Position numbers and translations under genes: made by a program
Part shown: positions 1-64,000 of the stretch, piece after piece
Layout of the letters: every line of letters begins with the position of its first letter
Position numbering within the stretch: the stretch's first letter is position 1
Notes under the pieces: model-generated
What the model saw: the letters and a program-made list of their open reading frames with translations, nothing else
Database searches by the model: none
Told to the model about the DNA's origin: nothing
Virus record (IMG/VR): IMGVR_UViG_3300042261_000762
Coordinates: 1-64,000 of that record
Strand: one strand, 5' to 3'
Origin: a virus
DNA: 64,000 nucleotides

Positions 1-273
1 TGATTTTGTATGTTCTTTATAAAAATCTCTAAGTTCTTCCGAAGAGAAGATGACATGATCTGATACTTTTATAGATGATATGTCATCTTCTCTAGATGAT
101 ACTCTTTTCAATTTAGGTAAATCTATATCTCTAATCTCTTCGAGAAATACATCATTTGTAAATAATATATCAGCTCTACTTTTTACAAATTTACAATCAA
201 ATTGTCTAGCGTATTCTTTAAGTCTTTCAATTATATCATCTTGTGTTGTGGAAATATCTAATATTCTAATCAT
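1..273 (-). CDS. hypothetical protein, runs off the window start
   Basis: Open frame MIRILDISTTQDDIIERLKEYARQFDCKF... read by hand; co-oriented with the neighbouring minus-strand genes. Confidence 0.55.
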   Translation of the reverse strand, partial: MIRILDISTTQDDIIERLKEYARQFDCKFVKSRADILFTNDVFLEEIRDIDLPKLKRVSSREDDISSIKVSDHVIFSSEELRDFYKEHTKS

Positions 274-320
274 ATCCTTATTTGTTTTTCTAAATATAGA
301 AAAGAAAATGTAATAAGTTT

Positions 321-656
321 TTATATATTTTCATCTAGCATTCTGTCTATTAAACTTGTTCTTTTCCATCCAGTAAAGACATTTTCTGGTAGTTTCTTAT
401 CTTCAACATGATAACTTTTTGGTTTATTTTCGTAAATAGTTGAAGGACCATTTTCATTGTGTTTCATTCCATCTTTATAATAATCTATTTGTTCACCAGA
501 TACTTTAGAAACAACTTTTAGATATTGATAATCTGATGTGCATTTTATTATTTCATTTATCACATTTGTTTTAGGAACATAATTAAATAAATCATTTGCG
601 TCATATTCTAGAACATGATATTCTATACCAAAACAATTTTCTTTATATTGTTTCAT
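321..656 (-). CDS. hypothetical phage protein (HNENGP motif, C-terminal KRTSLIDRML tag)
   Basis: ORF track; part of a run of overlapping minus-strand ORFs. Confidence 0.75.
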   Translation of the reverse strand: MKQYKENCFGIEYHVLEYDANDLFNYVPKTNVINEIIKCTSDYQYLKVVSKVSGEQIDYYKDGMKHNENGPSTIYENKPKSYHVEDKKLPENVFTGWKRTSLIDRMLDENI

Positions 657-964
657 AACATTCTGTCTATTAATTTTATTCTAGTAATATTTTTAGTTTC
701 ACCTGGACTATAAAAATGATCCTCAAATTTTTCATGAGACACATTAAATCCACTCATTCCTTGATTTTTAGGAAAAAATATTCCTTTATATTGTTCATTA
801 GAATTTTTGAAGAATATGTAAATATACAAACTACCATTTAAGGAACTATCATAGTACTCCCCTTCTTCAAAGGAGTGGGAGTTTGAATATTTTTTACCTT
901 CCCATGTTTTTTTACATAATACTTTTTCTATCTTTTCCATATATAGTCCATTTAGCTTCTCCAA
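653..964 (-). CDS. hypothetical protein with C-terminal RIKLIDRML tag (true start probably the later MEKIEK)
   Basis: ORF track; paralogous tail FYSPGETKNITR vs FYTPEETKNIKR in the next ORF. Confidence 0.7.
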   Translation of the reverse strand: MEKLNGLYMEKIEKVLCKKTWEGKKYSNSHSFEEGEYYDSSLNGSLYIYIFFKNSNEQYKGIFFPKNQGMSGFNVSHEKFEDHFYSPGETKNITRIKLIDRML

Positions 965-1235
965 GCATTTTATTCATCAGTCTATTTCTTTTTATATTCT
1001 TAGTTTCTTCTGGAGTATAAAAATAATTATGAAAATCTTCTTCACCTATATAGAAATCTTTTCCTATTGTTAGAATTATAGGATTAACATATTTTAAGTC
1101 CAAACTAGCCAATATATTAGATAAGTCAGATACATAAGATATTTTATATTCTTTCCATTTTTGAAATCTATGTCTTTTCCTATTAATTCTTCTATCTAAT
1201 TTCTTTTTACAAATTATTATATCACCTACTTCCAT
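912..1235 (-). CDS. hypothetical protein with KRNRLMNKML tag
   Basis: ORF track; similar to the adjacent ORF. Confidence 0.7.
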   Translation of the reverse strand: MEVGDIIICKKKLDRRINRKRHRFQKWKEYKISYVSDLSNILASLDLKYVNPIILTIGKDFYIGEEDFHNYFYTPEETKNIKRNRLMNKMLGEAKWTIYGKDRKSIM

Positions 1236-1683
1236 TTAACATTTTCTCCGCTGTTTCATCTAAAATTTTATCAACCAATGATGTTCTTTTATAATTTTTC
1301 CATTCATCCAATGTTAGTGTTACTTCCATATTAGTAAAATCCCACCTCTTTATATTCACTATCTCATCTTTATAATCGTGATTCTCTTCTGATAAGGGTT
1401 TTTCATTTCTTATTTCTAGAAATACTCTTAAATATGGATCTTTCTGTTTAACCGGTAGAGCTGTTATTGGAGAGAAAACACCATAATTTACATTATATCC
1501 ACCAATAATACTAAAATAAACATTCTCATTCTCCGTGAGAATATTTCTTTTTGTTAAATTTTCATTCACATTCTTAACATCATCTGAGCTTATTTTCTTT
1601 ATACATCCTATTATATCATTTATATTCACTACATCATCTATAGATTCGAATATTCTCCACCATTTTTCTTCTTTTACTTCCAT
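1222..1683 (-). CDS. hypothetical protein with KRTSLVDKIL tag
   Basis: ORF track; TATATA promoter-like element just upstream. Confidence 0.7.
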   Translation of the reverse strand: MEVKEEKWWRIFESIDDVVNINDIIGCIKKISSDDVKNVNENLTKRNILTENENVYFSIIGGYNVNYGVFSPITALPVKQKDPYLRVFLEIRNEKPLSEENHDYKDEIVNIKRWDFTNMEVTLTLDEWKNYKRTSLVDKILDETAEKMLNGSR

Positions 1684-1731
1684 AACATTCTTTTTATTCG
1701 TATATATAAAATGTTAAAAATGTCATTTTTA

Positions 1732-1996
1732 TCAAAAAAATTTAGTTATTGAATTATTTTCTTTTAACATTTGATCTATCCATGTAGTTCTCATGAAGTT
1801 TTTTCTTTCGCCTTCTTCAAGTCTTTGACCGAACTGGAAATAATCTTCTTCATAATGATCTTCAAATTCTCTAATTATAGCTGGGCCAAAGTCATTGTGT
1901 GCTTCACCGTATCTAAAATAATATGCTCAAGTATGGTTGACCATTTGAATTTAAAATATTTGTCAACGTCATAGCTAATTCTAACCTATTGTTCAT
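1732..1996 (-). pseudogene. frameshifted small protein of the HNxxGPA family
   Basis: MNNRLELAMTLTNILNSNGQPYL continues after a frame change near 1927 as AYYFRYGEAHNDFGPAIIREFEDHYEEDYFQFGQRLEEGERKNFMRTTWIDQML, carrying the same motifs as its neighbours. Confidence 0.5.
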
Positions 1997-2648
1997 TATA
2001 CCAAATAACTTCTTTTCTGTTATGTTTCTGTCCCTTCAAATCTACAAGTGGATCAAATGGCAACCAAGTGGATCCTTCGTTCTCACATACAATAGTTTGA
2101 CCATTTCTTTCTTTACACCACTTACCAAGAAATTCATAATCTATTTTATTGTTAACGTAATATTTTCCACCATTACCGGAATAAGGAGGATCTATAAACC
2201 AAGTTGCTTTTATATTGGGACAATTTTCATAACTTTCGTTTTTAATTTCCCAATGTCTAATTTTGTATAAATCTGATGCTAATAATTTCCTATGTTCTTC
2301 ATCCCAATCACAAAAATTTCCAGGCGATTTCTTAGGAACAGAAGATCCTGGATTTAAGTATAATCCTATGGTCCATTTTTCTGAATCACTTAAATTATTG
2401 AATTCATCATTATTAAGGCATTGTCCTTTTTTAAGAATTGGTAGAGATAAAATATCTTTTTCGGAAGCTTCTTGGAGATATTTCCAAACAGAGTATATTT
2501 TATTGTTGATTTCGTATAGAATTACTTTTTTTTCAAAATATTCCATAGCGTAAGCGGCTGAACCAGCAAATGGTTCTATTATTGTATCGTGTTTTGGCGA
2601 CGGGTAATATTTAACTATTCTTTTCTTTCTTCCATAGTAATAAAACAT
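1986..2648 (-). CDS. DNA adenine methyltransferase (Dam/D12-like)
   Basis: Motif I IEPFAGS and catalytic DPPY. Confidence 0.85.
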   Translation of the reverse strand: MFYYYGRKKRIVKYYPSPKHDTIIEPFAGSAAYAMEYFEKKVILYEINNKIYSVWKYLQEASEKDILSLPILKKGQCLNNDEFNNLSDSEKWTIGLYLNPGSSVPKKSPGNFCDWDEEHRKLLASDLYKIRHWEIKNESYENCPNIKATWFIDPPYSGNGGKYYVNNKIDYEFLGKWCKERNGQTIVCENEGSTWLPFDPLVDLKGQKHNRKEVIWYNEQ

Positions 2649-2734
2649 AATTTGACTTTTATTTTTATATATGGAGTTTTTACTTTTTAGTTTTTGAAAT
2701 TAATATATAAGAAAAAGTAAAATCTGCCCCAAAT

Positions 2735-3511
2735 ATGGATGACTTAACAAAAGAAATTGCGAAATGGCTTATCCAAAGCTATCCTCTTCTACTTACTATC
2801 GTTGGATTTGTAATTATCTTTCTTTATATAATAAAAGAAGTGAAAATAATATTTTTCATGAAAGGAACTGAAGATGAAACTTTTGGTAAGAAAATATTAA
2901 AATTTCTAATGTTCTGGAGAAATTGGAAAAAAGGAAACACTACAGAACCAAAGAATGTTCATTACACAGACGAAGAAAGAGAAAGAGTCGTGAATAAACT
3001 TTTGATTCATAATTTGTTTATAGCAATAAATAATATGAAAACACAAATTCCATCTATGGAATTCGGTTATCAACGTAAAAGTGAAGTTTTAAGAAGTATA
3101 ATAAAAACTTACATAGAAACAATAGAAAAGTATGCTAATCACGTATTAAAAAGTAATAAATTAGACGAATTAACTACTAATCAACTGAACGAGTTGTTGA
3201 TTGGTGAAATAGATAGAGCTCACTACGAGATTTATAGTAAAATGAAAACAAATCTTGGTGATGCTTTATATCAAAAGATAATAGAGGATCCAGTAAAAGG
3301 ATTTAAGGTTAGAAATAATATATTTAGAGAAGTTTTCGTTAATGGAATACTTTTAATATCTTCACAGGCTATGTCAGTTTATAATTATGATAATTATGAA
3401 AGAGCATCTGAGATATTAACATCTATGTATATTTCTTTACAAGTAATAGTAAGAAATTTCGAAAAAGTGTTTAAGGATTATAACGGTGAATTAGATAAAT
3501 ATTTATTATAA
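2735..3511 (+). CDS. hypothetical protein with N-terminal transmembrane helix
   Basis: Hydrophobic LLLTIVGFVIIFLYII segment. Confidence 0.75.
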   Translation: MDDLTKEIAKWLIQSYPLLLTIVGFVIIFLYIIKEVKIIFFMKGTEDETFGKKILKFLMFWRNWKKGNTTEPKNVHYTDEERERVVNKLLIHNLFIAINNMKTQIPSMEFGYQRKSEVLRSIIKTYIETIEKYANHVLKSNKLDELTTNQLNELLIGEIDRAHYEIYSKMKTNLGDALYQKIIEDPVKGFKVRNNIFREVFVNGILLISSQAMSVYNYDNYERASEILTSMYISLQVIVRNFEKVFKDYNGELDKYLL

Positions 3512-3563
3512 TAAATTTAAACTTTAAAAAAAACAATTCAAAATTATAAGTATAAATCAAATT

Positions 3564-3734
3564 ATGAAATTATACGATAAACTAAAAGAATGTGACGCGG
3601 TAGAAGATTACAAAGACTACGCCGAATTAATATGGATGAAAGCCATAAAAATTAATGGTGTACATGTTGATAATCCAAATCACGAAATCACAGAAAATGA
3701 TAAAGACATTACAGTAGGTATATTAAGCCTTTAA
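3564..3734 (+). CDS. small S4-like RNA-binding protein (56 aa, absent from ORF track)
   Basis: MKLYDKLKECDAVEDYKDYAELIWMKAIKINGVHVDNPNHEITENDKDITVGILSL; IKING..V..P fits the S4 fold pattern. Confidence 0.5.
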   Translation: MKLYDKLKECDAVEDYKDYAELIWMKAIKINGVHVDNPNHEITENDKDITVGILSL

Positions 3735-3781
3735 ACGTAATGTCTTTATTATTGAACCTTACTTATATAAGTAGCGGTATA

Positions 3782-4093
3782 TTATCCTATTTCATCAGCT
3801 GGTTTTTGAACACCAGCATTTTTTTTGACCTCTGCCACAGCTCCCTCACCATTAGAATTACCATTATTAACAGTTCCATTAGTAGTTGTAGTTGGAAATT
3901 CTAATTTCTTCTTTTCTAAAGCAGCGGATTGCCATGTTTTTAATCCCAATAGACCGGCAGCAATAGAACTAGAAAATATAAATATATTTGGGTCATTGTT
4001 TAGAAAAGCAAAAAGAGCACCTGTCATAAATATAATATAACCTAATAATTTTGAAGCTGTAAAATACAAAGCGAATGATATATATGATTTCAT
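3782..4093 (-). CDS. small membrane protein (two TM segments)
   Basis: Two hydrophobic stretches followed by a low-complexity tail. Confidence 0.65.
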   Translation of the reverse strand: MKSYISFALYFTASKLLGYIIFMTGALFAFLNNDPNIFIFSSSIAAGLLGLKTWQSAALEKKKLEFPTTTTNGTVNNGNSNGEGAVAEVKKNAGVQKPADEIG

Positions 4094-4110
4094 AGTTGTG
4101 TTATTATTTT

Positions 4111-4980
4111 TTAGATTTTATCATAATTCGGATTGTCCGACTTGAAATCTCTTCCACTGGTGGAAAAGTCTTCAATTTCTTTCGTTGTTCTTGGATCTGA
4201 TTGTTGATATAACGGATCATTTATATTTTCTGTTTGGACTCTATCTCTCAACTTTTGCATATCGTGAATATAAGATTGCCAATAAACACGTTTAATATTT
4301 TCAAACTCTTCATTATAACATTCCACATTATCTGTATCTACAGTCCAAACCGGGAGATATCCTCTAACAGTTAAAGCAAATTTTATGAATTTATTTTTAT
4401 CACTTTGAAAATCTCCTTCTGTTGGAATTTCAATATTTTTATCATCTGGTAAAAGTAAAATTAAATCTATTTTTATACCAAAATAATCCATATTGAAGAA
4501 ATAATAATTAAAGAATAAATACATTATTTTTTCAGAACATAACCACACATCTCTTACATTATCTAAAAATATTTCAATATCAAAATTCATTTGCATAGGA
4601 ATAGCTTTAACTTTAGTTATAACTCTTTTCCATTCCTCTTTTATTCTACAATCTTTTGGTATATAAATATTAGGATTTGCAAATTCATCGCTCACAGAAT
4701 TAAAAGAAGTTAGTGTAATTATTCCTCTTGGTCTTATATCAGTATTTAGCTCTACTCTATTATCAACTATATCATCAAGATAAGAATCAAGTAAAAAACG
4801 TTCTTGTCCAAACATCCTATAAGAAAATGGAACAGTAATACATCTTTTCTCATCTTTGAAATAATTTATCCATCTAATTGATTTATTCAGTGTTCTACCT
4901 AAGGCTACTGTAACCATTCTAAAATAGACATTATCGTAGTTGAATTGTTCACCGATATTTCTAATTGTTTCACCAGGCAT
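4111..4980 (-). CDS. T4 gp15-like tail completion/sheath stabiliser protein
   Basis: ITVPFSY and IPMQMNFDIEIF...CSEKIM..F resemble the gp15 VPY.L.FEL.I...QI.EQILP.F pattern. Confidence 0.55.
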   Translation of the reverse strand: MPGETIRNIGEQFNYDNVYFRMVTVALGRTLNKSIRWINYFKDEKRCITVPFSYRMFGQERFLLDSYLDDIVDNRVELNTDIRPRGIITLTSFNSVSDEFANPNIYIPKDCRIKEEWKRVITKVKAIPMQMNFDIEIFLDNVRDVWLCSEKIMYLFFNYYFFNMDYFGIKIDLILLLPDDKNIEIPTEGDFQSDKNKFIKFALTVRGYLPVWTVDTDNVECYNEEFENIKRVYWQSYIHDMQKLRDRVQTENINDPLYQQSDPRTTKEIEDFSTSGRDFKSDNPNYDKI

Positions 4981-5077
4981 GTGTTGTCTTTTTTATTTAT
5001 ATATTAATTTTGCTTTCATCAAAAAATAGCGTAATTTTGTATTTTAAACTTATAAGGTTAAATAAGATATATAAAAT

Positions 5078-5953
5078 ATGATGCGAAATTCAAGAATTTT
5101 ACATTATCTATTGAAAGATAAGAAAAACTACCATAGAGACAAAGAATTATCCCAACAGTGGGATGTGTATCTTTATCTATTACATCAAGTAAGACAGTTA
5201 AGTTGGCAACTCATTAGAAAAAAATTTATATACTTTATAAAATATAAAAAACTTTATCTAACAAGAGTTCTTTTGATTCTATCAATATTTTTTGGAAGTG
5301 CATATTTTTCAATAAAATGGTTAGTAGATCACAATCCATTTTTCGAAGTAAAAAGAATAGCGAAAATAGCAACAGTAGATACGCTATATTGTCCAGATAC
5401 AATTCCATTAAACACCTACATAATTAGAACCGCACATATTGCGGAAACAACTCCTGAAAAAATACAGAAGAAAGTATCCTTTATAGTGTTTTATACAGAA
5501 GATAGTACCAAAACAGTAAAGAAATTTCTTGAAAGATTAGGAGAAATAGAATCAAGAAATGATTATAAATCCAGAAGAGTTGGATCTCAATATCTTGGAA
5601 GATGGCAAATGGGAGATGCTGCGAGAAAAGTTGTGGGTTTTGGTAATATAAGTTACGATAAATTTTTAAATACACCCGAATTACAAGATGCTGCTGTTAT
5701 TCTTTTATTAAAGTATAACTATGCTTATATGAAACCATATTTGAATAGATATAATAATAGAATAATAAGAGGGTATCACTTAACTACAAGCGGTATGTTA
5801 GCGATGGCACATAATGTTGGTGCTGATGAAGTTATCAAATTTTTGAATAGTAATTGTTCTTATGTCCCAAGAGATGGAAATGGTCCAGCAGATAGGTTTT
5901 TAATTTTGGGTAATTATAATATGAAAAGTATAACAAATGAAGAAGAGAAATGA
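5078..5953 (+). CDS. membrane-anchored lysozyme-like/lytic transglycosylase
   Basis: TM helix, then catalytic-type IES..DY and YLGRWQMG, AHNVG motifs. Confidence 0.65.
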   Translation: MMRNSRILHYLLKDKKNYHRDKELSQQWDVYLYLLHQVRQLSWQLIRKKFIYFIKYKKLYLTRVLLILSIFFGSAYFSIKWLVDHNPFFEVKRIAKIATVDTLYCPDTIPLNTYIIRTAHIAETTPEKIQKKVSFIVFYTEDSTKTVKKFLERLGEIESRNDYKSRRVGSQYLGRWQMGDAARKVVGFGNISYDKFLNTPELQDAAVILLLKYNYAYMKPYLNRYNNRIIRGYHLTTSGMLAMAHNVGADEVIKFLNSNCSYVPRDGNGPADRFLILGNYNMKSITNEEEK

Positions 5954-6399
5954 AACTAGATAAATGGCACGTTAATGAAAGTAATTTTACACATGATTCT
6001 ATAATGGATAGATTCTATTTTCTTGATAATAGTATTCAAAAATATTTTGAAGATAATTCTGTGGAAAATTTACATAAAGTCAGAATATACCTTAGAAGAT
6101 TAAGATTTACTATGGAAGTTTTTAGTGTTTATTTTAAGGAAAACGAAAATTATAAAAACTTTTATAAAAAGGTCAGTAAACTGCAAGATACGACAGGAAA
6201 AGCAAGAGATTTAGATGTTATTCAAGAATATGCAGTACAAAAAGGAATTGATGATTCTATAGTTAAAGAAGATAAAGAAGTATTATACTCTGAAGTTAGG
6301 GGGAAAATTGAAAAGTTCTTTAATTCAAAATCTTACGAAAAATTTAAAAAGATTACTGATTATAAAGAATTTCAAATAGAAAAATTCTTAAATTACTAA
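5950..6399 (+). CDS. CHAD domain (polyphosphate-binding) protein
   Basis: LHKVRIYLRRLRF and LQDTTGKARDLDV signature. Confidence 0.8.
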   Translation: MKLDKWHVNESNFTHDSIMDRFYFLDNSIQKYFEDNSVENLHKVRIYLRRLRFTMEVFSVYFKENENYKNFYKKVSKLQDTTGKARDLDVIQEYAVQKGIDDSIVKEDKEVLYSEVRGKIEKFFNSKSYEKFKKITDYKEFQIEKFLNY

Positions 6400-6449
6400 A
6401 AAAAAAAGAGAACTGAAAAGTCCTCTTTTTTTTTGACCACTCATGCAAT

Positions 6450-6536
6450 TGGTAGCGTGTATTGGATTCGAACCAATGTCCCTAACGGTTATTAGTGTCC
6501 TTACCCATTGCTGGATGTCCCCTAGACGAACACGCC
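6450..6536 (-). ncRNA. tRNA-like RNA without a normal anticodon loop; encoded CCA
   Basis: Acceptor GGCGTGT/ACACGCT-ACCA, T arm GGTTCGAATCC, enlarged D loop, anticodon arm CTAAT-aacc-GTTAG with a 4-nt loop. Confidence 0.65.
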
Positions 6537-6660
6537 GGCGAAGTTTCCCAAAGTTTTGGCTATCTATATCGCCACGTTTGGTATCCTTCGGATTCAATGA
6601 ATTTGATATTATATTTCTTCTAAATTTATATAACTATTTCTAAATAATTCATCAAATCAG

Positions 6661-6732
6661 TAGCCCAAAAAGGATTCGAACCTCTGTTACCGGAGAACCT
6701 CCAGTGTCCTTGTTCCGCTAGACGATTGGGCC
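6661..6732 (-). ncRNA. tRNA-like RNA with a collapsed anticodon loop
   Basis: Acceptor GGCCCAA/TTGGGCT, Glu-type D arm, T arm GGTTCGAATCC, anticodon arm CTGGAG-gtt-CTCCGG. Confidence 0.65.
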
Positions 6733-6864
6733 TTGTGTAATCTTTAATTCAATATATAAAAGAACTTTTCTTTATCGATTTTTGTGATACAAAGATACGT
6801 CCTTTCGTCGAAAGAAAAAAATTTCGACAAAATTTTTAATTCCTAATTAGTAAGGGAATTGAAA

Positions 6865-7200
6865 TTATTTTTCAACTATCCCGCCAAGGTATAAGTCGAA
6901 AGTGTTATCTGTGTAATAATTGAGTTCAAATTCACCATCATATAACTTGTTTATATTATATGATTCTATGTCTAACCCAGATACATCATTTATGAGAAGA
7001 GGAAATTTCTCATCTATTAAATTTTCTAATAATTCTAAATTCTTTTTAGATAAACTTCTTTTGTAGATTTTATGAATCTGCAATCTATAACCACTATTAT
7101 CAACGACTTTAAATTTACAAGAAAAATTGAATGTTATATCTACATCTAACTCTTTAGGTTCAAATTCAAAATCAAATTCATCTTCTATAAACCTTGTCAT
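6865..7200 (-). CDS. hypothetical protein
   Basis: ORF track. Confidence 0.6.
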   Translation of the reverse strand: MTRFIEDEFDFEFEPKELDVDITFNFSCKFKVVDNSGYRLQIHKIYKRSLSKKNLELLENLIDEKFPLLINDVSGLDIESYNINKLYDGEFELNYYTDNTFDLYLGGIVEK

Positions 7201-7259
7201 AACTATCTACAATCTTTAATTTTATTATTATATAATAAAAAAAGAAAGTTGTTTTAAAA

Positions 7260-7493
7260 TTATGACAATAACAAACCTGGGGATTGCCAACGTTTATCAG
7301 AAAAAATCTCCTTTAACTGTTCTTCAGATAAATTATTCGGATCCCAACCTTTAGATCTAGCATATTGAATCTTGAATTTTTCTCTCAAATCACTCATCTC
7401 ACTTTCACTAAGTGCTGAATCTTTTAACATTGGAGTACCAGGTGCTACAATTCTACCCATACCATTTTGATTTTGTGTTACAAAAGCTGTCAT
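7260..7493 (-). CDS. hypothetical protein
   Basis: ORF track; TATATA element upstream. Confidence 0.65.
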   Translation of the reverse strand: MTAFVTQNQNGMGRIVAPGTPMLKDSALSESEMSDLREKFKIQYARSKGWDPNNLSEEQLKEIFSDKRWQSPGLLLS

Positions 7494-7543
7494 AATAATT
7501 TTTTTCTTTTTGTTTATATATTAATATAAAAATGTCATTTTTG

Positions 7544-8527
7544 TCAATTTTTAATTTCTTTTAATAATTTATCTTTATTTATAGGAACAACACCTACTTC
7601 CTCACAAACCATTCCCCCTGCCATATTAGATATTGTTGCTGTAGTGATTTTATCTACACCATTTATAGTTAATAATGTAGCTACTGATATAACAGTATCT
7701 CCTGCTCCTGACACGTCTGCTATATTTCTTTTATGCCCATGTATATGTTTATGAACGAAATAATCTTTTTCTCTATACGATAATAGAATTCCTCTATCTC
7801 CTAGTGTTGTATAGAAGGTATCTACATTTTGTTTTTTCATAAATTTATCTATGTGTGTTCTAACATCATAAAAATTATCTATTGGAATATCAATATTTAT
7901 GCCTTTCTTAAGTTCATTGAAATTTGGCTTAAATATTGATATGTTATTGTATGAGAAGAAGTTTTTTGTTTTTGGATCAACGAATATAGGGATATTTTTA
8001 CTTTTATTGAATTTATTAATATAATCAAGAATTTCTGGAGTTATAATTCCTTTATTATAATCTTGTATTATTATTCCATCTATATCAATTTCTTTTAAGG
8101 ATTTTGATATTAGATTTTTAAGACATTCTATTTCTTTGTCATTTGAATCTTCTTTGGTCTCTTTATCTATTCTAATGAGCTGAACATTGTTTCCAATGAC
8201 TCTTGTCTTATTAGTAGTTTTTCTAAATTCGGAAGGTGAAATATATTTAGTAGATATATTTTGATTTTCCATTAAATTATACAATATCATACCATCATCG
8301 TCTGAACCAATTAATGAGCAAATAATAGGTTCAGCTCCTAATTCTTTTATATTTAAGGCTACGTTAGTAGCGCCGCCTAATTTATTTATCTTTTCTTTTA
8401 TATCAACAACTGGAACTGGAGCCTCTGGCGATATACGATCAACGTTGCCAATTAGATAAGTGTCTAACATTATATCTCCTATTATTAATATCTTATTATT
8501 CTTGAAATTATCAAATATTTCTTTCAT
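7544..8527 (-). CDS. rfaE: D-glycero-D-manno-heptose-7-phosphate kinase (HldE/RfaE domain I, PfkB family)
   Basis: IGDIMLD..RISPEAPVPV, DYNKG, VDPK, DVSGAGDTV. Confidence 0.9.
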   Translation of the reverse strand: MKEIFDNFKNNKILIIGDIMLDTYLIGNVDRISPEAPVPVVDIKEKINKLGGATNVALNIKELGAEPIICSLIGSDDDGMILYNLMENQNISTKYISPSEFRKTTNKTRVIGNNVQLIRIDKETKEDSNDKEIECLKNLISKSLKEIDIDGIIIQDYNKGIITPEILDYINKFNKSKNIPIFVDPKTKNFFSYNNISIFKPNFNELKKGINIDIPIDNFYDVRTHIDKFMKKQNVDTFYTTLGDRGILLSYREKDYFVHKHIHGHKRNIADVSGAGDTVISVATLLTINGVDKITTATISNMAGGMVCEEVGVVPINKDKLLKEIKN

Positions 8528-8621
8528 ATTTTTTTAGAATATTTTTTCTTGTTATATTTGCAGATTGAATATTAGTTTTTGAATTTTAGATTTTAATATA
8601 TAATCTAAAAAATTATAATTC

Positions 8622-9620
8622 TTGAAAACTAGATCTGACATTGATCCTTATAACGAAGAAAAATGGGACGATAAAACTTTAGATGAAATACCATTATATC
8701 TTTCAGAGGATCAACCGAAAGTTTATGCTAATGGTTCTCCATTACAAAGACCTTGGACTGGAAAAAATCTAGTATTATTTAATAATAAAGATAAATATTA
8801 TGTTTTAGGAGAGATAAGATATACTCCTAGAGATTTTTTTATGTTTTATACTCATAGTGATAGTATAGAAAGAAAAAGACTTAATGAGTTTAGAGGCGAA
8901 ATTTTAAGAGAACTGAATAACAGAGAAAAAATACACGTTTTAGATATTTTATCAAAAGAAAGATTGTTTACTAGAAATCTTTTTGATAACGAAAATGGAA
9001 GAACTTACATTGATATAATAAATAATTTAATAAATGAAGACTTTCTAGTTAATATAGATGGAGCAAAACCAGTTCATAAAATCGCAAGATTTTCAGAATA
9101 TAGAAAAGGTTCATCTGAATACGGTCAACTTTTCCAGGATCTTATGATGATACTGAGAGCCAAGAAAGAAGAAGATAAAGGAAATGATGAAATAATTTTA
9201 AATAGGGAAGAATTCAAAGATTTCGATAAACTATTAAATTTAACTAATGACATCAAGAAAATGAGAAAATTAGGAATGACTTTCGACGTTGAAATACTGG
9301 ATAATGATAATATTAGATTCTCTAATTTAGGGAATAAACAATCCAGACCTTGGGAAAATTTAGATTCAGATCCATATGGAGAAGAAATATGGAACGAATT
9401 TGCTAATAAAAATGTTATTTATACTGGCAATAGATTCCCAGATAGACATAATCAACCTGTAGATGTAATAGAAGTAATTGAAGGAGAATATCCACAATTA
9501 TTCAATCATGTTAGAAATGAGTTAGTTACTGTAGGTCCAAAAGGGGAAGATATATATAGTATAAGATTCAAAGATGGCAAAGATCATAAATGCTTGAAGA
9601 AATTTCTAAAAATAATATAA
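8622..9620 (+). CDS. hypothetical protein with two DPY(G/N)EExW motifs
   Basis: ORF track; TTG start after a TATATA element. Confidence 0.75.
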   Translation: MKTRSDIDPYNEEKWDDKTLDEIPLYLSEDQPKVYANGSPLQRPWTGKNLVLFNNKDKYYVLGEIRYTPRDFFMFYTHSDSIERKRLNEFRGEILRELNNREKIHVLDILSKERLFTRNLFDNENGRTYIDIINNLINEDFLVNIDGAKPVHKIARFSEYRKGSSEYGQLFQDLMMILRAKKEEDKGNDEIILNREEFKDFDKLLNLTNDIKKMRKLGMTFDVEILDNDNIRFSNLGNKQSRPWENLDSDPYGEEIWNEFANKNVIYTGNRFPDRHNQPVDVIEVIEGEYPQLFNHVRNELVTVGPKGEDIYSIRFKDGKDHKCLKKFLKII

Positions 9621-9624
9621 AATA

Positions 9625-10035
9625 GTGAAAGACAATAATAACGTCATATTATTAAAGAAATTGATCAGTGATACTCAAAATAATACTATAGTTTGGGTAA
9701 AAGCTAATAAACCTGAAATTGGTTGGTATAGTTATCACGAAACATGGAAAGGGGATAAGAAAATAACTGATGATAAGAAACTATCATTTGTTTTGAATTT
9801 TTGTGTAAATGATTTAGCTTATGCTGAAGTTAGAGTATTTTTCATAAACGACCTAATAGAAACAAGAGAAAAAATAGCAGATGTAGAACCAAAGTTCTTT
9901 AGTTGGAAAACACAAAAATTTATAAAGATATTAATAGACGCTGTTAGACACCAAAAAGAATCAAGTGACGCTAATAGATTAAGACAAATAGTTGGTCCAA
10001 TGCCAAATAAAAATTTTGACGAAGTTGTTTACTAA
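9625..10035 (+). CDS. hypothetical protein (similar N-terminus to 16536..16937)
   Basis: LISDTQNNTIVW vs LIEDTFNNKVEW. Confidence 0.7.
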   Translation: MKDNNNVILLKKLISDTQNNTIVWVKANKPEIGWYSYHETWKGDKKITDDKKLSFVLNFCVNDLAYAEVRVFFINDLIETREKIADVEPKFFSWKTQKFIKILIDAVRHQKESSDANRLRQIVGPMPNKNFDEVVY

Positions 10036-10141
10036 AATTTTTTTATTCCAAAATAACATCGTATCTTTGTATCATAAATCAGGAAATGATAAAAATATTA
10101 ATAATAGGATTTATAATTTATTTCTTATTCTTTAGAAATAA

Positions 10142-10178
10142 AAATGGAAAAAATTGACTTTTTTTATAAAATATATAA
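10142..10178 (+). promoter_or_regulatory. conserved promoter block of tRNA array 1
   Basis: AAATGGAAAAAATTGAC-T-run-AATATATAA, repeated before all four leaders. Confidence 0.7.
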
Positions 10179-10226
10179 ACAAGTAACAAAAATTAGAGTA
10201 TAAACAATTACAAAAAAATAGAAATC

Positions 10227-10322
10227 ATGACTTACACCAGTAAACATAGTAAACATTCATCCTTTAGCTCAAAGTGGTTTACCACATTCGGGGTTGAAAC
10301 GGAATTGCTATGTGTAAGCTGA
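10227..10322 (+). CDS. attenuator leader peptide 1 MTYTSKHSKHSSFSSKWFTTFGVETELLCVS
   Basis: 31-codon ORF; codons 5-18 are only S/K/H/F/W; contains antiterminator strand TTCGGGGTT (10287-10295). Confidence 0.85.
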   Translation: MTYTSKHSKHSSFSSKWFTTFGVETELLCVS

Positions 10323-10341
10323 TAATAACATAGTATAACGG

Positions 10342-10379
10342 AAAACCCCGAACTCAAAAAGTTTGGGGTTTTTTATTTT
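10342..10379 (+). terminator. attenuator terminator of array 1
   Basis: AAAACCCCGAAC-tcaaaaa-GTTTGGGGTTTT plus U tract. Confidence 0.85.
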
Positions 10380-10400
10380 ATAGTTCTTTAATATATTCAT

Positions 10401-10483
10401 ACGGCAGCAGGCATTGGTGAGCCAAACAGTCTCCAAAACTGCGACCTGAAAGGGTCCTAAGCGTTCGATTCGTTTCTGCCGTG
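10401..10483 (+). tRNA. tRNA-Trp(CCA), atypical long variable arm
   Basis: Acceptor ACGGCAG/CTGCCGT, loop ct-CCA-aa, extra arm GACC-tgaaag-GGTC. Confidence 0.75.
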
Positions 10484-10566
10484 CTAAGTTCTTTGAAATA
10501 TTGTAGTGTTCAATTCTTCTAAAAATGATTCGAACAATTTAATATATAAATAAAAAAATATATTAT

Positions 10567-11115
10567 ATGAATCAAATTAAAGAAGATATTTTAAGATTGA
10601 GAAATGAAGGAAAATCTTATTCTGAAATCCAGAAAGATTTGAATTGTTCGAAAGGAACTATTTCTTACTATTGTGGCGAAGGTCAAAAAGAAAAGAATAG
10701 GGATAGAACAAGAAAATTGAGAGAAGAAAACATAATGATTAAAAAGATTGATAATTTCAAATCGTTGAGAAATTTTAAAAATATAAAAGAAAGTTTGAGA
10801 AAATTTCAAAAAAGAGATGGAAATGATTACAATAAGAATATAAAAGAAACTTTTAATTGGAGGGATGTTTTAGATAAATTTGGAGAAAATACTTTTTGTT
10901 ACTTATGTGGAGAAGAGGTTAACTTATTTGAAGATACTTATAGTTTCGATCACATAATACCTCAAAGTAGAGGAGGTGATAATAGTTTAGATAATTTGGG
11001 TATCACTATGAAGAAAATAAATGACATGAAAACTGATATGACTCCCGATGAACTAGTGGAAATGTGTATCAAAATCTTAAAATTTAACAATTACAGTGTA
11101 GAAAAACTATTATAG
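10567..11115 (+). CDS. HNH homing endonuclease with N-terminal HTH
   Basis: CYLC...DHIIPQSRGG.N.LDN...N; HTH shared with 28889..29458. Confidence 0.85.
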   Translation: MNQIKEDILRLRNEGKSYSEIQKDLNCSKGTISYYCGEGQKEKNRDRTRKLREENIMIKKIDNFKSLRNFKNIKESLRKFQKRDGNDYNKNIKETFNWRDVLDKFGENTFCYLCGEEVNLFEDTYSFDHIIPQSRGGDNSLDNLGITMKKINDMKTDMTPDELVEMCIKILKFNNYSVEKLL

Positions 11116-11148
11116 TTCATTGACATATTGAAAACCATAAAAGATTAA

Positions 11149-11489
11149 AAGATTAGTTAAGTACCCTATCACATCCCCAATGCTGGGATCTTATAGGCGA
11201 AAATTCAGACTGTAAAGAAAGGCAGTTACTACTGGGCGGGACATAACTACCCGTTTGCGTTATAGTACAGCTAAGGCTATAATGAACTACTCTGCCATCT
11301 TCGGATGCAGGAGGAAGTCTATATTAAGTGTGTAATAACGAACACATCGGTATAGAGAGTCAAAGAAGTTAGTAATCTATGTTTAGATTGATAAATGCGT
11401 TCTATGGTAGATTAGAAGGGTTCGAATCCCTTACGGATTTATTTGACTATACTTGGGACCTTGAAAAGAGGTAGACGTAGGCTAATCTT
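11149..11489 (+). ncRNA. unidentified structured RNA of about 340 nt with an internal T-arm module
   Basis: Ends pair (AAGATTAGTT/GGCTAATCTT); many hairpins (CTG-taaagaaagg-CAG, CATC-ttcg-GATG, AAGGG-ttcgaat-CCCTT); no ORF; follows a boxA. Confidence 0.6.
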
Positions 11490-11496
11490 AATTTAT

Positions 11497-11574
11497 TGTG
11501 GATAAATAGAGCTCAGATCCGATACGCAACGGACACGCCTAGACCTCGGACAGGTTCCGACTCATTTATCCACA
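11497..11574 (+). ncRNA. small structured RNA hairpin
   Basis: TGTGGATAAAT.GAG / CTCATTTATCCACA terminal stem enclosing GC-rich hairpins. Confidence 0.45.
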
Positions 11575-11584
11575 TTTTATACAT

Positions 11585-11660
11585 GGTGTTCGTAGCTTAA
11601 TTGGCATAGAGCACGTCGTTGTGACCGACGCCGGTGAGGGTTCAAATCCCTTCGAACACA
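11585..11660 (+). tRNA. tRNA-His(GTG)
   Basis: G-1, cloverleaf, CGTCG-ttGTGac-CGACG. Confidence 0.9.
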
Positions 11661-11665
11661 CATAT

Positions 11666-11753
11666 GGGAAAGACATCCCTTAGGATAGGGAGATAATCTG
11701 AAAGAGATTATAATCAGCAAAAAACCAATTTGGTTCGAATCCAATCTTTCCCG
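11666..11753 (+). tRNA. degenerate tRNA (Phe GAA-like)
   Basis: Acceptor GGGAAAG/CTTTCCC, T loop TTCGAAT, irregular ctGAAag loop and long variable region. Confidence 0.5.
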
Positions 11754-11759
11754 CTACAT

Positions 11760-11833
11760 GGTGCTATTAGCTCAATCGGTAGAGCGCATGCCTGTGGAGC
11801 ATGAGGCAGTGGGATCGAAACCCACATAGCACC
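11760..11833 (+). tRNA. tRNA-His(GTG)
   Basis: G-1:C73, CATGC-ctGTGga-GCATG. Confidence 0.9.
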
Positions 11834-11899
11834 CAAAAACCGAATGGACTGTTATACTTTCATAGAGTCGGGTAATCAGATGATCGTAGAAAGTAAAAT

Positions 11900-11972
11900 G
11901 GTGCGGTAGCTCAGTAGGTAGAGCAAAGGACTGAAAATCCTTGTGTCGGGGGTTCAATTCCCTCTCGCACCA
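11900..11972 (+). tRNA. tRNA-Phe(GAA)
   Basis: Canonical cloverleaf, AAGGA-ctGAAaa-TCCTT. Confidence 0.95.
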
Positions 11973-11978
11973 CAAAAT

Positions 11979-12051
11979 GACTTCGTAGCTCAGTTGGTAG
12001 AGCACCACACTTTTAATGTGGGAGTCCTGGGTTCGAGTCCCAGCGGGGTCA
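11979..12051 (+). tRNA. tRNA-Lys(TTT)
   Basis: CCACA-ctTTTaa-TGTGG. Confidence 0.95.
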
Positions 12052-12056
12052 CAAAA

Positions 12057-12129
12057 GGATTCTAAGCTAATCTGGTGAAAGCGTAAGTCTGAAGAACTTA
12101 AGAGATTGGTTCGAAACCAATAGAATCCA
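12057..12129 (+). tRNA. tRNA-Phe(GAA)
   Basis: TAAGT-ctGAAga-ACTTA; acceptor GGATTCT/AGAATCC. Confidence 0.85.
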
Positions 12130-12133
12130 CTAA

Positions 12134-12260
12134 AACGGGAGACGGGGGTTCGATTCCCCCCAATCACATATACTCGACGCGTTCTATGGACAGAGTAATG
12201 AGAGTTCGATTCTCTCACGGGCTGAGGTTGATTGTGGCGTAATGGTAGCGTTCCCGCGTT
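12134..12260 (+). ncRNA. circularly permuted tRNA mimic (YrlA-like topology) with a second tRNA-like module nested inside
   Basis: T arm first (GGGG-ttcgatt-CCCC), then CAATCA ... TGATTG acceptor pairing, then D arm GCGTAATGGTAGCG; ends pair AACGGGAG/TTCCCGCGTT. Confidence 0.55.
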
Positions 12261-12343
12261 GGAGACACCCAATGGGAGTGGTTAGGCGTCTCGAAAGCGT
12301 TGAAGTCTGAAAAGATGTGAAGGTTCGACTCCTTCTGTCTCCG
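12261..12343 (+). tRNA. tRNA-Ser(CGA)
   Basis: ctCGAaa loop, long variable arm, G73. Confidence 0.85.
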
Positions 12344-12349
12344 CAAAAT

Positions 12350-12439
12350 GGAAGATAAACCGAACAGGTTAGTCGGCACCGCCTGGAAAGCGAGTGGCTC
12401 TGGGTCAACTGGGGTGAGTTTCGAATACTCTGTCTTCCG
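12350..12439 (+). tRNA. tRNA-Ser(GGA)
   Basis: ctGGAaa loop, long variable arm. Confidence 0.85.
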
Positions 12440-12456
12440 CAATCTGTCTTCCGCAA
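12429..12456 (+). repeat. 14-bp tandem duplication of the tRNA-Ser 3' end
   Basis: TCTGTCTTCCGCAA twice, immediately before the nuclease start codon. Confidence 0.9.
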
Positions 12457-13012
12457 GTGGAAAATAATCATATTTGTCCGAAGTGTGGATTTTATATTAA
12501 TAATAGCATTGACAAACATATAAACTATTGTAAAGGAAAAGGTCCTAGGAGAAGAATTAAGAGAAGAGAAGGAGGTCAAAAGTGGTTACTTGGAAAATCC
12601 TACGATGAATTATATGGAACTGAAAAGTCTAAAGAAATAAGAGAAAAAATATCCAATAATCTAATAGGTAAACCAACAGGAATATGTTCAACTGAAGAAA
12701 GAGAATTAGAAAGAAGAAAAAAAATTAGCGAGAAAATAATAGAAAGATATAAAAACGGTTGGGAAGTTAAATGTGGAAGATGTAAAAAAATAGATTATTA
12801 TAGTGATATAGCAGGAGATATAAAAGTAGATGGAAATTGGGAGTTGGAAGTAGCTAAGTTTTTATGTAGAAGATTGGAATAAATTTATTGAAGTAAAGGG
12901 TTACAAAACTAAATTAGATTATATAAAATGGGAACAATTTAAAGAGAATCTTGAAATATGGGATTCTAATAAATTGAGAGAGTTAGGAATAAAAGCAAAA
13001 TGGCTTAAATAA
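12457..13012 (+). pseudogene. homing endonuclease (NUMOD3-like repeats plus PD-(D/E)xK domain) with internal deletion/frameshift
   Basis: ORF stops at 12882; another frame continues FYVEDWNKFIEVKGYKTKLD...WLK, and the usual YxPD segment is missing. Confidence 0.7.
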
Positions 13013-13014
13013 AT

Positions 13015-13103
13015 GGAGAGTAAACCTAAGCAGTTCTTAGGGCCTGTCTGCTAAACAGAGTGTTCGATTGATATCGAATGTGGGGCGGCACCACTGCTCT
13101 CCG
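13015..13103 (+). tRNA. tRNA-Ser(GCT)
   Basis: CTGT-ctGCTaa-ACAG, long variable arm; atypical T loop. Confidence 0.8.
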
Positions 13104-13113
13104 CAATAATAAT

Positions 13114-13205
13114 GGAAAGAAAACCGATCGGGGTGTCGGCACCGCCTGGAAAGCGAGTGGCTCTGGGTCAACTGGGGTGGGTTTCAATTACTCTTCTTTC
13201 CGCCA
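13114..13205 (+). tRNA. tRNA-Ser(GGA), encoded CCA
   Basis: Central part identical to 12350..12439. Confidence 0.85.
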
Positions 13206-13210
13206 CCAAC

Positions 13211-13296
13211 GGTAGATGATCTGGAGCTGCCTCCAGCCCTGTCTTGAAAACAGTGGGTACGTGAAAGCGTATAGGGATCGACACCTTCTTCTACCG
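13211..13296 (+). tRNA. tRNA-Ser(TGA)
   Basis: CTGT-ctTGAaa-ACAG, variable arm TACG-tgaaag-CGTA. Confidence 0.8.
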
Positions 13297-13375
13297 CTCG
13301 TGTCGCAGATATCGACAGAAACCCCGAAAGGGTGACTAAAAATTCCTATCCGTGCAACTGGGAGGTTGCAAAAAA

Positions 13376-13452
13376 GCGTTCGTAGCTCAGTTGGTAGATT
13401 AAGCACCACTCTTTTAAAGTGGGGGTCGTCGGTTCGAGCCCGACCGGACGCA
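13376..13452 (+). tRNA. tRNA-Lys(TTT)
   Basis: CCACT-ctTTTaa-AGTGG. Confidence 0.9.
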
Positions 13453-13457
13453 CAAAA

Positions 13458-13530
13458 GACCTCGTAGCTCAATTGGCAGAGCTCTTGTCTCTTAAACAAG
13501 AGGTTGTGGGTTCGATTCCCACCGGGGTCA
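13458..13530 (+). tRNA. tRNA-Lys(CTT)
   Basis: CTTGT-ctCTTaa-ACAAG. Confidence 0.95.
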
Positions 13531-13599
13531 CTCGAGGAGACTGTTTGTTATTTTCATAGGACCGCAGATAACACGGGAAGAGTAGAAAATTACATTTAA

Positions 13600-13672
13600 G
13601 GGTTCATAGGTCAATTGGTTAAACTAGTAGACTCTTAATCTACGGCTCTGGGTTCGAATCCCAGTGAACCCA
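13600..13672 (+). tRNA. tRNA-Lys(CTT)
   Basis: GTAGA-ctCTTaa-TCTAC. Confidence 0.9.
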
Positions 13673-13689
13673 CAAAAAATAATATAGAA

Positions 13690-14409
13690 ATGAAATATCT
13701 TATAGGCATACAACCAACAGGCAAACTCCATATAGGTAACTATCTTGGATGCTTAGCCAAGGGACTTAGACTTCAAAAATCTGGTCACGATGTTACTTTT
13801 TTAATAGCTAATTATCATTCAATGACTACAGGTTCATATACTGATATAACAGAAAAAGAATTAAAAAGATTAGGATGTAAAAATGTAAAACGCCAAACAC
13901 CAGAATATACTGAAAAGTTCTTTGAATTGTGTTGTAAAATGAATATAGGACAGCTTCTTAAAATGCCACAATATAAGGATAAAAAAGAAAAGGTTGAATA
14001 TGATTTAGGATTACTTTTATATCCAGTGCTTATGGCAGCAGATATTATAATAAATGATCCAGATGTTATTATAATAGGAGCAGATCAAGTTGCACACATT
14101 GAATTGACAAATGATATAGTAAAAAGAATAGGAATAGATAAACATTTTGAATATGAATATGGTGATGTAGACAAGATAATGTCTTTAATAGATCCAACCA
14201 TTAAAATGTCAAAATCATCTGGAGAAAAACACGTTCTTTATATATTCGATGAAGATTATGTAGCGAAACTTAAAAAAGCCAATTCCAACGAAGAAGGATT
14301 GAATAATCTAAGAAAAATCGGAGATTACTTCAATGTTGAAAGAAATGATAGTAATTTGAAATATAAATTGGATATAGCGAAAGTTTTAATTGATGAATTT
14401 AATCAATAG
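13690..14409 (+). CDS. trpS: tryptophanyl-tRNA synthetase, compact (239 aa)
   Basis: GIQPTGKLHIGNYLG, YPVLMAADI, GADQ..H.ELT, KIMSL.DP..KMSKS. Confidence 0.92.
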   Translation: MKYLIGIQPTGKLHIGNYLGCLAKGLRLQKSGHDVTFLIANYHSMTTGSYTDITEKELKRLGCKNVKRQTPEYTEKFFELCCKMNIGQLLKMPQYKDKKEKVEYDLGLLLYPVLMAADIIINDPDVIIIGADQVAHIELTNDIVKRIGIDKHFEYEYGDVDKIMSLIDPTIKMSKSSGEKHVLYIFDEDYVAKLKKANSNEEGLNNLRKIGDYFNVERNDSNLKYKLDIAKVLIDEFNQ

Positions 14410-14480
14410 GGATCATAGGTTAATTGGTAAACTAGTAGACTTTTAATCTACGGCTCCGGGTTCGACCCCCGGTGATCCCA
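14409..14480 (+). tRNA. tRNA-Lys(TTT)
   Basis: GTAGA-ctTTTaa-TCTAC; starts on the last base of the trpS stop codon. Confidence 0.9.
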
Positions 14481-14485
14481 CACAC

Positions 14486-14557
14486 ACGTCTATGGTATAA
14501 TGCGTAGCACAAATGCCTCCAAAACATTTAGTCAGGGTTCGAATCCTTGTAGGCGTA
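14486..14557 (+). tRNA. tRNA-Trp(CCA)
   Basis: ctCCAaa loop, acceptor ACGTCTA/TAGGCGT. Confidence 0.85.
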
Positions 14558-14580
14558 CAAAATATAAAACAATATAAAAA

Positions 14581-15201
14581 ATGGACATAGATAAACAAGT
14601 TAGAGGAACTAGAATTATTCTGGAAGAAGCAAAGGAAAGAAGAATAATTCTTAATAAACTCATAGATATTGCAAATGATTATGGTTTTCAAGAAATCACT
14701 TTACCTAGTTTAGAATTATCTGAAATTTACGTAGATAAAGCGGGTGAAGAAATTCTAAATCAAATGTACACATTTAAAGACAAAGGAGATAGAAATCTAT
14801 GTCTTAGACCAGAAGGAACAGCAACAATTCAATTATTGGCTAATAAATATTGGAAAACGCAAAAAGATATTAAACTTTGGTATTTTGAAAAATGTTGGAG
14901 ATATGAAAGACCACAATCGGGAAGATATAGAGAGTTTTATCAATTTGGTGTTGAATGGTTAAATCCAAGAGAAGATGTAACTCCTACATTGATTGAAATG
15001 GCTAAAAAGATGATAGAAACTAAAACAAATGAATATACTATTTCTGAATCTGTTAAAAGAGGATTATCATATTACACAGGAGGAGTTGGTTTTGAAATTT
15101 CTGTAGATAAATTAGGTGCTCAAAAACAAGTTTGCGGAGGAGGATCATATAAAGAAGGAATAGGATTTGCTTTGGGGTTCGATAGATTAATGTTATGTTA
15201 A
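14581..15201 (+). CDS. hisS: histidyl-tRNA synthetase, catalytic core only (206 aa)
   Basis: MYTFKDKGDRNLCLRPEGTA, RYERPQSGRYREFYQFG, RGLSYYTG, GFALGFDRL; no C-terminal anticodon-binding domain. Confidence 0.88.
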   Translation: MDIDKQVRGTRIILEEAKERRIILNKLIDIANDYGFQEITLPSLELSEIYVDKAGEEILNQMYTFKDKGDRNLCLRPEGTATIQLLANKYWKTQKDIKLWYFEKCWRYERPQSGRYREFYQFGVEWLNPREDVTPTLIEMAKKMIETKTNEYTISESVKRGLSYYTGGVGFEISVDKLGAQKQVCGGGSYKEGIGFALGFDRLMLC

Positions 15202-15206
15202 AGTGT

Positions 15207-15240
15207 AAAAATGCTAGATTATCATCTAGCATTTTTTTTA
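15207..15240 (+). terminator. intrinsic terminator closing array 1
   Basis: AAAATGCTAGAT-tatc-ATCTAGCATTTT plus T run. Confidence 0.8.
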
Positions 15241-15306
15241 TTTAGATTGAATGGTGTTTTTCTAAACAATTGAATATTTTATTCATATATCTAAAAAAAT
15301 GCACAA

Positions 15307-15768
15307 ATGGAACTTAAAGAAATAATTGAATTATCTAATAATTTAGCTACAGAAAAAGGGTTCTGGCAAGATTATGATAACCTTCTTAAGACTATGAAAG
15401 GTCTTCCAAAACATTTCAATCAAGAAAAAATTGATAGGATAAAATTAGCTTTTTATAATGAAAAAATATCTTTAGTATCTTCTGAACTAGGAGAAGCTAC
15501 AGAAGCCATGAGAACTAATAAATATTGCATATTAGATGATCAAGGCATACAAAACATGGTAGATTTGTTAAAGGAAGAAAAAGCTGAATTTAAGTATCAA
15601 GGAGCTTATATTACTCATATTAAAGATACTTTTCAAGATGAAATAGCAGATTCTTTTATAAGATTATGTGATCTATGTAGTAAAATGGACATAGATATTG
15701 AAAAGTTTATAATGTTAAAACTACAATATAATAAAAGTAGAGATTCCAAACATGGGAAACGCTTTTAA
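15307..15768 (+). CDS. MazG-like nucleotide pyrophosphohydrolase
   Basis: SELGEATEAMR...DEIADSFIRLCD...K..YN.SR..KHGK. Confidence 0.8.
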   Translation: MELKEIIELSNNLATEKGFWQDYDNLLKTMKGLPKHFNQEKIDRIKLAFYNEKISLVSSELGEATEAMRTNKYCILDDQGIQNMVDLLKEEKAEFKYQGAYITHIKDTFQDEIADSFIRLCDLCSKMDIDIEKFIMLKLQYNKSRDSKHGKRF

Positions 15769-15778
15769 AAAATAATAA

Positions 15779-16495
15779 TTGAATATGAATTTAATAGATA
15801 AAAATTTATGGAATTATGAATTTCCCTGGGGCACTACTGGTTCTCCATTTTTCTGCAGTTCTCAAAAGGAACTTGTAACATGGGATAATAACGGCAGTGT
15901 TATTTTCAATGTAGGATACGATTCTACCAACCTTTATAAAGGTTGGTATAAAGACAATAATTGGAACACTGTGTATGCTTATACTCAATACGCTAATAGC
16001 TTGTGCATTACTAAAGATCAATATGGTTTTGGGACATATGAAATGGTTTGTAGATTGCCAAATTTCAGAGGATCTTGGCCTGCTTTTTGGTTTATAGATA
16101 TATTGGACTCTAAAACACAAGGCGGAATGGGAATTCCACCCGAAATAGATGTTTTCGAACATTTTAGAAAAGATAGTTGTTTAACTAGATTTCATGTTAC
16201 AACTACATATCACGGAGGACCAACTTATGAAGATGATTGGATGAAACAGAAAGCAAAATATAGTTTATGTCCTGTTGATAAAAATGATATGAAATTTAAG
16301 TTAATATGGAATGAAAATAGTTTTTCTGTTTATGTTAATGATAGAAAAACTTTACAAATTGACAAAGATAGTAGTGTTGGATTTCCTTATAAACCAATGA
16401 ACGTGATAATGAATTCTGGAATTGGTAATTGGGAACCGGATGTTAGTAAATTTTCTCCATTTGTAGTTAAATCATTAACTTATGATCCAGCTTAA
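15779..16495 (+). CDS. glycoside hydrolase family 16
   Basis: GSWPAFW and EIDVFE catalytic motif. Confidence 0.85.
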   Translation: MNMNLIDKNLWNYEFPWGTTGSPFFCSSQKELVTWDNNGSVIFNVGYDSTNLYKGWYKDNNWNTVYAYTQYANSLCITKDQYGFGTYEMVCRLPNFRGSWPAFWFIDILDSKTQGGMGIPPEIDVFEHFRKDSCLTRFHVTTTYHGGPTYEDDWMKQKAKYSLCPVDKNDMKFKLIWNENSFSVYVNDRKTLQIDKDSSVGFPYKPMNVIMNSGIGNWEPDVSKFSPFVVKSLTYDPA

Positions 16496-16535
16496 AATAT
16501 TTTTTTATTAAATTAATATTTGTTAATTTTGTATA

Positions 16536-16937
16536 ATGGCATTTAAAGTATCCATATTAGAAACTCCCGAATTGATGTTAGAATCTCTTATTGAGGATAC
16601 ATTCAATAATAAAGTAGAATGGATAACTGATAAGATGGATCATGGCAATAAAAGCACCGCTATAATCACAATATCAGGCACCATTAAATTCTTAAAATTT
16701 ACTTTTTATGAAATGGGTACTGCATCTTTTATAAAAACAGAATTTTATAAAGGACCAAATATAGATTCAGTTGAATTCGAATCTATTAATGCTCAAAAAG
16801 AAAGAGAAAGATTAGTACGATTAGCTAGTGCTATCAGGAGACAAAATGATATTAGAAGCAGTAGTGAAGATTATAAATTAATGAGAAGAAATAAAACTAT
16901 AGCCGAAATAAGGCGAAAATTATTAATAAAAAATTAA
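16536..16937 (+). CDS. hypothetical protein
   Basis: ORF track; TAATTTTG only 4 nt before the ATG (possibly leaderless). Confidence 0.7.
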   Translation: MAFKVSILETPELMLESLIEDTFNNKVEWITDKMDHGNKSTAIITISGTIKFLKFTFYEMGTASFIKTEFYKGPNIDSVEFESINAQKERERLVRLASAIRRQNDIRSSSEDYKLMRRNKTIAEIRRKLLIKN

Positions 16938-17078
16938 AATATATCATGATTTTGCATGATTTTAAATTATGAGTTGAGGAACATTCACATAAAGAATATT
17001 ATGAAAATTATGAAGAAAAATGGAGAAATTTAATAATATCAACATCTTGGGTTAAACCATATTTAGTAGAAAATAAAA

Positions 17079-17525
17079 ATGAATAAGATAAACATAAAAA
17101 ATAAGAAAGCATTTTTCAATTATGAAGTAATTGAAAAAGAAACAGCTGGTATAGTATTAGTAGGAACTGAAGTTAAATCTATAATATCAGGAAATATTAG
17201 TTTTACTGATGCTTATTGTGATTTTGTCAACGACGAATTGTGGTTGAAAAATTTTCATATAAGCGAGTATGATAAAGCTCTTGATAATCATGAAACTAAG
17301 AGAGATCGTAAACTTTTGTTAACCAAAAATCAATTGAATAAATTTAGAAAAAAATTCGAAGAAAAAGGGTTAACAATAGTACCTCTTGTTATATTTACTA
17401 ATCCTAAAGGACTTATCAAAATGGACATAGCTCTTGTTAGAGGGAAAAAGCAATATGATAAAAGAAATTCTATAAAGGAGAAGGATATTGATAGAGAAGT
17501 TAATATGAAAATTAAAAATTATTGA
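17079..17525 (+). CDS. smpB: SsrA-binding protein SmpB
   Basis: NKKAFFNYE, AGIVLVGTEVKS, RDRKLLL, GKKQYDKR. Confidence 0.97.
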   Translation: MNKINIKNKKAFFNYEVIEKETAGIVLVGTEVKSIISGNISFTDAYCDFVNDELWLKNFHISEYDKALDNHETKRDRKLLLTKNQLNKFRKKFEEKGLTIVPLVIFTNPKGLIKMDIALVRGKKQYDKRNSIKEKDIDREVNMKIKNY

Positions 17526-17526
17526 T

Positions 17527-17754
17527 ATGAAAGGATTCGAATTTGAAAAACGCGATTGGGATAGTTTTCATGATATTATATTAGAGGCTACTTGGGAAAC
17601 TTCCAAATTAGATTTGAACGAAGATGAATTAAAAAAACTATTCGAAGAACTCCCAGAATATCTTAAAAAAGACGTATATCATTGGGGTATGAGTGACACA
17701 GTAGTTGGTGATAATATTTATGTTTGGTATAGAAAAGAAAAATTACAGAAATGA
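17527..17754 (+). CDS. hypothetical protein
   Basis: ORF track, coupled to smpB. Confidence 0.65.
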   Translation: MKGFEFEKRDWDSFHDIILEATWETSKLDLNEDELKKLFEELPEYLKKDVYHWGMSDTVVGDNIYVWYRKEKLQK

Positions 17755-17981
17755 TGGAATACTATTACCCAATTTTTAGTTTAATTTTTTTCTTTATTCT
17801 TTTTATAGCCTTGCTGTTATATCTTATAACAAGGGACAATAGAACATACAATCAAAGTTATAATCGTAATGTTTATAAACAAAAGAAACCAGTTAAAAAA
17901 TCCGTTGAAGTTCCTATAAAAGCTATAAGAGTTAAAAAGGAAGTAATCGAAATGGAAGAAGAAATAATCTTAAATAAATGA
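17751..17981 (+). CDS. small membrane protein
   Basis: N-terminal TM helix; overlapping start and stop codons. Confidence 0.65.
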   Translation: MMEYYYPIFSLIFFFILFIALLLYLITRDNRTYNQSYNRNVYKQKKPVKKSVEVPIKAIRVKKEVIEMEEEIILNK

Positions 17982-18901
17982 GCAGTAAAAAATATTTTAT
18001 AAAACTTATAGAGAAATCTGTAGAGATAGCAAAAACTTACGGATTTGAAATATCCATAGAAGAGGCATTAGAGAAATGGAGCGAACCTCATAGATATTGG
18101 CATGTTATAAACCATCTAATAGATATGATTGAAGGAATAGACGAACTATTCAAAGAAAATAAGATTTCCGAAAAAGAATATCATATTCTCATAATTGCTG
18201 CCATATTCCACGATATTGTATATGACCCAAAAAGAAATGACAACGAAGAAAAAAGTGTTGAATATATGTTATCAACATTTAAGGGAGACATGAACGGTGA
18301 CGTAGAAAAGATAATTGAAATCATACTTGATACAAAAACACATGATTCAAAAAATGGAATAACAAAGAAATTCAATAAATTAGACACATGTATTCTAGAC
18401 GCCCCTTTTATTGATATGTTAGATTGGGAAAACAAAATATACAACGAATACAAATGGGCTGGATGGAAACAATATAAAAAAGGAAGAATCAAGTTCTTAT
18501 TGTCTAGTATTCAATCACATCCTCATAACGTATTAAATATTAAAAATTTAATAGATTATGTAGAAAAAAAGGAGCCTAAAGTTGGTATTTGTTATTATGA
18601 AATAGATAAACTCCCACCTATTAATGAGTTCATTATAAATAACAATAGGATAAATAGTTTATTCGATATTATCACTGTTGTTATTGTTTATAATAAAGAC
18701 AACTATGATAAAAATAAGATAAAAGAATATGGAGTTTGTTCTGATTATGAATTTGTTGCTCTGAGTGAAGATTCTTTTATTGGGTTTTTCAATAAACAGA
18801 GTGGTAATGTTTTTGTTGTAAAAGATATGAAATTAGTTGGAGAATATAATAAAGATATAGATTCCCAGATAAAAGAAAAAAATAAATTTTTCTACGGATA
18901 A
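17978..18901 (+). CDS. HD-superfamily metal-dependent phosphohydrolase
   Basis: EPHRYWH...H, AAIFHDIVYDP..DNEEKS. Confidence 0.85.
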   Translation: MSSKKYFIKLIEKSVEIAKTYGFEISIEEALEKWSEPHRYWHVINHLIDMIEGIDELFKENKISEKEYHILIIAAIFHDIVYDPKRNDNEEKSVEYMLSTFKGDMNGDVEKIIEIILDTKTHDSKNGITKKFNKLDTCILDAPFIDMLDWENKIYNEYKWAGWKQYKKGRIKFLLSSIQSHPHNVLNIKNLIDYVEKKEPKVGICYYEIDKLPPINEFIINNNRINSLFDIITVVIVYNKDNYDKNKIKEYGVCSDYEFVALSEDSFIGFFNKQSGNVFVVKDMKLVGEYNKDIDSQIKEKNKFFYG

Positions 18902-18938
18902 AAAGTTTATTTTTTTATTTGAATAAATTATTTTATCT

Positions 18939-19130
18939 TTGTACTTGTATTCGATGAAAATGTTAAATATTAAAAATCTCGAAAATAAAATAAAATTGTA
19001 TCTCATAAAACGCAAGTTGAAGAATGAGATGCGTAAGTTATATTTACACGCTAATTTTAAAGAATATTATACTGTAAAAGGACAGAAATTTATTTTAGAA
19101 GATCCATTTGGTGAAGAAAACTGGGATTAA
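18939..19130 (+). CDS. small protein ending in DPFGEENWD
   Basis: ORF track; start probably 18953. Confidence 0.6.
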   Translation: MYLYSMKMLNIKNLENKIKLYLIKRKLKNEMRKLYLHANFKEYYTVKGQKFILEDPFGEENWD

Positions 19131-19399
19131 AATGCAATCGATTAGAAATATTTGGAATTCCATTAAAGAAAGAAAGAAGAAGTTAATACAACATAGTTTC
19201 ATCTATTGTTTATTATGATAATAAAATTATTTTTATATTAAATTTTATATACATTTTTTCTAGTGTATTTTTAAGTACAATGTTAATAAAAAAGGATTCT
19301 TTTTATATAACTTAAAAAAAATTAAAGGACAAATAATTTCACAAGTAGATCCTTACGGTGAAGAAAACTGGAATATTTAACAATTAAAATTTTATAGAT

Positions 19400-19942
19400 A
19401 TGGTATCAATGTTTATTCCTAACGAACTTGCTGTGAAAGAGTATGAAAAGGATACTCAAAGGCTTATTAACATTTTAAGGAATAGTGATAGTAAATTTAA
19501 GGATACTCCTGAAGACAAAATTCATTTTGCCTACAGTTTATCTTTTTTCAAAAACAAAGGGGAATACACTCCTGAGTATTATGAAAATCTTTATCAAATG
19601 AAATTTGATGAAAGATACGAAGAAGAAGTAAAGAAAGCCAGAGTTAGTCTGTCAATGACAGCTGGATATTTCTACATTTCAGATAGAGTTGATGGTGTTT
19701 CAGAGTCCGTGAAAAACGCTCTGAAAATGATTACTGCCCAGAAAATGATCAATGAGCAGGCGAGAATCACAGAAAAGACTGGTGAAGAAAACGAAGAAGT
19801 TTTGAAGTCTATTCCAATTCCAAAAGAAGAGCAGAAACCTATGACTTTACAGGAACAGCTTGAGAAAGCTATTCAGGAAGAGGATTATATGGAGGCGGCT
19901 AGAATTAGGGACGAAATGAAAAAGACACACGAAAACGCTTAA
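19400..19942 (+). CDS. protein with C-terminal UVR (UvrB/C) coiled-coil motif
   Basis: LEKAIQEEDYMEAARIRDEM. Confidence 0.75.
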   Translation: MVSMFIPNELAVKEYEKDTQRLINILRNSDSKFKDTPEDKIHFAYSLSFFKNKGEYTPEYYENLYQMKFDERYEEEVKKARVSLSMTAGYFYISDRVDGVSESVKNALKMITAQKMINEQARITEKTGEENEEVLKSIPIPKEEQKPMTLQEQLEKAIQEEDYMEAARIRDEMKKTHENA

Positions 19943-19946
19943 TCCA

Positions 19947-20186
19947 ATGATAAAGGACGATAAAGAATATATTTATTGGTTAAAGATATTAAGAAATAAT
20001 AAGATAAGCAAAGAAACTTGGTCTCAATTAAGTGAAGAAGAAGCTTCTACTTTCTTAAATAAAATCAGAGAATTAAGAGAATATTACTACGATAATAAAA
20101 GTAGATTCACCTTAGAAAAAAGATTGAAAAAATATAAACACCTATTATCAATAGATCCTTATGGTGAAGAAGATTGGGATAATTAA
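19947..20186 (+). CDS. small protein ending in DPYGEEDWD
   Basis: ORF track. Confidence 0.7.
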   Translation: MIKDDKEYIYWLKILRNNKISKETWSQLSEEEASTFLNKIRELREYYYDNKSRFTLEKRLKKYKHLLSIDPYGEEDWDN

Positions 20187-20198
20187 AAATATAAAGTT

Positions 20199-20630
20199 AT
20201 GAAAGTTGGAGATATAGTAAAACCCATTAGAAATACATGTAATCACGCCTATATTATTGGTAGAAAATATGAGATTACTGCTCAATATGTTAATGGTGGT
20301 GGTGGACCTATATACTGGTCTTTGAGAGATGTAGAAAATGGTACCGTTAACGGTACTTATATAGCAGAAGCAGATTTGGCTCTTTTCTCTCTCAATAGAA
20401 AAGAAATAGAGAATAAAATTAAAGAAATGGAAATAGAGATAGATAAAAATAAGAAAATGATTGAATATCTCGAAACCGAAAATAAAGATGAAGTTGATTC
20501 CAATGAGTTCTTCGCTTGGTACATAGTACGAATTATGGAATCTGAAGATCCTCGTAGAAAAGAAAGAGTATCAAAACTATTAAATTCTATCAGTAATAAT
20601 ATTAATTTTGATCAAATAATTTCAAGATAA
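20199..20630 (+). CDS. hypothetical protein, tandem paralogue A (SH3-like N-terminus plus coiled coil)
   Basis: Colinear and highly similar to 20643..21071. Confidence 0.8.
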   Translation: MKVGDIVKPIRNTCNHAYIIGRKYEITAQYVNGGGGPIYWSLRDVENGTVNGTYIAEADLALFSLNRKEIENKIKEMEIEIDKNKKMIEYLETENKDEVDSNEFFAWYIVRIMESEDPRRKERVSKLLNSISNNINFDQIISR

Positions 20631-20642
20631 AAAATTAAAACT

Positions 20643-21071
20643 ATGAAAATTGGAGATATTGTAAAACCAGTTGCTAATACTGTTGGACATAATTATATTA
20701 TAGGAAAAAAGTACGCGATAGCAAATCCATATAATAATGGAGGTGGAATAGCTTGTTGGTATCTTAGAGATCTGGAAACAGGAATTAACGGCACATCTTA
20801 TATTGCAGAAACTGATTTGGCGCTATTCTCTCTAAATAAGAAGGAATTAGATGATAGAATTAAAAAGATGGAATTCGAGATAGAAAGGGATAAGAAAATG
20901 ATGGAATATCTTGAATCAGAGAATAAGGATGAAGTTGATTCTACAGAATTCTTCGCTTGGTATATCGTTCAGATTATGGAATCTACTGATCCAAAAAAGA
21001 AAGAAAAAATTAGTAAACTTCTGAATTCGGTTAATAACAACGTTAATATTGATAATATTTTAACAAGATAA
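20643..21071 (+). CDS. hypothetical protein, tandem paralogue B
   Basis: MKIGDIVKP...DLALFSLN...EFFAWYIV shared with paralogue A. Confidence 0.8.
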   Translation: MKIGDIVKPVANTVGHNYIIGKKYAIANPYNNGGGIACWYLRDLETGINGTSYIAETDLALFSLNKKELDDRIKKMEFEIERDKKMMEYLESENKDEVDSTEFFAWYIVQIMESTDPKKKEKISKLLNSVNNNVNIDNILTR

Positions 21072-21075
21072 AAGA

Positions 21076-21801
21076 ATGAAATCATCTTTAATTTCCAAAG
21101 ACTTAAAAACTATTCTTGCTAACTTTGGCATCTTGACTATTATATCAGAAGATATGGATTATCTTGACGCCAAAGATGAATCTACTATCACTTACATGCC
21201 AATAGATAAAGTTAGTAGATCGTTAGAATCGGGGAAAGACCCGTGGACTGCTACTAGTAGAGTAGCTATGAAGGTTGGTAGATTTTTCAATAAAATTCTT
21301 TTCATTGAAGATTCTAAAATTGAAAACTTAGCCAATAGATTTAAGACTTTTTATAAAATATCGAAAGGTGATTTTAGTGAAATATTTACTATAGTTCACG
21401 GTGAAGATATTAGATTCTGGTACAACGTGGCTAATTATGTACCAGGTGGGGGTTCTTTGAACTCGTCTTGTATGAGGGGAGCAACAACTCAGTTAGATTT
21501 ATACGTGGAAAATCCTGATGTTGTTAAATTACTTATTATGACAGAAAATAACAAATTATCGGGTAGGGCTCTCATGTGGACAACAGATAGAGGAGTTTAT
21601 ATTGATCGCCCATATTGTAGATATGATACTGATCAGCATATGTATAAGAAATACGCAGAGCATTTTAAGTATCATAGTTTCTATACCAGAACTGGGGCAA
21701 TCCAGGCTAGGGCTAGGTTACGAAAAACGTATGATAGCGCGCATAAACCTTATCTGGATTCTATGCAACTTAATGGTAGAGACATTACAGTATTTTTATA
21801 A
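21076..21801 (+). CDS. hypothetical phage protein (SCMR...GRALMW...DRPY)
   Basis: ORF track. Confidence 0.75.
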   Translation: MKSSLISKDLKTILANFGILTIISEDMDYLDAKDESTITYMPIDKVSRSLESGKDPWTATSRVAMKVGRFFNKILFIEDSKIENLANRFKTFYKISKGDFSEIFTIVHGEDIRFWYNVANYVPGGGSLNSSCMRGATTQLDLYVENPDVVKLLIMTENNKLSGRALMWTTDRGVYIDRPYCRYDTDQHMYKKYAEHFKYHSFYTRTGAIQARARLRKTYDSAHKPYLDSMQLNGRDITVFL

Positions 21802-21834
21802 AAATCCTTTTTAATTTTTAATATATAGTCGAGT

Positions 21835-22365
21835 ATGATTAAAAAGTACTCGACTTATATTTTCGAAGCTGTGAAAACACCAATAGAAGATAACGTATTA
21901 TTGAATTATAATCAATGGTATCAGGACAACTACGATGCGTTTAAGACTGATATTATTGATGAACTCAAAAATAAATTAGTCGGTAAGACTATTTATATTG
22001 ACGGTAAGTATCAAAAACCCTACAGGAATTATAGACCTGGAGAAAAAAGGGAAGAAGATCCTTTAGATATTGAGATTATTTATAAAGGTAAAAATGTCAA
22101 ACGTCTTTATAAAATTAAAGTCAAAGATGTACAATATGATGGTAGTCATACAAGAGAAGTACAGTGTGTTGAATTAATTGATGAAGATGGAAATAGATTT
22201 AAGTTAAAAAGAATAGTTACTAAAGAACAATATGATAGATTCGCTAAAAAAGCGGAGGGGGCATTAAAAGAAATCGAAGAAAAGAAAAGAAAGAAAGAAG
22301 AATTACGATTGAAACATGTGCATCACGATCCATATGGAGAAGAATTATGGGAGGATGATGATTGA
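21835..22365 (+). CDS. putative virion-internal protein (CTS-like N-terminus, DPYGEELW)
   Basis: MIKKYSTYIFE; TATATA element upstream. Confidence 0.7.
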   Translation: MIKKYSTYIFEAVKTPIEDNVLLNYNQWYQDNYDAFKTDIIDELKNKLVGKTIYIDGKYQKPYRNYRPGEKREEDPLDIEIIYKGKNVKRLYKIKVKDVQYDGSHTREVQCVELIDEDGNRFKLKRIVTKEQYDRFAKKAEGALKEIEEKKRKKEELRLKHVHHDPYGEELWEDDD

Positions 22366-22386
22366 TGGTAAAAATAAAGAAAATTA

Positions 22387-22737
22387 ATGATAACTGAATT
22401 TGAAAATTTTTTAAATGAGAAAGTTCTAATTCCGGATGAAACTCGTATTCTTAAAGAACTAGATGGTGCTAAATTCCTAAATGTAGAATATATCAATAAC
22501 GATGAAGGATGGGGAATTACTTATAGTAAAAATGGTAAAACTGGATCTATTGGTGGTTTTAATTTTAATGAAGATGTACACGAATTTTTAATTTCTCACA
22601 ATATAGATTATAGTGGAAGATCAGGATATGAGTATATGAGAAAACACAGAGCCGATCAAAAAAAGATACCATTTGATAGATACCAAAAAGATTTAATGCT
22701 GAATGGCATACCTGATGATATGCTAGAAGACTTCTAA
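22387..22737 (+). CDS. putative virion-internal protein
   Basis: MITEFENFLNE N-terminus. Confidence 0.7.
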   Translation: MITEFENFLNEKVLIPDETRILKELDGAKFLNVEYINNDEGWGITYSKNGKTGSIGGFNFNEDVHEFLISHNIDYSGRSGYEYMRKHRADQKKIPFDRYQKDLMLNGIPDDMLEDF

Positions 22738-22754
22738 AAAAGAATAAAAATGAA

Positions 22755-23159
22755 ATGATTAAAAAATTATATGAATTTCGTCCAGCAGAGATAATGGAAC
22801 CAATTACTAAGAAAAAAAGAGTTCCTGAAGAAGATAGCGGTGATTATTTCTTAATTACATGGCACGAAGGTGGAGACGAAATACATTTTCTTATGATGGA
22901 TATGATTCATTATGAGACTGTTGATAAATCTATAAGTGAACTTCTAAGAAGAGATGACCCTAAAGTTAAAAAATGGTCGGAAATAATATCAGATAAACAA
23001 AATTTTGCAGAGAATTTTTTAAGATTTTGTTATAAAAGTCAAACTTACCCAAAAGGTAGAAATAAAGATTTTTGGTTACAATCATATTGTAGTGATAAAT
23101 GGATATATAATGACTATAATATAGAAAGAATAATTTATATTCCAGAATTTGGTCAATAA
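22755..23159 (+). CDS. hypothetical protein
   Basis: ORF track. Confidence 0.7.
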   Translation: MIKKLYEFRPAEIMEPITKKKRVPEEDSGDYFLITWHEGGDEIHFLMMDMIHYETVDKSISELLRRDDPKVKKWSEIISDKQNFAENFLRFCYKSQTYPKGRNKDFWLQSYCSDKWIYNDYNIERIIYIPEFGQ

Positions 23160-23368
23160 ATTTTTTTATTAACGGAAATATTATTACTTTTGTATTAGAT
23201 AAATGAGTGAAGTTCTTTTAAGATTTTATTGTCCTAGTGTAATAAGATACGATCCATTAAATTAGCACACCTTGAGCGGTTGATACCCTTAACGTTTGGA
23301 TATACAGGGCCAAACACTCGGTAGAGCGGTGGAGAATCGGGAGTCCGCAACAATAAAATCTATAATAT

Positions 23369-23537
23369 ATTATAAGACGTTCTTTGATAGAGATATGCAC
23401 GAAGTTGAGCCAGTCTAAGGTCTGGCGAGAAAACAAATATAAAAAGCGAAACGCGTGAGATTTGTTCACCAAAACCTAGTGTGTAATTAGTAAATCACAT
23501 GTATCAAAATCAAAGGAAATCTAGATCGTCTTATAAT
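23369..23537 (+). ncRNA. unidentified rod-like structured RNA (about 170 nt)
   Basis: ATTATAAGACG/CGTCTTATAAT, CTTTGAT/ATCAAAG and further internal stems; downstream of a TAnnTTTG promoter and boxA. Confidence 0.55.
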
Positions 23538-23588
23538 TAAAAATTAAAAATAAAAAATAATATATAGTATAAAATACTATATAAATAT

Positions 23589-24059
23589 ATGAGCAAGTTA
23601 TTTAGATTTTCTAATTTTAAGGTTAACGAAAACGTTGATGGTTTATATCAGACTATAAAAGATATAATAGAACATTATCAACAGAAAATAGGAGCAAAAG
23701 ATTGGTTTGATTTTGCAGGTAAAGGAAAGTGGTACCATCATTTTAAGAATGATTTATGGTTAAACTTTATAGAAAATAAAGACGAAGCAGCCAAGAATAT
23801 AATAGATACAGCTAGAAGAGCAGGAATTGACATAGATAGTAGAGCAGAAAACCACGAAAGAGGAGAAGATTTAGTAATTCATCAAATAAAAGTATTGTTA
23901 TATAAAAATAGACAAAAAGATATAGATACAACAGTACAAGAAATAGTAAAATTATTAAACAACGATATAAAAGTACAGTGGAGAAGTTCAGCTTTTAATA
24001 CATATAGAAATCAAGAAATGGGCGAAGATAGAGATATAAACCTTGAAGACGCCTATTAA
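23589..24059 (+). CDS. hypothetical protein (CTS-like N-terminus)
   Basis: MSKLFRFSNFKVNE. Confidence 0.7.
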   Translation: MSKLFRFSNFKVNENVDGLYQTIKDIIEHYQQKIGAKDWFDFAGKGKWYHHFKNDLWLNFIENKDEAAKNIIDTARRAGIDIDSRAENHERGEDLVIHQIKVLLYKNRQKDIDTTVQEIVKLLNNDIKVQWRSSAFNTYRNQEMGEDRDINLEDAY

Positions 24060-24126
24060 AATGGAAAAAATACAATATTTTTATAAAATATATAAACAAA
24101 ACAACAATTATACGATATATAAAATT

Positions 24127-24204
24127 ATGAATAACATTTTACATAACAACTTACTGAACCTATTACTCCTCTTGGGGATAATTGGATTGGGTGTGTTATG
24201 CTAA
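24127..24204 (+). CDS. attenuator leader peptide 2 MNNILHNNLLNLLLLLGIIGLGVLC
   Basis: 10 of 25 codons are Leu, using five different Leu codons; antiterminator GGATTGGGT at 24184-24192. Confidence 0.88.
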   Translation: MNNILHNNLLNLLLLLGIIGLGVLC

Positions 24205-24231
24205 ATGAAGAATTTATCGCAGTAAAGCACT

Positions 24232-24266
24232 AACCCAATCCTTAAAAGATTGGGTTTTTTGTTTTT
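24232..24266 (+). terminator. attenuator terminator of array 2
   Basis: AACCCAATC-cttaaaa-GATTGGGTT plus U tract. Confidence 0.88.
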
Positions 24267-24287
24267 AACGATAAAGGAGAAAATGTT

Positions 24288-24542
24288 ATGAAAAGAGAAG
24301 AATTTATAAAATGGTTAGAAAATAGTACCGGTTTTACAAGAGAATATAACGATTGTGACGATACATATTGGGAAGAAGAAGTTGATTATGCTAATATGGT
24401 AAGAGATTATTTGGAAGTTGAAAACGATGATGTAGTATTAAGCTGGGAAGAATGGTATTGGGGTGGAATAAATTATAGAAAAGATAGATACGAATTTGAA
24501 GAGTTCATTGAAAGGTATAAAAATTATACATTGAAATTTTAA
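24288..24542 (+). CDS. acidic, Trp/Tyr-rich hypothetical protein
   Basis: ORF track; first gene after the attenuator. Confidence 0.7.
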   Translation: MKREEFIKWLENSTGFTREYNDCDDTYWEEEVDYANMVRDYLEVENDDVVLSWEEWYWGGINYRKDRYEFEEFIERYKNYTLKF

Positions 24543-24679
24543 AGATTGCTTACAGCAAAATAAAATCGACCACCATTGGGTTGAGTAGTGTAAGTGGTTA
24601 ACACGCCAGGGAGTATCCAGAGAGAACGGGAAACCTGGAGAATGTTGGTTCGAGTCCAACCTTTATAAAAAGCAATCTG
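24543..24679 (+). ncRNA. TTACAGCAA-clamp RNA enclosing tRNA-like D and T arms
   Basis: AGATTGCTT-ACAGCAA ... AAGCAATCT stem; inside are a D arm, a CCAGG/CCTGG stem and T arm GTTGG-ttcgagt-CCAAC. Confidence 0.55.
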
Positions 24680-24685
24680 TTCAAT

Positions 24686-24769
24686 GCGGATATGGCGGAA
24701 TTGGTAGACGCGCCACTTTGAGGGGGTGGTGCCCGCAAGGGCGTAGGGGTTCGAGTCCCCTTATCCGCA
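24686..24769 (+). tRNA. tRNA-Leu(GAG)
   Basis: Canonical, long variable arm. Confidence 0.95.
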
Positions 24770-24776
24770 CAAAAAA

Positions 24777-24850
24777 GGCTCCATAGGAGAATTGGTATAT
24801 CCACTTGACTTAGGATCAAGATTTTGTGGGTTCGAGTCCCACTGGGGCCA
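24777..24850 (+). tRNA. tRNA-Leu(TAG), short variable loop
   Basis: CTTGA-ctTAGga-TCAAG. Confidence 0.9.
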
Positions 24851-24855
24851 CAAAC

Positions 24856-24929
24856 GCCGTTGTGATGGAACTGGCATACATATTGAGCTCAAACCTCAAG
24901 TTTTGTGGGTTCGAATCCCACCTTCGGTA
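24856..24929 (+). tRNA. tRNA-Leu(CAA), short variable loop
   Basis: TTGAG-ctCAAac-CTCAA. Confidence 0.85.
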
Positions 24930-24934
24930 CAAAT

Positions 24935-25007
24935 GACTCTGTAGCCTAACTGGTAGTGGCGTCTGGCTTAAAACCAGAATATCTCGGTTCGATCCCGAGC
25001 AGGGTTA
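24935..25007 (+). tRNA. tRNA-Leu(TAA), short variable loop
   Basis: TCTGG-ctTAAaa-CCAGA. Confidence 0.9.
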
Positions 25008-25013
25008 CTAAAT

Positions 25014-25087
25014 GGCTCTATGGCGTAATTGCGTAGTCGCGCAAGTCTTAGGAACTTGATGTCCCGGTTCGAGTCTGGGTAGGGCCA
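25014..25087 (+). tRNA. tRNA-Leu(TAG), short variable loop
   Basis: CAAGT-ctTAGga-ACTTG. Confidence 0.85.
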
Positions 25088-25098
25088 CTAAAAAATAT

Positions 25099-26658
25099 AT
25101 GAAAATGAAAAAGTTTGTAGTTCCGATGTTTCCTTATCCCAGTGGTAATATTCATATGGGTCATATGAGAAATTACACTATATCTGATGCTATAGCTAGA
25201 TATTGGAGAAATAAAGGATATGAGGTTTGTCACCCTATAGGGTGGGATTCTTTTGGTATGCCAGCGGAAAACGCTGCAATTAAGAATAACATTCATCCAA
25301 AAGAATGGACAGACGCCAATATTAATAATATGAGAGATCAAATGAAGAGAATGAATATGTCATTTGATTGGGATAAAGAAGTCTCTACTTGTGAAATGGA
25401 TTATTGGAAATGGGAACAGAAATTTTTCATAGATGCGTGGGAAAAGGGATTTATAGAGAAGAAAATTGGTATAGTAAATTGGGATCCAGTTGATAAAACT
25501 GTAATGGCTTCCAATCAAGTTATTGACGGAAAAGGTTGGAGATCTGGAGCTAAGATTGAGAAAAAAGAAATGGTTCAATATTATTTCAAAACGACTATGT
25601 TTGCTGATGAAATGTATGAATCAATAAAAGATATTGAAAAAGATTGGCCTGAAATTATCACTAAACAACAGAAACAATTTATTAAGAACGGTATAAGAGA
25701 AGGCGATGAAGTTAGACCTTTTACAGATTGGTGTATTTCACGTCAGAGATATTGGGGAACTCCTATCCCTATGATAAATTGTCATGTTTGCGGAACAATT
25801 CCAAATAAAGATATTCCTGTAGTTCCTCCTTATGACGTTAAATTTGATGGACATGGAAATCCAATGGATAACCATCCAACATGGAAACATATTAAGTGCC
25901 ATAAATGTGGTGGTGATGCTGAGAAAGAGACTGACACAATGGACACTTTTGTTCAGTCAAGTTGGTATTTTATAAGATACATTTCTGAATTTAACGGGGA
26001 TAAATTCAATTGGGAAGAAATAAAAAGATGGTTCCCAATAGACTATTATATTGGTGGAGCTGAACATTCTACTGGGCATATGATATATGCTAGGTTTTTC
26101 TGGAGAATATTTAAGAAGATGGGTTATATTCCTGAAGAAGTTTCAATTGAACCTTTTGGTAAGGTTATAACACAAGGTATGGTAAAGAAGGATGGTAAGA
26201 AGATGTCTAAAAATTTTGGTAATGGTGTGTCGCCTGATGAAATGGTAGATAAATATGGATCTGATGTTGTGAGAATGTATATAATGTTTGCTGGTCCTCC
26301 AGAGCAAGATTTTGAGTGGATAGATGATAACATATCAGGATGTAGTAGATTTATAAAGAAATTTAGACATGGGTTTGAAAGAACAAAAGATATGGTATAT
26401 GTAGAAAATAAAAAGAATGAAGATTGGGCTAGAAATAGAATTGATATTATTCGTAAAAGAACAAATGAAGTTTATGAAAAAAATTACAAATTCAATACTA
26501 TAGTATCTACAGCAATGGAAACTTTTAATGCCATATCTAAAACAACAGATATAAATATATGGAAAGAAGGGTATGAAGTCATAATGAATGCTATTAGTCC
26601 TATATCTCCTGATGTTTGTAGAGAAATAAGAGACGAATTCCAAAATGGAAATAATTGA
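25099..26658 (+). CDS. leuS: leucyl-tRNA synthetase, minimal (519 aa; no CP1 editing domain, no C-terminal domain)
   Basis: MFPYPSG.IHMGH, GWDSFGMPAENAA, DWCISRQRYWG, DTMDTF..SSWY, KMSK. Confidence 0.95.
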   Translation: MKMKKFVVPMFPYPSGNIHMGHMRNYTISDAIARYWRNKGYEVCHPIGWDSFGMPAENAAIKNNIHPKEWTDANINNMRDQMKRMNMSFDWDKEVSTCEMDYWKWEQKFFIDAWEKGFIEKKIGIVNWDPVDKTVMASNQVIDGKGWRSGAKIEKKEMVQYYFKTTMFADEMYESIKDIEKDWPEIITKQQKQFIKNGIREGDEVRPFTDWCISRQRYWGTPIPMINCHVCGTIPNKDIPVVPPYDVKFDGHGNPMDNHPTWKHIKCHKCGGDAEKETDTMDTFVQSSWYFIRYISEFNGDKFNWEEIKRWFPIDYYIGGAEHSTGHMIYARFFWRIFKKMGYIPEEVSIEPFGKVITQGMVKKDGKKMSKNFGNGVSPDEMVDKYGSDVVRMYIMFAGPPEQDFEWIDDNISGCSRFIKKFRHGFERTKDMVYVENKKNEDWARNRIDIIRKRTNEVYEKNYKFNTIVSTAMETFNAISKTTDINIWKEGYEVIMNAISPISPDVCREIRDEFQNGNN

Positions 26659-26733
26659 AACTTTTTCTTTGATATATAATATACGAAACTATGGAGTAAA
26701 ATCCATAAAAATAAAAATAATAGATTAAAGATT

Positions 26734-26922
26734 ATGAATGGAAAAGTAAAATTTTATGATGAAAAAAAGGGATTTGGGTTCATTTTAGAGAATGAAACCG
26801 GCAAAGAATATTTTGCCCACGCAACCGGTTTAATCGACAAGATTACAAAAGATGATGATGTCGAATTTGAGATAATTCAGGGGAAAAAGGGGATGAATGC
26901 TATAGACGTTAAACTAATATAA
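26734..26922 (+). CDS. csp: cold-shock domain protein
   Basis: GKVKFYDEKKGFGFI...FAH. Confidence 0.92.
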   Translation: MNGKVKFYDEKKGFGFILENETGKEYFAHATGLIDKITKDDDVEFEIIQGKKGMNAIDVKLI

Positions 26923-26942
26923 ATCCAGTGAAAAAAAATCCT

Positions 26943-26976
26943 AAAACCCCGACAAAAATCGGGGTTTTGTTTTTTT
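26943..26976 (+). terminator. intrinsic terminator
   Basis: AAAACCCCGA-caaaaa-TCGGGGTTTT plus T run. Confidence 0.85.
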
Positions 26977-27036
26977 AATTCGAATATTAGTCGTATATTT
27001 GTATAGTTAAAAAGTTCATTGAAAAAAAGGATCCAA

Positions 27037-27164
27037 TCCTTGATCGAAGGTCAGCACCGATGGACGCTCCTATCCAGAGCAGCGGTAAGCAGGACTGACA
27101 TGTAGATATAGTGACGTGAGGGCGAAAGAACCCGACTATTCCAACTGGAAAATTGGACAAGGAT
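27037..27164 (+). ncRNA. unidentified structured RNA (about 130 nt)
   Basis: ATCCTTG/CAAGGAT closure, GC-rich interior; lies between promoter+boxA and tRNA-Leu. Confidence 0.45.
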
Positions 27165-27170
27165 ATATAT

Positions 27171-27254
27171 GCCGAGGTGGCGGAACTGGTAGACGCGACG
27201 GACTTAAAATCCGTTGACCGTAAGGTCGTAGGGGTTCGATTCCCCTCCCCGGTA
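27171..27254 (+). tRNA. tRNA-Leu(TAA)
   Basis: Canonical with long variable arm. Confidence 0.95.
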
Positions 27255-27383
27255 CAAGTTAGTTCTTTATTTTATTGATTGTTTTATTCGTGTAGGTCGG
27301 ACTGGACTAGGAGTCGCTACCATAGGTCCACATTGGACATTAGAGAGCCAATGTTATGTCTAAAAACCTAACATGATAAAACT

Positions 27384-27671
27384 ATGAGCAAGAAAGCTAA
27401 ACTTAAGAACAGGGAAAAACGTTTACAGGAAAAACGTTCTCGTAAAGCCGCCAATAAAGCAAGATATGCTGAATTGAGAAGGCTGGGAATCAATAGTAAA
27501 TCTAAAAGATTCCAGAAAAAGAAGAGATCAGTTATTTTAGGGGATCACCCTTTTGGTAACTGTGGAAATATTGGATGTAAAAAGTGTTTTCCTGACCTTT
27601 ATCAAATAGGAGTTGAATATAAGGTGAAAATAAAACAAGTTATATCTCCCATCAAACGATGGGAGATATAA
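27384..27671 (+). CDS. basic protein with CGNIGCKKC zinc-binding motif
   Basis: ORF track. Confidence 0.7.
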   Translation: MSKKAKLKNREKRLQEKRSRKAANKARYAELRRLGINSKSKRFQKKKRSVILGDHPFGNCGNIGCKKCFPDLYQIGVEYKVKIKQVISPIKRWEI

Positions 27672-27803
27672 TTTTCAAAAAAAGTTTGAAATAATTTTTT
27701 TAATAAGCAAACTTTTAGTAATTTTGTCGTATAAATAATGAGAGTAAAATCTCAAAATGGAAAAAATTGACATTTTTGATTAAATATATAAGGAAGTAAG
27801 AAT

Positions 27804-27872
27804 ATGAAAAACATGGTTTATAATATTAATGATTGTATTTATAATGATAAGCGTAAAATGCTGATTGGATGA
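27804..27872 (+). CDS. attenuator leader peptide 3 MKNMVYNINDCIYNDKRKMLIG
   Basis: Codons 6-15 are only Y/N/I/D/C; antiterminator CTGATTGG at 27861-27868. Confidence 0.85.
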   Translation: MKNMVYNINDCIYNDKRKMLIG

Positions 27873-27894
27873 ACTATGTTTGAAGAAGACACGT

Positions 27895-27929
27895 AACCCC
27901 AATCAGAAAAGATTGGGGTTTTTTGTTTT
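27895..27929 (+). terminator. attenuator terminator of array 3
   Basis: AACCCCAATC-agaaaa-GATTGGGGTT plus U tract. Confidence 0.88.
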
Positions 27930-28081
27930 AATAAAGTTCTTTGAATTACTGAAATATTAATAAAGTTGGGTTACGAAATGTCGAAAGATAGTAGTTATTA
28001 AATTAACCGTAATTAGTGGTTCCGATGTAATGACGGAGGAAACGACAGCCACCATAGGTCTGCGCCACCCAGCAAAAATAA

Positions 28082-28462
28082 ATGAAATTAAAAATGGAAA
28101 ATATAAAAGATTTCGCCGAAAAATTAGCAAATCTTACCGTATTAGAATGTTATCAATTGGCGAAGATAATGAAGGAACAATATGGTATAGAACCACAAAC
28201 AAAAGTTCTGGGAGTAAATATTTCTCCTGTTCCTATAAAGGTTGAAAAAACAAATTTTGATGTGATATTAAAATCTGTTGGAACAAGTAATAAATTAACA
28301 CTTGTTAAAACTTTGAAAGAAATGATGGGAAATAGTTTAATGGAAGCAAAAACATTAGTTGATAACGCTCCAAGCAAACTTAAGGAAAATGTGGGTAAAG
28401 AAGAAGCAACCGCACTTGAAGCTTCTCTAAAAGAAATAGGTGCAGAAATAGAAGTTCTTTGA
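28082..28462 (+). CDS. rplL: ribosomal protein bL12 (L7/L12)
   Basis: LTVLE...L...MKEQYGI, EKTNFDVILK, LMEAKTLVDNAP..LKE.V.KEEA..L...L.E.GAEIE. Confidence 0.93.
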   Translation: MKLKMENIKDFAEKLANLTVLECYQLAKIMKEQYGIEPQTKVLGVNISPVPIKVEKTNFDVILKSVGTSNKLTLVKTLKEMMGNSLMEAKTLVDNAPSKLKENVGKEEATALEASLKEIGAEIEVL

Positions 28463-28512
28463 TAGAATGTAAATATTAACAATAAAAGCCACCTTATGGA
28501 GAGGTGGCAAAC

Positions 28513-28587
28513 GGGTGTGTAGCTCAGTTGGTTTAGAGCATCTGTCTGATACACAGAAGGTCGAAGATTCGAGTTCTTCCATACCCA
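28513..28587 (+). tRNA. tRNA-Ile(GAT)
   Basis: TCTGT-ctGATac-ACAGA; identical copy at 29449. Confidence 0.9.
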
Positions 28588-28641
28588 CTGCAGACTGTTA
28601 AAATTTCATAGGCAGCAAATGGAGCGTAGAAATTTACAAAT

Positions 28642-28708
28642 GCCGACGAGCGGGGACAAGCCAGGTCTGTAAAACCTTTGCTAGGGGGTTCGATACCCTC
28701 CGGCGGCA
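28642..28708 (+). tRNA. tRNA-Tyr(GTA), very short (67 nt; reduced D arm, no variable arm)
   Basis: AGGT-ctGTAaa-ACCT, T loop TTCGATA. Confidence 0.7.
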
Positions 28709-28741
28709 CAAAAAAAGAAGTTCTTTAAAATATTGAAAAAT

Positions 28742-28814
28742 GGTAGTGTGTCCGAGTGGCTTTAGGTATTTGTCTGCAAAACAAACTACGGGGGTTCGAA
28801 TCCCTCCACTACCT
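28742..28814 (+). tRNA. tRNA-Cys(GCA)
   Basis: TTTGT-ctGCAaa-ACAAA, U73. Confidence 0.92.
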
Positions 28815-28888
28815 CAAAAATGTTCTTTGAAATCGTGATTTTTTGACTATAAAACTTTTATATATATAATAAAAAAATATAAAATATT

Positions 28889-29458
28889 ATGGTTAAATAT
28901 AAAGATGATATATTAAGATTGCGTGAAAGTGGTCTTTCTTATAATGAAATATCTAAAGAAATAGGATGTTCAAAAGCTTTAATATCGTATCATTGTAAAA
29001 GATATTCTCTCAGTGATATAGGTTTAAGTAATACTAATATAAATGAAAAAGAAAATGAAATAAAAGAGTATTATAAAGATCATTCCAAAAAAGAAACAGC
29101 AGATTTTTTCAAAATATCTGAATCTTCAGTTATTAGGTACTCTGATAAAAAAAGAATAATATTGGATGATAATGAAAGAAAAAAAAGAAATTACATTAGA
29201 GTTTCTAACTTTAGGCAAAGATTAAAAGAAAGAGCAATAGAATATAAAGGCGGAAAATGTGAAATATGTGGATATGATAAATGTAAAAGATCATTAGATT
29301 TTCACCATAGAGATCCAAATGAAAAAGATTTTGGGATAGGGCATTCTAAAGTTCTTAATTGGGATAAAATCAAAAAAGAATTAGATAAATGCGATCTTGT
29401 ATGTAGAAATTGTCACGGTGAAATTCACGATGAATGGGATAAAAATAGGGGTGTGTAG
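28889..29458 (+). CDS. HNH homing endonuclease with N-terminal HTH
   Basis: CEICGY...LDFHHRDP...CDLVCRNCHGEIH; its stop codon lies inside the following tRNA-Ile. Confidence 0.88.
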   Translation: MVKYKDDILRLRESGLSYNEISKEIGCSKALISYHCKRYSLSDIGLSNTNINEKENEIKEYYKDHSKKETADFFKISESSVIRYSDKKRIILDDNERKKRNYIRVSNFRQRLKERAIEYKGGKCEICGYDKCKRSLDFHHRDPNEKDFGIGHSKVLNWDKIKKELDKCDLVCRNCHGEIHDEWDKNRGV

Positions 29459-29523
29459 CTCAGTTGGTTTAGAGCATCTGTCTGATACACAGAAGGTCGA
29501 AGATTCGAGTTCTTCCATACCCA
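29449..29523 (+). tRNA. tRNA-Ile(GAT), duplicate
   Basis: Identical to 28513..28587. Confidence 0.9.
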
Positions 29524-29555
29524 CAATAAAGTTCTTAAAAATAGTTTGACATAAT

Positions 29556-29632
29556 GGACTCAGGGTCTGCTTGGCGTGGACGTCTCCCTGTCACGGAGTA
29601 CAATCAGGAGGGTTCGATTCCCTTTGGGTCCG
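29556..29632 (+). tRNA. tRNA-Asp(GTC)
   Basis: CTCC-ctGTCac-GGAG, G73. Confidence 0.85.
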
Positions 29633-29638
29633 CAAAAT

Positions 29639-29712
29639 GTCTCAGTAGCTACAATGGTTAGAGCGTCTGCCTGTTAAGCAGAGGGTTATAGGTTCGAATC
29701 CTATCTGGGGCG
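29639..29712 (+). tRNA. tRNA-Asn(GTT)
   Basis: TCTGC-ctGTTaa-GCAGA. Confidence 0.92.
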
Positions 29713-29747
29713 CATAAATATTGTTCTTTGAAAGTTTGAAAAATATT

Positions 29748-30664
29748 GACTTTGTTTGGGAAGTTTCTCACCTTCGGGTGGGTAAAGAATAATACATCGC
29801 AAGGTGTAAAAGAGAGGGATGGTCACATACCTCTACCACAATCCTTCGGGAAAGTGGCTCAACCAAACAAGCATCGTCCTACCGTAGCCAACTACGGTCT
29901 TCGATCACCAGTCGGAGATAGGATGTAAGAACGGAACTGGTCCTTTGGAAAGGATAAGTGAGGTAAGCCCCCAGCCGCAAGGTTGGGTAAGGAGCCTCAC
30001 TAATTAGGGAGTGACGCCCCGCCGCCAGTTGGTCAACCGTTCGTTGTCGGAAGGGATAAGGTGTAGTTAATCTGTTCGAGCATACCAACGCAAGGGCTAA
30101 TTAACAGTTCAATAGGTGAAAGGTTTTGAAACTGTAAAAGGGGAATGAACCTGGAGTCTAGAAGAATCGCACAGTAAGGCTAGTAACCTGAAACGTATGT
30201 GTGTGTAGTGCATTTTGTACCTCAAAAGGGTATAGACCACATGAGTGGGCACCACGCGGTGACAAACAGCAAATTTGCTCAGCTGGTAGAGCAATTCTCT
30301 CTTAAAGAATAGGTCGTTGGTTCAAATCCAACATTTGTTTAAAGGAAAGTCCCACTCAACGGTAAGCTGAAAGACGTTTAATTCTTGGCACCGCAAGGTG
30401 AACCAAGAACTCGGAAGGTCCCAAGCTGGAAGAGTTTAGTTGAAAGATGCACCTAATGGTTTAGCGACCATGAACTGCTCGCAAGGCAGGGGGTAATCAG
30501 ATAGCTGAATAGGTTTATCGGTAAAAGTTGAGCCACCAACTCAAAAAGGGCAACGTTGTCGGTAAACAGTCTTGGTGACTGTGGACAAGTTGAGAACCTC
30601 AGAATGGGAATTTTGAGGATAATGCAACAAAGGTATCGACGTCAAGGATGTAGTCTCAGTCCTT
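29748..30664 (+). ncRNA. GOLLD-like giant non-coding RNA containing a tRNA
   Basis: About 900-nt GC-rich stretch with no credible ORF, many GCAA/TTCG-capped hairpins, terminal AAGGA-TGTAGTCTCAG-TCCTT, inside a tRNA array with an embedded tRNA as described for GOLLD. Confidence 0.7.
30268..30340 (+). tRNA. tRNA-Lys(CTT) embedded in the GOLLD-like RNA
   Basis: ATTCT-ctCTTaa-AGAAT; flanked by the GAGTGGG/CCCACTC stem. Confidence 0.8.
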
Positions 30665-30671
30665 TATATAT

Positions 30672-30748
30672 GGCTCCTTAGCTCAGTTGGTTAGAGCATC
30701 TGACTGTTAATCAGAGGGTCCCAGGTTCGAGCCCTGGAGGAGCCGCCA
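30672..30748 (+). tRNA. tRNA-Asn(GTT), encoded CCA
   Basis: Canonical cloverleaf. Confidence 0.95.
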
Positions 30749-30768
30749 AACTTAAAAAATGAAAGGAA

Positions 30769-30890
30769 TGACATAAAATCAATTTGGATAATGGAAACCC
30801 AGCCTGTCTCACTAGCAAGGAAATGAAAGTCCGAATCTTTCTCCGCCAGACTCAAGGAATGGTGTGTGGGTAAAAGCCAAATGATTGTCA
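30769..30890 (+). ncRNA. unidentified structured RNA (about 120 nt)
   Basis: TGACA..AATCA.TTTGG / CCAAA.TGATT.GTCA closure and ACCCA/TGGGT inner stem. Confidence 0.4.
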
Positions 30891-30916
30891 AAAGAGTGTA
30901 ACGAATAAAGAAATAA

Positions 30917-30977
30917 AGAATACTTACAGCAAATTAAAAAACGTGAACTGTAAATTCAACAAAAAGAAAGTATTCTG
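30917..30977 (+). ncRNA. TTACAGCAA-clamp RNA presenting an isolated Tyr(GTA) anticodon arm
   Basis: AGAATACTT-ACAGCAA ... TGAA-ctGTAaa-TTCA ... AAGTATTCT. Confidence 0.55.
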
Positions 30978-31067
30978 TTCTTTGAATTATTGAAGTGAAT
31001 TGAAAAGATGTTACCAACCAACGCCCTCACAGGTGAAACTACAGTGTACAATCGCGATTCACTAAAT

Positions 31068-31153
31068 GGAGATACGATCCGTATGGGAAACGGAGTGGGC
31101 CGTGTGAGGTTCATCAAATCAATGTTAGTATGGTTCAAATCCTACTATCTCCA
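31068..31153 (+). tRNA. degenerate tRNA-like element, anticodon unclear
   Basis: Acceptor GGAGATA/TATCTCC-A, T loop TTCAAAT. Confidence 0.45.
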
Positions 31154-31158
31154 CAAAA

Positions 31159-31238
31159 GGGAGTATTGCATAGTGGCAATTGCTGGGGACTGTAAATCCC
31201 TTCCTTCGGGTTCGGTGGTTCGAGTCCATCTACTCCCA
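31159..31238 (+). tRNA. tRNA-Tyr(GTA)
   Basis: GGGGA-ctGTAaa-TCCCT, variable arm CC-ttcg-GG. Confidence 0.95.
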
Positions 31239-31246
31239 CAAAAAAT

Positions 31247-31320
31247 GGTCTGGTCGTTCAGCTGGTTAGGATGCCGCCCTGTCACGGCGGAGGTCGCGGG
31301 TTCGAGTCCCGTCCAGACCG
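31247..31320 (+). tRNA. tRNA-Asp(GTC)
   Basis: Canonical cloverleaf. Confidence 0.96.
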
Positions 31321-31445
31321 CAAATAGTGTCTCCAACACATTCACGTAAACTATCGGTTGTGTGGGCGAAAAATACCGAACACTATTAATCTTATGTCAA
31401 AAGCATAAGTCACATTGTAATAAACGCGAATAAAATCAATGTGTT

Positions 31446-31518
31446 GGTGCTGAAGTACAATTGGACGTGCACCGCCAGAACGGGGCGGGGGCTGTAGGTT
31501 CGAATCCTGCCAGTGCCA
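31446..31518 (+). tRNA. tRNA-like gene with a non-canonical anticodon loop (agAACgg, no U33)
   Basis: Good acceptor, D and T arms; CCGCC/GGCGG stem. Confidence 0.55.
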
Positions 31519-31690
31519 CTAAAAATGAAATAAAAACAATGAAAGGAATAGTATCATGATGATCTACAACTACAACATAATATCCGCACGGGATGCAATA
31601 TATCTATTCCTTTTATAAAGGAAAGCATAATTATAGGTATAGACGATCCCACAAAGATCGTCTTTTTTTTATAAAAAAAAATATCAAGAT

Positions 31691-31888
31691 ATGGATAGAT
31701 GGAAATTAGAAAAAAGAATAGAGAAAATAATTGATAGTAACTGCAAAGAAATCCCGTGGGAAGGTGACGAAGTAGATAAAACTCAATTAAAATACGATTT
31801 ATTAAATTTAATCGATGAGATTCAAACCGATAAATTAAAAGAAGGAATAATTGAATTGATGAGAAATCGAAATGAAAATGAAGATTGA
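31691..31888 (+). CDS. small hypothetical protein, paralogue of 32071..32319
   Basis: WKLEKRIEKII..NC.E..WEG.EV.K shared. Confidence 0.7.
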   Translation: MDRWKLEKRIEKIIDSNCKEIPWEGDEVDKTQLKYDLLNLIDEIQTDKLKEGIIELMRNRNENED

Positions 31889-31891
31889 ACA

Positions 31892-32089
31892 ATGGAACTA
31901 ACATTAAAAACGAGATTTGGAACTTTAACTGGGATTTTCGAACAAGAAATAAATGGAAATTATTCTTCTTGGTTTAAAGAGAAACCATATATAGTTGCTC
32001 AAGGTAAGAATATAAACGAAGCAATAGATAATTTATATGAAGCTATTGATGTTTTTAAAGAAATTTACATATGGAAAAATGGAAAATAG
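31892..32089 (+). CDS. HicB-like antitoxin domain protein
   Basis: Y.SWF.E.P.IVAQGKNINEAIDNLYEAI matches the HicB N-terminal pattern. Confidence 0.65.
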   Translation: MELTLKTRFGTLTGIFEQEINGNYSSWFKEKPYIVAQGKNINEAIDNLYEAIDVFKEIYIWKNGK

Positions 32090-32319
32090 AAAATAGAATC
32101 GAAGATATAATTGAAAATAATTGTATAGAACACAGATGGGAAGGAACTGAAGTTTACAAACAAAATATTAAAGACGAAGTTATGTCATTAATAGATGAAG
32201 TCAAAAGGGAATTACTTAAAGATTTTGTTTTCGATCAATTTTTCTTCGGTGGTGATACAGATAGTTTCGTACAAAAATTTATTGATAAAAATGAAAAAGG
32301 AAGTAAGGAAAATATTTAA
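32071..32319 (+). CDS. small hypothetical protein
   Basis: Paralogue of 31691..31888. Confidence 0.7.
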   Translation: MEKWKIENRIEDIIENNCIEHRWEGTEVYKQNIKDEVMSLIDEVKRELLKDFVFDQFFFGGDTDSFVQKFIDKNEKGSKENI

Positions 32320-32584
32320 GGAAGAAGTTTTCAAAAGAGACGGATATAAATGTGTCTTTTGTGATAAAGAATCAGTAGACGCTCACCACATAACAGACAG
32401 GCACGAAATGCCGAACGGTGGATATGTAAAAGAGAATGGAATTTCTCTTTGCGGCGATCATCACAGGATTGCAGAAAAATATCACGAATCTTGCGGAAAA
32501 ACTTATATAGAAGGTTTTCATCCTGATCAATTATATAGAAAAATAGGCAGTTCAAAAGAAATAGCAAAACAAAAAAGTATATAA
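32291..32584 (+). CDS. small HNH nuclease
   Basis: VFKRDGYKCVFC...DAHHI...NGISLC..HH; start reassigned to MKKEVRK. Confidence 0.8.
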   Translation: MKKEVRKIFKEEVFKRDGYKCVFCDKESVDAHHITDRHEMPNGGYVKENGISLCGDHHRIAEKYHESCGKTYIEGFHPDQLYRKIGSSKEIAKQKSI

Positions 32585-32792
32585 AAATGAAAGAAAAAAG
32601 TATATTGGAGCCCATATACATAAAAGCGATAGAAGAGTACTATGAACAAGGAGTATCTCTTGCTGGGATAACATCCCTCCTGTATTACAAAGGAGTTACA
32701 GGAATTCAGTATATGGAGCTTCGAAAAAATTGTGTTTAAAGAAATTCAAAGAATAGAATCAAGAAAATCTAAAAGTAAAAAGGAGACATAAA

Positions 32793-33245
32793 ATGAACGA
32801 ATTTAATACAGTAGCATTAGCCTACACAAACGAAAATGGTGAAGTTGTCGCTTGGTCAGCAGACACTTTCGGATCACCGAGAAATTATCCGAAGACATAT
32901 CAAGATTCTGAACAAGTTAGAGATATGCTTTCAAAAAAGTTATCAGATAGAGAAGAATTTGCAAACGGCGCCATTAATGTGGTATCTAAGGCTAATTCTG
33001 GAGCAGGAGCATTAATGGGAGCATCTTTAAGATCAGATAAGAACAAGTTTGCAGAACTTGGTGTTACTGGTTGGGCTTTGGCAGAACTTGAATTACATAC
33101 AGATTACAAGAGAGATCTTGATCTTCCGAAGTGGAGTCAAGTTGTCGAATGTGTTGACAATAAAAAATATAAATTAGTAAACAATTCATGCACATGTGAT
33201 ACTATGTGGGAAAGGCGAAATTCCAATAGTAACCAATTTGTGTGA
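32793..33245 (+). CDS. hypothetical protein
   Basis: ORF track. Confidence 0.7.
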   Translation: MNEFNTVALAYTNENGEVVAWSADTFGSPRNYPKTYQDSEQVRDMLSKKLSDREEFANGAINVVSKANSGAGALMGASLRSDKNKFAELGVTGWALAELELHTDYKRDLDLPKWSQVVECVDNKKYKLVNNSCTCDTMWERRNSNSNQFV

Positions 33246-33272
33246 TTATTGTAAGAAAAGAATATAAACAAA

Positions 33273-35300
33273 ATGAATATAAAAAACAGAAATATAGGAA
33301 TAGTCGCTCATATAGATGCAGGTAAAACTACACTAACTGAGAGAATATTATATTATACTGGTCAAAATCATAAAATGGGCGAGGTACATGATGGTAATAC
33401 TGTCACTGATTTCCTTCCACAGGAACAAGAACGAGGTATTACTATCATGGCTGCTGCCGTTACTACATATTGGAATGACCATAAAATTAATATAATAGAT
33501 ACTCCAGGACACATAGATTTTACTGGCGAAGTAGAACGTTCCCTTAGAGTGTTAGATGGCGCTGTTGTTGTATTCTGTGGAGTTGGTGGTGTGCAACCAC
33601 AATCAGAAACAGTTTGGCGTCAAGCTAATAGATACAAGGTGCCGAGAATAGCGTTTGTTAATAAGATGGATAGAACTGGTGCTGATTTTTTCAATGTAGT
33701 GAATCAAATAGAAAATAGACTCAAATCAAAACCTGTTATAATTCAATTACCCGTTGGTAGTGAAGATAACTTTAAGGGTATTATTGATTTAGTAAATATG
33801 AAATACATTACTTGGAAATCAGAAACTTTAGGTGAGGAATATGAAATTTCCGAAATACCACAAGAATATCTAGATAAAGCTATTTATTATAATGAACAAA
33901 TACTAGAATCTATTTGTGAGCATAACGATGATTTTATGCACAAATACTTAGAATCAGTAGAATTAATAACAAAAGAAGAAATATTAAAAAATCTTAGAGA
34001 TTTAACAATAAATTTTAAGATAGTTCCAGTGTTGTGTGGAACAGCTAAGAAAAATAAAGGAGTACAAACTCTCCTTGATGCTATTGTAGATCTTTTGCCT
34101 TCTCCTAAAGATAGGAATTATATCAAAGCTAAAAAAGAAGGAGAAGATATAGAATTAAGAACAGAAGACGATGAGGTTTTATCTGCTATTGTTTTTAAGA
34201 TAATGACAGATAAAAATGCAGGCAAATTATCTATGATAAGATTATATTCTGGAACACTTAAAGCCGGACAAACAATTTACAATGCTAGAACAGGAAAAGC
34301 CGAAAGAGTATCTAGAATATTTACAATTCAAGCTAATAAAAAGACTGATGTTAAATCAGTTGACGCCGGTGATATTTGTGCAATAGTTGGAGTTAAAGAT
34401 ATATGGACTGGCGATACTTTATGTGAAGATAAGAAAACATTCGAATTAGAAAACATAACTAACGCCAAACCAGTTATATCCATAACTGTTGAGCCTTTGA
34501 CAAATAAAGATACAGATAAATTAAGTTTTGCTTTACAGAAACTATCAGAAGAAGATCCTACTTTCTCAATAAAAGTTGATGAAAATGGACAAACTGTAAT
34601 AAGTGGAATGGGCGAACTTTATCTTGATGTTATATTGAGCAGAATGATAACCGAATTTGGAGTTGAATGTAATACAGGACAACCAAAAGTTTCATATAGA
34701 GAGAATATAACAAAACCAGTTACTCACAGAGAAAGATTATCAAGACAAACAGGCGGTAAAGGTATGTTTGCCGAGATTGAGTATAAAATAGAACCTGTTT
34801 CAGATGAAACAAAAGGATTATCTTTCGAATGGGCAGTTAAAGGCGGCAATGTTCCAAGAGAATATATGTCAACCATAGAAAAATCTTTCAAAGATTGTAT
34901 GGTTAGTGGACCATTAGCTGGTAATGAAATAGAAAGTTTAAAAGTTACTATACTCGATGGAATGACGCACCCTGTAGATTCTAGTCCTTTGGCATTTGAG
35001 ACTTGTGTGAAAATATCATTTCCAAAAGCATACATGAAAGGTGAACCTACTTTATTTGAACCTATAATGGATGAAGAAGTATCAACTCCCGAGGAATATT
35101 TGAGTGATATAATAGGAGAAATGAATAGACGTAGATCACAAGTGATGTCTATAAACACTTTACCAGATTCTACAATATTACTTAGAGCCAAATCGCCATT
35201 GTCTGAAAAATTTGGATTTATAACTACACTTAGAACTTTATCTCAAGGTAGGGCGTCTAATAATTTAACATTTTCACATTATGAAAGGGTAGAAATATGA
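33273..35300 (+). CDS. fusA: elongation factor G
   Basis: [35 protein letters not shown]; full five-domain length. Confidence 0.97.
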
Positions 35301-35944
35301 AAGAATATCCTCATATAGAATATGGTTATGGAATATATGGCGAAAACGTTTATGCTTTCGATAAACTTGACGGTAGTAATATTCGTGTAGAATGGGATAG
35401 AAAGGCAGCAAAGAAAAGCGATTATACTGGAGGGTTTAATAAATTTGGAACAAGAACTCAAATTATAAGCAAAGAAGATCAAAACTTTGGAGATTCTGTA
35501 GATTTATTTCTTAATAAATATTGCGAGCCTTTGAACAAAATATTCAAGGATGAAAAATATTTTAGAAATATAGATAAGATAACTTTATTCGCAGAATATT
35601 ATGGTCCAAATTCTTTTGCTGGAAGACACGAACCTGATGATGTGAAAGATGTTGTCTTATTTGATGTTTGTCCTTATAAGAAAGGATTTGTTATACCAAA
35701 ATTATTCGTAGAATATTTCGGACATTTACATATTCCTGATGTAATATATATTGGCAATTATAACAAAGAACTAATTCATAATATAAGAAGAGACAATGAT
35801 CTCAAAGAAGGTGTGGTATGTAAAGGTGTAAGAAAAACAAAGGGGAATGACATAGTTTGGATGACCAAGATTAAGACAAACGCTTGGATGGATAGACTAA
35901 AAAATAAATATGGAGAGGAAGCTCTAAAAGAGGAAATGAAATGA
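35297..35944 (+). CDS. ATP-dependent RNA ligase-like nucleotidyltransferase
   Basis: Motif I KLDGSN, III AEYYG, IIIa LFDV, IV EGVV, V KIK. Confidence 0.7.
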
Positions 35945-36132
35945 ACAATATAAAAGTTTATATAGATAAAGACGACGATATTGGTGAAATAGTTCATATT
36001 CATAATGTTATAGATAACACATATTTATCTTATCTTAAAAATAATAGAAGGATAACGGTAGAATGTAAAAGTAGAGAAGAGGCATGTAAGGAAATTAAAA
36101 GAATAATGATTAGATTAAGAGAAGTAGATTAA
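35941..36132 (+). CDS. small hypothetical protein
   Basis: ORF track, overlapping start. Confidence 0.55.
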   Translation: MNNIKVYIDKDDDIGEIVHIHNVIDNTYLSYLKNNRRITVECKSREEACKEIKRIMIRLREVD

Positions 36133-36170
36133 TTTTTTTTATAAATTAATATTTCTTATATTTGTATTAA

Positions 36171-36413
36171 GTAATCGTCCGATCTTACGCTGGTGAGATT
36201 CAAATAATCATTAGAGGAAGTTCGCGACTGTACCGCTTAAAGTTGGAGACCTAAACAGTCGTTTGCACAACTGAGACAGCAAGCCAAACAGACCGAGGCG
36301 GTGAGCGGGCCTAAAGGTCGGGTTGGTGCGCCCTCGATATATGGAGAGGGAGGTTTTTCAAAACCTAGATAAATGTAAGATTAGAAACAGGATCGCGGCT
36401 ATGAGATGATTAC
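36171..36413 (+). ncRNA. rnpB: RNase P RNA, minimal (about 243 nt)
   Basis: P1 GTAATCGTC/GATGATTAC; CR-I GAGGAAGTTCGCG; CR-IV TAGATAAATG; CR-V AACAGGATCGCGGCTAT; TAnnTTTG promoter before and terminator after. Confidence 0.8.
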
Positions 36414-36424
36414 AAAAGCGCAGG

Positions 36425-36453
36425 AAAAAAGAGGGATAGTCTCCCTCTTTTTT
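36425..36453 (+). terminator. intrinsic terminator after rnpB
   Basis: AAAAAAGAGGGA-tagtc-TCCCTCTTTTTT. Confidence 0.85.
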
Positions 36454-36479
36454 CATTTTAAATATTAATATATAGGTTT

Positions 36480-37820
36480 ATGGTAATAAATTTCAAGAAT
36501 TATATATTTGAATCTGTCAATAAACCTAACGCTAGAATTGTAATGTCTTTCAAATGCAACAGAAAATGTAGAGGGTGTTGCAATCAAATAGCTGAATTTG
36601 ATCATATATTGGCTAAAATTGAAGAAATAAAAGATTACGAAAAAGTATTCATTACTGGTGGTGAGCCAATGTTATATCCAGATAGATTAATGGAAGTGAT
36701 TAATATTTTGAGAAATAATGGAAATAAGAAAATTTATTTATATACTGCTTGGCCTTATCCAAAAAAGAAATTTTTAGAAATATTAAAACATCTTGACGGT
36801 GTAAATCTTACATTACACGCAGCTTTAGATAGAATGTTGTTCTATGATAATGGATACGATAAGATGAAATTTCCAGGAAAAAGAATGGTTTTGAAAGTCT
36901 TTGGAGTTAAACATTTAAATATTGAAGGAGACTGGGATGCCAAGACAGCCAAATGGTTAAAGGATTGCCCAATGCCGCCAAGAGAAGATCTCTATGTTTT
37001 GACTGAAAATTGTAATAATAATTTATTAGAGAAAGTGGCAGAATCTCCAATAGTCGATATAAATAAGTATAATACCTCATTAAGTAAAACTATAGATGAA
37101 AAGTTATTTTTTTTAGATAAAATAAATACAGATTTAATTGTAGATTTTGGATGTGCCGATGGTAAAATATTACAAGCTATAAGACAAAGAAAACCAAAAA
37201 TTTCTTTAATAGGTTATGACGTGTCTGATGATATGTTAAATATAGCCAAAACGACATTACCTGGTGCAAACTTCACTAATGATTGGATAAGTGTGAGATC
37301 TGCGGCTTATAATCACGATAATCCTACCTTGTTATTATCAAGTGTTATACATGAAGTATATTCTTATTCTGATTCTAAAGAAGTTAAAAAATTCTGGGAG
37401 GAAAAAGTTTTTGGTGGCATGTTTAAGTATATTGTTATTAGAGATATGATACCATCAGTTGAATTACAAAGACAAGATTTTCTAAACTTCAGAGAAGATG
37501 CTAAAAAAATAAATAAAAGAGCTAATAAAAAATATTTAAATTCCTTTGAAAATGTTTGGGGTCTGATAGATAATGATTATAGAACGTTATTACAATGGCT
37601 ATTAAAGTATAGATATACTGATAATTGGGAGAGAGAACTTAAAGAAAATTATCTACCATTAACTCTAGAAACTCTCTATAAGAAAATCCCTTCCAATTAT
37701 AGAATATTGTTTAAAGATAATTATATTTTTGAACCCCTTCAAAAGCATGTAATGAATGATTTTGGTATAAAATTAAATCATACCACTCATACAAAAATGA
37801 TTATAGAAAGAGTTAGATAA
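36480..37820 (+). CDS. radical SAM domain fused to a class I SAM-dependent methyltransferase
   Basis: CNRKCRGC, TGGEP; second half has VDFGCADG and GYD; CTS-like N-terminus. Confidence 0.8.
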   Translation: MVINFKNYIFESVNKPNARIVMSFKCNRKCRGCCNQIAEFDHILAKIEEIKDYEKVFITGGEPMLYPDRLMEVINILRNNGNKKIYLYTAWPYPKKKFLEILKHLDGVNLTLHAALDRMLFYDNGYDKMKFPGKRMVLKVFGVKHLNIEGDWDAKTAKWLKDCPMPPREDLYVLTENCNNNLLEKVAESPIVDINKYNTSLSKTIDEKLFFLDKINTDLIVDFGCADGKILQAIRQRKPKISLIGYDVSDDMLNIAKTTLPGANFTNDWISVRSAAYNHDNPTLLLSSVIHEVYSYSDSKEVKKFWEEKVFGGMFKYIVIRDMIPSVELQRQDFLNFREDAKKINKRANKKYLNSFENVWGLIDNDYRTLLQWLLKYRYTDNWERELKENYLPLTLETLYKKIPSNYRILFKDNYIFEPLQKHVMNDFGIKLNHTTHTKMIIERVR

Positions 37821-38334
37821 AACTCTTTATACATTCATATATACTCATTCTAACAGGAGCCCTATTATTTCCACCAAAATAAGGATAACCTTTTTTCTGA
37901 ATCTTGTGATCCTTTGTGTTATTTTTCATTTCTATTGTAGAATCACCAACTGATATAATATATTTATTATCTTGTATAACTATTTTTGCGTCATAAGTTA
38001 TATCAGTATTCACATTACAAATGTATTGACTTATATGTGGATCATTTCTTGTCCCATCATATACATAACCATATACTTTTATGTTATTTTGAGTTTTAAA
38101 ATCTGGGACCCAAGCCAATCTAACACTATTTTTATGTATAGCAAAAACCCCAAAAGATATACCACATAATTTATTTAAGTCATAATCATCGCTATTTCTA
38201 GGTGAATCCCACCAACATTCAGGTGAAAATTTAAATTTAATATTAAATTCTGTCTTATTGTAGAACCACCCGAAAAGTCTTTCTATCAAGAAAAAAGCAT
38301 AATGCCAACCTCTTAAAATTGTATATTTTTTCAT
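37813..38334 (-). CDS. hypothetical protein (beta-rich, YPYFGGN)
   Basis: ORF track. Confidence 0.7.
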   Translation of the reverse strand: MKKYTILRGWHYAFFLIERLFGWFYNKTEFNIKFKFSPECWWDSPRNSDDYDLNKLCGISFGVFAIHKNSVRLAWVPDFKTQNNIKVYGYVYDGTRNDPHISQYICNVNTDITYDAKIVIQDNKYIISVGDSTIEMKNNTKDHKIQKKGYPYFGGNNRAPVRMSIYECIKSFI

Positions 38335-38535
38335 AACTTTTTTTATTTTATATATTAAATATTTTTTTCAACAACTTTCGTAATATATTGATGATCAAAT
38401 ATGTTTTTTTGTAAAAGGAAAAACTATGTCCTTTTTTCGTTATATATAATGACAGAATCATAATTTTAGATTTTGTTTATCTATGTAGCAGAATCGGTAA
38501 ATTTAAAAAAAAAACTTTATTAGGGGAGGTAAAAA

Positions 38536-39558
38536 ATGAGAGTGCTTTTTGTCTTGAAAGACAGATTTTACAACAAAACACATTCAAAGTCTTACGGTCT
38601 AATAAATTCATCAAAACAAGTAGCAGATTATTTGGAGACTATTGGATATACTTGTAAAGTTGTCCAGGTCATTGATGCGAATTATATAGATAGAGAGATA
38701 TTTGAGTTCAGACCAGATATAGTTATTATAGAAGCTTTATGGGTATCTGGAGCAAAAATGAAAGAGCTTATAGAAATAAAAAGGTATAAACATATTAAAT
38801 GGATAGTTAGAATTCATAGTAATATCGGATTTTTGAGTGCAGAAACATTAGCCTTAAAATATGTTAATGATTATATTGAACTTCAAAAAGAGAATTTATT
38901 TGTGTCTTGTAATAATCTAGAATTTAATAATAATTTATCTAAAGCAATGAATTATGAATTTGTATATCTACCAAATATTATTGATATTCATTTTCATGAA
39001 CCAGATAAGGAATATACAAATTATATTGATATAGGATGTTTTGGTTCTTTAAGAATTCTTAAAAATCAATGTTATCAAGCTATGTGTGCTATGGAGGCTG
39101 CAGATAGAATGAGAAAAAGACTTAGGTTTCATGTTACTGTAGATGTTGATATAGATCAAAAGAGTGTAGTAAATCCAGTGCTTAAGAATCTAGAAGAATT
39201 ATTTAAGAATAGTCAACACGAATTAGTTAAACACATGTGGTTAGAACAAGCAGAATTTCATCATCTCATTAAAGAAATGCATTTAGGATTACAAGATTCT
39301 TACACAGAAAGTTTTAATATAGTAACTTCAGATTTTGTCAATGAGGGTGTTCCAATAATAGTAAGTCCTTCTATAACATGGATGCCTTGGTTTTTTAAGA
39401 CATCTACTGTACATTTTCATAGAACAGTAAGAAAAATTATTTGGGTATATAGATTGAGAAAAAGTAGAATATTAAGATGGTGGAGTAGAAGAAATCTTTT
39501 AGCATATAACGGTTCCGCTAAAATGAAATGGAGATTTTTCTTACATAAATTCGATTAA
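38536..39558 (+). CDS. putative GT-B glycosyltransferase
   Basis: RPDIVI, RIHS, G.LRILKN, ESFNIV..D....GVPII. Confidence 0.6.
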   Translation: MRVLFVLKDRFYNKTHSKSYGLINSSKQVADYLETIGYTCKVVQVIDANYIDREIFEFRPDIVIIEALWVSGAKMKELIEIKRYKHIKWIVRIHSNIGFLSAETLALKYVNDYIELQKENLFVSCNNLEFNNNLSKAMNYEFVYLPNIIDIHFHEPDKEYTNYIDIGCFGSLRILKNQCYQAMCAMEAADRMRKRLRFHVTVDVDIDQKSVVNPVLKNLEELFKNSQHELVKHMWLEQAEFHHLIKEMHLGLQDSYTESFNIVTSDFVNEGVPIIVSPSITWMPWFFKTSTVHFHRTVRKIIWVYRLRKSRILRWWSRRNLLAYNGSAKMKWRFFLHKFD

Positions 39559-39623
39559 ATAAAAAAATCCCACAAAAATGTGGGATTTTTATTTTATATA
39601 TACAAAAAAATAACCATTCATCC

Positions 39624-39710
39624 ATGAATAATGTTCTAAAATTTAGTGACTATATAAAAGAGAACGCCGATAGGGCAAGAGATAAAGGAACGGACTCAAG
39701 ATTCTGGTAA
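39624..39710 (+). CDS. 28-aa micro-protein MNNVLKFSDYIKENADRARDKGTDSRFW
   Basis: Own TATATA element; CTS-like N-terminus LKFSDYIKE. Confidence 0.5.
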   Translation: MNNVLKFSDYIKENADRARDKGTDSRFW

Positions 39711-39761
39711 AAAATGGGGAAAAAATATTAATATATAAAAGAAAAAATAATACTAAAGAAT

Positions 39762-40235
39762 ATGGGAAAATTAGAAAATTTGTTAGGTTTCGATGATTTT
39801 GAAAAAAGTTGGAAACCAAGAGAGCAAAAGTCCACCAAAAGAACAGATGTTGGTTTAGATATATTAAACGAAAACTTATATATGAAAGTTATGGATCAAG
39901 ATGCTGCTGGATGGAAGGAGAATGTTACTAAGTTCATTCAAAGCATAATGAAAGCCGTAAACGAAAATCAGATTAAGGATATTAAGGTAACTGATTCAAC
40001 TGCTTCTTTTACAATTCGTGGACGTAAACATAGAATAAACAAGGACGCTGGTTCTATTACTCTATGGAGAATGAAAGCTACTGCTTTTAGACCAACCTAT
40101 CACGATGAAGCTGGTCGTCTAAAACATGAGAAGAAACGTAAGAAAACACGTGAAGAGATTGAAGTAACAATTCCTATCAACAAAAATGAAGGAACTGCTA
40201 TTTATAATGCTCTTAAAGAAAGAGCTGAGGATTAA
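39762..40235 (+). CDS. hypothetical protein
   Basis: ORF track; terminator at about 40282-40312. Confidence 0.75.
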   Translation: MGKLENLLGFDDFEKSWKPREQKSTKRTDVGLDILNENLYMKVMDQDAAGWKENVTKFIQSIMKAVNENQIKDIKVTDSTASFTIRGRKHRINKDAGSITLWRMKATAFRPTYHDEAGRLKHEKKRKKTREEIEVTIPINKNEGTAIYNALKERAED

Positions 40236-40345
40236 TATCATTAATGGTGGTGTCCCTCTAATGCGTCCCTTTCTTATTATTACCGAACTACGTTAATAGT
40301 TCGGTTTTTTTTTAAACTTACCTTTCATTAATTTGTATATAATAC

Positions 40346-40546
40346 ATGATAGATATAATTGAAAAAGAACAAACAACAATCAATCAATTTGGATGCGAAA
40401 TCAGTATTGATTGTAAATACGTTTCATCTGTGGAAGATGAAAGACGTAATAGAATAGCATATGTCTATGAAATAGATAAAAAGACTCTATATGTCTTGAA
40501 TAAGAATTTCAAAACTCTAAAAATAGAATACGTCCCGAATGAGTAA
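40346..40546 (+). CDS. small hypothetical protein
   Basis: ORF track. Confidence 0.6.
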   Translation: MIDIIEKEQTTINQFGCEISIDCKYVSSVEDERRNRIAYVYEIDKKTLYVLNKNFKTLKIEYVPNE

Positions 40547-41894
40547 TAATCATCCAAAAATAACTAATTCTATTGATGTGATGATTTCTGATGCCATGCT
40601 TGGTCTTCAGTATTATGGCGAATTTTGCCAGTATATAAATTTTAAAAATTATCACGCTATTGGAACTTGTGGAGTTAGAGTAGATTTAGCTGGTATGCGT
40701 TATTTCTATAACGAAGAATTTGTTGATGAAATGACACAAGGAGAAATGAATTTCATCATGTTACATGAAGTTCTTCACCTTTTATGGGATCATCAAGCAA
40801 GAACAAGAAGATGTGGTTATGATCATGAGCTTAGCAATATAGTTCAAGATATGATTATCAATGATGTTATTAAAACTGATATTATTGATAAGATGGAGTA
40901 TAGTAATAAAATAAATAAAAGAAATTGTCATTTTGCTGATATTCCAAGAAAAGAAGTAATGGTAAAACATGCCGATGGTAGTAAGACCGTTGGTAGAGAA
41001 GTTTGGGTTTTAGAAAAACCAGCAGAATATAAAGGGAAATTGTCATACGAAGAAATGTATGAATGGATATACGGCGAGAAACAAAAATATGATGAATGGA
41101 AAGATCATTGTGAGTGCGATAAAAGCTTGCCATGTAAATGTAATAGAAAAGACGGCGGAACAAAAGAAGGCAATCAGAAATGTAAATGTCAAGAATGTCC
41201 TGTAAGTAATTATTTGCGTGGCATTTTTGAGAAAATGGATATGGGTTTATTAGAATGGTTAGATAAACATTTACCTAGTGATATTCCAGAAGATTATAGA
41301 AAAAGCATAATAGAGAATGTAAAAAATAATCTTAGAGCAAGAGGATTAGAATCTGCTGATATTCTTGCAACTTTAGATAAGATAACAAAATCTAAAAAAG
41401 ATTATATTAAAAATATAAAAATAGGTATAAATGAACTTTTTGGGAATTATAAAAATAAATCAATAACTAAAAGAAATAGAAGATCTATAGAAGGAGTAAA
41501 AGGTAAAAGAAAAGAATCTTACGCTCTTAATGTTCTGCTGGATGTTTCTGGAAGTATGGAAGGATATTTTGAAAAAGCGTTATCTTATATTTTTCAAAAT
41601 GGTATAAAAATAAATCTTATACAATGTGATACTGTGGTAAAAGATTACATGGTTATAAAAGATAAAGCCCATTTTAGAAAAATAAAAATAAATGGATTGG
41701 GCGGGACAATTCTTCAACCAGGTATAGATTTCATATCATCAAACAAAGATTTGAGCGATTTGAATACTTTAATATTAACAGATGGAATGACTGATGAACT
41801 TGATGTAACAAAACTCAAAAAGACTATGATTATAAGTCATAATCAGAAATGTAAAGTAATAGGCGAGGCAAGACAAATTGTAATAAAAGAATGA
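40539..41894 (+). CDS. HExxH metallopeptidase-like domain plus VWA domain protein
   Basis: HEVLH; MIDAS DVSGS, GGT, LTDG. Confidence 0.85.
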   Translation: MSNNHPKITNSIDVMISDAMLGLQYYGEFCQYINFKNYHAIGTCGVRVDLAGMRYFYNEEFVDEMTQGEMNFIMLHEVLHLLWDHQARTRRCGYDHELSNIVQDMIINDVIKTDIIDKMEYSNKINKRNCHFADIPRKEVMVKHADGSKTVGREVWVLEKPAEYKGKLSYEEMYEWIYGEKQKYDEWKDHCECDKSLPCKCNRKDGGTKEGNQKCKCQECPVSNYLRGIFEKMDMGLLEWLDKHLPSDIPEDYRKSIIENVKNNLRARGLESADILATLDKITKSKKDYIKNIKIGINELFGNYKNKSITKRNRRSIEGVKGKRKESYALNVLLDVSGSMEGYFEKALSYIFQNGIKINLIQCDTVVKDYMVIKDKAHFRKIKINGLGGTILQPGIDFISSNKDLSDLNTLILTDGMTDELDVTKLKKTMIISHNQKCKVIGEARQIVIKE

Positions 41895-42334
41895 ATTGGA
41901 CTTATAAGGAAATAAATTATTTTGATTTTTTGTTGGAATTTCCAGAAGTAGTAGATACTTTTTATTTACCAGCTGGTATAGATCCTTTATTCTACATAGA
42001 ATATGTAAAAGAAATTCATAAAACTAATCCAACTAAAAAACCTTTGATAATATTAGATAATGTGAAGTTATCAGAAGTTGTACATAGATGCATTAAAACA
42101 AATGAAGAAAAATTCGATATATTTAGAGGATATTTAAGTGTAAAAGTGAACAATGATGAAATTTTTCATGTAAAACCAACAAAAAATCTTTTAAGTTACG
42201 AAAGAAATAATTTGAAAGAATTAGAAGGAGAATTTACTATAATATCATCATTTCCACCGGGTTATTATAATTTTGATGAAGTGGAAATGAAAAACTTAAA
42301 AAGAGACCTTTTAATAGGTAAAATGTTTAGATGA
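41891..42334 (+). CDS. hypothetical protein with C-terminal KRDLLIGKMF
   Basis: ORF track. Confidence 0.7.
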   Translation: MNWTYKEINYFDFLLEFPEVVDTFYLPAGIDPLFYIEYVKEIHKTNPTKKPLIILDNVKLSEVVHRCIKTNEEKFDIFRGYLSVKVNNDEIFHVKPTKNLLSYERNNLKELEGEFTIISSFPPGYYNFDEVEMKNLKRDLLIGKMFR

Positions 42335-42588
42335 AAACAATTAATATAAATGGTGACATATTTCATTTACAAAATGACGAACTTCATAGAGAAGATGGTC
42401 CAGCTATAGAATTTGCTAGTGGTATTCAATGGTGGATGCAAAGAGGTAAATTACATAGAGAGAATGGACCTGCGATAGTCGATAAAAGAGAATTTATTGA
42501 ATATTGGCTAAATGGAGAATCAGCCACAGAAGAAGAAATAATCAACATTAAAAGAAATAAATGGATAGATAAAAGTTATGAAAATTGA
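42331..42588 (+). CDS. LHRxDGPA-repeat phage protein
   Basis: LHREDGPA and LHRENGPA; ends KRNKWIDK. Confidence 0.75.
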   Translation: MKTININGDIFHLQNDELHREDGPAIEFASGIQWWMQRGKLHRENGPAIVDKREFIEYWLNGESATEEEIINIKRNKWIDKSYEN

Positions 42589-43807
42589 CGAGAAAAGATA
42601 CACTCTATTATCAGATAGAGAAAGATTTTATTTTGATGTATTAGCATCAGGAAATTCCCTCTATTTAAGAGGAAGACCAGGAACAGCAAAATCTGCAATT
42701 GGACTATCAATGTCCAGAAAACTCAAGATCAGATATGTGGATAGAAGATTGAGTCAGATCGATGAGACAGATATTGGATTATACCCAGTATTAGATGATG
42801 GATTTAAGAATTTAGAAAAACTTGGAAAATTAATGGAATTTGGTTATCTAACAAATGAAGAGTTTAATGAAATGAAAAAACCAATCCTCGATAACATCAT
42901 CAACGGGCAAGTTGATATTCTTCATTTTGCTGTTCCAGATTGGGCATTTTCAGCCAACGTTGAACCAACTATCGTTCATTTGGAAGAATTGAATAGGGCT
43001 AATCTTCATGTAAGAAACGCTGCTCTTCAATTATTAAATGAAAGACAAATAGGCGATTTGAAACTAAATGATAATGTATATATCATGTCTTCTGGAAATC
43101 TTGGTGAAGAAGATGGCACTGAAGTTGATGAAATGGATTTGGCTTTAAGTAATCGTTTAGTCATAGTAGATCATGATTTGCCTTATGAAGAATGGATTAA
43201 TGAATTTGCTCAATATCATGTGTGGCAAATAATTATAGATTATATAAGAGCAAATCCCGGTGAATACTATAAATTACCAAATGAAAAAGAATTAAGATAT
43301 GCCACACCTAGAAGTTGGACAAATTTATCAAAATTCATAACCCATAAATGGGGAAGAGAACCAGACTTAAAGGAAAATGTTATTCCTTTCTTATTACATA
43401 GCGGGAAATGTTTTCTGGGGTCGAGTATAACAAATTTCACAAGATATTGTCAAGATATTTCTAATATTAATATCAATGATATTTTAATACGTTGGGAAGA
43501 AGTTAGAGCTGAAGTGGCTGGATTTAATAGATCAAGAATGTCGGAATTAATATCTAATTTGAGATACATGGATCTTAGGACACTAGACGAACTTCAATTT
43601 AGAAATTTATTAAATTTCCTATCCTCATTAAAAGACGATGATGAATTGACAAGTTACATAATTCATATACTTGACAGCACAAACGAATCCAATTATGATG
43701 TGAATAGTAGAATCATAAAACATTTTGATAAGAAAGTAAGAGAGTTAAGAAGTTATACAAGTCAAAATTTAAAGAAAGCTGAAACGACTGCTACTCCTCA
43801 GGTATAA
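42578..43807 (+). CDS. MoxR-type AAA+ ATPase
   Basis: Walker A GRPGTAKS, Walker B HLEELNRA, ALSNR, TPRSW. Confidence 0.88.
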   Translation: MKIDEKRYTLLSDRERFYFDVLASGNSLYLRGRPGTAKSAIGLSMSRKLKIRYVDRRLSQIDETDIGLYPVLDDGFKNLEKLGKLMEFGYLTNEEFNEMKKPILDNIINGQVDILHFAVPDWAFSANVEPTIVHLEELNRANLHVRNAALQLLNERQIGDLKLNDNVYIMSSGNLGEEDGTEVDEMDLALSNRLVIVDHDLPYEEWINEFAQYHVWQIIIDYIRANPGEYYKLPNEKELRYATPRSWTNLSKFITHKWGREPDLKENVIPFLLHSGKCFLGSSITNFTRYCQDISNININDILIRWEEVRAEVAGFNRSRMSELISNLRYMDLRTLDELQFRNLLNFLSSLKDDDELTSYIIHILDSTNESNYDVNSRIIKHFDKKVRELRSYTSQNLKKAETTATPQV

Positions 43808-43823
43808 AAAATAATTATTATAT

Positions 43824-44036
43824 ATGACAGTAAACTATGAAGATAATATATTATATGTTGATTATGTTAATATGAAACACAGAATGATTCTCTATAACAA
43901 TAGATCTAAAAGAATAAGATTGATCTTAGGACAAATTATAGATGAACAAAATTTTGATATAACTGTAGATACTATAAAACATTTACCGGAAGATATTAAC
44001 CTTAAAGTTAAAGAATATATCAGAACTATATTTTAA
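43824..44036 (+). CDS. small hypothetical protein
   Basis: ORF track. Confidence 0.6.
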   Translation: MTVNYEDNILYVDYVNMKHRMILYNNRSKRIRLILGQIIDEQNFDITVDTIKHLPEDINLKVKEYIRTIF

Positions 44037-44047
44037 TATATAGATTC

Positions 44048-45082
44048 ATGATTAAATTATTTGATAATTTCATTAATGAACAATACGAATTAGATCCTTA
44101 CGGTGAAGAAAATTTGGATGATAATGTTAAAGTTAGAATTGCCAAATGTAAAAAAGATTTCAAAATAGGGCGTGATAAGGTAGTGCTGTTTCATAAAGGG
44201 GATGAATATGAAATAGTAGATGATCACGATTGGGACGGATTTATGATTCTCAAAACTCAAATACATGGAACTCCACATAATCACGCAATACCATTAAATA
44301 ACATGTATAAAGATTCTTTTTGGAAACATTTTATTATTAAAGAAAATATTAAATCTGATGTAGATCCTTATGGTGAAGAAAATTGGAATGATTTGGAGCC
44401 AGTTGATGATGTAGTTCTAAGATTTCGAAATTATTATAAATGTGTTGAATGTGGCAATGAATGGGAAGATGAATGGGATTCTACTTGCGATGATGAATGT
44501 CCAAATTGTGGCACTATAATGACGCCATATGAAAGCGAAGATATAAATGAATCTTTTACAGAGGATGATCCTTATGGTGAAGAAATATGGAATGACATTA
44601 AACCGGATCCAATAAATAGAGATACTGAAATAGAAATTGGTGATAAGATATATTATCATTACGATAGAAATAATATCGAACCAGCATTCATGGGTGAAGT
44701 TGAAAGAATAATTAATCACCCTAAGTTTGGATTTGTTGATTATTTAATATCTGGAAAATATTCTCGAGAAATCAGTAAAATGAATTTGATTGGATGTGGG
44801 GCTAGAATAATAAAAAGGACAAATGAGACAATAAATATTGATCCTTATAATGAAGAAAATTGGAAAGATGAAGAGGAATTTAATATTGGTGATGAATTAA
44901 TTTGTAAAGAAGATATAATGACATCTACTGGCAAATATTGGCTGTTTCATCAAGGAAAAACGTATAGTATAATTAGAGTTACACATGATTGGATATTCGT
45001 TCTCACGAAATCTTTAGGACACGAAGTTAATATTCCTTTCACAAGAAAGGGCATTTGGAAAAGTTTCGATAAAAAAAATTAA
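44048..45082 (+). CDS. modular protein: four small domains each opened by a DPYxEE motif
   Basis: CTS-like start; includes a CxxC...CPxC zinc ribbon and two related SH3-like modules. Confidence 0.8.
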   Translation: MIKLFDNFINEQYELDPYGEENLDDNVKVRIAKCKKDFKIGRDKVVLFHKGDEYEIVDDHDWDGFMILKTQIHGTPHNHAIPLNNMYKDSFWKHFIIKENIKSDVDPYGEENWNDLEPVDDVVLRFRNYYKCVECGNEWEDEWDSTCDDECPNCGTIMTPYESEDINESFTEDDPYGEEIWNDIKPDPINRDTEIEIGDKIYYHYDRNNIEPAFMGEVERIINHPKFGFVDYLISGKYSREISKMNLIGCGARIIKRTNETINIDPYNEENWKDEEEFNIGDELICKEDIMTSTGKYWLFHQGKTYSIIRVTHDWIFVLTKSLGHEVNIPFTRKGIWKSFDKKN

Positions 45083-45121
45083 AAAGTTTTTTATTTCACA
45101 GATATTTCATATCTTTGTAGT

Positions 45122-45355
45122 ATGAAAATTAAGTACTACGGATACGATTGTATTTTTCTTCCAACTGGACATATAGGGAAGATTATGAATGAATTGGATT
45201 CATTCAAATCTTTATGCTGGGACCCGAATAAGAAAGAATCTTATTACAAAGAATATCCTCCTCAATGGGGTATTTATTGGTATGGTGGAGATCAAATACG
45301 ACAAAAAGGAATGCCAAATTATTGGCAAGATAAAGATTTAATTCAGATATTATGA
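45122..45355 (+). CDS. hypothetical protein
   Basis: ORF track; TATCTTTG 4 nt before the ATG. Confidence 0.65.
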   Translation: MKIKYYGYDCIFLPTGHIGKIMNELDSFKSLCWDPNKKESYYKEYPPQWGIYWYGGDQIRQKGMPNYWQDKDLIQIL

Positions 45356-45671
45356 AATCAAATGCTCAGAGATTAGGTGTGTTTTTATCAATTTTAACAA
45401 TAATTGTATGTGGAATTATTGGTGGAATGTTATGGTGCAAGATTTTTAGATTTTTGTAAAGGACACCCATATTGGATTTCTTCATGGATTTTGATTCTTC
45501 TTATTTTTGTAAATCCAGAAACATCTTATGATTTTTATAAAAAAATCAGTTATTTTTTTAGAATAATTTTTTAATTAAGCAAACTTTTTGTAATTTTGTA
45601 GTACAAATTAAGAAATGGAAAAAATTGACATTTTTTGGTTAATATATAACAAAGTATAAAAATTAAATATT

Positions 45672-45752
45672 ATGAACTTTCGAATAGAGAATATGATACA
45701 AGAACAGATGCAACAGATGGATAATCTGATTGGATGGACTATATCGTATTGA
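45672..45752 (+). CDS. attenuator leader peptide 4 MNFRIENMIQEQMQQMDNLIGWTISY
   Basis: 11 of codons 5-16 are I(ATA)/E/M/Q; antiterminator TCTGATTGG at 45725-45733. Confidence 0.87.
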   Translation: MNFRIENMIQEQMQQMDNLIGWTISY

Positions 45753-45774
45753 CAAAGTTCTAGATGATATAAAC

Positions 45775-45813
45775 AAAACCCAATCAGAAAACTGATTGGG
45801 TTTTTTGTTTTTT
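45775..45813 (+). terminator. attenuator terminator of array 4
   Basis: AAAACCCAATCAG-aaaa-CTGATTGGGTTTT plus U tract. Confidence 0.9.
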
Positions 45814-45820
45814 GACATAT

Positions 45821-45891
45821 GCTCCTATCGTCTAAAGGAAGGATTCGACTTTTTCACAGTCGGGATGCGGTCTCGGGATCCGCTGGGAGTA
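45821..45891 (+). tRNA. tRNA-Glu(TTC), atypical T loop
   Basis: CGACT-ttTTCac-AGTCG. Confidence 0.75.
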
Positions 45892-45930
45892 CAAAAGATT
45901 AAGTTCTTTGACATATTGGGAATAAATTAT

Positions 45931-46055
45931 AGGGAGGTAGTGTAATGGCTAGCACGACGTAATTCAACAAAAGTATTTTGACAAAAATATTTACAGCAAA
46001 TCAAAAGAAGAGGCATCATAAGCCGTATGTGGATGTTCGAATCATCCCCTCCCAA
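45931..46055 (+). tRNA. tRNA-Met(CAT)-like gene interrupted by an insert of about 50 nt carrying the TTACAGCAA motif
   Basis: Acceptor GGGAGG/CCTCCC, D arm, insert, GGC-atCATaa-GCC, T arm GGATG-ttcgaat-CATCC. Confidence 0.6.
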
Positions 46056-46136
46056 CAAATTGAGAAATGGACTCATCATTCCGAATTTAAACGGTCACAA
46101 AAAATTCCATTGACAGTCTGGAAAGACAGACGACAT

Positions 46137-46218
46137 AGCAACGTGCCGGAGTGGTCTATCGGGGATGTCTCATAAGCATCTGGCTTTGCCTTCGTGGGTT
46201 CAAACCCCACCGTTGCTA
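46137..46218 (+). tRNA. tRNA-Met/Ile2(CAT) with an extra variable arm
   Basis: GATGT-ctCATaa-GCATC, GGC-ttt-GCC arm. Confidence 0.85.
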
Positions 46219-46223
46219 CACAT

Positions 46224-46306
46224 CGCGGGGTCGAGTAGATGGCCCAGCTATCTGGTCTCCAGGTCTCCCCAAAAGGGAGTCGTAGGTTCGAATCCTACCC
46301 CCGCTA
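46224..46306 (+). tRNA. initiator-type tRNA body with a remodelled D/anticodon region (pseudo-tRNA)
   Basis: CGCGGGG/CCCCGCT acceptor and T arm intact; no CAT loop. Confidence 0.5.
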
Positions 46307-46320
46307 CTAAAAACAAACAT

Positions 46321-46396
46321 GGCCTCCTAGTGTAATGGTTGAGCATTTCTCCCTTTGAAGGAGCGGGTATTGGTTCGAATCCAGTGGGGGCTGCCA
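46321..46396 (+). tRNA. tRNA-Gln(TTG), encoded CCA
   Basis: CTCC-ctTTGaa-GGAG. Confidence 0.88.
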
Positions 46397-46399
46397 AAT

Positions 46400-46470
46400 T
46401 GTTCTTTGGTGTAACGGGAGCATAAGTGACTCTGAATCACTCAGTCCTGGTTCGAATCCAGGAAGAACAA
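46400..46470 (+). tRNA. tRNA-Gln(CTG)
   Basis: AGTGA-ctCTGaa-TCACT. Confidence 0.9.
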
Positions 46471-46493
46471 CAACAAAAATAGGAGATAAAAAT

Positions 46494-46751
46494 ATGAAAG
46501 GTATTACATTTAAAATCAACGGAGAACTTTCAGAAGAAGGTAAAAAGAAACTTCTGAAACACATTGAGGAAGGTAGAAAAAAAATGGAAGCCAGAATTGA
46601 AAAGTATAGAAAATACTTCGATCTTTTAGAAAAAATGAATAAAGATAATAGACACGAAGACTTCATTTATTTAGAGAATGGTAAACATTATATAGTATCT
46701 TGGGACAGTGGGAAATGGTCAGATCCGAGAGAAATTACATTTTTGGAATAA
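46494..46751 (+). CDS. hypothetical protein
   Basis: ORF track. Confidence 0.7.
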   Translation: MKGITFKINGELSEEGKKKLLKHIEEGRKKMEARIEKYRKYFDLLEKMNKDNRHEDFIYLENGKHYIVSWDSGKWSDPREITFLE

Positions 46752-47020
46752 ACTTAAAAAACGAACCTCGAACTTTTTATACATTAGAAACACATTGTAG
46801 AGGAAATCTAATAATTGAAAGAATAGAAGAAAAAATAAAACAAAAACAAAAGAACTTCATACATGGTTTTATGTTAAGAAGGAAAGTAGAGAGACCAACT
46901 TATGAAAAACTAATTGACGAGATAGAAAATCTTGGACTAGAGGGAGTTGGTAGAAAATATGGAGTAACTGGTAAAGCGATTAAAAAATGGGTTATTACAT
47001 ATCAAAAATATAATATATAA
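46700..47020 (+). CDS. HTH-tail fragment typical of homing endonucleases (start uncertain)
   Basis: RRKVERPTYEKL...VGRKYGVTGKAIKKW. Confidence 0.45.
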   Translation: MGQWEMVRSERNYIFGINLKNEPRTFYTLETHCRGNLIIERIEEKIKQKQKNFIHGFMLRRKVERPTYEKLIDEIENLGLEGVGRKYGVTGKAIKKWVITYQKYNI

Positions 47021-47025
47021 TGTAT

Positions 47026-47101
47026 TGATCATTAGCGCAATTGGTAGAGCGTTGGGTTTTGGTCCCAAAGGTTGGAGGTTCGAACCCTCCATGATCAACC
47101 A
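47026..47101 (+). tRNA. tRNA-Gln(TTG), encoded CCA
   Basis: TTGGG-ttTTGgt-CCCAA, U1-A72. Confidence 0.9.
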
Positions 47102-47113
47102 AAGTTTTTTATT

Positions 47114-47635
47114 ATGAAGAAATTATTTACTATATTATTCATTATTATATCATTCTGTCTAAACGCCCAAACAAAGGGAACTTTCACAGATAATCGTGAC
47201 AATAAAACCTACAGATGGATAAAAATAGGCGAACAAGTTTGGATGAGGGATAATCTAAAATATAAAGATACAATATTTTATGATTATAAATCTGAAAAAA
47301 AGAATGATACATTAAAACTAGTTGCTTCTTGTCCAGATGGATGGCATCTACCAACACTAATAGAATGGAATCAATTGTTTACTACTCTTGGAAGAGTAAA
47401 TGCTGCTAATAGATTGCAAGAAGAAAATAGTTTTGATTGTTTATTGAATGGTAGATATAATGCTGATATAAAATCAGTTGAAAATAGAGGAACACATGCA
47501 TATTACTGGACTTCGACTGTTAGAGATGAAAATACAATGTGGACAATATTTATATTTTATGGTTCTGGAATGACAAGTAAAATAGATGGTGATAAGAGAT
47601 ATGGTTATTCTATAAGATGTATAAAAGATAAATAA
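47114..47635 (+). CDS. secreted Fibrobacter succinogenes major paralogous (FISUMP) domain protein
   Basis: Signal peptide, FTDNRDNKTY..IKIGEQVWM..NL, CPDGWHLPT..EW, GYSIRCIKD; start reassigned. Confidence 0.85.
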   Translation: MKKLFTILFIIISFCLNAQTKGTFTDNRDNKTYRWIKIGEQVWMRDNLKYKDTIFYDYKSEKKNDTLKLVASCPDGWHLPTLIEWNQLFTTLGRVNAANRLQEENSFDCLLNGRYNADIKSVENRGTHAYYWTSTVRDENTMWTIFIFYGSGMTSKIDGDKRYGYSIRCIKDK

Positions 47636-47717
47636 TTTTCCTGAAATTTTTTTAATTCGTAAATAAGTCGTATTTTTGTATTGTTAAATCAGTTCATTGA
47701 ATTATTGAAAAATATAT

Positions 47718-47791
47718 GGCGGGGTAGAGCAGAAGAAGCTCGTCGGGCTCATAATCCGAAGGTCGTGGTTGAGCATTTCCCACCCCCGCAA
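47718..47791 (+). tRNA. tRNA-Met(CAT), aberrant T loop
   Basis: TCGGG-ctCATaa-TCCGA. Confidence 0.75.
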
Positions 47792-47796
47792 CACAT

Positions 47797-47871
47797 CGCG
47801 GGATGGAGCAGAGGTAGCTCGCAAGGCTCATAACCTTGAGGCCGAGGGTTCGATCCCCTCTCCCGCAACCA
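47797..47871 (+). tRNA. tRNA-fMet(CAT), encoded CCA
   Basis: C1xA72 mismatch, CAAGG-ctCATaa-CCTTG. Confidence 0.92.
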
Positions 47872-47874
47872 AAT

Positions 47875-47947
47875 GGTCTCGTAGCTCAGGGGTGAGAGCA
47901 GGAAGCTTATACCTTCAAGGTCGGTGGTTCAATTCCATCCGGGACTA
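47875..47947 (+). tRNA. tRNA-Ile(TAT)
   Basis: GAAG-ctTATac-CTTC. Confidence 0.88.
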
Positions 47948-47957
47948 CAAATAAAAC

Positions 47958-48031
47958 TGGAGTGTAACTCAGTTGGTTAGAGTTCGAAGCTTATACCTTC
48001 GCGGTCGGGGGTTCAAGTCCCTCCACTCCAA
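47958..48031 (+). tRNA. tRNA-Ile(TAT)
   Basis: CGAAG-ctTATac-CTTCG. Confidence 0.88.
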
Positions 48032-48035
48032 CAAT

Positions 48036-48155
48036 AGATAGTAAACCAGCTTCCCTATTCGCGACGGTGCCTATCCTACAAGGCCGGAACCATTAGCACC
48101 CGAGGGAACAATTAAGGTGGGAAGGGCGAGTCTCCCAATCTAACTGGAACTATCT
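48036..48155 (+). ncRNA. unidentified structured RNA (about 120 nt)
   Basis: AGATAGT..CCAG / CTGG.ACTATCT closure; TTCCCT/AGGGAA, GGTGC/GCACC and TGGGA/TCCCA stems. Confidence 0.5.
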
Positions 48156-48191
48156 TAAATTTTAATAAATAAATCAAAAAAACAACTAAAT

Positions 48192-48416
48192 ATGAAGATT
48201 CTCAGAAAAGGTGACGATTTCGTCAAAATGAATGACGCTACTGTTCAGGACATTGCGAAAATTGAAGATAAGATTAAAGATGGTTGGAAGTATTCTCCAA
48301 AGAAAGATTACAAGGATTTTTATAAAGCCGAAAAGACAGCGACAGAAGTAAAGACCGAAGAGAAGAAAGAGAAGAAGGCAAAGGAAAAGAAAGAAAAAAA
48401 TAAGAATAAAAAATAA
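48192..48416 (+). CDS. small Lys/Glu-rich protein
   Basis: ORF track. Confidence 0.7.
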   Translation: MKILRKGDDFVKMNDATVQDIAKIEDKIKDGWKYSPKKDYKDFYKAEKTATEVKTEEKKEKKAKEKKEKNKNKK

Positions 48417-48437
48417 TATATATCCATAAAAATTATT

Positions 48438-48983
48438 ATGTATAAGATAATTGTAAAAGGACCAGCTGGCGAATCAAATGTTTCTGATAGAAAAAAATTA
48501 GACGGCATTGATTGTCAGGACGAATTCTCTGAATATTTTCATGAAGCTTGGAATATAGGGGGAAAAGAAGATAGAAATCAGCAGAATTTGATTGATAAAG
48601 GAGTATCCGGTGGTTATATGAGGTTCGAATATGAACACAATAAACTATACGTAATAGTTGAGTATAATTCCGATGAAAAATTAAACGATGATGAAATCGA
48701 AGAGTTGAAAGACTACACCCAAGGTCAACTTTCCGACGGTATTGGTGAGGGATTTGAACAACAACCAGTCATGTATGAGAACGATAAAGAAATTTTTATA
48801 TCTCCCTGGTTTAGAGGACAAAAACTAAAAGTTGAACAAATTGAAGATGATACAATTGAACCAAAAAAGAAAGTCGCTGAAGATGATAATACATATTGGG
48901 AAGACCAATGTAAAAAAGATATAGAAAAAATGAACGCTTTAATGGACGAATTAAAAAAACTCCTCGATAAAGATAAAAAATAA
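48438..48983 (+). CDS. hypothetical protein (GQLSDGIGEGFEQ motif)
   Basis: ORF track. Confidence 0.75.
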   Translation: MYKIIVKGPAGESNVSDRKKLDGIDCQDEFSEYFHEAWNIGGKEDRNQQNLIDKGVSGGYMRFEYEHNKLYVIVEYNSDEKLNDDEIEELKDYTQGQLSDGIGEGFEQQPVMYENDKEIFISPWFRGQKLKVEQIEDDTIEPKKKVAEDDNTYWEDQCKKDIEKMNALMDELKKLLDKDKK

Positions 48984-48989
48984 CTAAAC

Positions 48990-49064
48990 GCTCCTGTCGT
49001 CTAATCGGTTAGGACATCGCCCTTTCACGGCGAAGATTTGCGGGTTCGAGTCCCGTCGGGAGTA
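48990..49064 (+). tRNA. tRNA-Glu(TTC)
   Basis: TCGCC-ctTTCac-GGCGA. Confidence 0.95.
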
Positions 49065-49076
49065 CAAAAAATTTAC

Positions 49077-49149
49077 CGCCCTATCGACTAACAGGCTAGG
49101 TCACCGCTCTCTCACAGCGGAAATTCGGAATCGTACTCCGATAGGGTGA
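49077..49149 (+). tRNA. tRNA-Glu(CTC)
   Basis: CCGCT-ctCTCac-AGCGG. Confidence 0.85.
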
Positions 49150-49362
49150 CTCCTTTCAATATTAAAGATATAGTAGATTTTGCACATTTAAGTTTTCTTG
49201 CAATATCTATTTTTTTAGACCCATCTTTGTATCTATTTTATCCCACACTTTTTTATCCATAGTTCGTTTTCTTTTGAGTAGATAAAAAAATTGAACTATT
49301 TCTATTTTATAAACAAGTACAATAATGTATAATATATACTATGTAAAAAGAATCAAGTTTTT

Positions 49363-49605
49363 ATGAGAATAATAGCACAATCTTTACTGTTTATACTCAA
49401 CAAGTGGAATTTATCAATGGATGAATTCAATCCTATTGGTAAATTTTTATGGTATATACCAAATTTTCTAAATAACGTTTTAACACAGATTTTTTATTTC
49501 TGTTTATTCCCGTTTGTCTGTTTGTATTTTTATCTACACGAGAAGTCACAACTATACATTTTAATGTATAAGTTATTTTTAATACTTTTGAAAATTAATC
49601 AATAA
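49363..49605 (+). CDS. small hydrophobic protein
   Basis: ORF track. Confidence 0.5.
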   Translation: MRIIAQSLLFILNKWNLSMDEFNPIGKFLWYIPNFLNNVLTQIFYFCLFPFVCLYFYLHEKSQLYILMYKLFLILLKINQ

Positions 49606-50428
49606 CTCTAATTGGAGCCTGTTTAATGTGGTCTAATTCTGAGAACGGTGGTTTATAAACATGCCATCTTCCTTTTGGATCTAGTAATACTATTTCCTTC
49701 TTACGATCTCCTGGTTCTTTCATTATAACATCAGATACAAGGAATCTATCCTTGAATTTATATCCTCTTCTCATTTCATTTCCAATCCCTTCAGGAGTCA
49801 TTATTATAGTTTTATTTAGAAGTTGATCTTTTACTAATTTTATTATTTGATTATCAGTCATTCTTCCGAAATCCTGTAGAGAAAACGAAACAGTATTATC
49901 TTCTCCTTGTTCTTCCCATTCTTCTTCACCATACGGATCTTCTTCATCGTGATTAGCTTCTTCTTTGCCATCCTCATTTTCTAAGACTCTTAAAAATCTT
50001 CTACATCTAGCCAATCCCTCTTGTTTTTTATGATTTCTAGCTAATTTATCTGGGTTCCTCATTATATTCTCTATAACTACTTTAATATCTTCCGCTAAAT
50101 CCGCGTAGTTATTTTCGGCATACTCTTGAGCCATGTGATCAACTAGGGTTTTAAGATCTTCGTCAGACATTTTATCCATAGCTTTGTTTGTCAAATCATG
50201 CATATTATAAAGAAGACCTAATTTTTTGGATCTTGCTATAAATATATCTAATTCTCTAAAGACTCCTCTCATCGGTTTCGACCAGAAAAATAATGCTTTT
50301 AATACTCCTAATAAAGCATGTGCTTTAGCAAAACTATATTCGAGTTTGACTCTTCTACCAAATCTTTTAACATCTTTCCAATTTAATTCTTCATTTACAA
50401 ACTCATCGTATCCTTTAATATTGTTCAT
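49595..50428 (-). CDS. putative virion-internal protein (CTS-like start, DPYGEEEW)
   Basis: MNNIKGYDEFVNE. Confidence 0.75.
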   Translation of the reverse strand: MNNIKGYDEFVNEELNWKDVKRFGRRVKLEYSFAKAHALLGVLKALFFWSKPMRGVFRELDIFIARSKKLGLLYNMHDLTNKAMDKMSDEDLKTLVDHMAQEYAENNYADLAEDIKVVIENIMRNPDKLARNHKKQEGLARCRRFLRVLENEDGKEEANHDEEDPYGEEEWEEQGEDNTVSFSLQDFGRMTDNQIIKLVKDQLLNKTIIMTPEGIGNEMRRGYKFKDRFLVSDVIMKEPGDRKKEIVLLDPKGRWHVYKPPFSELDHIKQAPIRVID

Positions 50429-50438
50429 GTTCTCTTAA

Positions 50439-50729
50439 TTATTTATATGTTGGAAGATTTTCCCAATATTTTTTTTGGAATATACTTAAAGGTTTTTCTT
50501 TCTTCAAAACATTTCCAAAATTAATAGGTTTTACTTTATTTCCATATTTGGCTAGAACTCTCCACTTATAAGGTTTCTTACCTATATATCTTTTTGGAAC
50601 ATTAAATCCTGGGAAGTCCTCACCGTTGTATCGTACGAAATTTGGAAAAATTTGAACATTTTCAAGTTTTCCTTCGTTTATGTTATTATAAGTATTAAAA
50701 TTTTGTACTCCCATATTTTTATATTTCAT
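50439..50729 (-). CDS. hypothetical protein
   Basis: ORF track. Confidence 0.7.
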   Translation of the reverse strand: MKYKNMGVQNFNTYNNINEGKLENVQIFPNFVRYNGEDFPGFNVPKRYIGKKPYKWRVLAKYGNKVKPINFGNVLKKEKPLSIFQKKYWENLPTYK

Positions 50730-50735
50730 TTTATA

Positions 50736-51404
50736 TCAATCCATTGGAATAGATCCTAATGGATCCATTAAAAAATATCCATCATTCCAGTTTTTAGTAA
50801 AATCGTTCCATTCCTTGTTAGGATCATTTACACGATGACGATATGATCTGACATGATGCATCTTATTTTTAGATAAACCTGTTCCTTTACAAAATCTACA
50901 TTTTCCTTTTCCTTCTGGATCTCTTCCAGTCCCATCGCAATATTCACACACTCCATTTAAGCTACCCTGTACTCTCTTTTTACCTTCACTTGTCATAACA
51001 GAATCTTGTTCTACATTATTTACATTATCTTTAGTTCCAAAATTAATTTTAACATATTTATAATATTTATTAACAATATCCTGAGCTGTTCTTTTAGAAT
51101 CTTTAGAATTATCTACCATTCTCTTAACTTCTGAAGCTTTCTCTGCTCCTAAATTAAAGAAAGAATTACAAACCTTATCTATATCTTGATCATTGGCATT
51201 AGGATTCTTTTTCAAAAGCATAGGTTTAAGAATAATTTTCATATGTTCTTGTATTTGTTGAAACTTATTTTCACTTCTTATATAGTCTGGATTATTAGAC
51301 ATATCATCTGATGTTACGCCCACTTCTTGTCTATTCATGGGCCATTCATTAGAATATGTTTGTTCTAGAACAAATTTGTCGAATTTTTTTATAAGTTGGC
51401 TCAT
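50736..51404 (-). CDS. hypothetical protein with a DnaJ-type CxxCxGxG zinc finger
   Basis: CEYCDGTG...CRFCKGTG; CTS-like start. Confidence 0.75.
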   Translation of the reverse strand: MSQLIKKFDKFVLEQTYSNEWPMNRQEVGVTSDDMSNNPDYIRSENKFQQIQEHMKIILKPMLLKKNPNANDQDIDKVCNSFFNLGAEKASEVKRMVDNSKDSKRTAQDIVNKYYKYVKINFGTKDNVNNVEQDSVMTSEGKKRVQGSLNGVCEYCDGTGRDPEGKGKCRFCKGTGLSKNKMHHVRSYRHRVNDPNKEWNDFTKNWNDGYFLMDPLGSIPMD

Positions 51405-51461
51405 TTAATTGTTCATATTTTATGATATATATAAAAAACTGAAAATCGTTTTTTAATATAT

Positions 51462-52478
51462 ATGTGCATGATAAGAAAATTTGAGTTATTCGAGTCCAAA
51501 GAACCATTTAATCCAAATATACATGAAGGAGATAGAATAATAATAACCAATGGAAAACATAAAAATCAAACTGGAGTGGTAATATTTGTGGAATCTCCAG
51601 AAGATTGTGGATTTATCGTAAACGATGTTGAAGTTAGAATGGATTATACTGAAAAGGAAATAGGGTTTAAATTTTCAGATATCGAAAAATTAGATCCAAT
51701 CGTTAATGTTACATCGGAAGACCCATACGGTGAAGAAGATTATAGAAACGATCCATGGGAAACATTTAGATATATAGAATACATAAGAGAAAACGAACTT
51801 AGGCTTGATGGTAAGCATGGATTCTTTATGTTCTTAAAACTCATAGACGATATGAAGATGCATTTTATTAAGACAAATCATTTTCTTAACGTTGGTAAAT
51901 ATCAATATTTCTTTACAACAGAAGCAATAAGAAGAAAAGATGAATTTATGGCATATTTCAAAGATTCTTTGTCTCTTAAAGTTACTTGTAGTACTGCTTT
52001 AAGAATAAAAGATGAAAGATTATCTTTTTATTTCGGTGTTAAAGGAAATAAATTGGAATATGGATTCCACGACGACATGAAAAGAGATATTTATAAGACT
52101 GGAATATTTGATATAAATACAAGATATTTAAGAAGTTTAAAATCTTATAAATGTTTAGTTCTTATCGAGAATATATTAAAATATTCTAACATATCTAATT
52201 TGAATCTTCTACAAGAAATTAAATCGCATTTTAAAGGGTGGTATGAAGGAAAAGGTAATGTATTAATATTGAATGAAAACATGATTAGAAAAACTCTTAA
52301 AAGAGAAGATATACATGATGATGCTAAAGAATCTGTAGCTTTATTACAAAAGTATGAAAAATGGTGTGAGAAATTTAAGTGGTGTAATAAAGTATATTAT
52401 TATATAGATAATGAGGAAGAGAATGAAGTAGATTTTTATATTAAAATAAAACCTAAAAAGAATGTTGAAGAAGTTTGA
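51462..52478 (+). CDS. KOW-motif protein with DPYGEE
   Basis: GDRIIITNGKHKNQTGVV. Confidence 0.75.
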   Translation: MCMIRKFELFESKEPFNPNIHEGDRIIITNGKHKNQTGVVIFVESPEDCGFIVNDVEVRMDYTEKEIGFKFSDIEKLDPIVNVTSEDPYGEEDYRNDPWETFRYIEYIRENELRLDGKHGFFMFLKLIDDMKMHFIKTNHFLNVGKYQYFFTTEAIRRKDEFMAYFKDSLSLKVTCSTALRIKDERLSFYFGVKGNKLEYGFHDDMKRDIYKTGIFDINTRYLRSLKSYKCLVLIENILKYSNISNLNLLQEIKSHFKGWYEGKGNVLILNENMIRKTLKREDIHDDAKESVALLQKYEKWCEKFKWCNKVYYYIDNEEENEVDFYIKIKPKKNVEEV

Positions 52479-52797
52479 ACAGTTTAATGATCCTTATGGT
52501 GAAGAAAACGATGATGTAATGTTAGAGCCACCTGAAGATTATTCTGGAGAAAATAGAAATCTGGAAGAAATTCTATCTGTTCTTGATAAAAAAGGATTTA
52601 TAGAGGGCGATGATTTATTCGATGAAGAGTATGATATTATTGATAATAATTTAGTTGATATAATATATAGAGGAGTAAATTTATCAGATAATTGTAATCT
52701 TTTTCAACTCGGAGAACTTATTGTTAGTCTTGATAAAGGAGATGAATATGGCCAAGGTTATTATCTGGCCAAAATAGATAGAATGGAAGAAGAATGA
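52462..52797 (+). CDS. acidic protein with N-terminal DPYGEE
   Basis: ORF track. Confidence 0.7.
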   Translation: MLKKFEQFNDPYGEENDDVMLEPPEDYSGENRNLEEILSVLDKKGFIEGDDLFDEEYDIIDNNLVDIIYRGVNLSDNCNLFQLGELIVSLDKGDEYGQGYYLAKIDRMEEE

Positions 52798-53114
52798 TAA
52801 AAAGATATAAAATATTTGAACAAATTGACGATCCTTATGGTGAAGAAGTTGATGAATTCACAGACGGAAAAGACGAATTTGATGTAGAAGATCTTGAATT
52901 TTTAAATGGAAACGCTGAAACAAAATTCACATTAAATTATAAATTGTTTAATGATTGCATTACGTTTGAAGTATTTTACGATGATATGGGATATAATTAT
53001 TATGAAATATATAATAAAAATGAACTCCCTGAGAATATAATAAATTTATTAGAAGAATACAATGATGAAATTAGAATAAAATTACAAGAAGATATAAGAA
53101 ATGGGAGATTTTAA
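52794..53114 (+). CDS. acidic protein with N-terminal DPYGEE
   Basis: ORF track. Confidence 0.7.
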   Translation: MIKRYKIFEQIDDPYGEEVDEFTDGKDEFDVEDLEFLNGNAETKFTLNYKLFNDCITFEVFYDDMGYNYYEIYNKNELPENIINLLEEYNDEIRIKLQEDIRNGRF

Positions 53115-53445
53115 GAAATATAACGAATTTTTATTAACTGAAAGAAAAAAGGATCTTTTTAGTATGGTTCTCAACGATATTAATATAAACGTTGATGAAG
53201 TAGTAAAATTGTTATCAGAAAAATATAATTTTGGATGTTGGTTCTTATACAATAATGAAAACAATATAGCAATTGGATATTATCAAACATCAGACGATAG
53301 TAAAGAAAACGTAAATAAAATAAAAGAATTTTTATTTGAAAATCTTCCATACGTACAAAAAGTCGATGTTTATCCCGATGATAATAGAATGATGCTAAGA
53401 TTTATAGAAATTGGTGATCCTGTGAAGTTTAAATTTTATTTTTGA
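53101..53445 (+). CDS. hypothetical protein (CTS-like start)
   Basis: FKKYNEFLLTE. Confidence 0.7.
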   Translation: MGDFKKYNEFLLTERKKDLFSMVLNDININVDEVVKLLSEKYNFGCWFLYNNENNIAIGYYQTSDDSKENVNKIKEFLFENLPYVQKVDVYPDDNRMMLRFIEIGDPVKFKFYF

Positions 53446-53484
53446 TATTATTTTAATTTTTTTTAATAAAAAAAATTATTAAAT

Positions 53485-53793
53485 TTGTTGAATGAAGAGT
53501 TAAAAATAGAAAAAATGAAAGTCTTATCAGAGAAAGAATTTGGGGTCATCTTTCACAAAAAGGAATCTTTGAAATTTAACAATCTGTATCTTACTTTTAA
53601 GTATCTTTGTATATGGTCGCCTTTTCTAGCGTTTATATGGTATATTGTGCCAAATCTTTGGTTATTTCCAACAATACTTCTTATTACAGTAGCTTCTTGG
53701 TTGTGTAGTGTTAAAATGAAATCTTTGAGAGATATAAATTACTTGGCAAGTAAATTCTTAAAAAATGAATATTTAGAAGAATACTTTAGATAA
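53485..53793 (+). CDS. small membrane protein
   Basis: Two hydrophobic segments. Confidence 0.6.
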   Translation: MLNEELKIEKMKVLSEKEFGVIFHKKESLKFNNLYLTFKYLCIWSPFLAFIWYIVPNLWLFPTILLITVASWLCSVKMKSLRDINYLASKFLKNEYLEEYFR

Positions 53794-53872
53794 AACAAAA
53801 AAAACCTTGCCCGGGCACCAATGCAGGAGACCAGGACTTAAAGTCGGTTTTTCTATTTAATATCGAAAGATA

Positions 53873-54214
53873 TTAAGATCTCACTCTTCTAGAACCTTCT
53901 CCCCAGTTTCTAATACCTGTTTCCGACCATTTTCCTCCTTCATAATTAAAATACATAGCATCAGGATGCTCGGCTATGAATGTTATAAACTTCTGAGCGG
54001 CTTCTGAATCTTTTTGTAACCATTTATCATATACCACTTTATATTTAGGATTTCTGGCTATCATTTGTTTACCTTTTTGTACTAATTCTTCGGGTGTCAA
54101 GAATCCAGCTCCTTTTCTGACAGCATTACCAACACCTTTCCAGTCTTCTCCTTTAAATGGATTGAATTCTTCGTTTGTATATGTTTCAAATGTTTTTAAA
54201 TGATTAAGTTTCAT
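53873..54214 (-). CDS. hypothetical protein (CTS-like start)
   Basis: LKTFETYTNE. Confidence 0.7.
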   Translation of the reverse strand: MKLNHLKTFETYTNEEFNPFKGEDWKGVGNAVRKGAGFLTPEELVQKGKQMIARNPKYKVVYDKWLQKDSEAAQKFITFIAEHPDAMYFNYEGGKWSETGIRNWGEGSRRVRS

Positions 54215-54231
54215 ATCTAGTTTTTTATTTT

Positions 54232-54867
54232 TTATTCATCGTCATCAAAATCGAAGTCTATATCTTCTATTTCAGATTTATTCTCGTCCCATTCGTCATC
54301 TTCACCGTAGACTTCTTGTTTGGCTTGATTCAATAATCTTTTTCTCGTGCCTTCACCAGGGTCGAGATTTCCTTTTTTCTTGGATTGATTTCTTCTCCAT
54401 TCTTTTAATAGTCTTTGATAAACTGCGTCTACTTCACTATCACCAATTTCGTCTTCTATTAAATCATCATCGTCTTCATCTAAATCATCTTCGTCATCAT
54501 ATGGACCATCTACAACCATATCGAAGTTTACTATGTATTTGACTTCATAAGTTTCAGATGCTCTTTCAAGATAATCTAGTGTTACTTCATACATTCTTTT
54601 CTTTTTTGCTCCTTCGGTAACTTCTAAAGTTAATTGTTCGTTAGGATCGATATATTGGAAATCTTGTTCAGTAACGTAAAATGACATAACAAGTCCTTCA
54701 TCAGGAACAAATTCAAATTTAGGTTTTTTAACTCTATCAAATATATCTCCAGCTATTTTCTTAGCTGTTTCTATGACTTCATTTGGAACATCATCCAACG
54801 ATCTAGCTTCCTTATCAGAATCAACGGCCTCATTAACAAAGTGTCTATATTTTCTGAGTATGTCCAT
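54232..54867 (-). CDS. acidic hypothetical protein (CTS-like start)
   Basis: LRKYRHFVNE; D/E-rich tail. Confidence 0.75.
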   Translation of the reverse strand: MDILRKYRHFVNEAVDSDKEARSLDDVPNEVIETAKKIAGDIFDRVKKPKFEFVPDEGLVMSFYVTEQDFQYIDPNEQLTLEVTEGAKKKRMYEVTLDYLERASETYEVKYIVNFDMVVDGPYDDEDDLDEDDDDLIEDEIGDSEVDAVYQRLLKEWRRNQSKKKGNLDPGEGTRKRLLNQAKQEVYGEDDEWDENKSEIEDIDFDFDDDE

Positions 54868-54947
54868 CTTTAATAATTCTTTTGTTTTGCTTTATATATT
54901 AATATAAAAAATTCATTTTTTTATTTTCTTGATAATTTTCTTTTTCT

Positions 54948-56006
54948 TTACTTAAGAAAGTCTGGATCCTTATTTTCGAAATAATCATATAGTAATGTAT
55001 AGATTTTATCTAATTTCCTATCCATTTTTTTACCAACTTTATTGAAATATCTTGTATATCTATCCAATGTGGCGTCTAATTCAACCTCTGTTATTTTTTT
55101 ATCTATGTCTATTTTGATTGGAATGTTTTTGAAAAAATCTTCTACACTATCAAATTCAGATATTCTTTTACCTAATTGTTTCATTACAGTAAAGAAAATT
55201 AATTTCTGGTCTGTTGTTGTTACGGGCGTTGTTTTGCCATCCTTTGTTCTGGCTTTTACATTAAACATTTTCTTCACATCAACATTTGATAAATCTCTAG
55301 CTAATCTAAATTCATAATTTTTTCTTTTAGTGAAATAATCTCTTAATTCTTGAACGTTCTTAATTTTTCTATATTTTAATTTGCCGTATAATTCTGCCAC
55401 AAAAGATCCTTGTTCTATATTTATCGATAGATAAACAAGACTAAGAAAATCTCTATATGGGAAAACATCAAAACTCTCTTTCAAAATATTATTTCTTAAA
55501 TATTTTGGATTGAATTTCATTTTAGTCTTACCCATTTTAACAAATTGTATAGCGTGATTTACTTCGTGATAAATATAATGTTTCCATATTTTATCTCTAA
55601 GTTTTCTATGAGTAAATGAAAAATGGAAAATATATCCGTCTTTTGTTAATTTGGAATGTAGCGGATCAAAAGAACCTTCAGATTTAGGATCAAATTTTTC
55701 TGTTTTACCACTGGAGTTTATTACATTTACAGAACTCCTATAATTTATTATTATTTTATATAAATTAATATCCAATTCGGGAAGTTCATCTATATTTATT
55801 ACATCTCTTTGTCTATGTCTCCCCAAGAGTCTTTGTAATAAAGGTAAATTTTTCTTATTTTCTTTATTTTCCTTTTGAAAAACGTAAGTCTTGTCCGGTT
55901 CAGCCTTGTTTAATTTATTAATAATAAAGTCAGATAAAACTTCAACATCTTTATTAACTCCAAGCCTTTCATTCACGAAACTATAATATTTATGAATAGA
56001 CATCAT
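54948..56006 (-). CDS. HExxH-motif protein (CTS-like start)
   Basis: IYHEVNHAIQ. Confidence 0.7.
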   Translation of the reverse strand: MMSIHKYYSFVNERLGVNKDVEVLSDFIINKLNKAEPDKTYVFQKENKENKKNLPLLQRLLGRHRQRDVINIDELPELDINLYKIIINYRSSVNVINSSGKTEKFDPKSEGSFDPLHSKLTKDGYIFHFSFTHRKLRDKIWKHYIYHEVNHAIQFVKMGKTKMKFNPKYLRNNILKESFDVFPYRDFLSLVYLSINIEQGSFVAELYGKLKYRKIKNVQELRDYFTKRKNYEFRLARDLSNVDVKKMFNVKARTKDGKTTPVTTTDQKLIFFTVMKQLGKRISEFDSVEDFFKNIPIKIDIDKKITEVELDATLDRYTRYFNKVGKKMDRKLDKIYTLLYDYFENKDPDFLK

Positions 56007-56025
56007 ATGTCTATATATAAAAATA

Positions 56026-57036
56026 TTATTTTAGAAAATCGTAATCTATAATGATATTAATTTTTATTAGAAGATCGCCTCTCTGATGGGGATTCATCAA
56101 TAACCCTTTTCCAGCTATACGTAAAAGTTCCCCGTCTTTTGTTTTTGGTGGAATTTTCAGAGCATATTTTTTACCATCGAGATGCTCATATTCAAAATCA
56201 TATCCATCAACTGCATATTGATAATGTAAATCTAAATGATAAATAAGAGTAGCTCCTTCTCTCGTGTAATGTGGATCATGATTATATTCCGCGTCAATAA
56301 TTAAAGTGCCAACTTTATTGGCATAATGTTTCGATTGATGTCCCATTCCTTTAATATATTTGACAAAACTTTTATCTACTGTAAAAACATTACCAAAAGC
56401 AAATTCCTCTTCTTTTGGAATTACTTTACTGCCATTACATTTTGTACAAGTTCCCGTATGAATTTTTCCAGTTCCATTACAATATTTACATTTGGTGAAT
56501 CCGTCGCCGCCCTTACCATCACAAGCATCGCATTCAAACTCATCTCCTTTTGGATCAAACCCCGTGAAATTGCAGTTATTACATTTTACATTGTGTGTAA
56601 ATTTAACTGGTATATTGCTATTATTATAAACATCTTTTAGTGTAACTTTAGTTGGAAAATGAATATCTAAATCTTCTGGAAATTCTTCTTTTCTATTAAA
56701 AATATCTCTAAAGAAAGGATCATTAAATGGACTTCCAAAATTACCAAAAGCTTCAAAAGGATTAAATCCACCACTACCACCAAATGTGAATCTAAATCCA
56801 CCAAAATTATTCGGGTTGTAATTTTTCCCATGCGGACTTTGAATATCATATCTACTACGCATTCCTTCGTCGCCTAACGTTTCATAAGCTTCTGAAAGAT
56901 CTTTAAATTTATTTTCATCACCTCCTTTATCTGGATGATGTTCTTTTGCTAATTTTCTATAAGATGAAATAATTTCCTTACTAGTTGCATCTTTATTTAA
57001 TCCTAATATTGAGTAATAATTTTTTTCACAATTCAT
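56026..57036 (-). CDS. dnaJ: DnaJ chaperone
   Basis: J domain with HPD, G/F-rich region, CxxCxGxG repeats, C-terminal domain. Confidence 0.95.
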   Translation of the reverse strand: MNCEKNYYSILGLNKDATSKEIISSYRKLAKEHHPDKGGDENKFKDLSEAYETLGDEGMRSRYDIQSPHGKNYNPNNFGGFRFTFGGSGGFNPFEAFGNFGSPFNDPFFRDIFNRKEEFPEDLDIHFPTKVTLKDVYNNSNIPVKFTHNVKCNNCNFTGFDPKGDEFECDACDGKGGDGFTKCKYCNGTGKIHTGTCTKCNGSKVIPKEEEFAFGNVFTVDKSFVKYIKGMGHQSKHYANKVGTLIIDAEYNHDPHYTREGATLIYHLDLHYQYAVDGYDFEYEHLDGKKYALKIPPKTKDGELLRIAGKGLLMNPHQRGDLLIKINIIIDYDFLK

Positions 57037-57943
57037 ATTTATACCATTTTCTTTTTAATATAGGAATATCTATATTTCTGATAATAGAAATCAATTTGTC
57101 AGCTTTACTACCGGTTATTTGTATAATAAAGGAATTGTGGGTTGGATATATCTTATTTTTTTTTATTTCTATAATTTCCCCTAAAGTTTCTTTTACCCAT
57201 TTTATAATATGGAAGCTACCTATTAATTGAATTCTCATATTGTTTTTATTTTTGTATATGCAACCATCACCGTCTATTAGACCAGCCATATAAGATAATT
57301 TATTTTCAAAATTATCTATATTTGGCGGTTTTAATGTCAAAGATTTTGCTGGGGTTATTTGAAAATTATTAAATAGATCGTTGATAATATCTCTAGAGTA
57401 CAATTCTATTATGGAATATTCTAAAATATTACCAGTAGCAGTCTTGTTAGTTTTATTTCTAATAGGGGCATCAGTCATTAAAGTTTTTTTAAAGAGTTCT
57501 AGATGATCTACATCTTTTTTTGATAATTTTATTCCTACCCCGTATGTTCCCTTTCTGATATATCCATCGGCGGCAATAAACCCAGCCCAATATGAGTTTA
57601 AATTGTTAATGTTATTAAAGAAATCATGAAGAACTCTATATTTATAATTTATATAGATCCTATTACTTTTTAATTTTAATAATGTTGCTCTGTTTAATAT
57701 AGAACTATAAGTTCTATTTCTTAATAAACTTTTATAATCTTCAAATGGCATTTTCCCATATTTATCAGATAAAATCTCATCTTCATCTTTACTCCATGTT
57801 TTTTTAAGATTTAAGGAATTCATTTTTGAACTAATTGATATTTCAGATCTGCCAAGTTCCACAGATAAATTCTTTATAGTTTTATAAATATAATTTTCTT
57901 TTAAAAATATTTCTTCGTCTAATGTCCATTTTCTTTTGTTCAT
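57026..57943 (-). CDS. LAGLIDADG homing endonuclease with N-terminal Myb-like repeats
   Basis: WAGFIAADG and MAGLIDGDG. Confidence 0.9.
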   Translation of the reverse strand: MNKRKWTLDEEIFLKENYIYKTIKNLSVELGRSEISISSKMNSLNLKKTWSKDEDEILSDKYGKMPFEDYKSLLRNRTYSSILNRATLLKLKSNRIYINYKYRVLHDFFNNINNLNSYWAGFIAADGYIRKGTYGVGIKLSKKDVDHLELFKKTLMTDAPIRNKTNKTATGNILEYSIIELYSRDIINDLFNNFQITPAKSLTLKPPNIDNFENKLSYMAGLIDGDGCIYKNKNNMRIQLIGSFHIIKWVKETLGEIIEIKKNKIYPTHNSFIIQITGSKADKLISIIRNIDIPILKRKWYKYEL

Positions 57944-58007
57944 GCCTCATTAAATTCTTTAAAAGTATATATTATTTTTATAAAATGGTTTTTTATATAT
58001 AGAATGC

Positions 58008-59009
58008 GTGATAACTAAGTTTAAATTATTTGAAGCCAATAAGTACACAGACTATGATCCTGATGGTAACTTTAACGTCGGTGATAGAGTCATTGTTAAT
58101 GGTCATTATGTTAATATAACTTTCAAGGGGGAATCAGGAACAATAATTAATTTTTATGAAGCCGGAGATAATAGTAAAAAAAGGGAGATTTTAATTAGAT
58201 TTGACAGTAGATTTAATACAGATTTAATGTCGGGTGATAACAATGAAGATCCAAGTGGGACTTCATATTATGTCACTAGTGATTTGGTAGAATTGGAAGA
58301 TAAAACTCCTGGGAAAATTAAATGGTATAGTAAGGGTCTTTGGGAGAAATATAATGAAATAGATCCATATAATGAAGAAGACTGGGATGACAAGAATCAA
58401 ATATTTGTAATGTATAAAGGTTTTATGGCGGGCGAAGGACAAAGCTATCATTTACATGTAGTTGTTAATAAACATTATGGTGGAAACACAAACGGTCAAT
58501 ATCTTTGGGATGTAGATAAAAGAGGAATGCCTGATGTTGTTAAATGCGTTTCAGTATATGATCCACGTAGACATAAATTTGCTAGTAGTGAAGAAATAGA
58601 GAAATATTTAGATTTAGAAAAATTAGAGTCGGTATTTAATTATAGAAATGGTGAAGTTAGAGAAAGTGTTAAATGGTATAAAAATGGAAATTTTGAAAAT
58701 GAGCCAGAATGTAAACATGGTAAACATGAATATGTATTAACTCAGAAAGCAACATTTGATAAAAACACATTAAAACCATATTATAAAAATGAAATAAAAT
58801 GTAAAAGATGTGGTAGTGTTAAAAAATATTGTAAGCACGCTTGGTCATATTATGATCTAGTTACACAAGATAGGAATGGAAATAATAAAGTAAAACATTT
58901 GTTAAGATGTACCAAATGTGGAGAGTATGAAACAGATTTATCAAAAATGCCAAAAGAAAAGGGTGATAGTTTTTCGACAAAAATTAAAAAAATAATCAAA
59001 AAGAAATAA
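58008..59009 (+). CDS. modular protein (SH3-like, DPYNEEDW, zinc ribbons)
   Basis: MITKFKLFE start; CKH...CxxCG repeats. Confidence 0.75.
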   Translation: MITKFKLFEANKYTDYDPDGNFNVGDRVIVNGHYVNITFKGESGTIINFYEAGDNSKKREILIRFDSRFNTDLMSGDNNEDPSGTSYYVTSDLVELEDKTPGKIKWYSKGLWEKYNEIDPYNEEDWDDKNQIFVMYKGFMAGEGQSYHLHVVVNKHYGGNTNGQYLWDVDKRGMPDVVKCVSVYDPRRHKFASSEEIEKYLDLEKLESVFNYRNGEVRESVKWYKNGNFENEPECKHGKHEYVLTQKATFDKNTLKPYYKNEIKCKRCGSVKKYCKHAWSYYDLVTQDRNGNNKVKHLLRCTKCGEYETDLSKMPKEKGDSFSTKIKKIIKKK

Positions 59010-59426
59010 TTGATAACGAAATTCAAAATATTTGAAAATAACACATTTAGTTTTAAGTTGGATGATATTCTATCACGAAATAGAATGCAAACAAATAGTG
59101 AAGCTGATCCTTACGGTGAAGAAGATTGGAATAATATTAATGAGGATTCTATAAAAAAAGAATTGATGGGAATAGTTTTAAATAGACACGTCGAGTTTAG
59201 AACTTTATCATCAGAAGGACCTTTATATAATAAAAAAGTTATCAAGGGTGTTGTTAAAGATGTTATTGTCAAATGGATACCCCATCATCTTGAATATTGG
59301 ATACTTTTTTTAATTAATGGTAAAAATCATTATGTTTATCCTAATTTAGATATAAAAGTTAAAGAAAATTTAATGGAACACATAGATATAGATCCTTATG
59401 GAGAAGAAAAATGGGATGAAGAATGA
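59010..59426 (+). CDS. small protein with two DPYGEExW motifs
   Basis: MITKFKIFE start. Confidence 0.75.
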   Translation: MITKFKIFENNTFSFKLDDILSRNRMQTNSEADPYGEEDWNNINEDSIKKELMGIVLNRHVEFRTLSSEGPLYNKKVIKGVVKDVIVKWIPHHLEYWILFLINGKNHYVYPNLDIKVKENLMEHIDIDPYGEEKWDEE

Positions 59427-62400
59427 TAAAGAAATTTAAAATATTTAAGATAAATGAAGGAATGTCATTAAATGACATAATATCCAAAGCTGAGAACAAA
59501 GGATACGGTGGAGATATTAGATATATCAAAAAAGATCTAGAGAATAATTTTCTTAATAAAAGAGTCAGAATATATAAAAAAGGCAAACCTTATGTAGAAA
59601 TAGATGTGGGAGCAATAGTTCGCGAAGGATTCACTTTTTATTTTGAGGCGTTGGAAGTTTTAGATATGGGAAATCGCGGCATGTATTGGAATTCTTATTC
59701 AGAAGCTGAGAAAAATACAATGATTGGTTTAGTAAAAGGACAAGATACTATTTTTATAAGAATAGACAGCGACGATGATATAGATATTATTGGTGAAGCG
59801 GATATTAAAAAGATAACAAGAAAGAAAGAACAGAGAAAATTAAGAGAATTAAAAAAAGACGTAGATCCTTATGGTGAAGAAGATTGGGGAGAAGACACTA
59901 ATAAAGTAATATCTAAATATGATATAAATAGCCCAGATGGACAAGAAAATTTATACAAAAAAGGCGAGGAATATGAAATCGAAACAAACGCAATACACGG
60001 TGATCTTATTGGAGTAAAAACAGAATTGTCATTTGGACAAAAATATGTTCATTATTTTAGAAGAGAAGACTTCAATGATTATTTTGATAGAATAACAGAA
60101 TCAATTGAAAATTTAGATCCTTATGGCGAAGAAAATTGGAATGATGATGAATCTCAGCTTTTTTTGGATTCAATTACTCGATACTTAGATATAAATGCAA
60201 AAATACATAATATTAAAGATAAATGGTATATTTATTTTGAAAAAGATGATGAATTTTATAAAATATGCAACAATGACGCTGGAAAAATACTTTTATATAA
60301 TCGCACAAATCATCATTCAATTGAATTAGTTGATAATGATATAGGTACAAAATTCGATTGGCTAAATATTAGATTAGCTATGCAAAAATTAGAACATAAA
60401 AAATCCTATGCAAAATTTCAAAATGAAAAAAGAGATTATAAAGACGTTGATCCTTATGGTGAAGAAATTTGGGCTGAAGAAGATGAATATAATTGGATTT
60501 ATATTAATGATCCATATGCTGAAGATGCTAATCCAACATTGAATTTATTAGAGCAACAAATAGGTAAATTTATTGTATTTAAGATTGATTGGACAAATGA
60601 ATATAAAGAAGGAGTTTTACAATCTGTTATGATTAATGTGCTTGGAGAAATAGAATTGGAGGTTGATAATCATTTTTATCTATTAGACGAAAGAGAAAGA
60701 ATAGGAGTAGCAAAGGAAAATATAATAACGGAACAGTATGATGAACAAGATCCATATGGTGAGGAAATTTGGAATGAAGATCCAAAATTTCAAATAGGAG
60801 ATAGAGTAGAATTTGCAAAAGATCCACCCAATAGATCATATTATTATCTGATTGAAGAATTTTTCCCGGATGATCGATCGTATAGATTGAGCATACACGA
60901 TAAAAATACCAATGAAAGATTTCCTGGTCATGTTTTGATAGATGAATTTAATTTAAAATTAGAAAATATAAAGGAAGAATTCAAGTGGAGAAATAAAAAC
61001 TATATTTATTATACTCAAACATTTATGGATAATAATAAAGTCAATAGAATAATGGAAAAAATTAGTCCTGAATGGATTACTAATAATCCTGTGGCTTTTG
61101 AAACATACAATAATAAATTATACTTAACTGAGGGACATCATAGATTTGAGGCTTGTTTAAGAAAGAATGATAAAAATTTATTAGAAACTTTATTTAAAAC
61201 TGCTTTATATTATCCAGTGAAAAGAGAACCTAGAAAATTTAAGAAAAAATATATTCCTGAAGATATTAAAATGATAAAAGAAAATAAAGAAATAACAGAC
61301 GAAAAGATAAAAGCAACCATTGATTTTATTTCTAAAACAATAAAAGGCACTGAATGGGAAGGTAAAGTTTATATGGCTGGCGGCGGCGTTAGAGACGAAC
61401 TCATGGGCAGAACTTCAAAAGATATAGATTTACTTATTAATGTACCAGACGGCGGAATAAACTTTGCTATATGGTTTACAAAGAAATTGAAAATATACAG
61501 AGAAGATAAAAATCCTGTTATCTATCCAAGATTTGGAACCGCTAAATTTACTCTAAGAAAACAAAAACATAACGGATTAGATTTATCAGGAATTGATATT
61601 GAATGTGTTATGCCAAGAAAAGAAACTTATACTGAAGGAAGTAGAGATCCAGAGGTAAGTCAAGGCACACTTAAAGATGATGTCGATAGGAGAGATTTTA
61701 CAGTTAATAGTTTGTTGAAAGATTTATCTACTGGGGAAATTCTAGACTTAACAGGAATGGGTAAAGAAGATATTAAAAGGGGAATAGTGAGAACTTCACT
61801 TAATCCTGATGTTATTTTTACTGAAGATCCTTTAAGAATGTTAAGAGCTATAAGATTCACAGTTAAATGTGATTGGGATTTACCTTTATTTATGATTAGA
61901 GCCTTAAAGAAGAACGCAAAACAACTTCAAATAATATCTTCAGAGAGAGTTCAAGATGAATTGAACAAAATGTTATTAACAGGTCATCCTGATAAGGCTA
62001 TAAGATTACTTCAGATAACGGGGTTGAGTAAATATATTTTCCCTGAACTTGATAAACTTATAAAAATGAAACAAAACAAGCATCATAAATATGATGCTAT
62101 GCGTCATTCTTTAGAAGTATTAAAGAATACTCCTCCAGATCTTGTAACAAGATTGTCTGCTTTATTACACGATATAGGTAAAAGTAAAACAAGAGAAATA
62201 ATTGATAATGAAGTTCATTTTTATGAGCATGAAAGGATTGGCGCATTTATGGTAAGGGATATATTAAAAAGGTTGAGATATCCAAAAGAAATAATAAATG
62301 CTGTTGTTATTGCAGTTGAAAATCACATGAAAACAAAACAGTCTGGAGATAAGGGAGATTTAAGTGATAGATCTTTAAGAAAATTGAAACAAGATTTGGG

Positions 62401-62737
62401 TCCACATCTTCAACAAACATTAGATTTAATTCACGCTGATAATATATCACATTCAGAAGAATCTAACATGCCAAATCAAGTAACTAATATCTTAAAAAGA
62501 TTTGCTGATTTGGAAGAAAGAGATAAACAAAAACAAAAACCAAATCCTTTAACTGGCAGCGAAGTAATGAAAATACTTGATATTAAAGAAGGACCAAAGG
62601 GTCCAGAAGATTCTAAAATGCGTCCTATTGTAGGAAAAATATTAAGATTATTGGGCGATATGTATTTAGATGACCCACATATGAGTAAAGAAGAATTAAC
62701 TGAAATAGTCAAAAAATCATACGAAGAATATAAATGA
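59423..62737 (+). CDS. cca: CCA-adding enzyme (class II nucleotidyltransferase plus HD) with an N-terminal string of DPYGEE modules (about 620 aa)
   Basis: GGGVRD..G..SKDIDL, FGTA, DVDRRDFTVN, EDPLRMLRAIRF, ERVQDEL.K, LLHDIGK; ParB-like EGHHRF..C upstream. Confidence 0.92.
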   Translation: MIKKFKIFKINEGMSLNDIISKAENKGYGGDIRYIKKDLENNFLNKRVRIYKKGKPYVEIDVGAIVREGFTFYFEALEVLDMGNRGMYWNSYSEAEKNTMIGLVKGQDTIFIRIDSDDDIDIIGEADIKKITRKKEQRKLRELKKDVDPYGEEDWGEDTNKVISKYDINSPDGQENLYKKGEEYEIETNAIHGDLIGVKTELSFGQKYVHYFRREDFNDYFDRITESIENLDPYGEENWNDDESQLFLDSITRYLDINAKIHNIKDKWYIYFEKDDEFYKICNNDAGKILLYNRTNHHSIELVDNDIGTKFDWLNIRLAMQKLEHKKSYAKFQNEKRDYKDVDPYGEEIWAEEDEYNWIYINDPYAEDANPTLNLLEQQIGKFIVFKIDWTNEYKEGVLQSVMINVLGEIELEVDNHFYLLDERERIGVAKENIITEQYDEQDPYGEEIWNEDPKFQIGDRVEFAKDPPNRSYYYLIEEFFPDDRSYRLSIHDKNTNERFPGHVLIDEFNLKLENIKEEFKWRNKNYIYYTQTFMDNNKVNRIMEKISPEWITNNPVAFETYNNKLYLTEGHHRFEACLRKNDKNLLETLFKTALYYPVKREPRKFKKKYIPEDIKMIKENKEITDEKIKATIDFISKTIKGTEWEGKVYMAGGGVRDELMGRTSKDIDLLINVPDGGINFAIWFTKKLKIYREDKNPVIYPRFGTAKFTLRKQKHNGLDLSGIDIECVMPRKETYTEGSRDPEVSQGTLKDDVDRRDFTVNSLLKDLSTGEILDLTGMGKEDIKRGIVRTSLNPDVIFTEDPLRMLRAIRFTVKCDWDLPLFMIRALKKNAKQLQIISSERVQDELNKMLLTGHPDKAIRLLQITGLSKYIFPELDKLIKMKQNKHHKYDAMRHSLEVLKNTPPDLVTRLSALLHDIGKSKTREIIDNEVHFYEHERIGAFMVRDILKRLRYPKEIINAVVIAVENHMKTKQSGDKGDLSDRSLRKLKQDLGPHLQQTLDLIHADNISHSEESNMPNQVTNILKRFADLEERDKQKQKPNPLTGSEVMKILDIKEGPKGPEDSKMRPIVGKILRLLGDMYLDDPHMSKEELTEIVKKSYEEYK

Positions 62738-63636
62738 AAGAATCTCTAATTACATATAAAGATTATAAAAGAAAAAGAAATTTCGCTATATGTGTTCATG
62801 ATGTGGTCGAATACGATTATTTAATGGATTTTTTAGAAGACAATAATTTTATATGGGGTGGATCAAGAACTCCCGTTAGGGATTTAAATCTCGCTAGATA
62901 TATTGGAGTTGAAGGAATATATATTTATATATCTTCATATAAAACTATTTCTTGGTCTGGATCATATCCCAAATCTGAAAAAGTTGTACAATTTAATGAT
63001 TTTTTTGTTAGAAGCAATATGAAAAAAATAGAAAGACCTGATCAAGATCCTTATAATGAAGAAGATTGGGGATATGAAACAAATGAACAATCTGACGCGG
63101 AACAATATGCAAAATTTCAAGATTATTATGGTAGATTAAAGGCTAAAAAAGAAGATGACGATTTATTTCCAATATTTAAAGTTGGAGATGAAGTAACTCC
63201 TGAAGATCCATATGGTGAAGAAGATTGGTCTGATAATTTTTATGAAAAAATGACAATTAAATTTTCAAGATTTTCTAAAATACAAGAAAATTCAAAGGAT
63301 GAAGAAATAATTTATATGAAAAATTTGTATGAAGAATATGATTATGTGTCTGATATTATAGAATATCTTAAACCGAAAATAATTGGTCATGAAATTAAAA
63401 TTCAAAAAAGAGATGAGAAAGGAGGGTGGAAAGATTTTATATTTGGATTAAATATTAATTATTATATTGAAAATATTTCAGGACATTATAATGATGATTT
63501 GAAAATAACATTATTAGTTAAACCAAAAGAAATTGGATGGGTTATGATTGATGAAAATTGTATATTAATAATAAAACCAATAGTTCGGGTTTTTTCTAAA
63601 AGCGATCCTTATGGTGAAGAAGTTTGGGAAATGTAA
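62734..63636 (+). CDS. modular protein with three DPYxEExW motifs
   Basis: ORF track. Confidence 0.75.
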   Translation: MKESLITYKDYKRKRNFAICVHDVVEYDYLMDFLEDNNFIWGGSRTPVRDLNLARYIGVEGIYIYISSYKTISWSGSYPKSEKVVQFNDFFVRSNMKKIERPDQDPYNEEDWGYETNEQSDAEQYAKFQDYYGRLKAKKEDDDLFPIFKVGDEVTPEDPYGEEDWSDNFYEKMTIKFSRFSKIQENSKDEEIIYMKNLYEEYDYVSDIIEYLKPKIIGHEIKIQKRDEKGGWKDFIFGLNINYYIENISGHYNDDLKITLLVKPKEIGWVMIDENCILIIKPIVRVFSKSDPYGEEVWEM

Positions 63637-63771
63637 AAAAGAATAGAAATAATGAGAGATTGGTTTTTTCTTTTATATTTTGGAATAATAGGATTTATAG
63701 CAATAATATTCATGTTCCTATCTTATATGGGAATTTTATTATATTATCCAATATATTTATTAATAAAAAAA

Positions 63772-64000
63772 TTATAATATAGGATATACTATTTCTGGAA
63801 ATACTTGAAGTATTTCTTCCTTCTTGTTTTCATAAGGAATCTGATTTAGTATATATCTCATAGCATTCAATTTAGCAAACCTCTTATCGTTGGAATCTAC
63901 AATAATCCAAGGCGATTTCTCTGTCGAAGTCTTTCTAAACATTTCTTCTTTATAAGCAGAGAAAGCATCCCATTTTTCCATAGCCTTAGCATCATTTGGA
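63772..64000 (-). CDS. ppk2: polyphosphate kinase 2, C-terminal part (gene starts beyond the window)
   Basis: KW..Y...KEEMF..T....PW..V.SNDK..A.LN.MR.IL..IPY. Confidence 0.85.
   Translation of the reverse strand, partial: PNDAKAMEKWDAFSAYKEEMFRKTSTEKSPWIIVDSNDKRFAKLNAMRYILNQIPYENKKEEILQVFPEIVYPIL

What the first reader, a model, noticed from the sequence alone, without database searches (positions are those of the whole stretch)
8622..63636. DPYGEExW: a short linear motif pasted into at least 13 unrelated proteins
I count 23 copies of D-P-(Y/F)-(G/N)-E-E-x-(mostly W) in ORFs 8622, 18939, 19947, 21835, 44048, 49595, 51462, 52462, 52794, 58008, 59010, 59423 and 62734, plus one in a gene remnant near 19348. 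The motif sits at termini or between domains. Synonymous codons vary (cct/cca, tat/tac, ggt/gga/ggc), so selection is probably on the peptide. It often follows an xxE site within about 8 residues (INEQYELDPY, IKENIKSDVDPY, INESFTEDDPY, ITESIENLDPY, ITEQYDEQDPY). Inference: a docking or sorting tag for a common partner (capsid core, ejection machinery or a host hub protein) shared by a suite of effectors.
Basis: partly seen in the sequence, partly recalled or inferred. Interest (0 to 1): 0.8.

Follow-up and report, generated by a model that had tools for sequence, protein, structure and literature searches.

The report
Portable DPYGEExW tag, huge phage
A fragment of a giant (about 700-kb class) bacteriophage puts the same invariant eight-residue acidic peptide on about one protein in six, at ends and between modules of otherwise unrelated proteins; it looks like an undescribed address or docking label, probably tied to virion assembly, but its reader is unknown.

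Summary
The window holds 24 in-frame copies of DP[YF][GN]EE: 23 in 13 ORFs and 1 in a start-less remnant. Chance predicts 0.01. The full 104-kb contig has 43 copies. Its relative, the 735-kb phage LR756501, has about 109, and there the motif is by far the commonest peptide word (88 protein families). Four other huge phages have none, and 596 Gb of bacterial genomes show only scattered single hits.

With the tag masked, the carriers are unrelated. Tags sit just after a T4-like capsid-targeting leader, at the extreme C-terminus, or between ~100-aa modules. DNA identity stops at the tag. Between homologues the tag is better conserved than its flanks.

New evidence here:
- In LR756501, tagged proteins that are partial copies of untagged ones derive mostly from portal, prohead protease, scaffold repeats, major capsid protein and tail sheath.
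- The N-terminal leader matches the scaffold's own 14-residue repeat.
- A second, basic junction motif occurs in the same three contexts.
- Tag codon usage is homogenised within each genome.

Best reading (about 0.55): a lineage-specific docking label, most likely linked to prohead or virion assembly. No partner was identified.

This scan has already found the same tag on at least five other contigs of this lineage, with the same verdict.

The parts
8622..9620 (+). Carrier ORF (332 aa, no Pfam family). Tags at 8643-8666 (residue 8, N-terminal) and 9369-9392 (residue 250, internal).
18939..19130 (+). Small carrier ORF (63 aa). DPFGEENW tag at 19101-19124, one residue before the stop.
   Evidence: homologue in LR756501 keeps the tag
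19348..19371 (+). Tag copy in a 38-codon open stretch with no start codon. Its tail resembles the neighbouring 18939 ORF, so it is a decayed tandem paralogue (gene remnant).
19947..20186 (+). Small carrier ORF (79 aa). C-terminal tag at 20154-20177.
   Evidence: tag 7/7 conserved in the LR756501 homologue at 32% overall identity
21835..22365 (+). Carrier ORF (176 aa) with a CTS-like N-terminal leader. C-terminal tag at 22327-22350 followed by EDDD-stop.
   Evidence: the orthologue in LR756501 has DPYAEELW at the same place
44048..45082 (+). Four-module carrier (344 aa) with a CTS-like leader. Tags at 44093-44116, 44363-44386, 44567-44590 and 44840-44863 separate an unknown module, a zinc-ribbon module and SH3-like modules. 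The same modules occur in other combinations in homologues.
   Evidence: AF2 model is poor (pLDDT 47), with tag 3 in a low-confidence linker before the one confident module
49595..50428 (-). Carrier ORF (277 aa) with a CTS-like leader. Internal tag at 49916-49939 inside an acidic linker.
51462..52478 (+). Carrier ORF (338 aa): leader, KOW-like module, tag at 51720-51743 (Y instead of W at +7), then a conserved body. The LR756501 orthologue has only the body (65% identity) and lacks the N-terminal module and the tag.
52462..52797 (+). Carrier ORF (111 aa). The leader is followed directly by the tag at 52489-52512 (no W at +7).
52794..53114 (+). Carrier ORF (106 aa). The leader is followed directly by the tag at 52830-52853 (no W at +7).
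58008..59009 (+). Carrier ORF (333 aa): leader, SH3-like module, tag at 58362-58385 at a module junction. It also has two copies of the second, basic junction motif (K-W-Y-x-K/N-G), starting near 58320 and 58671. The LR756501 orthologue lacks the tag and has different downstream modules.
59010..59426 (+). Carrier ORF (138 aa): leader, tag at 59106-59129, and a C-terminal tag at 59391-59414. Its stop overlaps the start of the next carrier.
59423..62737 (+). CCA-adding/poly(A) polymerase-type nucleotidyltransferase with an HD domain (1104 aa). About 640 N-terminal residues form an extension with a leader and tags at 59864-59887, 60116-60139, 60449-60472 and 60749-60772, plus a degenerate DPYAED at 60509.
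   Evidence: Pfam PolyA_pol 7e-21, PolyA_pol_RNAbd 1e-17, HD 2e-9; the LR756501 orthologue also carries 4 tags in a diverged N-extension
62734..63636 (+). Carrier ORF (300 aa, no Pfam family). Internal tags at 63046-63069 and 63205-63228, and a C-terminal tag at 63604-63627.

Best explanation
DPYGEExW is a lineage-specific, portable short linear peptide motif kept by selection on the protein. In extended form it reads [S/T]-[D/E]-[I/L/V]-D-P-Y-G-E-E-x-W-[E/D/N]-[D/E], with a Lys-rich stretch upstream and an acidic stretch downstream.

It most likely acts as a common docking handle. Two aromatic anchors (Y and W) in an acidic frame sit on flexible ends and inter-module linkers, and one shared reader protein would bind them. 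In this way dozens to about a hundred unrelated proteins per genome would be brought to one place. The cargo includes LRR binders, small SH3-like and zinc-ribbon modules, and a few enzymes such as the CCA-adding enzyme in this window.

The most likely place is the assembling virion, especially the prohead core. The tag is significantly associated with an N-terminal leader that copies the T4 capsid-targeting sequence and the phage's own scaffold repeat. Several tagged proteins are also built from pieces of portal, prohead protease, scaffold, major capsid protein and tail sheath.

Shown: the motif's reality, its portability, its peptide-level conservation, its restriction to one lineage, and these associations. 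Inferred: that it binds a reader, and that the destination is the prohead or virion.
For: 1. Far above chance and in frame. The window has 24 copies against 0.01 expected. The 104-kb contig has 43, of which 41 lie in real ORFs. LR756501 has 109 six-frame copies, 105 of them inside called genes, with 0 in the reversed controls.

2. Portable. After masking, 205 tagged ORFs fall into 129 BLAST clusters. DPYGE/PYGEE is the top 5-mer of the LR756501 proteome, in 88 families; the next non-low-complexity word is in 12.

3. Position-independent. In a pooled set (the whole 104-kb contig plus about 0.9 Mb of IMG/VR loci of the same lineage), about 31% of ORF-assigned copies lie within 10 residues of the stop and about 26% within 45 residues of the start. 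The rest lie between modules. Multi-tag proteins carry up to 12 copies at a median spacing of ~118 aa.

4. Peptide rather than DNA. DNA identity is 0.86-0.90 inside the 18-nt core and falls to 0.36-0.41 in the flanks.

5. Conserved above background. The tag core is 72% identical against 47% for the rest in G000/LR756501 homologue pairs. Tags are gained and lost exactly at module junctions.

6. Exposed. In the AF2 model of a tagged LRR protein (mean pLDDT 92.5), the leader has pLDDT <50 and the tag is non-helical coil at ~70-79, ahead of the well-folded domain.

7. Lineage-specific. Four other huge phages have 0 copies. In 596 Gb of prokaryote genomes there are 72 single hits and none are multi-copy.

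8. Link to the virion. Leader and tag co-occur with odds ratio 5.6, p = 5e-10. The leader regex is 14-35-fold enriched at N-termini and hits the protease-scaffold protein 14 times. The T4 CTS is MKTYQEFIAE and is cut off by the prohead protease (PMC8442874; PMC3012670). In LR756501, tagged partial copies derive from portal (Pfam 1e-69), protease-scaffold, MCP (three times) and tail sheath (twice). In this contig, ORF 70970-71506 matches the LR756501 MCP at 53% over 55 aa, E = 8e-13 (Pfam Gp23 hits).
Against: - No reader protein was found and no multimer modelling was possible.
- Some carriers are ordinary cytoplasmic enzymes (tRNA nucleotidyltransferase, tRNA methyltransferase, GNAT, deaminase), with no obvious reason to be in a capsid.
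- The genuine head genes of LR756501 (portal, protease-scaffold, MCP) carry no tag.
- About two thirds of tagged genes lack a recognisable leader.
- Sheath fragments do not belong in a prohead.
- Tag codon usage is homogenised within each genome, so some DNA-level copying or gene conversion also operates.
- The second AF2 model was too poor to say anything about three of the four tags.
Confidence: 0.55

Rival explanations
1. Processing signal. The motif is the recognition site of a high-specificity phage protease, either the T4-type prohead protease or another one. Multi-module proteins would be polyproteins cut at every junction, and leaders would be removed at the tag. Gene fusion and fission at tags would then be neutral.
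For: Tags lie at every module junction at a regular spacing of ~88-133 aa, with up to 12 per protein. The same modules occur fused or separate in different genomes, and internal 'leader plus tag' units show fused genes. Eight conserved residues is comparable to the sites of specific viral proteases (general knowledge). The lineage has an S77-type prohead protease, and the scaffold repeat carries I-A-E sites every 14 residues. G-E-E fits the (S/A/G)-x-E rule of phiKZ-type proteases (own knowledge, not tested).
Against: About 31% of copies sit 2-4 residues from the stop, where cleavage would remove almost nothing. Yet these copies are as well conserved as the others, including between orthologues. 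The expected T4-type site (I/L-x-E) is in the leader and scaffold, not in the tag. An upstream hydrophobic-x-E is only weakly enriched, and position -2 is D more often than E.
Confidence: 0.15
2. Passive junction or linker peptide. The motif is a favourable structural cap (an Asp-Pro helix or turn start with an acidic spacer). It spread through a family of shuffling modules because its near-identical 18-24 nt promote in-frame recombination. It has no dedicated partner.
For: Modules are demonstrably shuffled at tags. Tag codon usage is homogenised within each genome and differs between the two genomes, as expected from copying or gene conversion. A second, unrelated junction motif occupies the same three contexts, and in one orthologue pair it aligns with the tag. 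An enolase-like Lactobacillaceae protein has the same eight residues (preceded by SIE) as an ordinary structural loop.
Against: A passive linker would not keep seven residues invariant across 88 families, and linkers normally drift fast. The tag is also kept at extreme termini, where nothing is linked. The motif is more conserved than the folded parts between homologues. DNA homology of 18-24 nt with synonymous differences is short for efficient homologous recombination.
Confidence: 0.15
3. Modification site. The invariant Tyr in an acidic frame is the substrate site of a phage-encoded enzyme (kinase, nucleotidyl- or glycosyl-transferase, sulfotransferase) that marks many proteins at once.
For: The motif has an invariant Tyr with flanking Gly and Glu residues. 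Acidic Tyr sites are typical substrates of Tyr-modifying enzymes. The only literature hits for the hexapeptide are eukaryotic phosphotyrosine sites.
Against: No candidate enzyme was identified. The equally invariant Trp five residues later and the Asp-Pro are not explained. F replaces Y in about 2-3% of copies.
Confidence: 0.05
4. DNA- or RNA-level element. The repeat is a dispersed nucleic-acid signal (recombination site, translational enhancer or Shine-Dalgarno carrier) that merely happens to be translated.
For: The 18-nt core is 86-90% identical among copies, with a biased consensus GATCCTTAYGGTGAAGAA. In one tandem array the W-E-D-stop codons spell a GGGAGG Shine-Dalgarno sequence for the next gene.
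Against: All but 2 of 43 copies are in the reading frame of a real ORF, on whichever strand codes. All synonymous variants occur. Nothing is conserved outside the codons. Copies inside long ORFs have no downstream start to serve.
Confidence: 0.02

Closest known systems
Phage T4 capsid targeting sequence (CTS, MKTYQEFIAE) of internal proteins IPI-III and Alt
   Same: It is a short peptide shared by otherwise unrelated proteins that loads them into the prohead core (PMC8442874, PMC3012670). The phage lineage here has a T4-type head module: portal, S77-type protease and Gp23-type MCP. Many tagged proteins begin with a peptide very like the CTS.
   Different: The CTS-like element here is the N-terminal leader, not DPYGEExW. 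The tag has an unrelated sequence, and it also occurs at C-termini and internally in up to 12 copies. It carries no I/L-x-E site, and it is absent from other huge phages that do have the leader.
Encapsulin cargo-loading (targeting) peptides
   Same: These are short terminal peptides on unrelated cargo proteins that dock to the inside of an HK97-fold shell. They can be N- or C-terminal and sit on flexible linkers (own knowledge).
   Different: The consensus sequence is different. Cargo genes here are not adjacent to the shell gene, there are about 100 carriers per genome, copies are internal and repeated, and binding to the capsid protein is untested.
Eukaryotic acidic-aromatic short linear motifs (kinesin light chain W-acidic motifs, DPF/DPW adaptor motifs) and, by logic, dockerin-cohesin or poxvirus ankyrin-PRANC systems
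   Same: Many unrelated proteins carry one small handle read by a hub. The motifs have aromatic anchors in an acidic, disordered context, are often multivalent, and evolve by gain and loss (own knowledge).
   Different: Those are eukaryotic or cellulosomal systems with known reader domains. No homology is claimed and no reader is known here.
Propeptide and processing motifs of giant phages (phiKZ, SPN3US: S/A/G-x-E)
   Same: Giant myoviruses load tens of proteins into the head and trim them at short motifs (PMC5694885, PMC7411985, PMC10052503; listed, abstracts only).
   Different: Those motifs have three residues and are defined by cleavage. The tag has eight invariant residues and is often placed where cleavage would be pointless.

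Membership tests
T4-type capsid targeting sequence | About 10-residue peptide at the extreme N-terminus resembling MKTYQEFIAE | tested here: not met
   The tag has an unrelated sequence and is N-terminal in only ~26% of copies. The separate leader on the same proteins does meet this feature.
T4-type capsid targeting sequence | Ends in a prohead-protease site (I/L-x-E) | tested here: not met
   There is no such site inside the tag, and an upstream site is only weakly enriched, 47% against 32%. The leader does end in I/V/L-x-E.
T4-type capsid targeting sequence | Phage has a T4-type head module with a gp21-like protease and scaffold core | tested here: met
   In the relative LR756501: Portal_T4 1e-69, head maturation protease phrog_207 5e-27, Gp23 2e-25. 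None of the three families searched (Gp23 MCP, S77 protease, scaffold) turned up as a full-length gene in this 104-kb fragment, which holds only MCP fragments.
T4-type capsid targeting sequence | Fusion to the peptide is sufficient for packaging into capsids | not testable with these tools
   The phage is uncultivated and no proteome is available.
Short linear motif (ELM sense) | Short (3-12 residues) and occurs independently in non-homologous proteins | tested here: met
   129 clusters among 205 carriers; 88 families in LR756501.
Short linear motif (ELM sense) | Lies in flexible or disordered regions outside folded domains | tested here: inconclusive
   One good model shows the tag as coil at pLDDT 70-79 next to a disordered leader. 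The other model is too poor. Terminal and junction positions agree with this feature.
Short linear motif (ELM sense) | Conserved relative to its flanks, with evolutionary gain and loss | tested here: met
   72% against 47% identity; gain and loss at junctions.
Short linear motif (ELM sense) | A defined reader domain binds it | not testable with these tools
   No multimer prediction or binding assay was available. The DnaJ gene inside the cluster does not co-vary with the tag.
Encapsulin-type cargo-loading peptide | Cargo gene adjacent to the shell gene, and peptide consensus of the known families | tested here: not met
   Tagged genes are scattered, and the head module itself carries no tags. 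The consensus differs (own knowledge).
Dispersed DNA repeat (REP/MITE-like) | Occurs regardless of frame and in non-coding DNA, with similarity extending beyond a fixed coding word | tested here: not met
   41 of 43 copies are in the frame of real ORFs. Flanks are 0.36-0.41 identical.
Viral polyprotein cleavage site | Found only between mature products, with cleavage demonstrated | tested here: inconclusive
   Junction spacing fits. However, 31% of copies are at the extreme C-terminus, and cleavage cannot be tested.

The most novel reading that the evidence does not exclude
The largest known phages run their own protein-addressing system. It would use a T4-like N-terminal leader that mimics one scaffold repeat, the acidic DPYGEExW handle, and a basic [V/I]-[K/R]-W-Y-K-K-G-K-L handle. 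Together these would route more than 10% of the proteome to the assembling virion or to a viral factory: binders, enzymes, and adaptor proteins assembled from pieces of the phage's own portal, protease, scaffold, capsid and sheath proteins. The two oppositely charged handles might even pair with each other.
Probability: 0.3. Interest if true: 0.85.

Novelty: new variant of a known kind. Interest (0 to 1): 0.7.

Why it matters
Very little is known about how 500-735-kb phages organise about a thousand gene products, and these phages are uncultivated. One invariant eight-residue label on about 9% of the genes of the largest phage genome (about 18% in this fragment) gives a concrete, sequence-defined entry point. 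The label can be synthesised, fused to reporters, used as bait, and screened in silico against every phage and host protein.

If the label loads proteins into capsids, it defines the injected arsenal of these phages. It could also serve as a packaging tag for engineered particles, as the T4 CTS already does.

The tagged mosaics of structural-protein fragments are a further oddity with no described counterpart. The motif also works as a cheap lineage marker for sorting metagenomic contigs.

Tried and rejected
1. Alternative genetic code or readthrough linking ORFs at C-terminal tags. Rejected: the standard code gives dense coding, stop usage is normal, and none of the 40 tRNAs found in the window is a suppressor.

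2. The tag as part of one recurrent domain (an SH3-like 'GD' strand downstream). Only 12% of copies against 8% background. Rejected.

3. Host mimicry. A scan of 185,579 prokaryote genomes gave 72 single hits. About 18 are one enolase-like Lactobacillaceae protein, some are beta-propeller repeats, and a few are probably misbinned phage contigs. None is multi-copy. No support.

4. An equivalent tag with a different sequence in a tag-less Mahaphage. An unbiased 5-mer census of 400 kb of LR745206 found only N-terminal leader words. No support.

5. It is present in all five huge phages, including the four without tags. No correlation.

6. A larger mobile DNA cassette around the tag. Flank identity is at background. 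Rejected.

7. A Shine-Dalgarno function for the W-E-D codons. True only in one paralogous array outside the window.

8. Literature. The hexapeptide retrieves only eukaryotic phosphosite papers. 'Mahaphage' papers were retrieved, and the only one opened (searched for three terms) showed nothing on the motif.

9. Homologue search for the four-tag protein gave only 6 relatives, so the second structure prediction was too shallow to be useful.

10. Pfam and PHROG searches of the most tag-rich metagenomic proteins gave almost nothing.


Full report
**What the window is**

The window is the first 64 kb of a 104,107-bp IMG/VR viral contig, estimated about 32% complete. It has 30% G+C, 40 tRNA genes and the standard genetic code. 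Genes in the window include a Trp/Tyr-type and a class I aminoacyl-tRNA synthetase, EF-G, a radical-SAM/methyltransferase, MoxR/VWA-type proteins, a PfkB kinase and a DnaJ.

Its nearest named relative is LR756501.1, at about 78% nucleotide identity over a conserved stretch. LR756501.1 is the 735-kb genome of Al-Shayeb et al. 2020. It belongs to the Mahaphage clade and its predicted hosts are Bacteroidetes (PMC7162821).

A six-frame scan finds 24 strict DP[YF][GN]EE copies in the window. Markov-2 simulations expect 0.01 per window. The whole contig has 43 copies, 41 of them in the frame of real ORFs on whichever strand codes.

LR756501 has 109 copies, 105 of them inside called genes, and none in the reversed controls. 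The huge phages LR745206, LR756504, LR756502 and LR756508 have none.

A profile search of 1.84 billion representative proteins finds 422 proteins at E <= 1e-3, with up to 12 tags in one protein. A scan of 596 Gb of prokaryotic genomes finds only 72 single hits and never several in one genome. About 18 of these are one enolase-like Lactobacillaceae protein in which the same eight residues, preceded by SIE, are part of the sequence.

The motif is therefore real, specific to one phage lineage, and not borrowed from a host motif.

**Anatomy**

I pooled the whole 104-kb contig with about 0.9 Mb of IMG/VR loci of this lineage (312 six-frame copies). The consensus is [S/T]-[D/E]-[I/L/V]-D-P-Y-G-E-E-[D/N]-W-[E/D/N]-[D/E], Lys-rich upstream and acidic downstream. 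Of the 274 copies that fall in called ORFs:
- About 31% end within 10 residues of the stop.
- About 26% lie within 45 residues of the start.
- The rest lie between modules.

In multi-tag proteins the spacing is 88-133 residues, which is one tag per small domain.

With tags masked, 205 carriers form 129 BLAST clusters, and the 13 window carriers are all separate. In the complete LR756501 proteome (989 ORFs, 905 families), DPYGE/PYGEE are the commonest 5-mers, present in 88 families. The next non-low-complexity word is in 12.

Few carriers have known domains. Those found are a 22-member LRR family, the CCA-adding enzyme of this window (Pfam PolyA_pol, PolyA_pol_RNAbd, HD), GNAT, a deaminase, methyltransferases, a TPM domain and zinc ribbons. 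Only 12% of non-C-terminal tags precede an SH3-like strand, against 8% background, so the tag is not part of one domain.

**Peptide or DNA?**

Nucleotide identity among copies is 0.86-0.90 inside the 18-nt core but 0.36-0.41 in 45-nt flanks. All synonymous variants occur. The tag is therefore not a DNA repeat.

Codon usage inside tags nevertheless differs from the genome's. CCT and GGT are over-used in both phages. TAC is 74% in LR756501 tags against 35% genome-wide, whereas the tags of this contig use TAT 83%. This points to within-genome homogenisation, by copying or by gene conversion, on top of peptide selection.

Between homologous proteins of the two phages, the tag core is 72% identical against 47% for the rest. 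Tags appear and disappear exactly at module junctions. The same modules occur in different combinations, and internal 'leader plus tag' units betray gene fusions.

**Structure**

An AF2 model of a tagged LRR protein (21-sequence alignment, mean pLDDT 92.5) has the first nine residues below pLDDT 50. The tag is non-helical coil at about 70-79, ahead of a confident LRR solenoid.

The model of the four-tag window protein is poor (mean 47). Only one module is confident, and the tag before it lies in a low-confidence linker.

**Link to head assembly**

Nearly all N-terminal tags follow a leader of the type M-I-K-K-F-K-I-F-E or ...[F/Y]-x-x-F-[I/L/V]-N-E. The T4 capsid targeting sequence is MKTYQEFIAE. 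It loads internal proteins into the prohead core and is removed by the prohead protease (PMC8442874; PMC3012670).

The regex [FY]xx[FY][ILV]xE gave these results:
- It is 14-fold enriched at N-termini in LR756501 (56 genes against 4 expected).
- It is 35-fold enriched in this contig (14 against 0.4).
- It hits the LR756501 protease-scaffold protein 14 times, because that protein contains about 13 tandem 14-residue repeats of the type YSEYIAENLDKSID.

The leader thus looks like one scaffold repeat with its I-x-E protease site.

LR756501 has a T4-type head module: portal (Pfam 1e-69), head maturation protease (phrog_207, 5e-27) and Gp23-type MCP (2e-25). Basic leader-bearing paralogues lie next to it.

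Leader and tag co-occur more than expected: 29 genes, odds ratio 5.6, p = 5e-10. The leader is also present in the tag-less LR745206. The two signals are therefore separable, and the tag is the younger, lineage-specific one.

**Tagged fragments of structural proteins**

A note from another window of this genome claimed that five tandem genes at 70970-72699, just beyond this window, are capsid-protein fragments. I tested this.
- Three of the five hit different parts of Pfam Gp23 weakly.
- One matches the LR756501 MCP at 53% identity over 55 residues, E = 8e-13.

I then compared all LR756501 tagged proteins, tags masked, with the untagged proteome (identities). The partial matches go mostly to virion proteins:
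- Prohead protease domain (E = 1e-25).
- Scaffold repeats (6e-53).
- Portal: three scrambled ~30-residue pieces in one 173-residue protein.
- MCP, three times.
- Tail sheath, twice: the N-terminal and C-terminal regions.

These four proteins are well under 2% of the proteome, so the enrichment is large. This ties the tagged set to virion assembly, but I cannot say what the mosaics do. Adaptors, assembly regulators, decoys or interference with competitors are all possible.

**A second junction motif**

[V/I]-[K/R]-W-Y-[K/S]-K-G-K-L occurs 22 times in LR756501 (reversed control 1), 3 times in this contig and 0 times in LR745206. It appears in the same three contexts: after the leader, between modules, and near the C-terminus. 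In one orthologue pair it aligns with a DPYGEE tag. It is basic where the tag is acidic. Whether the two interact is untested.

**Interpretation**

The best-supported reading is a portable docking label read by a shared partner, most likely in the context of prohead or virion assembly (about 0.55 overall).

The rivals are:
- A high-specificity processing site (0.15). The regular junction spacing favours it. The many well-conserved copies 2-4 residues from the stop weigh against it.
- A passive cap or linker spread by recombination (0.15). Shuffling and codon homogenisation favour it. The invariance of seven residues across 88 families, and retention at free termini, weigh against it.
- A Tyr modification site (0.05).
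- A nucleic-acid element (0.02, essentially refuted).

Against the capsid version specifically: several carriers are ordinary tRNA-related or small-molecule enzymes, the true head genes carry no tag, and two thirds of tagged genes lack a recognisable leader.

I found no candidate reader. The DnaJ gene inside the tag cluster is present in all five huge phages, including the four tag-less ones.

**Known or new**

A full-text search for the hexapeptide retrieves nothing relevant. The closest known systems are the T4 CTS and encapsulin cargo-loading peptides. The tag fails the defining features of both: position, sequence, protease site and gene adjacency. It is therefore a new variant of the known idea of a portable targeting peptide, not a member of either family.

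Earlier agents of this scan reported the same tag on at least five other contigs of this lineage and reached the same verdict. I looked these up after forming my reading.

Added here:
- The structural-fragment enrichment.
- The match between the scaffold repeat and the leader.
- The second junction motif.
- The codon homogenisation.
- The negative scan of prokaryotic genomes.
- The 5-mer census of tag-positive and tag-negative genomes.

Noticed in passing
window 22387, 23589, 50736(-), 53101, 53873(-), 54232(-), 54948(-), 63772(-) and the tagged ORFs 21835, 44048, 49595(-), 51462, 52462, 52794, 58008, 59010, 59423: Many ORFs start with a peptide of the type M-x-K-K-[F/Y]-x-x-F-[I/L/V]-x-E, very close to the T4 capsid targeting sequence MKTYQEFIAE. 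The regex [FY]xx[FY][ILV]xE is 35-fold enriched at N-termini in this contig. It also matches the 14-residue scaffold repeat of the related phage LR756501.
   Followed up: partly
window ~58320-58337 and ~58671-58688 (ORF 58008-59009); also G000 84674-85039(-): A second, basic junction motif, [V/I]-[K/R]-W-Y-[K/S]-K-G-K-L. There are 22 copies in LR756501 (reversed control 1), 3 in this contig and 0 in a tag-less Mahaphage. It occurs in the same three contexts as the acidic tag.
   Followed up: partly
G000 70970-72699(-), i.e. L014:6970-8699, just beyond the window: Five tandem small genes each end in the tag. Three weakly match different, non-colinear parts of Pfam Gp23, and one matches the LR756501 MCP at 53% over 55 aa. 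In this array the W-E-D-stop codons spell GGGAGG 5-7 nt before the next start.
   Followed up: partly
LR756501: 11314-11850(-), 48028-48549(+), 145891-146127(+), 497197-498567(-), 552409-552918(-), 553796-554236(-), 554941-555297(-), 619760-620383(+): Tagged proteins built from pieces of the phage's own prohead protease, portal (three scrambled pieces), MCP, tail sheath (N- and C-terminal regions) and scaffold repeats. Their function is unknown.
   Followed up: partly
window 59423-62737(+): The CCA-adding/poly(A)-polymerase-type enzyme with an HD domain has a ~640-residue N-terminal extension of small modules separated by tags. The orthologue in LR756501 has a diverged extension, also with four tags.
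   Followed up: partly
window 6450-6536(-): ARAGORN calls a tRNA of undetermined identity with a four-base anticodon (atgg). It is one of 40 tRNA genes arranged in amino-acid-sorted arrays.
   Followed up: no
window 56026-57036(-): A full DnaJ (J domain plus C-terminal domain) lies inside the cluster of tagged genes. DnaJ is present in all five huge phages checked, so it does not co-vary with the tag.
   Followed up: yes
window 20199-20630 and 20643-21071(+): Tandem paralogues, each starting M-K-[V/I]-G-D-I-V-K-P (SH3-like start), sit directly after a C-terminally tagged gene. They carry no tag themselves.
   Followed up: no
G000 93380(-), upstream of ORF 92518-93360: A tag copy lies in a 19-codon open stretch without a start codon, 17 nt before the next gene's ATG. 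It is probably the remnant of a decayed upstream gene.
   Followed up: no
L142, L198, L206 (3.3-kb contigs binned as Bacteroidetes/Bacteroidales lake MAGs): Three near-identical small contigs in Bacteroidota MAGs carry a 100-residue ORF ending in a typical C-terminal tag. They are probably misbinned phage fragments, which fits the predicted host phylum.
   Followed up: no

Follow-up and report, generated by a model that had tools for sequence, protein, structure and literature searches.

Each of the four tRNA operons in the window, by which we mean the whole 64,000-nucleotide stretch analyzed here (positions 1 to 64,000 of IMG/VR record IMGVR_UViG_3300042261_000762), is with a probability of roughly 0.8 headed by a multivalent, ribosome-mediated leader-peptide attenuator that feeds tRNA supply back on the transcription of tRNA, aminoacyl-tRNA synthetase (aaRS) and L7/L12 genes. 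An initial annotation had proposed such attenuators, and all sequence-level predictions of this reading that could be checked held, including the complementarity of each antiterminator to its own terminator in particular.

Four units and their cargo

The units start at 10142, 24059, 27755 and 45613, and each consists, from 5' to 3', of a conserved promoter-like block, an ORF of 22-31 codons, a strong intrinsic terminator and a tRNA array. This common architecture, with a terminator complementary to a segment of the ORF, had been described earlier and was confirmed at all four units. The sequence AAATGGAAAAAA matches exactly at the four starts, and the extended block GAAAAAA..AC.TTTT..ATATATA has exactly 4 copies in the contig (104,107 bp in all), each of them on the + strand. 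The blocks below are motif matches, while the leader ORFs rest on the reading frames and on codon statistics; the control runs, as previously quoted, are correct.

10142-10178, + strand, unit 1 promoter-like block, AAATGGAAAAAA..AATATATAA
10227-10322, + strand, leader ORF 1, 31 codons, control run SKHSKHSSFSSKWF
24059-24095, + strand, unit 2 promoter-like block
24127-24204, + strand, leader ORF 2, 25 codons, control run LLNLLLLL
27755-27791, + strand, unit 3 promoter-like block
27804-27872, + strand, leader ORF 3, 22 codons, control run VYNINDCIYNDK
45613-45649, + strand, unit 4 promoter-like block
45672-45752, + strand, leader ORF 4, 26 codons, control run IENMIQEQMQQM

Reading the block as a mini-ORF (MEKID..) was ruled out because the ATG is lost in the LR756501.1 copy, and we therefore treat it as a promoter-like DNA motif. 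The strict Bacteroidota promoter TTTG-N17-23-TAnnTTTG has 3 matches in the contig, none of them adjoining a leader; the TAnnTTTG part alone is found upstream of units 1, 3 and 4, and the full motif is present in LR745206-type units. A degenerate copy of the block lies upstream of a csp gene, where there is no leader.

The cargo of the four units, as identified by ARAGORN, family profiles and Rfam covariance models, is as follows.

10401-14558, + strand, array 1, tRNAs W,H,H,F,K,F,S,K,K,K,K,W (ARAGORN)
10567-11115, + strand, HNH ORF in array 1
12350-12440, 13015-13104, 13114-13205 and 13211-13297, + strand, four further tRNA-Ser genes in array 1 (relaxed ARAGORN or cloverleaf folds)
13690-14409, + strand, TrpRS-like gene in array 1, 239 aa (family profile, below cut-off)
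14581-15201, + strand, HisRS-like gene, 206 aa, N-terminal catalytic part only (family profile, below cut-off)
24579-26658, + strand, array 2 (ARAGORN, family profile)
24579-24668, + strand, odd tRNA-like element in array 2
24686-25088, + strand, five tRNA-Leu genes in array 2 (ARAGORN)
25099-26658, + strand, LeuRS gene in array 2, 519 aa (TIGR00396)
28082-31519, + strand, operon 3 (ARAGORN, profile and Rfam matches)
28082-28462, + strand, L7/L12 gene in operon 3
28513-31519, + strand, operon 3 tRNAs I,C,I,D,N,K,N,Y,D,V (ARAGORN)
30199-30662, + strand, GOLLD RNA (RF02032), enclosing tRNA-Lys(CUU) (covariance model)
31641-31671, + strand, terminator closing operon 3 (hairpin and T-run)
45821-49150, + strand, array 4, tRNAs E,M,Q,Q,Q,M,I(UAU),I(UAU),E,E (ARAGORN)
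45931-46055 and 47718-47791, + strand, additional CAU tRNAs in array 4

The claim that the tRNA genes are sorted into four arrays is borne out by the 38 tRNAs that ARAGORN places in them. Two of the four extra tRNA-Ser genes were found by relaxed ARAGORN and two as cloverleaf folds with GCU and UGA anticodons. Among the synthetases annotated earlier, LeuRS scores 570.5 bits against the TIGR00396 equivalog cut-off of 548.4 (519 aa for 843 model positions) and stands, but the TrpRS-like and HisRS-like genes are truncated, short forms that score under their family cut-offs. The GOLLD RNA matches RF02032 at full length with 163.4 bits against a gathering cut-off of 150. The placement of the Leu tRNAs behind leader 2 likewise stands for five of them, but a sixth tRNA-Leu at 27171 is probably outside leader 2 control because a separate terminator (26945-26966) precedes it. 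HNH/HTH endonuclease-like ORFs are also found among the operon cargo, and genes for EF-G and SmpB lie near the tRNA operons.

Leader codons follow the cargo

The codons of each leader match the tRNAs encoded behind it. Binomial tests against the phage's own codon usage give per-leader p-values of 5 × 10−7 to 1.5 × 10−5 in the window: array-1 tRNAs read 14 of 17 codons in the sensing zone of leader 1 (p = 5 × 10−7), and the own array likewise matches 13 of 15 for leader 3 (p = 1.5 × 10−5) and 11 of 15 for leader 4 (p = 2.7 × 10−6). When arrays are reassigned among the leaders, the true pairing decodes 45 of 100 leader codons, compared to at most 30 in each of the other 23 assignments, and it comes out on top among 24 permutations in the window and among 120 each in LR756501.1, LR745206.1 and LR756502.1, so that the match between control codons and cargo, annotated for the window, holds in four genomes. 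Cargo codons are also concentrated in the sensing zone (170/315 vs. 60/216, p = 2 × 10−9). A match to individual codons or isoacceptors has clear statistical support in the Leu leaders only: 5 of the 6 Leu codons occur in the LLNLLLLL run and all six in the Leu leaders of two relatives (p ~7 × 10−4 and 0.003), and the overall significance of the codon-diversity (isoacceptor sampling) test (P = 0.0018) is driven by the Leu leader. Several leaders contain non-cargo codons as well: Asn codons occur in those for Leu, Thr codons in leader 1 and Ser codons in some relatives; no Asn tRNA is detectable in array 2 that would explain the first of these.

The same architecture recurs in the 735, 634 and 642 kb Mahaphage genomes (Al-Shayeb et al., 2020) and in several IMG/VR contigs. 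A search of IMG/VR with the AT-rich promoter pattern returned 116 loci, mostly irrelevant, with ~6 true relatives; with LeuRS as the query one related locus was found, and with L7/L12 as the query none. Leaders and tRNAs are regrouped together in these relatives (P/Q/D; T/M/N/L/V/I/R; S/R; I/E/G/Y/A; K/F). Thus a PVNPQPQDQDP leader precedes a P,D,Q array, a T/M/N/L/V/I/R run precedes exactly that tRNA set, SSRSRSS precedes an R,S array, IEAIGYAYEAG an E,Y,I,G,A array and KGFKKFFKK a K,F array. At least 10 different groupings across phages show a leader whose composition fits its own cargo, and the correlation in homologues on which the initial annotation had staked its reading extends to cases where the amino acids are grouped differently. 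The further leader rich in Ala, Arg, Gly, Pro, Thr and Val that it had predicted was found in LR756501.1, where a T/P/A/V/R/G leader precedes the fifth array (R,T,V,A,G,P). Initiator-type tRNA genes stand behind a promoter alone, with no leader; an elongating ribosome cannot sense this type of tRNA.

Could the promoter, small ORF and terminator be unrelated neighbors, for instance with a terminator that belongs to the upstream gene, and the match be chance in an AT-rich genome? Codons for K, N, I, F and Y are indeed abundant in such genomes, and tRNA genes can become sorted by type through nothing more than tandem duplication. This explanation is nevertheless contradicted by the permutation and binomial tests above, by the shuffle tests of the complements and the own-arm duplex test given below, by recurrence in at least 5 phages with changed cargo, and by a relative in which a leader of GC-rich codons stands before an array for GC-rich codons, and we give it hardly any credence.

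As had been anticipated, the leader ORFs keep their frame across relatives, with indels between homologues in frame, including one of 6 nt. It is the composition of the leaders that is conserved, not their sequence, and this composition follows the cargo. Both observations bear on a second alternative, in which a protein or a directly bound tRNA governs the switch (TRAP-, PyrR- or T-box-like) and the small ORF has no role in it. An antiterminator and a terminator exist whatever reads them, and translation of the leaders is something that we infer; the preserved frame and the cargo-following composition argue against an incidental ORF, and a permissive Rfam search (E ≤ 0.5) of 9900-49400 gave no match to a T-box, other cis-regulatory element or known leader family. 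We regard this alternative as very unlikely.

Folding of the leaders and the proposed switch

A strong hairpin with a T-run stands 3' of every leader ORF, with fold z-scores of −4.3 to −5.7, and only ~12 comparable terminators are found on the + strand of the contig. Each ORF holds an 8-9 nt perfect complement of the terminator 5' arm (shuffle p 0.0005-0.0045).

10287-10295, + strand, antiterminator strand 1, TTCGGGGTT, complementary to the terminator 5' arm (shuffle p = 0.0005)
10343-10379, + strand, intrinsic terminator 1 (hairpin and T-run, fold z-score)
24184-24192, + strand, antiterminator strand 2, GGATTGGGT (complementarity, shuffle test)
24232-24266, + strand, intrinsic terminator 2 (hairpin and T-run, fold z-score)
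27861-27868, + strand, antiterminator strand 3, CTGATTGG, immediately 5' of the stop codon (complementarity, shuffle test)
27895-27929, + strand, intrinsic terminator 3 (hairpin and T-run, fold z-score)
45725-45733, + strand, antiterminator strand 4, TCTGATTGG (complementarity, shuffle test)
45777-45815, + strand, intrinsic terminator 4 (hairpin and T-run, fold z-score)

Antiterminator strand 2 shows a compensatory C-G to A-T change relative to LR756501.1. The perfect complement is only 4-6 nt in 5 of 19 leaders. Duplexes of a leader with its own arm average −14.1 kcal/mol, compared to −9.1 for non-own arms (permutation P ≤ 5 × 10−5).

Folding each leader, the check recommended at the outset, gave a divided result. 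In co-transcriptional simulations, upstream pairing of the terminator 5' arm has a probability of 0.6-0.9 as long as the ribosome has not moved beyond the last control codon, and afterwards falls to 0-0.3 in ~17 of 19 leaders; the pairing lost is that of the antiterminator, masked by a ribosome past the control codons, and the switch point is the end of each control-codon run. At full equilibrium, leaders 1 and 2 flip exactly at the control codons, but with the full terminator and a masked ribosome a flip is seen only for these two (in the window and in LR756501.1) and for one relative, and most leaders favor the terminator at every ribosome position once the whole terminator is present. A thermodynamic switch was therefore dropped in favor of the co-transcriptional folds, and the switch has to be kinetic. 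Since the partial transcript without a ribosome already favors the antiterminator in these folds, the basal state would differ from that of E. coli trp.

The behavior of ribosome-free transcripts also fits a different sensor, in which the units respond to general translation capacity (ribosome availability, host shut-off or ribosome-targeting toxins) instead of specific tRNAs and the cargo-like composition is secondary. Any loss of translation should then open all operons, and the operons do carry L7/L12, a general translation gene, with EF-G and SmpB nearby. Such a sensor explains neither the fit of each leader to its own cargo in at least 10 groupings nor the accumulation of cargo codons in the sensing zone, and we consider it improbable.

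For codon-specific attenuation, we propose the following course of events. Transcription would start at the conserved block, and the short leader would be translated. With the ribosomal A site on or before the control run, the downstream ORF segment would be free to pair with the emerging 5' arm of the terminator, and RNA polymerase would read into the tRNA genes, co-transcribing the LeuRS, TrpRS-like, HisRS-like and L7/L12 genes and the GOLLD RNA. With fast decoding, the ribosome would cover the antiterminator strand, allowing the terminator hairpin to form and transcription to stop, so that each tRNA set would be made only when ribosomes read its codons slowly. Because the control codons are read by tRNAs behind the terminator, the supply of its own product would act back on each operon, and the supply sensed would be that of host and phage charged tRNA together. 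This course presumes coupled transcription and translation in the Bacteroidota host and a read-through that responds to decoding speed; the natural trigger may be starvation, anticodon nucleases or simple feedback.

It seems reasonably likely that giant Bacteroidota phages of the Mahaphage clade monitor the tRNA pool in this way through a modular, multi-channel sensor, with each operon autoregulated by its leader and with limiting or nuclease-destroyed components topped up. A sensor leader would sample the codons of its own cargo, and for Leu every isoacceptor, and the top-up would be restricted to whichever tRNA, aaRS and ribosomal components are limiting for translation of the AT-rich phage genes or are destroyed by host anticodon nucleases.

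Relation to known systems

Multivalent attenuators are known from the enterobacterial thr (Thr and Ile) and ilvGMEDA (Ile, Leu and Val) operons, and attenuation also controls trp, his, leu and pheA. The phage units resemble these amino-acid operons in their short leaders rich in regulatory codons, their mutually exclusive antiterminator and terminator, the decision by ribosome position (here as proposed) and the use of several amino acids per leader. They differ in that the cargo is tRNA genes instead of biosynthetic enzymes, with 5-7 amino acids per leader, in that they are phage-encoded and probably act in Bacteroidota, and in that the antiterminator strand lies inside the ORF, with no clear general 1:2 "protector" pairing. 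In E. coli, the pheM leader attenuates the synthetase operon pheST via cognate codons. Its direct analogue is unit 2, where a Leu leader precedes LeuRS and thus a gene of the translation apparatus stands under a leader with cognate codons, although the phage synthetase sits behind cognate tRNA genes in the same operon. T-box riboswitches bind uncharged tRNA directly via a specifier codon and the T-box sequence, without translation; they share with the phage units the sensing of tRNA status and a terminator/antiterminator switch before aaRS genes, whereas one phage leader reads many codons and no T-box match was found in 9900-49400.

The phage of the window falls in the same clade as the Mahaphage genomes of Al-Shayeb et al. 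(2020; PMC7162821), a study whose accessible text catalogues the tRNAs and synthetases of huge phages, predicts that the 634, 642 and 735 kb relatives infect Bacteroidetes and does not mention leaders or attenuation. Our literature search found no published description of leader-peptide control of tRNA genes. If true, the present case would be the first of leader-peptide attenuation governing tRNA genes, extending this mode of control to non-coding cargo with 5-7 amino acids per sensor, and would show how huge phages regulate their own translation machinery, a question left open by the 2020 catalogue. The leaders would also offer compact, ready-made sensors of codon-specific decoding speed for Bacteroidota, make the on-demand deployment of phage tRNAs directly testable, whether demand arises from codon-usage mismatch, starvation or anticodon-nuclease defense, and aid huge-phage genome annotation, as operon content would be predictable from the leader text.

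A long tRNA array in Anabaena, the trn operon, is silent until translation is stressed according to the accessible text of PMC8421152, from which the words attenuator, leader and terminator are absent. The phage arrays would be similar in being accessory tRNA arrays expressed on demand when translation is impaired; unlike the phage arrays with their leaders, the Anabaena array is controlled by a protein repressor, TrcR (PMC10272220).

Architecture of the four tRNA units

All 40 tRNA genes that ARAGORN calls in the 104,107-bp contig fall within the window. Of these, 38 lie in four plus-strand arrays, each in a unit that opens with a promoter-like block (at 10142, 24059, 27755 and 45613).

tRNA arrays (ARAGORN calls)
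Array 1, 10401-14558, +, W,H,H,F,K,F,S,K,K,K,K,W
Array 2, 24686-27255, +, six Leu
Array 3, 28513-31519, +, I,C,I,D,N,K,N,Y,D,V
Array 4, 45821-49150, +, E,M,Q,Q,Q,M,I(UAU),I(UAU),E,E

Array 1 holds four tRNA-Ser genes beyond the default calls, two with GGA anticodons (relaxed ARAGORN run) and two type-II cloverleaves with GCU and UGA anticodons (folding), and Rfam adds two CAU tRNAs to array 4 and one odd tRNA-like element ahead of array 2.

Exactly four copies of the 12-mer AAATGGAAAAAA are present, one ahead of each array, and the extended block likewise has exactly four in the whole contig. Downstream of every block lies a leader ORF of 22-31 codons, followed by a strong hairpin with a T-run (among only ~12 such terminators on the contig plus strand), and each ORF carries a perfect 8-9 nt complement to the 5' arm of its own terminator. 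The first tRNA gene comes directly after the terminator in units 1 and 4, with one small gene between the two in units 2 and 3. The window sequence bears out, on every main point, the initial annotation's description of blocks, ORFs, terminators, complements and sorted arrays.

The block makes most sense as a promoter: a degenerate copy lies ahead of a leaderless csp gene, and in the related phage LR745206.1 the block alone lies ahead of an initiator tRNA. A reading as a mini-ORF is ruled out by loss of the ATG in two units of another relative, LR756501.1; the block is a DNA motif. A hydrophobic 23-codon ORF (10086-10157, +) ends within the unit 1 block, and LR756501.1 has a similar small membrane-type ORF at the matching position.

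Correspondence between leader codons and cargo

When leader codons are scored as decodable by each array's anticodons (standard wobble), 45 of 100 match in the actual leader-array pairing and at most 30 in any of the other 23 assignments. With the codon usage of the phage as background, cargo-matching codons make up 14/17 of the sensing part in leader 1 (p = 5e-7), 8/15 in leader 2 (p = 4e-6), 13/15 in leader 3 (p = 1.5e-5) and 11/15 in leader 4 (p = 2.7e-6), which bears out the proposal that the control codons are matched to the cargo. With the extra Ser tRNAs included, array 1 covers each of the six Ser codons in leader 1. The actual pairing also comes first among all permutations in each of the four larger genomes: 24 permutations for the window and 120 each for LR756501.1, LR745206.1 and LR756502.1.

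The nearest public genome, LR756501.1, is a 735-kb Mahaphage for which the source paper predicts a Bacteroidetes host (Al-Shayeb et al., 2020; PMC7162821). Both the four arrays and the four leaders recur in this genome; flanking residues have drifted, with control runs staying within the cargo alphabet (SSFSS vs. FSSSS), and in the unit 2 antiterminator a C-G pair is replaced by A-T, both strands having changed. Its fifth array (R,R,R,T,T,T,V,V,A,A,G,G,G,R,P) has the same block upstream and a 42-codon leader with a core of T, P, A, V, R and G and a 10-nt antiterminator complement, and here the further leader predicted for Ala/Arg/Gly/Pro/Thr/Val is found. LR745206.1, LR756502.1 and IMG/VR contigs group their tRNAs otherwise and the leaders change accordingly, so that leader composition in homologues tracks the downstream set even where tRNAs are regrouped.

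Leaders and downstream genes in distant relatives
P/Q/D leader, before P,D,Q
T/M/N/L/V/I/R leader, before exactly those tRNAs
S/R leader, before R,S
I/E/G/Y/A leader, before E,Y,I(UAU),G,A
H/K/F/W leader, before H,F,W,K
K/F leader, before a pure K,F array
Leu leader using all six Leu codons, before seven tRNA-Leu genes and LeuRS

Five aligned H/K/F/W-type leaders show one 6-nt indel, which is in frame. Initiator-type tRNA genes (C1 opposite A72) have promoters and no leader, which fits a sensor working via elongating ribosomes.

Decoding class also describes the grouping: array 3 has mostly NNY split boxes with G34 tRNAs (Y,N,D,C,I), array 4 has NNR split boxes (Q,E,M,I-AUA), and the GC-rich family boxes sit in the LR756501.1 fifth array (356000-371000, minus strand). 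This grouping differs in LR745206-type phages.

Leader folding and proposed attenuation

We folded the RNA co-transcriptionally as far as the terminator 5' arm, with a 30-nt ribosome mask. The arm pairs with the upstream ORF segment (P 0.6-0.9) until the A site moves beyond the last control codon, and this pairing falls to P 0-0.3 thereafter, a pattern seen in ~17 of 19 leaders. Cargo codons are enriched in the sensing zone (170/315 vs. 60/216; Fisher p = 2e-9). For every leader the preferred partner is its own terminator arm, with a mean duplex energy of −14.1 kcal/mol vs. −9.1 kcal/mol for others (permutation P ≤ 5e-5). In equilibrium folds containing the whole terminator the switch is confined to leaders 1 and 2 and one relative, where it coincides exactly with the control codons; for the remaining leaders the decision would have to be kinetic and co-transcriptional, as it is in classical attenuators.

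The feature itself is real, and judging from sequence we consider it quite probable (about 0.8) that the units work as multivalent leader-peptide attenuators. A ribosome that decodes the cargo-cognate codons slowly would stay upstream, allowing the antiterminator to form and the operon to be transcribed, and fast decoding would bring the ribosome over the antiterminator strand so that the terminator forms. tRNA synthesis would in this way be under negative feedback from tRNA supply, and the same feedback would extend to the co-transcribed LeuRS, short TrpRS- and HisRS-like genes, L7/L12 and GOLLD RNA. The natural trigger could be early-infection codon-usage mismatch, starvation or anticodon nucleases.

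In their logic the units appear to resemble the thr, ilvGMEDA and pheST attenuators, and they show every sequence-level feature of that class; by Rfam search (9900-49400, E ≤ 0.5) they are not T-boxes. Neither the literature searched nor the text examined of the most relevant papers describes tRNA genes under leader-peptide control. The closest parallel for a tRNA array expressed on demand is that of Anabaena, whose control is ascribed to a repressor in the title and abstract of the follow-up paper (PMC10272220).

Predicted cargo genes and neighboring elements

Features in and around the arrays
6450-6732, −, two tRNA-like genes outside the arrays
10567-11115, +, ORF with HNH plus HTH (Pfam)
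12457-12882, +, ORF with no family match, Cys-rich motif by eye
17079-17525, +, SmpB
24545-24685, +, odd tRNA-like element (Rfam tRNA, 35.6 bits)
25099-26658, +, LeuRS
26734-26922, +, cold-shock (CspE-like) protein
27000-27170, +, region before tRNA-Leu(UAA)
28082-28462, +, L7/L12
28889-29458, +, ORF with HTH (Pfam)
30199-30662, +, GOLLD RNA
33273-35300, +, EF-G
35297-35944, +, RNA ligase
45931-46055, +, tRNA-like gene with CAU anticodon loop

The GOLLD RNA in array 3 is full-length (163 bits, above the Rfam cut-off), encloses tRNA-Lys(CUU) at 30268-30340, and would be transcribed with the array from behind leader 3, in which AAG occurs. LeuRS is short, at 519 aa vs. 843 model positions, and the editing (CP1) and C-terminal domains are probably missing; its score nevertheless exceeds the equivalog cut-off.

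The odd element ahead of array 2 has an oversized anticodon-region loop and sits inside a long-range stem (AGATTGCTT / AAGCAATCT); LR756501.1 has the element too. The 125-nt CAU tRNA-like gene, with an insert of ~55 nt between D arm and anticodon arm, is also kept in that genome. A lone tRNA-Leu(UAA) at 27171 lies behind a terminator (26945-26966); the region before it has a TAtaTTTG promoter-like motif, no leader ORF, no Rfam match and a ~130-nt GC-rich stretch that may be structured. The minus-strand pair, one member with a 4-nt "anticodon" call (8-nt loop), has a TAnnTTTG motif ahead, without leader or attenuator.

The genes for SmpB, the CspE-like protein, L7/L12, EF-G and RNA ligase surround the arrays as a translation island. 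No tmRNA gene was called by ARAGORN, and the nearby RNA ligase gene is at most a hint of tRNA repair. The three ORFs interspersed among tRNA genes (10567-11115, 12457-12882 and 28889-29458) may be homing endonuclease-like mobile insertions.

Follow-up and report, generated by a model that had tools for sequence, protein, structure and literature searches.

tRNA genes are among the commonest accessory genes of large phages, and to our knowledge the control of their expression is essentially unknown. For amino-acid biosynthesis, attenuation by leader peptides is textbook knowledge. The locus described here, part of a 64,000-nucleotide window (positions 1 to 64,000 of IMG/VR virus record IMGVR_UViG_3300042261_000762, from a contig of 104,107 bp), raises the question of whether this huge lake phage could govern an operon of tRNA genes through such a leader. 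A literature search yielded no report, cellular or viral, of tRNA genes controlled by leader-peptide attenuation; most subscription journals lay outside this search, and prior publication is not excluded. Nor does the huge-phage paper (PMC7162821) describe tRNA genes under the control of a leader peptide. Among public sequencing runs, no RNA run with the locus was found, and the DNA runs with the locus were freshwater/lake metagenomes.

The candidate regulator, Leader 1, consists of a short ORF and the sensor codons within it.

10227-10322, + strand: leader ORF (ATG at 10227, TGA at 10320-10322, 31 sense codons).
10239-10280, + strand: sensor run, codons 5-18, all Ser/Lys/His/Phe/Trp and readable by the anticodons of the operon.

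The sequence matches the original prediction of 14 consecutive codons restricted to these 5 amino acids, with 6 Ser, 3 Lys, 2 His, 2 Phe, and 1 Trp codons, both Ser families (AGY and UCN) and both Lys codons being sampled as described, and 14/14 readable by the operon's own anticodons. We computed the probability of such a run and found that the expected number of S/K/H/F/W runs of at least 14 codons in the contig is 0.0018, that no longer run exists in any of its 6 frames, and that the maximum in 60 Markov-1 genomes was 11. The context of the leader ATG lies at the 54th percentile of the genome's real gene starts and at the 96th percentile among all ATGs; the start is thus typical for the genes of this genome, and translation itself is inferred.

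Downstream of Leader 1 lies an operon of 4.8 kb with 16-17 tRNA genes.

10401-14558, + strand: regulated array with tRNA Trp x2, His x2, Phe x2 (or 3), Lys x5, and Ser x5.
10567-11115: HNH endonuclease gene, interrupting the array.
12457-12882: ORF of 141 aa without assignment, interrupting the array.
13690-14409: TrpRS-like gene, 239 aa, interrupting the array.
14581-15201, + strand: HisRS-like catalytic core, 206 aa (tRNA-synt_His, E 5e-25), the last gene of the operon.
15207-15236, + strand: operon-end terminator.

Both synthetases expected downstream were found, as a TrpRS-like gene and a HisRS-like core. The tRNA set had been given as 5 Ser, 5 Lys, 2 His, 2-3 Phe, and 2 Trp, of which Lys x5, His x2, Phe x2, and Trp x2 were detected by both ARAGORN and Rfam, with a weak third Phe-like gene at 11666-11754, whereas the 5 Ser tRNAs are unevenly supported. 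Only the Ser tRNA at 12261 was called at default settings; those at 12350 and 13114 were called only at a relaxed threshold, and those at about 13015 and 13210 are recognizable solely from class-II cloverleaf folding, with anticodon loops reading GCU and UGA. An unassigned 470-nt stretch (11116-11585) had no BLAST match among all fetched loci.

Between the sensor run and the first tRNA gene, we identified 2 mutually exclusive predicted structures and a possible third.

10340-10379, + strand: intrinsic terminator (3:4), with a 15-bp stem at 10340-10374, a T-run from 10369, and -19.3 kcal/mol.
10287-10352, + strand: antiterminator (2:3), -24.9 kcal/mol, with the stop codon in the apical loop.
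10263-10298, + strand: possible 1:2 hairpin (anti-antiterminator), -10.9 kcal/mol, weak, role inferred.

Only about 22-25 nt separate the end of the terminator from the first tRNA gene (10401), a gap too short for a promoter, so transcription of the array relies on read-through. The antiterminator, predicted to be the stronger of the two, pairs 10287-10295 with 10344-10352, 10300-10301 with 10339-10340, and 10306-10313 with 10328-10335 (inner stem). The original prediction had placed 10287-10295 opposite the terminator, and these 9 nt are the exact complement of 10344-10352; it had also described a nested stem spanning the stop codon, and 6-nt segments at 10308-10313 and 10328-10333 do flank that codon on both sides. 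LR756501 and Ga0268283 carry homologous leader ORFs in which the sensor codons are reshuffled with the same 5 amino acids retained, every change 3' of codon 16 lies in loops, and all substitutions in the antiterminator region are at unpaired positions. The 1:2 hairpin (10263-10270/10291-10298 and 10273-10276/10285-10288) has its inner 4 bp in a stretch invariant among the 3 homologues, and its outer pairs are not kept in LR756501. Rfam scans of the window at gathering and E-value thresholds found no curated leader family above threshold and no T-box match. The only leader match was Thr_leader (RF00506) at 10228-10377, with 23.4 bits against a gathering threshold of 55 (E 0.4), a likeness that is architectural only and below the family threshold.

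The window holds 3 further units of the same leader/terminator/tRNA build. Codons read by the leader's own operon numbered 16/30 (Leader 1), 10/24, 14/21, and 12/25, and those read by the other operons numbered 1-8 (2, 5, and 2 for Leader 1). We extended the comparison to 43 nonredundant units from this contig, LR756501, LR756502, 11 IMG/VR loci, and 50 metagenome loci, with Mahaphage genomes of 735 kb and 642 kb among those sampled; the units in the permutation tests are partly homologous. Across the 43 units, the excess of own-operon amino acids in leaders was 0.253, compared with 0.043 +/- 0.018 when pairings were shuffled (z 11.8; 0/100,000 permutations). Leader composition followed operon content in individual cases as well: an operon with 4 Gln tRNAs has a leader with 7 Gln codons in a row, operons with only His, Phe, and Trp tRNAs have leaders without Lys and Ser, and the leader of an operon that has gained Asn and Ile tRNAs includes Asn and Ile codons.

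Further, synonymous codons fitted the available anticodons at 115 of 168 informative positions, against 81.1 expected (z 6.1), including 21/24 for Ile and 32/39 for Arg; for Ile, leaders use ATA ahead of tRNA-Ile(UAU) and ATT ahead of tRNA-Ile(GAU). Ser codons had no such excess (47/83, 46.4 expected). The synonymous match indicates that decoding, and not the peptide, is under selection. Duplexes between segments 2 and 3 of the same unit had a mean of -10.3 kcal/mol, compared with -7.2 kcal/mol for cross-pairings (0/50,000 permutations; 43 units), and the antiterminator segment varies across units in step with the terminator of its own unit.

We analyzed the geometry of the switch by imposing a ribosome footprint on the transcript as it would be before segment 4 exists. 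The terminator arm was sequestered while the A site was in the codon run, and sequestration fell 0-2 codons past the run's end, with a correlation between run end and switch codon of r 0.83 across units (n 19). In Leader 1, sequestration stayed at about 0.6 up to and including codon 16, passed through 0.5 at codon 17, dropped to 0.3 for codons 18-29, and climbed back to 0.5-0.6 at codons 30-32. The switch therefore falls at codons 17-18, a ribosome in the run leaving segment 2 free and a later one masking it. Without a ribosome, the antiterminator was favored (0.63), from which an untranslated leader would be expected to read through. Equilibrium folding of the full leader with a footprint had the terminator winning nearly everywhere in most units; it was nondiscriminating and was replaced. 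Because the terminator persists in equilibrium folds for almost all placements of the ribosome, switching has to be a kinetic effect, and kinetics were not modeled.

The footprint also bears on the claim that a ribosome reaching the stop codon would melt the antiterminator, which holds only in part. The stop codon lies 25 nt past segment 2, and a ribosome parked there (footprint about 10305-10332) would melt the inner stem but leave 10287-10295 uncovered. With this segment bare, termination in times of plenty probably needs either a ribosome on codons 18-29 during synthesis of the terminator or formation of the weak 1:2 hairpin in the ribosome's wake.

The leader ORF sits 3' of 2 promoter-like motifs.

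10062-10069, + strand: Bacteroidota-type -7 promoter box (TAnnTTTG class), a pattern match, function inferred.
10144-10178, + strand: phage promoter-like motif common to the 4 leaders of the window, function inferred.

The TAnnTTTG box class also occurs 5' of many homologous leaders on related contigs, and the box at 10062-10069 is a possible promoter of the leader for host RNA polymerase. The motif at 10144-10178 was considered as a marker specific to attenuators and dropped because ordinary genes have it upstream too, both here (7537 -, 54915 -, and 80026 +) and in LR756501; its distribution identifies it as a putative general class of phage promoter.

The analysis shows the parts at this locus, with their statistics and footprint geometry, and how they co-vary across phages; we infer that there is a promoter, that the ORF is translated, that ribosome and polymerase are coupled, and that the unit responds to the supply of cognate aminoacyl-tRNA. 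Leader 1 would then gate read-through from promoters at about 10062-10178 into the tRNA/TrpRS-like/HisRS-like operon. Scarcity of any matching aminoacyl-tRNA would stall the ribosome within codons 5-16, leaving 10287-10295 free to pair with 10344-10352 upon its emergence, and this 2:3 pairing would preclude the terminator and allow RNA polymerase to enter the tRNA genes. In plenty, a fast ribosome would occupy or unwind 10287-10313 during synthesis of 10340-10374, possibly assisted by the weak 1:2 hairpin in its wake, and the terminator would form and stop transcription about 25 nt 5' of the first tRNA. As the products, tRNAs and 2 synthetase-like proteins, serve to read the sensor codons, the circuit would hold this portion of the tRNA pool steady as a homeostat working by negative feedback, and the phage probably makes these tRNAs only while the matching codons are being read slowly. 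We put the probability that Leader 1 is a ribosome-mediated (leader-peptide) transcription attenuator making its tRNA and mini-synthetase operon self-regulating at roughly 85%. Its sequence-level predictions were borne out, with only weak support for the 1:2 hairpin, and the comparative tests agree, but the support is in silico only: there are no experimental or RNA data, and neither the transcribing polymerase nor its obedience to intrinsic terminators is known.

A stalled ribosome cannot distinguish a missing tRNA from an uncharged one, and the attenuator could be real and yet sense amino-acid starvation through uncharged tRNA, like the classical biosynthetic operons, and not how much tRNA there is or whether it is intact, with the TrpRS-like and HisRS-like proteins as its meaningful output and the tRNAs as passengers. 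Synthetase-like genes are indeed present in operons 1 and 2 of the window, but most units in relatives have tRNA genes only, extra tRNA does not relieve amino-acid starvation, and leader codons follow anticodons even in synonymous choice, which makes this reading unlikely. Since the operon yields tRNAs, the signal sensed is more likely to be the supply of usable aminoacyl-tRNA than amino acids as such.

Translation of the small ORF might instead govern processing or stability of the precursor RNA and not termination, for example, through access of RNase P/RNase E to the first tRNA or 5'-end protection. tRNA precursors are heavily processed, and equilibrium folds always retain the terminator hairpin; however, this model predicts neither a canonical T-run on a hairpin whose 5' arm has a co-varying alternative partner inside the ORF nor a run ending where the ribosome starts masking that partner, and we consider it very improbable. 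We give even less credence to a constitutive or leaky terminator that merely insulates the array, with the ORF encoding a small functional peptide or being fortuitous. Small ORFs are common in A+T-rich DNA, and the C-terminal half of the leader peptide is kept in 2 close relatives, but more distant homologues conserve the sensor composition and not the C-terminal peptide. Both the chance-ORF and the functional-peptide readings were rejected on statistics, namely, the rarity of the codon run (probability about 0.002 genome-wide), the permutation z, and the tracking of anticodons by synonymous codons.

If the attenuator reading is true, phages gauge decoding speed separately for each set of codons and replenish just those tRNAs in short supply, which would explain why tRNA genes are grouped by amino acid in operons of their own, tie phage tRNAs to host defenses that target tRNA, and provide synthetic biology with natural, modular, multi-input sensors of tRNA availability. 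We further suggest, as a speculation that we currently doubt more than we believe, that these attenuators are damage sensors of the host tRNA pool, in which depletion by anticodon nucleases, other tRNA-depleting defenses, or the phage's own host shut-off would stall the matching leader and turn on only that replacement operon. The separately gated operons, sorted by amino acid and re-sorted in a different way in each phage lineage, would then be an adaptive, modular counter-defense and supply circuit, widespread in huge phages and present in phiCbK of Caulobacter. The same build in phiCbK, a tractable system, makes the design directly testable.

Known systems share some of these features. The Anabaena PCC 7120 trn operon is an inducible tRNA array (PMC8421152, PMC10272220). 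As proposed for the Leader 1 operon, it is a supernumerary array that is silent and comes on when translation is impaired; unlike it, the operon is cellular and not viral and is controlled by a protein repressor, TrcR, and the trn operon paper does not mention attenuation, a leader peptide, or a terminator. T-box riboswitches likewise sense the state of tRNA through a terminator/antiterminator switch before translation-related genes, but they bind uncharged tRNA directly, without an ORF and with conserved sequence features, whereas the sensor of Leader 1 would be the ribosome. The E. coli pheST attenuator uses the pheM leader. His-codon leaders are located 5' of hisS paralogues in bacilli (PMC2965389). 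Both resemble Leader 1, with its TrpRS-like and HisRS-like genes, in applying attenuation to the translation apparatus, yet they control synthetase genes only, respond to 1 amino acid, and have no tRNA genes behind them.

Enterobacterial leader attenuators include those for a single amino acid (trpL, hisL, leuL, and pheL) and multivalent ones (thrL for Thr/Ile and ilvL of ilvGMEDA for Ile/Val/Leu). The pheL leader has been described among those of enterobacterial amino-acid operons (PMC3082878). As in these leaders, and without sequence homology to them, Leader 1 places a short ORF with a regulatory codon run between promoter and first gene, the 5' arm of its terminator can pair instead with a segment that the ORF overlaps, the position of the ribosome would select the structure, and several amino acids are represented in a single leader. 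Leader 1 differs in belonging to a phage, probably of Bacteroidota, in having sensor codons for 5 amino acids, and in having tRNA genes as its output and not biosynthetic enzymes; its sensor codons are the decoding set of the regulated tRNAs, and the loop would close on the tRNA pool itself.

Leader 1 carries the feature on which the original prediction of leader-peptide attenuation of a Ser-Lys-His-Phe-Trp operon was built. Its ORF was recovered as described, and codons 5–18, the sensor run, encode only Ser (6 codons), Lys (3), His (2), Phe (2), and Trp (1), with the two Ser codon families and the two Lys codons all represented. This was the longest S/K/H/F/W run in six frames of the whole contig, where about 0.0018 runs of this length were expected, and the longest such run in 60 Markov-1 simulated genomes never exceeded 11. 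With one strong terminator after the leader and another at the operon end, the unit is bounded at 10227–15240, as described.

Elements of the Leader 1 unit, and synthetase-like genes of the window
10227–10322, plus strand: Leader 1, a 31-codon ORF
10239–10280: sensor run
10287–10295: segment 2, exact complement of 10344–10352
10308–10313 and 10328–10333: exact nested stem flanking the TGA stop codon at 10320
10340–10374: strong terminator after the leader
13690–14409: TrpRS-like, minimal, 239 aa, charging not shown
14581–15201: HisRS-like, catalytic core only, 206 aa, charging not shown
15207–15236: strong terminator at the operon end
25099–26658: class I LeuRS-like, minimal, 519 aa, charging not shown

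The predicted tRNA content was solid for Lys (5 genes), His (2), Phe (2), and Trp (2), whereas the 5 Ser genes were less evenly supported, by 1 default ARAGORN call, 2 relaxed calls, and 2 class-II cloverleaf folds with anticodon loops GCU and UGA. The anticipated TrpRS and HisRS genes were both present, as TrpRS-like and HisRS-like genes at the end of the operon; no anticodon-binding domain was found in the HisRS-like protein. The first gene after the attenuator (10401–10484) is an 84-nt tRNA of atypical build: the anticodon is CCA (Trp), yet the variable arm is long and class-II-like, and the D stem has 3 bp. This tRNA falls below the Rfam tRNA threshold with weak tRNA-Sec likeness (30 bits), its amino-acid identity is unclear, and its equivalent in the phage genome LR756501 is an ordinary 72-nt tRNA-Trp. 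The tRNA genes are interrupted (region 10567–11585) by a gene for an HNH endonuclease carrying an HTH at its N terminus, followed by a G+C-richer stretch of 470 nt that matched no Rfam family and resembled none of the loci retrieved. T-arm-like tRNA fragments were identified at 11344–11441 and 12130–12260, and regions 10567–11585 and 12130–12260 could together form a mobile endonuclease cassette that contains tRNA debris.

The window is the first 64 kb of one 104,107-bp virus contig with a G+C content of 26–40%, at least 40 tRNA genes, and genes without Shine-Dalgarno sequences. DNA sequencing runs containing the stretch were freshwater and lake metagenomes. The nearest database relatives of the contig are the uncultured phages LR756501 (735 kb) and LR756502 (642 kb), assigned to the Mahaphage clade with predicted Bacteroidetes hosts (PMC7162821).

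Each of the other three tRNA arrays of the window is likewise preceded by a unit of its own, identical in build, with a shared 35-nt promoter-like motif, a 22–26-codon ORF containing the complement of the terminator 5' arm, and then the terminator. At the codon level, each of the 4 leaders was read best by its own operon, and the decoding sets of the four operons overlap at one codon only. The match extends to isoacceptors, with the Ile codon ATA in the leader before tRNA-Ile(UAU) and ATT before tRNA-Ile(GAU).

Codons of each leader read by its own operon and by each of the other operons
Leader 1: own 16 of 30; others 2, 5, and 2
Leader 2: own 10 of 24; others 1, 8, and 1
Leader 3: own 14 of 21; others 3, 1, and 2
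Leader 4: own 12 of 25; others 3, 1, and 6

The promoter-like motif also occurs upstream of ordinary genes, at 7537 (minus strand), 54915 (minus strand), and contig position 80026 (plus strand), and in LR756501 ahead of two genes, one in the capsid region and one lipoprotein-like; it probably represents a class of phage-specific promoters. A Bacteroidota -7 box lies further upstream of several leaders, which suggests tandem promoters. A full-length GOLLD RNA (30199–30662; Rfam RF02032, 163 bits, E 5e-44), with tRNA-Lys(CUU) nested within it at 30268–30340, lies inside tRNA operon 3 and would therefore also be under leader 3 control. The region 26734–27255 holds a 62-aa ORF with its own terminator (26942–26969), a G+C-richer segment of about 200 nt, and an isolated tRNA-Leu(UAA) gene (27171–27255) with no leader ORF ahead.

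A direct Leader 1 homologue precedes a syntenic Trp-His-His-Phe-Lys-Ser array in LR756501, and a diverged homologue with a different terminator sequence was identified in LR756502. We scanned this contig, ten further regions of LR756501 and LR756502, 11 IMG/VR loci, and 50 metagenome loci automatically for terminators at most 900 nt upstream of a tRNA, with a 12–60-codon ORF ending just before the terminator, which yielded 43 non-redundant units, partly homologous among themselves. Leader composition followed operon content as tRNAs were re-sorted among units: an all-Gln operon has a leader with seven consecutive Gln codons, Ser/Arg/Trp operons have leaders composed of those three residues, the leader of His/Phe/Trp operons lacks Lys and Ser, inclusion of Asn and Ile tRNAs in an operon is accompanied by codons for both residues in its leader run, and in LR756501 a 42-codon leader consisting mainly of Ala, Arg, Gly, Pro, Thr, and Val codons precedes the operon for these six amino acids. 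Suppressor-type tRNAs occur in attenuator-gated arrays of related contigs, with anticodon UUA (reads TAA) in locus L021 (IMGVR_UViG_3300049793_000366) and CUA (reads TAG; Pyl by ARAGORN) in loci L062/L064 (Ga0102945, Ga0209953).

Across the 43 units, the own-operon amino-acid excess was 0.253, against 0.043 ± 0.018 with shuffled leader-operon pairings (z 11.8), and 0 of 100,000 shuffles reached it; z was already 10.3 with only the first 26 units. Among synonymous codons, limited to amino acids with only some isoacceptors supplied by the operon, 115 of 168 leader codons matched the available anticodons, where genomic synonymous usage would give 81.1 (z 6.1); the matches included 21 of 24 for Ile and 32 of 39 for Arg. 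Selection therefore acts on how the codons are decoded rather than on the peptide. Ser codons showed no synonymous excess toward available anticodons, probably because Ser tRNAs are under-called in this clade.

The Leader 1 antiterminator (-24.9 kcal/mol; 9 + 2 + 8 bp) holds the stop codon in its apical loop and competes with a terminator of -19.3 kcal/mol; a possible 1:2 hairpin (-10.9 kcal/mol) would pair the end of the sensor run with segment 2. Relative to LR756501 and Ga0268283, Ser/Phe codon order within the sensor run differs, and all changes 3' of codon 16 fall in loops or bulges of the 2:3 (antiterminator) structure. Pairing of each ORF with its own terminator arm averaged -10.3 kcal/mol versus -7.2 kcal/mol with arms of other units (0 of 50,000 permutations; 43 units). 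Equilibrium folds of the full leader favoured the terminator at nearly every ribosome position, which means that the switch has to be kinetic. As a proxy for the kinetics, ribosome footprints of 28 nt were imposed codon by codon on folds of the transcript ending at the terminator loop. In almost all units, the terminator arm was sequestered while the A site lay within the cognate run, and sequestration fell 0–2 codons past its end. Run end and switch codon were correlated (r 0.83, n = 19), lying within three codons of each other in 17 of the 19 units, and Leader 1 switched at codons 17–18. One weak point particular to this leader is the position of its stop codon. The proposal that a ribosome paused there would melt the antiterminator held for the inner stem but not for segment 2, which lies 25 nt upstream and would be left unmasked; segment 2 abuts the stop codon in leader 3 and ends about 9–12 nt short of it in leaders 2 and 4.

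Under scarcity, a ribosome stalled anywhere in codons 5–16 would leave 10287–10295 free to form the antiterminator before 10360–10374 is made, and polymerase would enter the tRNA array. In plenty, a fast-decoding ribosome would occupy 10287–10313 in that interval and the terminator would form; the 1:2 hairpin behind the ribosome could also mask segment 2, as in trp, an inference for which only the inner 4 bp are conserved. The operon products, tRNAs and two synthetase-like proteins, would themselves read the sensor, making the loop a homeostat of that tRNA subset. Natural triggers could be the codon demand of an A+T-rich phage, host shut-off, or a host tRNA-cleaving defence, among which the sequence does not discriminate. 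The codon run is confirmed and its interpretation as an attenuator is supported in silico, without experimental test; we consider this reading highly probable (about 0.85).

Rfam scans placed the unit in no curated RNA family, and no description of attenuators ahead of tRNA genes was found in the full-text literature searched or in the huge-phage paper (PMC7162821). In phage phiCbK (JX100813), gp083 (hypothetical protein, 49540–49677) and an unannotated ORF at about 51305–51440 each lie ahead of a tRNA block and of a rho-independent terminator given in the annotation, at 49745–49769 and 51465–51502, respectively, and are enriched in the residues carried by that block, clearly for the Phe/Val/Ile/Gln block and partially for the Pro/Lys/Leu/Ser block, where Ala and Thr are also abundant in the ORF; judged by sequence, both look leader-peptide-like rather than protein-like. 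The Leader 1 unit shares the logic of classical leader-peptide attenuators, the closest being the thr and ilv leaders, which are multivalent, together with the leaders of pheST and hisS paralogues, attenuators acting on the translation apparatus (PMC2965389). In function, the closest analogue is a tRNA array that Anabaena induces under stress and that is run by a protein repressor.
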